Under the pieces are notes generated by a model. The model did no database searches. It worked only from the letters and a program-made list of their open reading frames with translations, and was not told where the DNA came from. From positions 186,001 through 250,000 of the forward strand of contig NW_020846723.1 of assembly GCF_003704095.1 (NCBI RefSeq): a stretch of DNA of 64,000 nucleotides, in the 5' to 3' direction. The translations under genes and the position numbers were made by a program. Position 1 is the first letter of the stretch; each line of letters begins with the position of its first letter. Positions 1 to 64,000 of the stretch are shown here, piece after piece. The stretch is from Pocillopora damicornis (Eukaryota).

Positions 1-12659: not shown

Positions 12660-15600
12660 GTTCAAATTAAGGAGCCATCGACTTTCTTTTACTCCACAAA
12701 TGTACATATTTCAGGCTTATCCATAACATAATGTATATCTTTTATGCTAATAAGACCAATAAAAATCGCATTGTAATGTTGTAGATACTGTGAATAATAT
12801 TTGTTTTAAAGCCAAGTGACCCATTCTGTGGGCGAGCTAATCACGGTTACGTCAGCATGAAACGACCTGGATTCAAATAATCACCAGAAATCCAAAGCCA
12901 TCGCGTCAACATCCCGTGAAAGTTAGGCGGCATCATAAAACACTGTTTCTCGAAAGGTCCGTTAACTTATTACAGTCACTTTACGGACCGAAAAGCTAAT
13001 CATTGGTTGGTTTTTACATTCTGGATCGAGAAACCGATAATTTTGAAATCAATCGATAAAATTTGAGGAAATCAAAAAGAGTGAGCAAGTGTTTGAACTT
13101 AGACTCGCGCAATTGTTCCTTAGATTGGGATTGAAAAAATATGGTTTCGGGCCTGGGACCTACGAAATTTGGGGATAAAAACGCTTTTTCTATCAAAATT
13201 CAACACGTTCACCTTTCGGATTCTGCGCTTCGATGACCTGACATTGAGCCACAGAGAAATCAGTTGTGAGTTGGGTCATTACAAGGTTCATATCGGACAA
13301 GTGTTCTGCATTCTACAGGGATCAGTAGGATCGAAACCGTCGTTTGATTCGACAGAGGTTTGAGCTCGGTGGTAAAATCAAGAAAAATTTTATTTACTTT
13401 GTCATTAAGTTTTGGCTTACCCAACTTTCAGATTAAGTTTTTACGAAAAAAAATGACTGAGCCTTCGTTAATAAACTTTGAATTTCCTGTAACACCACCG
13501 GGAAAGTGCTGTAAAAAATTTTATGGATGAACTTCGAAAAAAATCAACACTAAAACTTTACTGTGTTTTATTCTCATACAATGAAGATCAGTAAAGAATA
13601 TCGGTGTATAAATAATTAAAACTTGCGAGAAATGAAACTGAGTAACACAGCAAGGAGCGGCTTATCGTTAAATTAGAAAAAAAAACGGAAATGTGTTTAA
13701 TGAGACGTCATGAGTTTAAATTTTGTTTTCATTTTTTACTGTTTCAATTGGTTTCTCGGACAAAATCTAATAATCTTCAAAACGACTGATTAGCAAAGAT
13801 AGTCGTGACGTAATTTTTGCCCTGGATCACTTAGCTTATCCCTCATAATATTTCGCAGACCCGAAATGATGTGTTCCAATTTTTGAGAAGGCTACAGCTC
13901 TTTATATGCTATCTTTATTACTTTTGGTAGGCCTACTGATAAGCCGAAATAGAAAAAAAAAAAAAGAAAAGAAAAAAAGGGAGGAAGGAAAAAGAAGACA
14001 AATTCACAGCGCGATGGTTTTTTAGTATCTGAGTTCGCTTTATACGAGCCCTCTCCCTCAGGATTTAGCTTCATGAATCGGACTAACATTCAAAGAAACA
14101 CCCCGGGCTTCGTTTTTTGGTTTGATGATATGTACTAGCTTATAGTTGCAGTGCTTCAGCTTAAAAAATTCTTTCAGGTGAAAACGATCCCTTTCTGCAG
14201 CTTTCAACCTTAAATAACAAATACAAGGTGAACACATGAGTCATGTGGTATCCTTTGTTTATTCGAGACAAGCAACTAAAGACGTTATATGGTGAGTACG
14301 ATTTGTTCAAGTTTAAAAATAATGTCTTCCTTAATTTCTAGGGTTACTTTTTCCATTTACACTTGTTCGTCAAAGTCACAACATCAGGGTGTCACCACTG
14401 ACTAACACCGATGGTACGGAGTTGAAAACCATCCACGAAGACACAGGGGTGAGAGGGGGGGCCAGAGAGTCCCTCACTAAACCAGTCCCAGAAGCCATTT
14501 GACTCTCATTGGGCACAAAAAAAAACAATACTGCAAACTCTATCCTTAGTCCTTGTAGCTTTTCTGGTAGATAATTCGTAATTGGGGCCTGGGACTTAGA
14601 CAAACCCTCCCCCTCTTAGGCATGTTTTGATCATGTAAAAGTACTTCTAGCGCAAAGCTCGCTCAGAAAGTGAACAAGGTTTTAGTATTGAAAGAACAAA
14701 TGAGAGCAAATGTAGCCTGGAAAAAGTGTATTTATCTAAACGAGCAAACGTAGTCAAATAAGGCAATACGATGAATAAACATTTCTGCTCCTAAGCATAA
14801 AGTAGGAGACATATTCCCAATAAAATTAAGTGCTACCGCCTTTTTATTCTTGTGTGGCAGATTCGAGTCAGATTCACTGAGACAAAATAGAAACGACAAA
14901 ACACATAAAAATATATCGGTGTTTATCATAAAAGAAGAACTGAGTTTGATTGTTTCACTCATTTAAGCTTTGAAGCACAACAGCAATTAAAAATATGGCA
15001 TTGCTCTCGCAAAGCAATGCCGAAAGCTTTTTTCTTCTGAGAATGATAAAGTTTCCTAAAAACTGTATTGCGGTTAAGTAAGTAATGCTGTGAAGTTAAA
15101 TGCGGTGAGTAGACAACGGAGGTGAGCCGTAGGCTAATTATTTTAAAAGGCTGAGAAGATGAATATTGTACTAAAGTAGTAGCAATTCTCGAAAGGAGTT
15201 GTATGTCTCGAATAACGTTAGCCTTGAACGAGACTCGAAACCATGCTGCCCTGCGGTGATGCCGTGGCGACGCTCCAACCAGCTGACCCGCCAATCACGG
15301 TGATTGGGAGCCGGTCATGAGTTCGAAATATGTCAATTGTGCAAGTATAAATTGCGTCGCAACAAGTCTGAAATCAATTTTTCTGTCACTTGTACGTGTC
15401 TCTGATTCAAACCAGCGGAGTCCGATTCTTTGGAAGATCAGAGATGTCCTTAATAGCTCTAAAATCGTATCATCATATCCAAATTAGGAATCTCCTGAAG
15501 CAGGTCTTTGTTGACGCAGCTGTACGGAGTAAATAATTACTTATATTACGACCTCACAGAAGCACTCATGGCAGGAGGCAAAATCAATCAAGCACCCTCA

Positions 15601-16086
15601 TGAAAAAATTGTTATTTTAATTAAATTTTTAGTTAGCAAACAACAAAAACTTTCATTACAGCAAATCTATAAAACAGAATTAAAACGCAAATGGAAGATG
15701 AAGCATAGAATATATAACTATTGAATCATACCTCCGCTTCATTGAAATTTATAAGTATAAAATGTCAGTTATAAAATTATGTCACCTACAATTTTGTTTC
15801 GTAAAATAATCAAATAAACTGACACTCAGGTGAAACGGATGTAATAAAAATGAATATAGAATGAATTCGGCGCTAAGGCGCAGGCATATTTCGCTTAATG
15901 TACACTATATAAGGGTTGTTAATTATCTTACGTCTTAATTTGATTTACCAAAGACATCGTGAGAATTTATGAGTTTTATTTTCTGTGAAAGAAAATCTTA
16001 AACAACGTGCTTGTTGTCAGTGAGCAGAGTCGACTAGAATTTTTAGCACAAAACGTTCCTCCCAGACCAACTGTAGGCTGACCGTC

Positions 16087-16995
16087 ATGATCAGTGATCT
16101 ATACCGAGGTTGTCAAGGACTTTCACAAATGAAAAAGCAGTCATTTCGGTTTCTGGAAGCCGTGAACATTTTTCTGGCAATTACTGCTACTTTAGCCAAT
16201 GTTTTCATCCTGGTGGCTTTTCATAAGGACTCATCCCTTCATCCACCTTCCAAGAGTTTGCTGCGTTTCTTGGCGATCACTGATTTGTTTGTCGGGATTC
16301 TCGCAGAGCCTTTTTATGTCGCGTTATTGTTTCTAACAGAGTACGGCGGTGTTAGTCTATGTGCAAAGATTTTTGGCATCGCCAGCAGGTTAGCGGGAAT
16401 TTTAGGTTTATTATCTTTATTTACCGTAAGTGCAATAAGTGTGGACAGACTACTCGCTCTGCTGTTAGGCTTGAGGTACAGACAAGTGGTTACTTTTAAG
16501 CGAGTCCTAATAACTGTGGTTTGTTTTTAGACTTTCCTCACTACCGCATACGTGATTATCATGGGCACCTTTGCCCACCTTTTCTTTTACTTCATCACAA
16601 TAATTTCGCTATGCTTAGCGGTCGCAACTTGCTGTTACATCAAGATTTTTCAGACGCTTAATCGCCATCAAGTTCAAATACAAGAACGAAGTCACGGCCG
16701 AGGACACCCAAATCGCCATCCTCCTCTGAACATTGCACGATACAGGAAGACAGTGTCTAACGCAATCTGTGTACAGTTTTCAGTCCTTATCTGCTACATT
16801 CCCTTGTTAGTAGTTATAATCTGTATGGCAATTCAGGGCATTGTTCCACCTCTTCTTAAACCATGGGCATTTACAAGAACCTTCTTGTTTTTTAACTCCA
16901 CTCTTAAGCCAATTCTGTATTGTTGGAATATAAGAGAGGTAAGGAGAAAAACCATAGAGATTGTTAGACAGATATTATGTCGCTCTTCGCCTTAG
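16087..16995 (+). pseudogene. Class A GPCR with a single in-frame premature stop
   Basis: ORFs 16087..16530 and 16552..16995 share one frame. TAG at 16528-16530 replaces the TM4 Trp (VVCF*T vs VVCSWT/VLCLWT in paralogs). NPxxY is altered to KPILY. Confidence 0.85.
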
Positions 16996-17711
16996 AGTTA
17001 CGCTTCCTTCAATGTTGGTCTGTTTGTTTTTTATTCGTTGGATTGATTTGTGGTCACTCTTGGTAAATGAAAAGATTTTTATGAGTGTTACTTAGCCAAT
17101 ACCCCTGTTAACCTATTTATTGCACTTGACAAGATAAAAAAAACCGAGTGGTAGATTCTTGCATAGAGTCGTGAACTGTTGCTGAACAACTAATGCAGAG
17201 ATCTTAAGAGTAGACAACGTAACTTTTCTGCACGTTATGAATATTGGTTTGGGCTTCCGTCTCCTTTCTGTAGTCTGAAGCAGTGATTTCCAGTGCCATT
17301 TTTCAGGCAAGGAACAGTGTATTCAGTATGTGTTTAAGTTTACTGTAAACTTGGTTTCCATAACCAACACAATCTCGCTTGCAAACGTTCTAGTGGCTCA
17401 TTAAGGTGTTTTTATCATTAAAATGTTACCGAAGTAAAAGTACAGTTTGATGTGCAATATTTACAACTGATCTTGATAATGTAAATTGTATGACTTATCT
17501 ATAAACGTATTATAGACGACGAAGAATGTGAACTGAAACCTCAGCTGGCAGTTAGGGAGTAATGAGTTGTTGGCAGTATTTTTAACACTTCTTCAATTAT
17601 GTTTATTAGGAAACTGAGTAGATAACTAAATCGAAATCATGGCAAACATTTTAAAGAAAGTGCTGTGCCAAAGTCTGCGCCTTCATTATTTGTCCTTATG
17701 TTTCGTTTCTT

Positions 17712-20700
17712 TTACATCTCGTAGCCCAAATTGTCTAGCTCAAACAAGCGTTGCTGTTCTTGTTTGTGCCTTTCCTGTAGAGCTCGGAAGTTCTTTTCCC
17801 AGTTCTTGCGGAAAGCTTTAAGCTCATCTTCCATGGCTAACAGCTCTGCACTTTGAGCGGCCATGAGTCGCTCCGTGTGCTCGCCACAGTTTGACGAAGT
17901 ATTCCTCTGGTGACCGTTCACTTCCAGATTTGTCTTTACTGTCTTCTGGTCAGGTTTGGAGACGTCTTGTTTTGCTGACAAAAGAATAGGACAAGAATGG
18001 CTTTTGTATATTTTCGGCCAGGTTAAGTTGATGTGAAGTTCCTACAGAACTTGAACAACCGGTTAAAATTACCTATTTTATCCATCAAAATAAACTACAC
18101 AGTCGAATAATTATCGCAAAAATTTTTAAAGATGTTCATTTCCCAACAGCTACATGAAAAGCAGTGTCTGATAAATTTGTACGTTTTTATTAATAATTTT
18201 CTTTTATTTACGTGATTTTATTTAGAAAGCGTGGGATCGTCACGCGCGCAGACTTGATGTCCTAGTAGATAGATATCAAGGAACGGCTTTCAACTTTCTC
18301 TATAAAGTGAACTTGTAGATTCAATGCTCGGTCTGTAGACATCTTTATGTTAAGGAAAAAAGGAAAGTTCTTGGCCAAAACTATATAAAGAAATATATGT
18401 AGACAACTCCCGTATGTATATGCGGGAAATTGCTGACGCTAAATGCGATTCCAAACAAACATTTTTGTTTTCCTACTCTCTCTGCAATGGTCAATTTGTG
18501 TGAATTGAATAAAAAGCTCGTTCTTTGTCGGCTCGAAATGTTTACGTTGGCGCAGATTCTTAACCCATGTTAGATGACTACGAAACAAAATAAACCAGTC
18601 TATTAAAAGTTGGAAGAAATTTGAAATCTTGAAGTAAAGATTGACAACAAATATTTAACTGCAGTAGTTTACCTTTCCGATTTTGAATTTCTTGCGCCTT
18701 CTTTTCCCGCGGGTAATACTGCCAGAAAAGACCAACAGCTAAGGCGAGCAAGAACAACCCAAACATGCCATAAACTGCGTACCCAAACAGGTTACCATCA
18801 AAGTAGTCTGCACCAGAGCTTGAATTGTCACCGCCATACTGAAAAAAGAGGAGGGATAAAAATACTACGGCTCAGCCGAACGCATTTTTTTCGAATTGGG
18901 AGAATTTTGCTTGAAAGGTATTCACGATAATTGCAGCTTGTTTTCCCAGGCTATAGAGAACGTTAACGATCTTTGATCAAATAATTGTAACACATTCCTT
19001 TTCTTATTATTGTTTTGCTTAAAGAGGCTCAATGTAGTTTCTTTTCGTGATCAGTAGAACAACAGATTTTCATCAATTGCCTTAATAATGGTATAAATGA
19101 ATTAAGATCTTTCCCCAACGCAAAAAAGCGAAGTTACTGCAGACACTGTGTATCCTAAGAAAAATACCCCATATTTTTGTCTTTATGCACCTGTTACCCA
19201 AAAACGAAATTCTAAGACGTCCATTAGTTATTGTTGAGTGTAGTTGCATACAGCATATCAGAACCAGGCACATCTTACTGCATGCAAAATTTTAAACATC
19301 TAATCGGTTTAATCGTGAATATACACGTACCATTATTATTTATTTATGTTCCCCATTAGGCGCTCGACCTATCTAACGCAAACCTCTGCTGATTGTCTCT
19401 TTAAAAAAAGTACTCCACAGAATTGAATAACAATACCTGTTTTGTTTTGCTGAACTTTTCCAAAATCTCGTGTATTTCCAACTGATGGTTCCCTTGGTAA
19501 CTCAGGAAACACGATCTTAGGGCCGCGTTAGTCTTGGGTAACACTGCTCCGTAAATGACAGGCTCACCCAGGACTGTGGCCACATATAACTTGTATGTAT
19601 TGTAATATTCACTGTGCTGAGTAGTGCTGAAAATATCTACTAAAGCTAACACGGTCTCCTCGCTCTTGACGCTCTTGTACAACTCGTCGTAACTTGTTTT
19701 GACTAAAACGAAAAAGAAAGTTTATTACTGATGAAAATGCTCTAAGCATAGGACAAATGATGCTCCTACAATACATAAAAGTATCCTTAATTGGATCGAT
19801 CGTTCGTTCACTTCCATCATCTAGGCAATTGTTTTGAGTGTTATTACCATGCATCACAATTTCAACGCATGTTTTCGGTTTTATTTTATAAGTATTCTCT
19901 AAAACCCGATTGATTTTAAACACCGCTATTAAGAGATATCAATCAAATTTTACTGTTTAATGCCCTTTGATATTACATTCCAGTATCCAAAAACCCGCCT
20001 ATGGACGCCGCCATTTTTGGAAACAGCTTAGTATCCTAGCCACACTCGCAAAACCACAACGCACGGTTCACAAACAACTGCTGTTCTGATCGGAACAAAA
20101 AAACCTTATTTGACCAAGAATCCCCTTCACGTAGCTTCTTACATTACTCAAGCCACTGCATAGAAGTAGAAAAAGGAGTAACGAAACTTTGGTACGTCAC
20201 AGATGACAGGCCAGATTGCTAGGTAGGATTCAAAACAGTGACACCGAATTTACCAAAATTTGAAGACAACTTTCGAACAATTAGGTTAAGCCTATTGTTT
20301 TCAGCTCAATAAAAGATCAGCCCCCAGATATCTCTTGTTGTCACTGTGTTCATTTATACTTCATTCGCTTTTCAGAACTGAAAACGTTAAAACTGCACAG
20401 CGTACGCAATGGTCAAACAACGTGACAACCAATCACTCTTAAAATTGTAGCAGAGGAAGATTCGGGTACAGCAGCTGTGCATCGATCGAGATTGCAAAAC
20501 ATGTAAATCTAAAGAAATCTGAACTTACCGTGCACCTCAGCATTTTGTAAAATAGCTAACTGTTCCTCAGCAGAGCCATTCAAAACCGCCACCTGAGAAA
20601 CCATTGAAATACTCATCAGGATTTGCAAAGTTGAAACTGATTCTCCTACGCCTTTCTTCTCTGCTTGTTTGCCTCTTTTTTTTCCTCGCAGTAGCTATTC

Positions 20701-23087
20701 ACGGTCACAATGAAACAACTGTAGTTTTATTCCATTCTGGAAGTGCTCTTTCGCTCAAGAAGTTGCAGCCTTTTCGGACCTCAATTCGCATAAAACGCTC
20801 ATTCAAGCATTCTAGTAACCATGAACTGATTGACCAATTAGTACTTCCCATTAATATGTTCAGTCAGTGAGTGAAATCAAAAACAGAAGATCACTCTTTC
20901 AACCCCTTAACTCTCAGAAGTAATTAAAACGTAAGTTCTCCCAATATCATCTAAACATTATCCAGCAAACGAGTAATGAGAATACGCAAACTGATCAGGT
21001 TGAAATTGCTATATTGATTTAACAGAAATTCTCATGACTAATTAACAATGAAATGTGCAGAAGCTAGAGGGGAGAATCAACAATCAGATCTTGGGAGTTT
21101 AAGAGTTAACACCTGTCATGCGACCCTGTCTAAAGCTATTATTTGACACCATCATGTGTAACTTTCAAGTGCTAACAAGTTATCCGTAATGACGTTGGTG
21201 GGAGAAAGAAAAAAGTCGGAACACCTACTTACTGGCATTCCATATAGGTTGTTAACTTGTTCAAGACTGTTACTGCTGAGAGATGCTGTTATTATTCCCA
21301 TAAAGATAGCGAGGATAACAAGACCAACATTAATCCATACCACACCAAAGAGGCGGCCTGCAATACTACGAGGAACTTTATCACCGTAACTAGAAAAGGA
21401 AGAGCAAAAGAAATGAAATGAGAGTAAACTTCATGTACAAATGTACGTATGAAGGAGATTATCGCCAAGTCATTATCTTAAGATAGTTACCTGTACTTTG
21501 AGGCTTAAAACCAAACTAAATAATGGGGCTAATTTTTATAATGTTAAATAAACCATCAGCTAGTTGTTATTCTGTTACAATTTGCTCGGCATGTATGCCT
21601 AAGAAACTTAGTCAAATATGACTATGAATCCAATGAAAACAGGGGCCTCTTTAACGCTACGTTGTATTAAATTGATAGTCGTGTATCCACTCGACCGAAG
21701 ACGCTAACGAAGAAATCTCCGTTTACAGAAGAACCTTTTCAGATGGGTCACCCTAAGAACATAGGGAACTGGCTGTTGTACATTGGTGATCATAACGAGG
21801 AGATACAATGTGCGTTGGCAATCAGTGGCAAGTGGTGGGTTCGAACGTCCTGCCAAAAACAGAGTAAGATCACTTTCAAATAAAATGCCCTTGCGTTAGC
21901 ACAAACAAGTTTTTGTCTCGTCACAAATACTTTTGGTGTTCATCTCTATCTACCTCAGCAAATTGTAACTTCATAATTTTTTATTCTTTGTCTTCCCTAG
22001 CATAATCTTGCAAGCTACGTACCCAACTGTTGTCATGGTGACAGCAGCCCACCAGACTCCTTCGAATACGCCTATTGGGAAAAACTTTGGGAATTCCTCA
22101 GAGTTTTTACGATTGTCCTGGAGGATACATAATGTGTGACCAACATTAAAACATACTTGAGTTTATATAGCACAGTAAAGTTATAGTCATTAGTAAATGA
22201 ACTGAGAGACGACTCATTATAGATTCATAATTCAATTCCAAGGGCTTACGAATTACAGAACTTGATAGTTCGCGAGCAGATCCTGTTTAAATACCTTATG
22301 GCAGCTAAGCAGCACTTTCCTACGGTTACAAACTTCACGTGACCAAAATATATATAAAAATAATTTTGCCACAGCAAGCTGAACAGCTGAGGTGGACTCT
22401 ATTTTGTAGATTCGTAAAGATTCGAGATAATCTGTATGATCAACAAAAAGCTACTTAGTTCTACTCAAAACTAGCTTTACTCTTAAGAATCTTATCGAAA
22501 TGTCCATGTTGCTGTGTAACATAATTTGCCCTTGATGTAAAACTAATTGAGCCAATTAAGACCAATTCTCTTACCAGAGCCCACATGACAATTCCACTGA
22601 GAGATAACGACATCCCAATGAAAATCACAATTGGCCAAGAATCCAAAATGGCGGCTAGAAGTTCTTCGCCTGGAATACTCCTCTGTACCACAATAGCCAT
22701 TCCAGGCGAATGAACTGAGCCTACAAAAGGACGTAGAAATATCGATTTCTCGAGGCCGACTCTCCGTCCCACAGGAATAATGATCTCTTCTGAGTACTGA
22801 TCGATCGTAGTTTTCAGTGATTTGGGATACTCGATAAGCTTGGCCGAAATATTGGGACTCTTGTGGCAACAAGCCTTGAAAACGATGCGAAGGATTTCTG
22901 GTATAGCACCAGAGATTTCACCTCTTTCCTTGTCCTCGAAAACGTAAGGCTTTTGTTCCCAGTAAACAAGATCCAATGATGTTTTTCCTGTAGAACATTC
23001 ATTTTGCATGTTAGATGTTGCCAAACCTATTCTTAATAAAGAGAAAACTGAGAGTATGGAAGTCAAACGATCAGAAAAACTCATCAT
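17712..23087 (-). CDS. GluR0/iGluR-like putative ligand-gated K+ channel, paralog A (7 exons, ~507 aa)
   Basis: Exons 23087-22575, 22117-22023, 21389-21233, 20592-20529, 19702-19437, 18838-18673, 17974-17712; all GT-AG, 1524 nt in frame. Signal-like N-terminus; S1 (YWEQKPYVF..ISGAIPEIL..PGMAIVVQR); M1; FEGVWWAAVTMTTVG|YGDKVPRS; M3; S2 (VAVLNGSAEE..ALVD..YGAVL); M4; coiled-coil tail. An alternative upstream ATG lies at 23147. Confidence 0.88.
20901..21110. mobile_element. Short non-autonomous element (piggyBac-like MITE family); similar copies at ~29170-29365, ~40425-40610, ~42598-42780
   Basis: Begins aaccccttaactc.. and ends ..cagatcttgggagtttaagagttaa. The copies share an internal layout (ttctcc..aat..atc; atgagaata; gat.ttggg.gt.aa.g.gttaa). 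Confidence 0.5.
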
Positions 23088-24318
23088 GTTAACAGTTATC
23101 AAAACGATATAGTTGGAGTAAACGCCAATACTTGAAAATGTGAACATGAATTACTCTTCACAGCTGTTTTTCGTTTAAAACAATAACAAATCCTTCATTT
23201 AACATATCAATAGATATTATCTTTGTTTTAACCATACATTCCCGTATTTTCGTAGTGTTTTAAAGGATAACAATATTTGCAACAATTTCAAACAATTTTA
23301 ATTTCACCTTCACCTCTCGAGAAGAATTGGAACTGATCATTTCAAATGATCATTTCATCACTTGATTTAGTACAAGCCTTTGATTTCCTATTTTTAAGTG
23401 GGTTTTTTTGTGGGATTTTAAACAATAGTTTCTCTCCATCAACATATGTAGACGTCGACTTGATTAGAGGAAATTGTGGTTTTGTCTTTCAACAAAGTAT
23501 ACAATAGGCTGAGCTTAATTACACACTTAACAGCTTTTTTTTCCATATTTTTATTTCTTATTGAATATGTTGTCAAATCAAATCAATTACACACGCCGCA
23601 GTCTGTAATGATATTCATTGCTAAGAAGGGCTTTAGATACACTGATTAGGTTATGTTATCAATACCAAAAGACTTCCCCAACAACAACTTTTAAAACAAA
23701 AAAATATATAGGTTTATATTTGATATAAATATGAATCACACTGCATCTACTTTCGTTGTCAAAGGGGGAAAAGATACTACAACTTAAAGATACCATGCTG
23801 AAATTTTGCATAGCTTAAAATATGTCTCCGTTAGTGTTAAACGTATCGGTATGCTAGATTTTTCTTTTCCTCGCTATGATAACCAGCTATGAAAAATTCA
23901 TGATGAAGCAGACTATTATCCAATGGAGAAAGTGATACTTTCACCACAATTTCTTGATGTATAGGACTGTAAGTGAATACAAATCACTCGCCAAAAATAC
24001 ACTGTAACTCTACTGGAAAATGCGATCCAACAGTAGGATGGTAGATAGATCTTCTTTTCTTGTCTACAAAACTGCGAAGAAATCAAAAGAACAGGTTTTA
24101 GTGCCATGATATCCCATTGAACTTACTCCGACACAGTAATTACCGTACGTGTCATTATTGTACAAGTGACAACAGAGACAGGAAAATATCAAGAGAAAAT
24201 AGAGGACATTTTCAGACATAATCGGACTCGTTGGTACCGCTCATTCCAATTGAATTTTTCCCTTCACGCCTATTGTGAAATAATAATCGAAAGACGTGTT
24301 TATTGAGTTCGCAACGCC

Positions 24319-27300
24319 ATGATCAGAGAGAGAAAAATGATGAAACATATTGCAGTGATGTTCTTGTTTATAGACAACGTCTTCTTAGCGAACGCTGTCA
24401 CCGTCGACCACAAGTGCAGCACAGGAGGGCGGCTGACTGTGTTATGGTGGGGCCAGGAGCCGTATATTTACAAATTTGGGGACAAGCAGGAAGATAACTT
24501 AAAATCAAAAGTAGATGCACCGGCGTCTATATCAGGGATGTTTCCATTAATCTTGGACCAAGCCCTTGAACGTTGTTGTAAAAGCAGCACAACACTGAAC
24601 TACACGCAGGTCCCTGAAGGTCCTGCTGGCTTAGATCAACTTCTGGCCGCCGAAGACTTTGATCTCATTTTACCCGTGGGGGCAGAGGTTGGAGCAGGAA
24701 CTGTTCGTCAGTTCTCGTTCACTGGGTTGCTTGAGTCCCCTGGAGTTGCAGTGCTTATCAAGGGAAACGTGTCTGGGGCTCAGTTATTGCTGTCTGTTCT
24801 TCAAGGCTGGCCCATCCTTGTGTTCATTCTCATTTCTGCCTCGCTCGCCGGAGTGGTTATCTGGTTATTTGTAAGTAACAATATGTCCTACTGCTTTGAT
24901 TGATAAGCCGAATAATTCGTGCAAAACTGACATGGCGGTAGAAAACGTCGCCGTTGCCTTTTAAAGATCATGGTTTAGTGTAGACACTTAAAAAAATGGG
25001 CGGGTGGAAAGTGACTGGAATCAAGCTGCCTTTTTTTCGATGATCCATTAAGCGTGGGCCCAGCACGGCGCACTAACACTACCCATATCATGGGGTTGTC
25101 CGGATCATCGATTTTTTTCGGTCATTGGCTCTGGTCCAAAATTTTGATTTTTCACTTAGAATCAAATCAAAACTCAGTTGTTTAAGGTCATCTAAGCAGG
25201 GCTCGATGTTTCGTTATTATTTCGCCTCAGATATCGATTCTCTTCTTGTTTACTGGACGAGGTGGTTTTTCACTGACAATCCACGTACAACTCAAGCAAA
25301 CGAACATTTTTGTCTAAACGTTAAATTGAAGAAGACATATTTAGTTTCATCGTTATGAATAAAAAGTTTGACCACATTTTCCTTTCTCAGGAACGGAAGG
25401 AGAATACAGAGCAATTTCCCGAGTCATTTTCCCATGGTGTGTTTGAAGGATTCTGGTGGGCTTTCATAACTATGACAACTGTTGGGTAAGTACTCGTGCG
25501 AACAGAATAGATAATCCTCGTCCAAATCAACCAGGTGCACTTAAAATAACGGGAAAAACGGGATTAATATTGTTAGCAATTGAAAAGCTAAGAACCTTTG
25601 TTTTGTTAGTTGTTACACTACGCAGTTAAATCGTGAGAAGGCGATTTTTTTTAATCTGCGAACCGTTCTTTCGCTGAAACACCATCATGTAGTTTCCTTG
25701 CGTTTGAAGGCCGTTTATAGTTGCAAGCTCAATTACAACGAATTGATGACCTGCGCTAAAGTTTGGAGAACACGAAATATATTTTGACTAAACCAAAAAA
25801 CAGTTTTATTGCGAATCCATTGTGCTTTGCATATCTGCATTTGCATTGCTCTCAAAGAAAGGCTCACTCAAGAAAAGGCTAACTTTAACTAATCGCGACT
25901 CCATATACATGTTTTACAAAAAGTTCTAGAACATTCCAGAGATCTGTAATACAACTATTTTTAGTAACATTACATTGCTATTACATAATAAGAAATTATG
26001 CTGACTAAGGGTTCTAGGAAGTTCCATTAAGAGTTGTCAATGAGTCAGCATGACTAAGCGTTCTAGAAACTTCTTCAATTCTATATTTAGTAATTCCGTA
26101 ACACAACGCACTCTCCATAACAGAAGCCCAAACATGTATACCACATCATCCATGCCTAAAACATAAGATTACTTGATAAAACTATGGCTTGACACGAGAG
26201 GAAAAGCTACTTGAGTAAAGTTAGTTAGGAGCCAAATTTCTTTTAGCGTTTGATGGCCATTTATAGTTACACGCTCATCTACAAGTAAGTCAGCCGTCAA
26301 CAAATCTCGTAACCCTCATGCTGGCGTAAGTGAGACCTAAGATTGGGAGTAAGTTGTATTGTTAAGATGCAAGGAGCTACATTCTGAGTGAACCGAGTGA
26401 TACCGCCCTCAGCTGAGCAAATTTAAGACTCTTGCCGCTCAGCAGACGAAATGCATACAGTTGAAGTACTGCTATGTCATGATGATAAAATGGCTGAGGT
26501 ATTGTGCGAGTCTTGTGCCATTACTGCAAAAAAGTACTTTCTATCTCCTTAGACCTTATACCTCTTGTGCATCTCAACCACAAAACACAACAAATCAGAA
26601 ATCACCAAGGAACGTAACAAGATTTTAGAGGGTGGATGAAGAGATGAGCTCTTGCTTAAGGGAATAAGTATTAATATATTACTTGATGTTGAAGTTATGA
26701 AGAGGAAAATATTGGCAGCTACAAGAAACTATAATGAAAATGTTCCTGCTTGAAACGTTTGACAAAAGAACAGAGCATCTTCAATGTTATCCGTCATTTT
26801 AGTTGTCATTGCTCAAATTTTACTAACGAGTGATCTTCAAGTGTTATAAGGACCAGTCAGGGTGAAGGTTCCTAACGGATTCGTCTCTGCCAGGTGATGA
26901 AGATGAAAGCAAAGTTCTTTCCTGTCAGCACATTTTAAGTTCGTGGGCGTCGAGTCATTGAATATATATGTATGAAATAAATTGATAACCTTTATTATTG
27001 TTTTCTGTCATCTCTAAGATGCATGCTGGAGGCTATTACAAGAAAGAATAACATCTAAAGAAAGTAAAATTGTAATAGTTTTTGTACAAATATTGATTTT
27101 CTTTTGCCTTTATACATATTCTTCCTATGTCCTCAGTATTTCATTAAAACGATTCGAAATTTCATTCAAAACAATAAAGTGAGCTTCGCTCACTTGTTCG
27201 TTTTTTGTTGATGCATTGCAACTCGTGAATAAAAATCGTTCGTCCGCTCTTTCCATGGAATAATCTCTATTTATTTAAGCAATAGACCATACTTCCTATC

Positions 27301-30300
27301 GGTTAACAGTTTGATGACCGTCATTATCATCTGAAACTTTAGGTTTGTTTCAGATTTAACATTAAGCTTACGAGTGCACTATTTGTGGCCGTATCTTTTG
27401 TCTGAAGGGATTATGCTCTTTTATTAAGAACACATAGGCTTAAACTATCGACCCTTGGCTGAATGTCGCAACGCGAAACTTGAAATCATTGAAAATGGCT
27501 CAGAGACAATTATAATCATTTTCTGTGGATGTGTAAGGATGTTTTGGCCACCAACAGCTTGTTAATTACCGGGTGACAGAGAGGAAAGTTTGTGTAGGCA
27601 CAGAGTAGAAGGAGTTTAAATTCTACCACCTTGTTGACATTCAGTCACTTTTGCGTAAAGTTCACATAACAGAAATGAAAATAATACATTACTCGGTACT
27701 TTGAAACGAGAAAGGTCTTCACAACAGCAGATGTTTTATTTCTGATACTGATAAAAAGCCAATAGTTTTTGGTTTATTTTTGTCTTTCCATCCTTGATAA
27801 GACACATTTTAAGCGAATTGTGGCTAAATGACAACAAGAATTCGGTTTTTTTTTTTTTGCTAACAAAGCAAATTCAGTATAGGTTGGTTTGTTTCAAGGC
27901 TGACTTAAATAACCCACACACACCTCAAGGAACGTATATGTATAAAGGCAAAAGAAAATCAATATTGTGTAGAAGTTATTACAATTTTACTTTCTCTAAA
28001 TGTTATTCTTTCTTGTAATAGCCTCCAGCATGCATCTTAGAGATGACAGGAAACAACAATAAAGGTCATCAATCTATTTCATATGTACATATTTAATGAC
28101 TCGACGCCCACGAACTTAAAATTTGCTGACAGGAAAGAACTTTGCTTTCATCTTCATCACCTGGCAGAGACGAATCCGTTAGGAACCTTCACCCTGACTG
28201 GTCCTTATAACACTTGAAGAGCACTCGTTAGTAAAAGTTGAGCAATGACAACTAAAATGGCGGATAACATTGAAGATGCTCTGTTCTTTTGTCAAACGTT
28301 TCTAACAGGAACATTTTCATTTTGGTTTCTTGTGGCTGCCAATATTTTCCTCTTCATAACTTCAACGTCAAGTAATATATTGATACTTATTGCCTTACAC
28401 AAGAGCTCATCCCTTCATCCACCCTCTAAGATCTTGTTACGCTCCTTAGCGATTGCTGACTTGTGTGTTGGGTTTGTTTTGGAGCCAGTATTTGTCGCAT
28501 ACTTAATGTCGGTACATTATGGGAACTGGAAAGTGTGTTTTCCGTTGGTTCATCTCTCGGCTGTTGTCGAAATGCTTTCCTGTGTAGTATCTTTACTAAC
28601 GATGACCGCAATAAGTGTGGACAGGTTGTTTGCCCTGTCACTGGGTGTGAGGTACAGACAAATAGTCACTTCTAAACGCGTGGCGTTGGCCGTTCTCTGT
28701 CTTTGGACCGCAAGTATTTGTGCATCAGCCTCGGTATACTGGACTTTTGATATCATTGGATATTATAGCGTTACGGCTTTCACATTAGGTTTGACAGTTT
28801 CAACTTGCTGTTACGCAAAGATATATCAAAAGCTCCTTCATCATCAAGTTCAATTACAAGGCAGTGTTCCTGGCAGAGCTGCACCATTAAACATCGCGCG
28901 ATACAGAAAAACAGTGTCCAGTGCATTGTGGGTATATTTTACATTAGTTGTGTGTTATCTCCCAGCAGGCATAGTTACAGGTTTGGTTGTGATTCACCCT
29001 GGAGAAACCAGGGCACCGAATCTTCTGCTTGCGTGGGTAATGACATTTACACTTTCTTTTTTGAATTCTACGCTTAATCCAGTTTTGTACTGCTGGAAGA
29101 TCACAGAACTGAGAACAACAGTCAAGGCCACAGTGAGACAGATGTACCGCTAGAAAATAGTATAAGTATTTTAATCCTAACAGTAATAAGCATCTAATGT
29201 CTCCCCACAGTATCACTGCTGAGTCTAGCTCAAGTCTTGAGAATAAAGGAAATGATCATCACCCTAAGAAGCTCTTCTCCTAATACTCTTTTACAATATC
29301 AGACGAAATGTATACAGAACAGTATTGAGAATCCGCCAATTGATGTTGGTGACTGAAGGGTTACGGTTATAAGCTTACATACCACAGATGCTTTTTTTCG
29401 GTGGGCCATCTCAACATAGCTTGAAAAAGTAATTCTGTAATAAGAAGTTGCTCAGCTAATAAATATTTGCACCAAATAAAATTATTTATTATACTTGAAC
29501 ATTTAGACTTAACGGTCACTTCTCGTCACTTCTGTGGCTGTTTTTGGTTGAAGGAAACAGATTGTCAAACAGTCGTACTTTTACGACATGGTTTGGTCAT
29601 GTCTGTCACAGCGTTTTGCCTTATATTTTGTACTGAAGCTCGGAAGATATGTTTATGGCCATTTTAAAGCAGTGTAGGGTAAAACTGATGCAACCAAGCA
29701 ACTCGCCTACAGCAATGAATCTTGTTTTTCTCCGTATCCTAAGAACTGTAAACATGCAGTTAGAAGGTTATTACTGGCAAATCTTAAACTGTTGTTACTC
29801 CTACGCGAATGTTTCGAACTGACTAGGTTCAGTTTTGCAAAAATTAATACTGAACGGCCAATTTGAAATAGAAATGACGCTGTTTATTTTTTCTGTGCTT
29901 TATGTTGAACAATGCGAGCGTCATATTCAATGTGAAGCCAAAAATCTAAGTAAAAATTATTGAGAACGCCTACACTGTCAAATAATAAAACGAAACCAAG
30001 ACAAAAAGTTTTCCTCTTTATACAGCAACATAATAGACTTACAGCAGACTATAACACTCAGCTACACTCGGTACATAATTAAACATTATCGCTTATTTGC
30101 TCTTTTCTCCGGCTATGTATATCCGGGTTTGATCACTCAACAAGCAATACCCATATAATTTCCGGGCACCCGAATGATGAAAAACCTGTCTCAAGCATGC
30201 TACAAAATAATGACAGTGCAGGTTGGATGGCGCCTAGAGAGGAAACGCTTTTAATTTTACATCGACGTTGGTCCAATATTTCGTATCAAGATCGATCAAG

Positions 30301-33300
30301 AGATTATAGACAGTTCTTAATCTCTTAGATAGATTAAATAAATAATCAGGATTTTCCCTCAAGCAAGCAAAGCCTTAATAGCTTTTCTCTCATTAAAACA
30401 AAGTAGGCGAAGAATCCAACATCAAATCATGGCTCGTGAATCATGCAAAAATGCTGTGGCTTAACAAAGAGTTTATAATGTTTCGCCTGCAAAGTTGTTT
30501 TGCAACTGAAATATCTCACTTTCAAGACAATGGATTTTACAGTTAAGTGATTGTGAAACCACTTTAAATTACGGTATCAACGAGCGCTTTCATTAAATTT
30601 ATTTATTCTTGTTTTCTCGTCACCTTATTCCCACCAATAACGTAGCTCCATTTTCTGCATATAAACCCAAACACAACCCACAATTCCTCTAGTCGCTCTG
30701 ACGAAGGGCTAACGCTCGAAAAGTCAGCTTTTAAACTCTTTACGATGGCAAATTTACGTTATCAACTTAGTTGATAATACTAAATTACAAAGAAATATTA
30801 TATTTACATATCCATGATAAGAATGCTCACTCTTAAGAGTAAAAGAGTTTAAAATATGCGCTTTCTTCCCAAACTCTTCTTAATAAGTCGATACTAAGAC
30901 ACTGCATGTGAGGACTGTAACGATAAATTTAGGTTAAAAAAAATTTTTATACTCCAACATAAAACGAGCAGTTACATGTTCGAAAGCCGCGAAGTAACTG
31001 ACAACCCCGTATGCGCATATTATTATAAGAACATTAGTTGCGCGCTCGTTGGGATTAGTTCATGTGATTAGTTAGTATGTTCCTCCCTTAAACTTAGAGC
31101 CCGGTATTTTATGCCACATACTTGCAACAATATTTTGTCACAAGGACACTCAAATTAACTAGAATTATTTAGGTTTCGAGTGTTAAGTCTTCGTCAAAGC
31201 GAAATATTTGCTCTGACATCCGCTCAGAAACTCTTATTAGTGGCCAATTATGTGAGAGTAGTCCTGAAAAGGACTGTTGTCGGTAAGAGTGACTGACGCT
31301 TTAATAACCTGAGCGGCAGTCATCATCAGAGTCAAAAGGAGAGTTGTTGTCGGTTTTGTTGTCGTATGAATTGGATTTATTGACTCAGTCGACAATCGAT
31401 AAAATGAAATTACCTAACGCTAATTGCAAAGTACTCGTGGAAAAATCGTTTTAAATACTGCTATTTCGTTCGCTGGATAAAAAAAACATCATGCAAAACG
31501 ACATTATTGAGTTATTACTCTCAGCTTTACAATGGTTAGTTAAAAAATATCAAAATGGAGTTTGAGTAATAATCGTGCAGGGTTTCATTAGAAGTCAATT
31601 ATTACCAATGGTCTACCGCCGCCTGTGAGACTTCTTACCGCAGTCTCAGTTTAGCTTACGTGCAGGCGCTCGTGCTTGGGTTTCGCCTCAAGGCTCCTTT
31701 TTGGGCAAAGTTGCGCATCATGCGCCAATGGCACCTTCTTATGGAAAAATTTATGGAGACCCCTGAAATAATAGCTAATTATTTGCTGCAATTTTAAGGT
31801 AAACAAACATTGTAAAGCGTAATGATGAATCTATATTTTAGGTATGGAGATTTGGCGCCCAAAACAATTCCTGGGAAGCTTCTGGGTCTGATATGGATGT
31901 TAGCGGGTCTTATCATCATTACCATGTTCATCAGTATCATCACAGCAGCATTGACCAATGTCAGTCTGCTAGGACGGACCAACCTTCGAGGGGTCACGGT
32001 AAGTACTGGGACTGAGTTCGACCTTGGTAAGAAGAGGCTAATTCGTTGTAGATGGTACAAATTACTTTCTTACTTCATCATACTTCGGTAAAACTGGAGA
32101 AAAATTGAATTAACTTTATTTAAACACGAAAGCCATGAGCTAATCAGTTTGATTACTGTCAAATGTTACCTTCGTTAAATAAAGTCTACAACTACTACGA
32201 CTGCATTAAACTTTAGCTCAACAGAGAGTTCGTGTTAAGATGGATTTTAGTCAATTACAATAATAGTGAAGAGAAAGATTGGTTATAGATAAAGATGTTT
32301 AAAAAGCTTTTGATAAGAGGGTGAGACGAAGAAGAACCCTGAGTCTCTCCAGTGAGGATTTTTGCCTCGATAAGACTTTCCGATTTTGACGACGTATTCC
32401 CTAATAACCGAAACACTTAGAATAAAGGAGAGAAGTTTCTAAAGAAACTGTGGTGCTGCGTTAGTGTTGGGGTATAGCAAGATAATTTTGGTATTAATGA
32501 TGATAACGTAAAGAGTTTCAAAGCTGACGCTTCGAGCGTAAACCCTCTCGTCAGAGCCAATGGAGAAATTGTGGGTTGTGTGTGGGTTTATATGCGGAAA
32601 ATGGAGCTACGCTATTGGTGGGAACATAGTGACGAGAAAAACAAGAATAAATTAGTTGAATGAAAAGCGTTCGTTGATACCGTGGGGATTAAGAGTGCCG
32701 ATTTGAAATATTAATTTTGTGAAAGAGTTGGAGGCTTTCCGAACTTTCTGGATGTAAGGAAAGGCCGCAAACTGCCATATGCTGCTTAGAATGAGTAAGG
32801 AGATTAAAGTGTCTGCAACTGGTTTGGATGTGTCCTTGTCGTTCCTATCTACGTCGTGGTGTTCTCAGAATCGGTCATCAGGTCGTCTTCCTGTTTCACC
32901 AATGTATAACTTTTTGCAATAAGTGTAAGTTATGCAATAGCTGACATTGGCAGAGGATCACGTGAAGTGATTAGTGATCTTAATGGATCACTTTGGTCCT
33001 CGGATATTTTCTCGACGTTATGAATGAAAGAACAAGTTTTGCATCGTGAGCGTGCGCATTTGAAAGTTCCATTGAGGTTGGTCATTGCTTTGTAATGAAC
33101 TTTTGTACAAAAAGTTACCTAAGTTTTAGTCACGTTTGAATTAAATAAGTGGAGGTTGCGAAAAGATAGGGCGTCCAATAAATTCATCGATAGTCAGCCC
33201 TACAAACATAATAGAAGGAAAATACCGATCGCATTCCATTCACTCTCAAATTTCACCCTCACAACCACGCAGTTAAATGCATCATTCTTAAAAACTTTAG

Positions 33301-36300
33301 ATTACTTCAAAATGATTCAGAGACTGGTATTATCATTTTGCAACCTCCACGGTTTTTTATTTAAACGTGACAAAAACGTAGGCAACTTTTTGCTCAGAAG
33401 TTCATGACAAACTAATGACCAACCTGGAACTTTCAGGGTCAGTTCTGTTATTGATACTAAGTTCAAATGTAAAAATTGTCCAGTACACTGCCGGATGCTA
33501 ACTGATCACCGAATAACATTCAACTGTACATCAAATAAATTGTATAGTAGCGGTAGGAAGGTGTTCAAGAAACTGCCTAATGTCGGGCAAATCGGTATAG
33601 AAAGCACCATTAAGTTTGAAACAACACCCAACGGATTCCAAGACGGACAGTACCACGATAAAAAGGTCTGTAGCCAGGCTTTGGAAAAGTTAGTTTGCTG
33701 GCTGATTTTGTGGTGAGTCAAGGTATCAAGAATAGTGAAGTTTTTAGAATGAAGCAGCAACGGTTGATACGTTGAGTATCAAGCAGAATGTTAATTGATA
33801 TTTTTTTGAAAAGAGGGGAGACCACGTCATGAAAATTGGATTATTCACTACACAATGCATCGAAAAACGAGACCGCAAGAATGTACAAGTCGATTAAGAT
33901 AAGTTGGGAGAAAATACCATTTATGAAGTTTTTATGCCTTGTAGTAATTAGTGAAGTTAGACTAATGAAACTAATCTATCCCTAATTGACTTTCATGGCA
34001 GATTTCAGTCGTTAATCACAGCGAGGAACACAAGCTTGGAATTCGAGAAATTGCGAATGTTGAAGGTAAACAACAGTGTTAATTATCTGATTTGGGCTTT
34101 GAAACATCTCTGTATTTCTCTATTATCATTTTTAAATTCTTTTGCATAACTCATATCTTGAAAAACCTCCTGTAATTTGCCCTTCAGTTTTCAAGGAGAC
34201 GGTTGTAAAAGGTCACGAAACTAAAATCGTGCGTGTTAAGAACAAAATAATTAATGGTAAATTTTTTTCGTAAGAACGATCGCTGTCTAATCGAGGGATA
34301 CAACATTAATTTTAACAAACATTCAAAATAATTTGCATTATTATTATTATATTATTAAGTTCACGTATTTTTATTCAAAATTTTTTCCGCATTTACGGTT
34401 CACTCGTCGAAGACTGCAGTTCAGGCAGTCGAAAGCTCGTACTTTCTTAACGTGATCGTTCTGGCCAGAGATCGTTCTTAAAAAAATACCATGTTTTACC
34501 CTGGCTGCGGCTCTTTTATATTTTCAAAATAATTAGTGTTAACAGATACTAGCTGCCTTCAATCGATTCCTTCCTTCTCTTTTATATTTCTGTTAGAAAT
34601 GCTTTGATGATGCACAACTTAGTTTTGACATCCGCAACAGTTAAGGAGCATGTGCGTGTGTTATTCTGATTCGTTCATAAGTTTACCTATAACTTAGTTT
34701 CTTTTCGTTTTTGATTCAGTTTTTTATTTTGTTTGGAACCTTTGTCATGAAACTAACACGTATGGGTTAGAGGACGGAAATAATCAGTTGAAACAATAAA
34801 GCGACGAAAATTACCTCATTAAACTTCGTTAATTTTTTTCTCCGCCAAAGAACTCTGAATATTAGAACTATCTGCTGATGACATTTCCAGGTGATGTGAT
34901 TAGGATCTTTAAAATAATCAGATTCAGAGACCGAAACGCTGGCTAAGCGACACCATTTCCAATTTCAAACAATGACCCGAAACAAATGAAAATTACATCA
35001 TTGTTCTTAAAAGATCAATTAAGATAACGAACTCGAAAAATAATGCGCACAGACGATTTTTTTAAAGTTTCTCATCTATTCATGTTTTGCATAGGTCTTA
35101 GGCTCTTTCTATCTCAGTTTATTTCTGTCTCTTTTCCTTCCACTCTATAGGACCGAAAAAAATCGCGTTATTGTTATGGTGACTGTTTGTTACGTTAGTT
35201 CAAAGTATAAAAAAAGAAAAAGTACAAAGGAACAGGATGAACGAAATCAAAATAAATCTTTGAACCAGATTTGCGCAAAGCTGTTGTTACGTTGTTGGTA
35301 TCCTTCCTTTCTAAGTGAACAGGAAGGAAAAAGGTGTTTCAACTGTTCGGGTTCAACCAATCATTCATGTTTGCTGTTGGGCATTGTTTCAGAAATGATG
35401 AAAAAAACAAGCAGTGCATCGAACGAGACATCGTCTGGGAACCTAAAACATAGATTGGCGTGCCGTTTGTACCGAAATAATGATCTTGTTTGCGATCATC
35501 TATGGTTTAAATGCAATAGTGGCGTTTGTAGGAAATCTCTTCGTCTTACTTGTGGTAGCAATCTACAACCGTTTTCACAAAAAAAGATACATTTTGTTGG
35601 CCAGCTTAGCACTTTCAGATTTGCTCTTTGCCATACTGGTGGTCAGCAATCGCGCCGCCGCCAATGCTCTTGAGCAATGGCCTTTTGGAACCACTTGGTG
35701 CCTTGGAAACGCGTTTATTGTCAGACTTCTTCACTTAACTACGGTATTCCATCTTTGTGCGATATCTCATGAAAGATACACTGCCATCGTCAGGCAGCCA
35801 TTAACCTACATTGACAACTTCACCAAGATGAGAATGTTTCTCTATCTAACTTTTTTATGGTTTTTACCGGCGGCTATATCCCAAGGTCCGTTCATCGGCT
35901 GGGGAGACTTTACTTACAACCCAGGAATATTCACTTGCGAGCAGCATTGGGAAACAACTTTTCCTTTGCTGATATCTTCTTTTCTCATTCCACTGATCTT
36001 AATAAGCTTCCTAAACTACAAGGTTCTCAAAGTCGTCTGTCGGATTCAAAGCAGTTGCAAAGTTGTAAGTGGCCTATCCAGCATAGAAAACAAGACGGCA
36101 GATTGGTTGACCGGGCAGCAATCATGCTCCAGTAATAACCAATCTCAGAATCCCAATCAACAGCACACAAGGAAATGCAAGAGTCCAGGTGATACCAAGG
36201 GCGAAGAACATGGGCCTTTGTCTCAAATACAGAATGCGACTGTGAAGAGCTTTCTCCCTTCTCAAATGCAAGATGAAGAAAATGACCTATATTGACCTTA

Positions 36301-39300
36301 TCCTGCAGAAACAACTCTTTTGCAAGCACACCAGGTAGGAGAAGTACTTACAGCCCAATACCGATCCAATGATGGTTCCCCGCACCGATTCCATGGAGTC
36401 CGATCGCACACGTCACCAAAACATTTACATAGTCTAGTAGATGTGCCAAAAAATCAGTCCTTTTTCAATGGCCAGAGCAACAATTGCAATGAAGCAGTAG
36501 AAATTGGATGCTCTAATGCGAAGATATCTCAGATGCACCATCAACAAACCCATCGTCATGCCGTGGCAGAACGCGAACACGACAAATTAGATGAAATAAC
36601 TATCGAGATGGTCTTTGCTCAAAAAGGCCAGTCGTCACGACAACCTCAGAATTTTGGCACTCTACAAGATAACGATGGATTACAGATAGGTGGTATGAAG
36701 AGTCAGAGTCTCAGAAAGGAAAGAAAAACTGGGAGACGAACTGTTTACAAAATCACAACTAAAAATGCTGTTGGCGTAGCAACTAACGTCAATCGATCCC
36801 AAAGAGAAAGACCATCTTTAGGAGAGCACAAAATCAAAATTCCAAGCCAGAAAAAAGAGGTTTACCCCGAATGTGATTTTGAAGCAGTCAGTCACCCAGT
36901 CACTAAAGCAAAGGCATTACCTGTGCATCTACGTGAAGAAGATTGCCTAACACCGCACATCAATCGAGGAACATTCCAAGATGAGCAAGCAAAGGAACGA
37001 GAAATGCCAATGAATGGCAGTCCTTCAAATTGCCACACTTTACAAGCGCCGGCAAAAAATTGGGCAACCAAACAAAGAGAAAAGCCAGGAAAAACTGTGA
37101 TGTTACTTGCTAAGCTGCTTGGAGAGGGAAAAGCCGCCTGAGATGTCATGATTATAATTGGAGCTTTTATTTTATGTTACCTTCCCCTATGGATCATGGC
37201 TTTGTACCGTTCCCTTGGTGGGTGGACTGCAGCGAAGACCACTCTATCAATCCATTACATATATTCCTTCAGCATGCTTTGTAATCCTATAATCTATTCT
37301 GTGAGAAAAAAAGGGTTTAGGAAAGCTCTGAAAAAGATGTTAAGACTGTGAAATTTATTTTCTTCGAAGGCTTAGTTGTAGCTAAGAAGACTATGCGTAT
37401 TTTTACTCTCTCAATACAGTAGTATAGTTTCAAACGACTCAAAATTGATGTAAGCGCCGTTATGAACGAAATGTTTTAAAAAAACAGCTAAGTCTACAGT
37501 ATCCCAGCAGTCTCGATAACAATTCGCACAATATGCAAGTTATATAATTATTTTATTGGTAAGGACGTGGTGTAGATCCGAGTGTTGTCCAAAGCATGAC
37601 ATTAGTTAATTTTTGCATGTTAATGACTAGTCAAGCAAATGGCGTAACACTGAAGTTTAATGAAAAATTGATACTGTTATTACTGTAGAAGAAGAAAGCA
37701 AACTGTATTGTGGCTTCAGTTGGCCGAGAGGGACGTAATCAGCACTAAAATTGTTTAGAAGTTCGGCCTGATTCATGTAAACACGTGTTGTTGATAGATA
37801 AGTAACTGAAGAGTAGAAATCTGAATACAGAAAATGAAATGCGTTATTTATGGCTTAAACAATGAGTGTTCTATGACTCTATTGCACCTATTCGTCAGTT
37901 AACATTTCGACATCATCTGGACTTAAAATTTCATCTTAGTGAAAGTCATGTGGTATTTGATTACAGACTTAATAGTTGACACACGAAGATGACCTAGTTA
38001 ACTCTTTAGACCCTAACATCCCTGACATAGGTATTCATTCTCTCCACACTGTTCTGTAACATTTCTTAAGGTACTAAATAATCAAACATATGATACAAAA
38101 AAATACACGGATAGTGGGAGGTTGACTTTCGCGGTTTGTTTACATCAAAAGTCACGTGACACTACACGTGAACTCAAAAGCCTAAAAGGTGAATTGTAAC
38201 TGCATTGTGACTTTGTTACTTATGCAGCTCTGAGTAACAGCGACCAAGTGTTTCAATATGTGCTGGACCGTCGAGTGGAAGGTGCATTGGTGGACGTACA
38301 CGGACTCAAGCATCACATAAATGCCCTCACTCAACACAATATTCAGGTAAATCAGTAGTTAATACGAATTCTCTGTCTGTTGTCTCTTGTCTGCTGTCTT
38401 GTCTTTCGTTATTTCCATCCTGTAAAGTAGGATAATTAACAATCCCAGTAGCCATCGTGAAAACGGTGAGGATTCGGTGGTTCAAATCTGTGTCGTTTTA
38501 AGTTAACACCAACTCTGATTCCTCAATCCTACCATAATTTGAGGTCCATTTCCTCGAAAAAAATTTAGGGAAATGCCAAATTTTTGCTCGATTAAAGTTT
38601 GATTTTTTTTTTTACATCATTGGTTAACGTGGCAACGCTACAGTCTCTTAAAATTAGCGCATTTAATTTTCAGCCTTATGCGTTCTTTAACTCACACGAA
38701 AAAGAGTTTGCTAACCCCCCACTTCGTTATTGAATTCCGATCTTTCTACAAAATTTTTAATACATCTGCGTAGAGGTTTAGAGACACCCCTGAAATTTGA
38801 GTTGATTTTAGGCAATTCGTTTTCTTGTTTCGCTGCAAAATTGCAAGATAGTTCCTCCCAAAAATAAGGCAGGCTTATTCTGCCGTGATCGAACCAAAAC
38901 TTTTACATATGATCACTGTCCTACAGGTTGGAAACATTCTAACGAGTCACGTTTCATATGGAGCGATCCTTGCACGCAACTCGACAGATTTTTTGAAATG
39001 CTTCAATGAATACGTTCAAACGGAAGAGCAATGGCTTTACAACATTCTGGCCGAAAATACCGGAACCACACAGGTAGGTTTGACAAAGGAAGCGGCAACT
39101 ATATTTTAAACAAAAGAGATTATTACATGGCAAGGAAGTCTTGAGGTAAATCCATACGTCCTTATTGGTTCCTACTTGGTCGGGATTTCGGCACATGGAT
39201 CGATTCCAAGGAAACGGCTACAAGCCGTGAAATTTTGTACTCGAAAGTCAGCAAATTCCACACAAATAGGTTTGGTCTAGGTACCATTTAATAAACTACT

Positions 39301-40413
39301 CACTAACCTCGCTTATTAAAACCGTACCGGGGAATGTTGGCTCTCGCTTGTTTTTGTACAGACCTCGCCGTGCTCAGTCTGTATACTGCCACGACCTCAG
39401 GCCAATATTCCCTAGTAGAGCTCTCGCGCTAGGCTACAGCCCTTACGCTAAAACTTATTATTTCAATGAAAAGAGTACTGCACGCCTTTGGGTAGTGTAA
39501 TAAACCTTGGTGACAGTACTGGCAACTAATGAGGTACTTTTCTTGTTCAAAAGGAAAAGATAAGCGTTGCAGAAGATTACTTTGGAAGCGGAGGAATATT
39601 CAGCATAACAGTATATGGTGGGCTGGCCTTGTTTGTGGTGCTCATGGCTGCAGGGATTGGCTGGGAGGCATACAAGAAAAACAAAATGAAAAACAGCGGG
39701 AAAAGCGGAGGTAAGGAAAATCTCGTTCTGTTGTCTCTTCTGGCCCGATCCAGCTTAACTACTTTGAACGACACAAGGGAGAATTTATATAAATATTGAG
39801 CAGCAAATTAACAAATCGACAGTAGTTCAGCGTGATCTGTTGTCTTATCGACAACACTATTCTTCTACACAGTAGTCAAATTGCTGTGCGCCTCGTGAGT
39901 CCGTTACAAATTTGTCTTTGTCGATGAAAGGACAGACCACGCTTAACCACAGTCGATTTGTTTTTTACCACAATATCGACGTCAAACTAAAAGATCCTTT
40001 CAATGCGTGACCATTGCGTGAGACGCTGACGCGAGCAGATTTCTCTGTACTCTCATCGACAACGCCAAATTGGCCAATTAGAATGCGACATCACTGCCAA
40101 TTGTGGTAAAAATATTAAAACATATTCTTTCTCTCTACCATCAGCAAGCTCCATCACAGCACCCACAGCCATTGTACTGGAGGACATAGGGACCCACCCG
40201 ACCCCAAGGCTGTCATTTGGTCATGCACCTTCTGAGCAACTTGTCTCCAAACACAGCATGGAAATCATGAAGATGGACGAAGAGCTAAATAATTTCCGCC
40301 GGGACTGGCAGGAAAAACGTACGAAAATGCTTGAGCGACATCAGAGAGAACGAGCTGTTTCTGGCATGAATGGTGACACTAACAGTTCCCTAACACCTCT
40401 TAAAGGGAATTGA
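24319..40413 (+). CDS. GluR0/iGluR-like putative ligand-gated K+ channel, paralog B (8 exons, ~519 aa)
   Basis: Exons 24319-24870, 25391-25485, 31842-31998, 34002-34065, 38228-38346, 38927-39073, 39554-39710, 40145-40413; all GT-AG, 1560 nt in frame. LWWGQEPYIY..ISGMFPLIL..PGVAVLIKG; M1; FEGFWWAFITMTTVG|YGDLAPKT; M3; ISVVNHSEE..GALVD..YGAIL; M4; coiled-coil tail. Exon sizes 95/157/64 match paralog A. Confidence 0.88.
25923..26075. promoter_or_regulatory. Cluster of heat-shock-element and ARE/AP-1-like motifs (possibly an LTR remnant)
   Basis: TTCtaGAAcaTTC at 25924-25936 and TTCtaGAAacTTC at 26061-26073. TGAGTCAGCA at 26041-26050, TGACtaaGC at 26051-26059, TGCTGACTAA at 25999-26008. Confidence 0.35.
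26585..27126 (-). pseudogene. Inverted partial duplicate of the 28245 GPCR (upstream region plus first ~75 codons)
   Basis: The reverse complement closely matches ~27928-28470. ATG at 26809 reads MTTKMTDNIEDALFFCQTFQAGTFSL*, with TGG>TAG at codon 27. Confidence 0.9.
28245..29153 (+). CDS. Intronless class A 7TM GPCR nested in intron 2 of channel paralog B
   Basis: 302-aa ORF with SSLHPPSKILLRSL, AISVDRLFALSLGVRYRQIVT, PLNIARYRKTVSS, VCYLP and NSTLNPVLYCWKI. Confidence 0.93.
   Translation: MTTKMADNIEDALFFCQTFLTGTFSFWFLVAANIFLFITSTSSNILILIALHKSSSLHPPSKILLRSLAIADLCVGFVLEPVFVAYLMSVHYGNWKVCFPLVHLSAVVEMLSCVVSLLTMTAISVDRLFALSLGVRYRQIVTSKRVALAVLCLWTASICASASVYWTFDIIGYYSVTAFTLGLTVSTCCYAKIYQKLLHHQVQLQGSVPGRAAPLNIARYRKTVSSALWVYFTLVVCYLPAGIVTGLVVIHPGETRAPNLLLAWVMTFTLSFLNSTLNPVLYCWKITELRTTVKATVRQMYR
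30565..30790 (+). mobile_element. Penelope-like element 3' end / pLTR with minimal hammerhead-like motif
   Basis: ggtatcaacgagcgcttt (GINERF) tail followed by gctCTGACGAagggctaacgctcGAAAagtcagc. It is an inverted homolog of ~32480-32690. Confidence 0.75.
31255..31345 (-). mobile_element. Degenerate pLTR of a second Penelope-like family
   Basis: Minus strand reads actCTGATGAtgactgccgctcaggttattaaagcgtcagtcac..aacagtccttttcaggactactctcac, a decayed hammerhead-type core. Confidence 0.45.
32440..33165 (-). mobile_element. Penelope-like retroelement fragment with GIY-YIG endonuclease
   Basis: Minus-strand pieces GTFKCARSRCKTCSFIHNVEKIS, YCITYTYCKKLYIGETGRR and FQIGTLNPHGINERFSFN*, then a pLTR with ggctCTGACGAgagggtttacgctcGAAGcgtcagc. 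Confidence 0.85.
33220..33440 (+). mobile_element. Penelope-like RT-endonuclease linker fragment, inverted relative to 32440-33165
   Basis: DRIPFTLKFHPHNHAVKCIILKNFRLLQND..FKRDKNVGNFLLRSS*QTNDQPGTF; its distal half is homologous to the reverse complement of ~33065-33165. Confidence 0.7.
35395..37351 (+). pseudogene. Intronless class A GPCR (amine-receptor/GPR161-like, very long IL3), disrupted; nested in intron 4 of channel paralog B
   Basis: ORFs 35480..36295, 36320..37141 and 37148..37351 are one frame broken by TGA at 36293 and 37139. Motifs GN, LALSDL, WPFGTTWC, ISHERY, GW..C, KAA*DVMIIIGAFILCYLP, NPIIY. A probable 1-nt frameshift near 35444 cuts off the N-terminus MMKKTSSASNETSSGNL. Confidence 0.85.
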
Positions 40414-41259
40414 GTTTACTGTATGACTTCTAGATGAGCTCACATTGTAACTTCTCTCCGAGTTATCATTACACCGTAGGGCAGACAGGTGACGAAAACT
40501 TGAAATTTAAATCTAATACTGTCTTGATGTACTCCTAAATTCTCAAAACATAAGCAGCAGCTGTTATATGGCAGTTAGAAAGGAAAACAATGTTCCTTTA
40601 CCTTAGGACTAATGGAATTAAGGTTGCATAGCAAAATATAGATGCTTGGTATGATTTCAGGACATCAAGTTTTTGTTCTCGACTGAGTTAAAAATTTCGT
40701 TATCACTGAAGAGCCGTTTTGGAAGATTTCACAGTTTTGATGCTCGATAACTTTCATCGCACCAACTTTATACTTAATTACAACCGGGCATATTCCTTCC
40801 CTCTAATGATTCCGAATCGAGGCGGGCCAAAAAAAGAAAAAACAAAAACGAAATGAAACATCTGAAGTACCTCATCCGACAATTTTCCCGTATACTGAAA
40901 GAAATAAACCTGTTTTAGTATCTTTGTGGTATATACTAAGACAATTATTCACTTCAGTGTAGGTGAAAGCAGTGAATATTAACCTTGCCTCTTCGAAACT
41001 CGGTAAAAATCCATCATCATTCACCTCCACTTCGGTGAATATTTGTTAAATATTCGTAGCTATGGAATCGTTTGCACGTTTTGTTGATAAGATCTTATAT
41101 AAAACAAGACCTCACCGAGACAAAGCTTAAACTATGACATTTCTATTTGGTAGAAAATATTGCTTTTATCGCCCGCTTATTGGCTGGCGGATACCATTAC
41201 CTGATGGGAAATCATTTAGGTGAACGAGGTGGCCATTCCAGAAAACGCGCAAGTGTGAA

Positions 41260-41400
41260 AACATTTGGTTCAACCTTTGCAACATCTTTAAACAACGTTT
41301 TTAACTAATGATGCAAGACTAAAAAGAAAAGAATGGAAATTGCGCCTGGACAGTTGAACCAAAGTCTCCAGAAGTTCTACGTATCGGCAACGAAGACAGC
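41260..41400 (+). mobile_element. Possible Crypton/DUF3504-like fragment
   Basis: MEIAPGQLNQSLQKFYVSATKT resembles the L..L.KF...RK segment of Crypton-type tyrosine recombinases. The match is short. Confidence 0.3.
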
Positions 41401-42234
41401 AATAGTCACGATAGGTAGCCTAGGAGACTGTTTCACAGAGATCCTCCTACACAATGTTGGTCACATAAAATTTTTCTTTAATCCTTGCATGTGAATTATA
41501 CTTGGTTAGGTTAGTTTCAAGGTCAGTCGTCTTACTTTTAATTTGTCACTAAGAGCCGCTTAAGTTATCATCAAATAAAGAATAAAGTTAGCTGTTTCTT
41601 ACAGAACCCACTTGTCTTGATTCCGTTCTGTGCTATACAATGTCTCAACTCCCAGTGAGGGACTGGACCGATAGTCAACACTTCTACTCTGCCTTCGAAA
41701 ATTCTCTGTCAAAAACGCTGTCACGAATCAAAGAAAGAGAGTACGGCCAAAGGGTTGGAGTAGATTTGTCACATATAAAAATATCATGGAACTGGCCCCA
41801 CGTTTGTCATTATTTTAACATAAGGATGGGAAAATCGCCAATAAGGAAAGCGACTTAAAACACGTTCGTGTGGTTTTTATTGCATACAAGATTTCATTAT
41901 GAGCCGTCATAACATAAGTAAACGCATTATTTTAATTTGATATTCTCAAAAAAGATGCGTGAGAGAGAACATTGATACCAACAAGATACCACATTACACG
42001 TAAAGTACACAAGCTTTGAAAGCATTTTACTGAAATGAACTTTTCCCGAAGTCAATCTAAAAACTGCCGCGCAAAAAAGGTCTTTACAACTGTACAAATT
42101 GTAACGTCAGCACGTCAATTGAGCCACTGACTAAATCCTTTGATAATTATTTATTAATGTGAAACAAGAGAATTCTTCCTCACACTAAAAAAAAACATAA
42201 TCGGTGTTTTTTTAAAAAGACGGCTATGCATTCC

Positions 42235-62624
<20,390 letters not shown>

Positions 62625-64000
62625 TCTTTCTTCTTCCACTTTGCAGTTTGAAATCTTGGGACGACTTTTCGACGAGCGAGTCCCCGTTACTACTTTAATG
62701 TGTTTACTAGCTATGCGGCCAATTGCGCCCCAAAATCCCGAGCCGGGAAACACGGCGATTATTTCTTATTGCATCGACAGTTTCACAACCTAACGACAAA
62801 GTGTGTGATCGTCAATCGCAATGGAAAGAAAAGTATCTAAATTCTACCGCTACAACTACTTCTCGTCCTCCATTGTGACATTTGGCTTAGGCTAACTGCA
62901 AAGAGTTGTGGGTAAAGAGACTGCGCAGTTTGGGCCATACCTCTCCCCATTCCACTGAAAAGTACATACATGCATTCTGGTGAGTGTGTCGAGTACATGT
63001 CAGGCAGGAAATGCTTATGACATAAAATATTAACTTACTCAAGTGCTAAGGAGTTTCCTCTCTGTTTTATGAGCAAAAAAGGGAGCCTAATTGGCGCCAG
63101 GCAAGAATCCAAAGTGTTCATAAAGTTTTCGCAGCTTGAGAGACTTGCAGAGTTCCTGAGCCTAACTCGAAAGTTCCAACCATGCGATCTCTCATCGGTT
63201 CTACATGTATTTCAGATTTGGTTCTCAGAAATCAAATTCTGTGTTGTTGGTAGACTGCCTTTGAGAATTCCTGATCAGCTTAAGTGACCGAGAAAAGTGA
63301 CTTAAGGCTATTTCAGGAGGTAATCAAAGAAATACTTTTCGCATAATGCGCCGATCGCATTCGAAGATTTAACATTCCCCCCCTCTGCTCCAGGCAACGG
63401 ACGGGCATTGAATATTGTTTGTGTTCGGGAGCCTTACCTGGGTGGGGAATTTGAACTGAAACTGTCAAGTCTTTTCAGATGAATAAACATGTCTTATCTT
63501 TTAATACGGAAATGTTAAAAGGGGAAAAGTTCACTTTCGCAAGCAGGTGGTTCAGAAGAAAAGGTCTAAATGAAAATCACGGGCGAGTAGAGAGTTTTAG
63601 ATCCGCGTTTGTTTCTGAATACGTGTGACTAAAAACGTCTAGGAGTCACGTGACCAGACTTCAGCGGTCACGTTCGCTGTTTGTCGTACACGTTTGAACC
63701 TCGTGCAAGGCACCTTTGGGTAGTTGAACTCCCTCGACGCTTTTTTTTCTCCTTGTTCGAGAGTTCTCACGTATGCCCTATAAATATATGTAAGGTTAAG
63801 TCTTTTCTTTATAACCAATCTGTTTGGGACGCTAAAAAACCAATCTTTTAGCTACATTTTGTGTTTGGAATGAAGTACCTCTTACCTTTGTGTAACTCAA
63901 GATGGCGGTTCACATGTTGATTTTTTTTTTTAGGTGAAAGCCGACGTCGATCTGAACAGCTGAGTCTCGAAACTTTTAACTTCTAATCACAAACTGCTAA

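What the first reader, a model, noticed from the sequence alone, without database searches (positions are those of the whole stretch)
17712..40413. Pair of animal GluR0-like channels: periplasmic-binding-protein clamshell fused to an intact K+ selectivity filter, plus an M4 helix
Seen: two spliced genes (~507 and ~519 aa) with the order signal peptide - S1 - M1 - pore helix + TMTTVGYGD - M3 - S2 - M4 - cytoplasmic tail. Known: splitting a binding-protein clamshell around an inverted pore is the iGluR topology. Animal AMPA/kainate/NMDA receptors have an amino-terminal domain, the SYTANLAAF gate and no GYG filter. Cyanobacterial GluR0 has the GYG filter but no ATD and no M4, and rotifer AvGluR1 has a K+-type filter with an ATD and M4. 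These proteins have GYG and M4 but no ATD and no SYTANLAAF (M3 ends IFMGIITASLS / MFISIITAALT), a combination between GluR0 and eukaryotic iGluRs. Inference: extracellular-ligand-gated, K+-selective and therefore hyperpolarising receptors. I do not recognise this as a characterised animal family, although homologs may sit in databases as uncharacterised proteins.
Basis: partly seen in the sequence, partly recalled or inferred. Interest (0 to 1): 0.92.

Follow-up and report, generated by a model that had tools for sequence, protein, structure and literature searches.

The report
Animal GluR0-like potassium channel gene pair
Two neighbouring, expressed coral genes encode channels that join a bacterial-type ligand-binding clamshell to an intact potassium-channel pore plus an extra membrane helix; they belong to a large animal family I found no paper describing, which may be ligand-gated inhibitory receptors and a link in glutamate-receptor evolution.

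Summary
The window comes from a Pocillopora coral genome. It holds two divergently transcribed paralogs, 34% identical: gene A (minus strand, 7 coding exons, 507 aa) and gene B (plus strand, 8 coding exons, 519 aa). All six gene A introns are joined in RNA contigs from four studies. Three spliced transcript contigs and an annotated 519-aa protein confirm gene B.

Both genes encode signal peptide, S1, M1, pore helix with TMTTVGYGD, M3, S2, M4 and a helical cytoplasmic tail, with no amino-terminal domain. An AlphaFold model (pLDDT 84.8) matches GluR0 ligand-binding cores (Z 21, rmsd 2.6 Å). As a whole it matches AMPA/NMDA LBD-TMD chains. A profile comparison with bacterial GluR0-type channels gives E 2e-47 across S1, pore and S2.

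The family has at least 30 loci in this genome. It occurs across Cnidaria and in a sponge, hemichordates and annelids. Databases call its members only "uncharacterized" or "potassium channel domain-containing". I found no paper describing it.

The head-to-head A/B pair is conserved in Nematostella. The carboxylate-binding Arg of amino-acid receptors is not conserved, so the ligand is unknown. Ligand gating, K+ selectivity and a hyperpolarising effect are well-motivated inferences that remain untested.

The parts
22575..23087 (-). Gene A coding exon 1: signal peptide, S1 lobe, M1. An alternative upstream ATG lies at 23147.
   Evidence: ORF and GT donor at 22574. RNA contigs cover 22574-23129 and join to exon 2. 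Homologous to S1+M1 of the family.
22023..22117 (-). Gene A exon 2: cytoplasmic M1-P linker, pore helix and TMTTVG (ends after 2 nt of the Gly codon).
   Evidence: RNA joints 22116/7->22574/5 and 21389->22023. 77% identical to the Nematostella ortholog's exon.
21233..21389 (-). Gene A exon 3: completes the Gly codon, then YGD, M3 and the start of S2.
   Evidence: Pfam Ion_trans_2 30.1 bits, E 4.4e-7. RNA joints.
20529..20592 (-). Gene A exon 4: first S2 strand/helix (VAVLNGSAEE...).
   Evidence: RNA joints 19702->20529 and 20590/2->21231/3. Aligns to the family NGSEE motif.
19437..19702 (-). Gene A exon 5: main part of S2, including the conserved Asp (LVD) and the S2 cysteine.
   Evidence: RNA joints. 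Homology.
18673..18838 (-). Gene A exon 6: S2-M4 linker and M4.
   Evidence: RNA joints. Hydrophobic segment followed by a basic stretch.
17712..17974 (-). Gene A exon 7: cytoplasmic tail with the conserved helix (ELLAMEDELKAFRKNW...) and the stop codon 17712-17714. The 3'UTR continues below 17650.
   Evidence: RNA joint 17974->18673. The tail is 52% identical to a hemichordate homolog's tail over 40 aa.
23130..23876 (.). Intergenic region between the 5'-most RNA evidence for gene A (23129) and for gene B (23877): candidate bidirectional promoter.
   Evidence: A similar spacing of about 1.1-1.3 kb between first coding exons is seen in the Nematostella orthologous pair. Promoter function was not tested.
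23877..24870 (+). Gene B exon 1: 5'UTR, then CDS from the ATG at 24319 (signal peptide, S1, M1).
   Evidence: Transcript contigs L001-L003. 100% identical to P0253 residues 1-184. HMMER finds 139 representative homologs.
25391..25485 (+). Gene B exon 2: M1-P linker, pore helix, TMTTVG (phase-2 end).
   Evidence: Ion_trans_2 partial match.
31842..31998 (+). Gene B exon 3: YGD, M3, start of S2.
   Evidence: Pfam Ion_trans_2 30.8 bits. Transcript contigs.
34002..34065 (+). Gene B exon 4: first S2 element (ISVVNHSEEHKL...).
   Evidence: Found by tblastn with P0009. GT/AG and transcript contigs.
38228..38346 (+). Gene B exon 5: S2, including the conserved Asp (ALVD).
   Evidence: Together with exon 6 it equals gene A exon 5 in length (119+147 = 266 nt).
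38927..39073 (+). Gene B exon 6: S2, including the conserved cysteine.
39554..39710 (+). Gene B exon 7: S2-M4 linker and M4, followed by KKNKMK.
   Evidence: AF2 helix 392-426.
40145..40413 (+). Gene B exon 8, coding part: cytoplasmic tail with a conserved helix, stop at 40411-40413. The 3'UTR runs on to at least 41193, probably 42343.
   Evidence: AF2 helix 459-505 with pLDDT up to 96.

Best explanation
Genes A and B encode subunits of a metazoan branch of the GluR0/iGluR superfamily.

Each subunit has:
- a cleaved signal peptide;
- an extracellular two-lobed binding-protein clamshell (S1+S2);
- an inverted K+-channel pore inserted between the lobes (M1, re-entrant pore helix with TMTTVGYGD, M3);
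- a third membrane helix (M4);
- a cytoplasmic tail with a conserved long helix.

Four subunits should form a pore whose selectivity filter faces the cytoplasm, as in GluR0. Closure of the clamshell around an extracellular ligand would pull on the M3 linkers and open the channel. K+ would flow out and the cell would be hyperpolarised or shunted.

The ligand is unknown. It is probably not a standard alpha-amino acid held the classical way, because the carboxylate-binding Arg/Thr of S1 are replaced, although the S2 Asp is kept. The divergent A/B pair is conserved from coral to sea anemone. It is probably co-regulated and may co-assemble.

Shown: gene structures, expression, family membership by sequence profile, predicted fold, and distribution. 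Inferred: topology (strongly), tetramer, ligand gating, K+ selectivity, physiological sign, heteromer.
For: - Splicing and expression: gene A, six joints in four RNA runs; gene B, three spliced contigs; annotated 519-aa protein.
- Pore: Ion_trans_2 on exon 3 of both genes and 47-60 bits on full-length homologs. A PDB profile search hits Kv, KvAP and KcsA pores at E 1e-16 to 1e-10. MTTVGYGD is found in 180 of 187 family proteins in which the pore pattern was found.
- Clamshell: AF2 model of P0253, pLDDT 84.8. VIA-align gives GluR0 LBD 1ii5 at Z 21.3, rmsd 2.6 Å, 213 of 221 residues, and 2pyy at Z 21.4. Foldseek's top hits are AMPA/NMDA LBD-TMD chains over 440-470 columns, E about 1e-13.
- Homology to bacterial GluR0-type channels across S1, pore and S2: hhalign probability 100%, E 2.2e-47, 295 columns; phmmer E 1e-24 to 1e-17.
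- Extracellular N-terminus: paralogs with N-terminal CUB+Ig, EGF or FN3/SEA modules; positions of cysteines, sequons and charges.
- M4: present in 148 of 151 animal members against 7 of 82 bacterial ones.
- Purifying selection: gene B orthologs are 69-77% (Oculina), about 58% (Acropora, Montipora) and 48% (Nematostella) identical.
- Pair conservation.
Against: - No electrophysiology exists for any member that I could find.
- Pfam's ligand-binding models (SBP_bac_3, Lig_chan-Glu_bd) do not hit any S1/S2 exon or full-length member.
- The S1 Thr and Arg, each kept in 30 of 36 bacterial relatives, are replaced in animals. Position 127 reads E, V or T, and Gly in gene B. The cleft may therefore bind something unusual or nothing.
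- A K+ signature does not guarantee high selectivity.
- The model is a monomer.
- M4 and the tail show no detectable sequence similarity to iGluR M4 or to any known domain.
Confidence: 0.7

Rival explanations
1. The clamshell is no longer a small-molecule sensor. The proteins would then be leak channels, K+ channels gated some other way (voltage, lipid, protein partner), or modulatory subunits. S1/S2 would serve assembly, adhesion or binding of a protein or matrix partner, as proposed for some orphan iGluR-family members.
For: The carboxylate-binding Arg/Thr are lost. No Pfam ligand-binding model matches. Several paralogs add adhesion-type modules (CUB, Ig, EGF, FN3) in front of S1. The review read describes bacterial GluR0s as passively open.
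Against: The cleft fold is predicted with high confidence (pLDDT above 90 through most of S1/S2). The S2 Asp that binds the ligand amino group in relatives is kept in 110 of 114 animal members. The PPY/PPF and GI motifs are nearly invariant. S1/S2 exons are as conserved among orthologs as the rest of the protein. Variation of pocket residues among many paralogs fits diversified ligands better than a dead pocket.
Confidence: 0.15
2. The channels are ligand-gated but poorly selective among cations despite the signature, so they would be depolarising. The K+ motif would then be a retained ancestral feature without strict selectivity.
For: Known GYG-bearing channels such as HCN are only weakly K+-selective (established knowledge). 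AvGluR1 combines the signature with a eukaryotic iGluR body. From my memory, unverified, its selectivity is not strict.
Against: The whole P-loop, not just GYG, is that of highly selective channels. It has WW in the pore helix, then TMTTVGYGD, nearly identical to the Shaker/Kv and KvAP P-loops aligned. It is almost invariant over the family from cnidarians to hemichordates, and a sponge member has TSVGFGD. GluR0, with the same motif in the same inverted orientation, is K+-selective.
Confidence: 0.08
3. These are conventional-orientation 2TM K+ channels. The flanking domains would be cytoplasmic regulators and the last helix would carry the tail outside the cell.
For: The best sequence matches of the pore are ordinary K+ channels.
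Against: There is an N-terminal signal peptide. All four conserved cysteines and five of the six N-glycosylation sequons lie in S1/S2. Paralogs have extracellular-type N-terminal modules. Basic residues follow M1 and M4. The flanking domains are homologous, residue by residue, to the extracellular S1/S2 of GluR0-type channels.
Confidence: 0.03
4. The signal is an artefact: bacterial contamination, pseudogenes or mis-assembly.
For: The nearest non-animal relatives are bacterial.
Against: The genes have six and seven spliceosomal introns, confirmed by polyA RNA. Intron positions are shared by about 30 paralogs in the genome. Orthologs lie in chromosome-scale assemblies of many animals. Animal-type GPCR genes sit nested in the introns. 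The reading frames are intact.
Confidence: 0.02

Closest known systems
GluR0 (Synechocystis) and bacterial GluR0-type channels (SBP_bac_3 + Lig_chan + Ion_trans_2, about 350-370 aa)
   Same: The S1-pore-S2 order is the same. There is no amino-terminal domain. The K+ P-loop is the same (WW...TMTTVGYGD[K/R]AP) and M3 has a similar skeleton (FTA...LT). The LBD fold matches (Z 21 to 1ii5 and 2pyy). Profile homology spans 295 columns.
   Different: The animal proteins add M4 and a roughly 90-aa cytoplasmic tail with a conserved helix. They have a eukaryotic signal peptide, introns and four conserved ectodomain cysteines. They lack the conserved S1 Thr/Arg. Pfam's SBP_bac_3 and Lig_chan-Glu_bd models do not recognise them. 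Some paralogs carry CUB/Ig/EGF/FN3 modules.
Eukaryotic iGluRs (AMPA, kainate, NMDA, delta, epsilon, lambda)
   Same: The LBD-TMD architecture includes a third membrane helix after S2. Foldseek's top PDB hits for the whole model are AMPA/NMDA LBD-TMD chains. Pfam Lig_chan is just above its cut-off on M1-P-M3 (34.6 against 30.8 bits for gene B's product).
   Different: There is no amino-terminal domain and no SYTANLAAF gate. An intact K+ filter takes the place of the Q/R/N-site pore. There is no Lig_chan-Glu_bd match. The family is absent from the published metazoan iGluR classification, which never mentions GluR0, potassium or GYG.
AvGluR1 (rotifer Adineta vaga)
   Same: It is an animal member of the superfamily that keeps the TXVGYG signature, and it is regarded as an evolutionary intermediate.
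   Different: AvGluR1 has the full eukaryotic iGluR architecture including the ATD, and it is known from one rotifer gene. The family here has no ATD, has dozens of paralogs per cnidarian genome and is spread over at least four phyla.
Insect/protostome ionotropic receptors (IRs): resemblance in how the family evolves, not membership
   Same: Most members lack an ATD. Ligand-pocket residues diverge. There are large lineage-specific expansions in tandem arrays (at least 30 loci here, several clusters). A conserved pair could play a co-receptor-like role.
   Different: IRs derive from AKDF-type iGluRs and have non-selective cation pores. Here the pore is a K+ pore.

Membership tests
GluR0-type prokaryotic glutamate receptor channels | Type II binding-protein clamshell split into S1 and S2 by the channel insertion | tested here: met
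   AF2 model with VIA-align: Z 21.3-21.4 to GluR0 LBDs over model residues about 36-375, skipping the TM insert. hhalign E 2.2e-47.
GluR0-type prokaryotic glutamate receptor channels | K+ channel signature TXVGYG in the re-entrant loop | tested here: met
   TMTTVGYGD in both genes. Ion_trans_2 above its cut-off.
GluR0-type prokaryotic glutamate receptor channels | Only two transmembrane helices; no M4 and no C-terminal domain | tested here: not met
   Both genes have a third TM and a tail. A late TM is present in 148 of 151 animal members against 7 of 82 bacterial relatives.
GluR0-type prokaryotic glutamate receptor channels | Amino-acid-binding triad: S1 Thr and Arg for the alpha-carboxylate, S2 Asp for the alpha-amino group | tested here: not met
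   In the alignment, the bacterial Thr (30/36) and Arg (30/36) are replaced in animals (M/L/S and E/V/T; V and G in gene B). Only the Asp is kept, in 110 of 114. The S1 alignment is remote, so exact columns carry some uncertainty.
GluR0-type prokaryotic glutamate receptor channels | Glutamate-gated, K+-selective current | not testable with these tools
   Needs electrophysiology.
Eukaryotic ionotropic glutamate receptors (iGluR sensu stricto) | LIVBP-like amino-terminal domain | tested here: not met
   The LBD alignment starts at model residues 24-38, directly after the signal peptide. There is no ANF_receptor Pfam hit.
Eukaryotic ionotropic glutamate receptors (iGluR sensu stricto) | SYTANLAAF gate motif in M3 and a non-K+ pore loop (Q/R/N site) | tested here: not met
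   M3 reads IFMGIITASLS in gene A and MFISIITAALT in gene B. The pore loop is TVGYGD.
Eukaryotic ionotropic glutamate receptors (iGluR sensu stricto) | M4 helix after S2 and a cytoplasmic C-terminal domain | tested here: met
   AF2 helix 392-426 followed by a basic stretch. Homology of this helix to iGluR M4 is not shown.
Eukaryotic ionotropic glutamate receptors (iGluR sensu stricto) | Pfam Lig_chan (PF00060) and Lig_chan-Glu_bd (PF10613) matches | tested here: inconclusive
   Lig_chan scores 34.6 bits against a 30.8 cut-off for P0253, on M1-P-M3 only. Other members fall above or below the cut-off. PF10613 never matches.
Canonical 2TM/P K+ channels (KcsA/Kir-like orientation) | K+ pore domain (Ion_trans_2) with GYG filter | tested here: met
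Canonical 2TM/P K+ channels (KcsA/Kir-like orientation) | Cytoplasmic N- and C-termini with the P-loop entering from outside | tested here: not met
   By prediction only: signal peptide, ectodomain cysteines and sequons, extracellular modules fused N-terminally in paralogs, and homology of the flanks to extracellular S1/S2. Experimental topology was not tested.

The most novel reading that the evidence does not exclude
Animals possess an ancient, overlooked class of ionotropic receptors: K+ channels gated by extracellular ligands. It is present in sponges, cnidarians, hemichordates and annelids and is greatly expanded in cnidarians. Its architecture is GluR0 plus M4 plus a cytoplasmic tail, without an ATD. 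This would be the missing step between bacterial GluR0 and eukaryotic iGluRs, with M4 acquired before the ATD and before loss of K+ selectivity. The A/B pair, kept head-to-head since the coral-anemone ancestor, would form an obligate heteromer. With a diversified pocket, the family would serve as fast inhibitory or chemosensory receptors for non-amino-acid ligands.
Probability: 0.35. Interest if true: 0.93.

Novelty: new variant of a known kind. Interest (0 to 1): 0.82.

Why it matters
To my knowledge (not checked here), all known fast inhibitory ionotropic receptors of animals conduct chloride. A natural K+ channel opened directly by an extracellular ligand would be a new mode of fast inhibition or sensory transduction.

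The family also bears on a long-standing question: how K+-selective, two-helix bacterial GluR0 became the non-selective, ATD-bearing, three-helix iGluR. Reviews note that the order of the fusion events is unknown, and cite only GluR0 and the rotifer AvGluR1 as links. This family is an extant animal form with M4 and a C-terminal domain but still a K+ filter and no ATD. That makes the order of events testable by phylogeny and chimeras.

The family probably escaped notice for two reasons. Its Lig_chan scores fall near or below the thresholds used in iGluR surveys (E 1e-10 in the survey read). K+ channel surveys target the Kv, Kir and K2P families (my inference, not checked).

In practice, a compact, eukaryote-native ligand-gated K+ channel could be a scaffold for chemogenetic silencing. 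The Nematostella orthologous pair gives a genetically tractable system.

Tried and rejected
- **Pfam on single S1/S2 exons:** no family found.
- **phmmer of S1 and S2 exons against PDB:** only non-significant hits, the best a molybdate/tungstate-binding protein at E 0.5. The fold had to be shown by prediction on the full-length database protein.
- **M4 exon against PDB:** no iGluR match, so homology of M4 to iGluR M4 stays open.
- **Tail exons against Pfam and PDB:** nothing significant, only coiled-coil noise.
- **Rfam on 17000-41500:** nothing.
- **Complex prediction on the A and B tail helices:** No verdict on A/B or tail self-association.
- **The look-up of encoding contigs for P0253 and P0254:** blank, because records near the window's genome are withheld. 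The look-up succeeded through cluster member P0375.
- **Gene A's full-length annotated product:** could not be retrieved. The best database entry was only the exon-1 ORF, P0012.
- **Ten literature searches and several paper look-ups:** no description of the family. Janovjak 2011 and Lomash 2013 are not held, so what I say about AvGluR1's selectivity is from memory.
- **Readings considered and rejected:** bacterial contamination or HGT artefact; pseudogenes; conventional K+ channel orientation.
- **The RNA depth spike at 21016-21202:** not a small RNA. It is a dispersed repeat with over 1000 candidate copies.
- **Joined exon models:** Gene B was studied through P0253 and gene A exon by exon.

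Full report
**What is in the sequence**

The window is G000:C3358:186001-250000 of a 234-Mb coral assembly. Gene B's product is 97-100% identical, exon by exon, to Pocillopora damicornis XP_027053144.1 / RMX38411.1, 'uncharacterized protein LOC113680327', 519 aa (P0253). Between 17712 and 40413 lie two divergently oriented genes.

Gene A is on the minus strand and has seven coding exons:
- 23087-22575
- 22117-22023
- 21389-21233
- 20592-20529
- 19702-19437
- 18838-18673
- 17974-17715, with the stop at 17712-17714

Gene B is on the plus strand and has eight coding exons:
- 24319-24870
- 25391-25485
- 31842-31998
- 34002-34065
- 38228-38346
- 38927-39073
- 39554-39710
- 40145-40410, with the stop at 40411-40413

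All introns are GT..AG. Exon lengths correspond between the paralogs: 95, 157 and 64 nt, then 266 nt, which in gene B is split into 119+147. In both genes a phase-2 intron splits the Gly codon of TMTTVG|YGD. The two products are 34% identical.

**Expression and splicing**

I laid RNA contigs of four polyA/oligo-dT libraries, each from a different study, on 17650-23250. All six gene A joints appear in every run with CT..AC ends on the plus strand, which is GT..AG on the minus strand. The contigs reach 23129. They therefore cover the ATG at 23087 (507 aa) but not the upstream in-frame ATG at 23147 (527 aa).

For gene B, cluster members of P0253 include 519-aa ORFs on 2-4 kb Logan contigs. Three of these contigs, L001-L003 from three runs, align to the window as eight blocks at 98-100% identity with the introns removed. 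They also show a 5'UTR from at or before 23877 and a 3'UTR to at least 42343. That leaves at most about 750 bp between the 5' ends of the two transcripts.

Gene B was analysed through P0253 and gene A exon by exon.

**The pore**

Exon 3 of each gene alone passes Pfam Ion_trans_2, at 30.1 and 30.8 bits against a cut-off of 22.5. Full-length homologs score 47-60 bits. They also give a marginal Lig_chan match restricted to M1-P-M3. A profile of 14 animal members hits PDB K+ channels (LmK, KvAP, Kv1.2, Kv2.1, Shaker, KcsA) at E 1e-16 to 1e-10. The alignments run WWAxVTxTTVGYGD. MTTVGYGD occurs in 180 of the 187 family proteins in which the pore pattern was found. A calcareous sponge member has TSVGFGD.

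**The clamshell**

Single S1/S2 exons hit nothing in Pfam or PDB. HMMER with gene B exon 1 against 1.84 billion representatives found 139 homologs, among them 430-550-aa full-length proteins.

An AlphaFold2 model of P0253 on a 150-sequence alignment has mean pLDDT 84.8, and above 90 through most of S1, the TMD and S2. Foldseek's best PDB hits are AMPA and NMDA receptor LBD-TMD chains. They align over 440-470 columns at E about 1e-13, nearly the full length of the 400-residue chains.

VIA-align places S1+S2 (model residues about 36-375, skipping the membrane insert) on these structures:
- the GluR0 ligand-binding core of Synechocystis (1ii5): Z 21.3, rmsd 2.6 Å, 213 of 221 residues;
- the GluR0 ligand-binding core of Nostoc (2pyy): Z 21.4;
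- glutamine-binding proteins: Z up to 21.6.

An animal-only profile aligns to a profile of bacterial GluR0-type proteins (SBP_bac_3 + Lig_chan-Glu_bd + Lig_chan + Ion_trans_2) with probability 100%, E 2.2e-47, over 295 columns from the first S1 strand to late S2. The ESM Atlas structure search independently ranks cyanobacterial 'GIC family' channels directly after the protein's own cluster.

**Topology**

The LBD begins within about 10-15 residues of a typical signal peptide, so there is no amino-terminal domain. P0253 has four cysteines in all (C33, C86, C87, C354), and all lie in S1/S2. Gene A has the matching four, plus one more in its tail. Five of the six N-glycosylation sequons of P0253 lie in S1/S2 or the M3-S2 linker. 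Lys/Arg-rich stretches follow M1 and M4.

Paralogs in many cnidarians carry CUB+Ig, EGF repeats or SEA+FN3 modules N-terminal to S1. This is strong independent evidence that the N-terminus is extracellular. The pore is therefore inverted, as in GluR0 and iGluRs. A hydrophobic helix after S2 (M4) is found in 148 of 151 animal members but only 7 of 82 of the nearest bacterial relatives.

After M4 comes a tail of about 90 aa with a confidently predicted long helix (residues 459-505). It carries a conserved E..L..ME.E...F...W motif. Gene A's tail is 52% identical over 40 aa to that of the hemichordate Glandiceps. The tail matches no Pfam or PDB entry.

**The family**

A profile search returned 373 proteins. 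They come from Anthozoa (Nematostella, Actinia, Acropora, Montipora, Porites, Stylophora, Pocillopora, Oculina, Xenia, Dendronephthya, Paramuricea), Hydrozoa (Hydra, Hydractinia, Clytia) and Scyphozoa (Rhopilema). Members also occur in the sponge Sycon, the hemichordates Saccoglossus and Glandiceps, and the annelids Owenia and Dimorphilus.

Every source name is 'uncharacterized', 'hypothetical', 'Potassium channel domain-containing', or a wrong automatic 'Kv subfamily' label. In a FastTree, four named bilaterian sequences and one unnamed contig protein form one supported clade inside the animal family. No classical iGluRs could be included.

In the window's own genome the YGD-M3 exon is found at about 30 places, many in tandem clusters. 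The same exon boundary at the filter recurs throughout.

**The ligand pocket**

In the 150-sequence alignment, the S1 Thr and Arg are each conserved in 30 of 36 bacterial relatives. These are the residues that hold the amino-acid carboxylate in this protein class. In animals they are replaced by M/L/S and E/V/T, and by V and G in gene B. The S2 Asp is kept in 110 of 114 animal members, and the PPY and GI motifs are nearly invariant.

I read this as a retained cleft with changed and diversified ligand chemistry. I hold this loosely, because the S1 alignment is remote.

**The pair**

In Nematostella (DS469597.1, locus L004) the gene B ortholog P0009 has a divergent upstream neighbour of the same family. 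Exon-by-exon tblastn gives reciprocal best matches:
- Gene A exons match the upstream minus-strand gene best: E2 77%, E3 69%, E6 56%.
- Gene B exons match the plus-strand gene best: E2 81%, E3 60%, E7 63%.

About 1.1 kb separates the first coding exons in Nematostella. The head-to-head arrangement therefore predates the scleractinian-actiniarian split. It supports co-regulation.

**Comparison with what is known**

Reviews describe prokaryotic GluR0 as a two-TM, K+-selective channel lacking the NTD, M4 and CTD. They name AvGluR1, with full eukaryotic architecture plus the K+ signature, as the presumed intermediate. They also say the order of the fusion events is unknown.

The comprehensive metazoan iGluR phylogeny never mentions GluR0, potassium or GYG. 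A 2025 eukaryote-wide survey collected sequences with an iGluR HMM at E 1e-10, a threshold most of this family would miss. A cnidarian K+ channel survey does not mention glutamate-receptor-like channels.

I found no paper describing the family in the held library. Subscription literature could not be checked.

**Verdict**

These proteins work like GluR0 by every sequence and structural criterion I could test. They are not GluR0 sensu stricto, because they have M4, a tail and a changed pocket. They are not classical iGluRs, because they have no ATD, no SYTANLAAF and an intact K+ filter. I file them as a new variant within the GluR0/iGluR superfamily. Ligand gating, K+ selectivity, the hyperpolarising effect, the tetramer and the A/B heteromer are inferences awaiting electrophysiology.

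Noticed in passing
window 28245-29153 (+) and 35480-37351 (+): Two intronless rhodopsin-family GPCR genes (Pfam 7tm_1, E 1e-27 and 4e-30) are nested in introns 2 and 4 of gene B, on the same strand as the host gene. The second is interrupted by two in-frame stop codons (36293-36295 and 37139-37141) around a long third-loop region. It is either a pseudogene or has small introns there.
   Followed up: partly
window 953-1879 (-), 5253-6113 (+), 11754-12659 (+), about 16100-16900 (+): More intronless 7tm_1 GPCR ORFs lie upstream of gene A. The channel pair therefore sits inside a GPCR gene cluster.
   Followed up: partly
window 21045-21120 (intron 3 of gene A): A stretch of about 65 nt gave RNA word depths of 7,500-17,700 with unrelated flanks on both sides. 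It is a dispersed repeat with more than 1000 candidate copies in the genome at about 91% identity, not a small RNA. Rfam has no hit.
   Followed up: yes
L004:9845-10336 (Nematostella DS469597.1): The annotated Nematostella ortholog of gene B (P0009, 474 aa) starts inside S1. The homolog of gene B exon 1 begins about 150 nt upstream of the annotated gene start, so that old gene model is N-terminally truncated. The intron that splits gene B's exons 5 and 6 in Pocillopora is also absent in Nematostella.
   Followed up: partly
window 43030-43855 (via L001:3904-4073): One transcript contig of gene B continues past the 3'UTR into three short spliced blocks at 43030-43080, 43170-43220 and 43782-43855, across an N gap at 43451-43561. 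This may be read-through, a chimeric assembly, or overlap with the neighbouring gene.
   Followed up: no
window 44851-45339 (-): An ORF matching the USP7 C-terminal ubiquitin-like domain (USP7_C2, E 2e-26). It is probably an exon of a deubiquitinase gene downstream of gene B.
   Followed up: no
G000 contigs C2502:468-499 kb, C2688:49-76 kb, C1935:670-725 kb: These are tandem clusters of three to five or more paralogs of the same channel family elsewhere in the coral genome. Several matches contain stop codons and may be pseudogenes or intron read-through.
   Followed up: no
P0194, P0203, P0205, P0068 (CUB+Ig); P0186, P0050 (EGF); P0222, P0234 (SEA/FN3): These family paralogs in corals, anemones, Hydra and jellyfish replace the missing ATD with other extracellular modules in front of S1. 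A 181-member FN3-bearing cluster exists in the ESM Atlas.
   Followed up: partly
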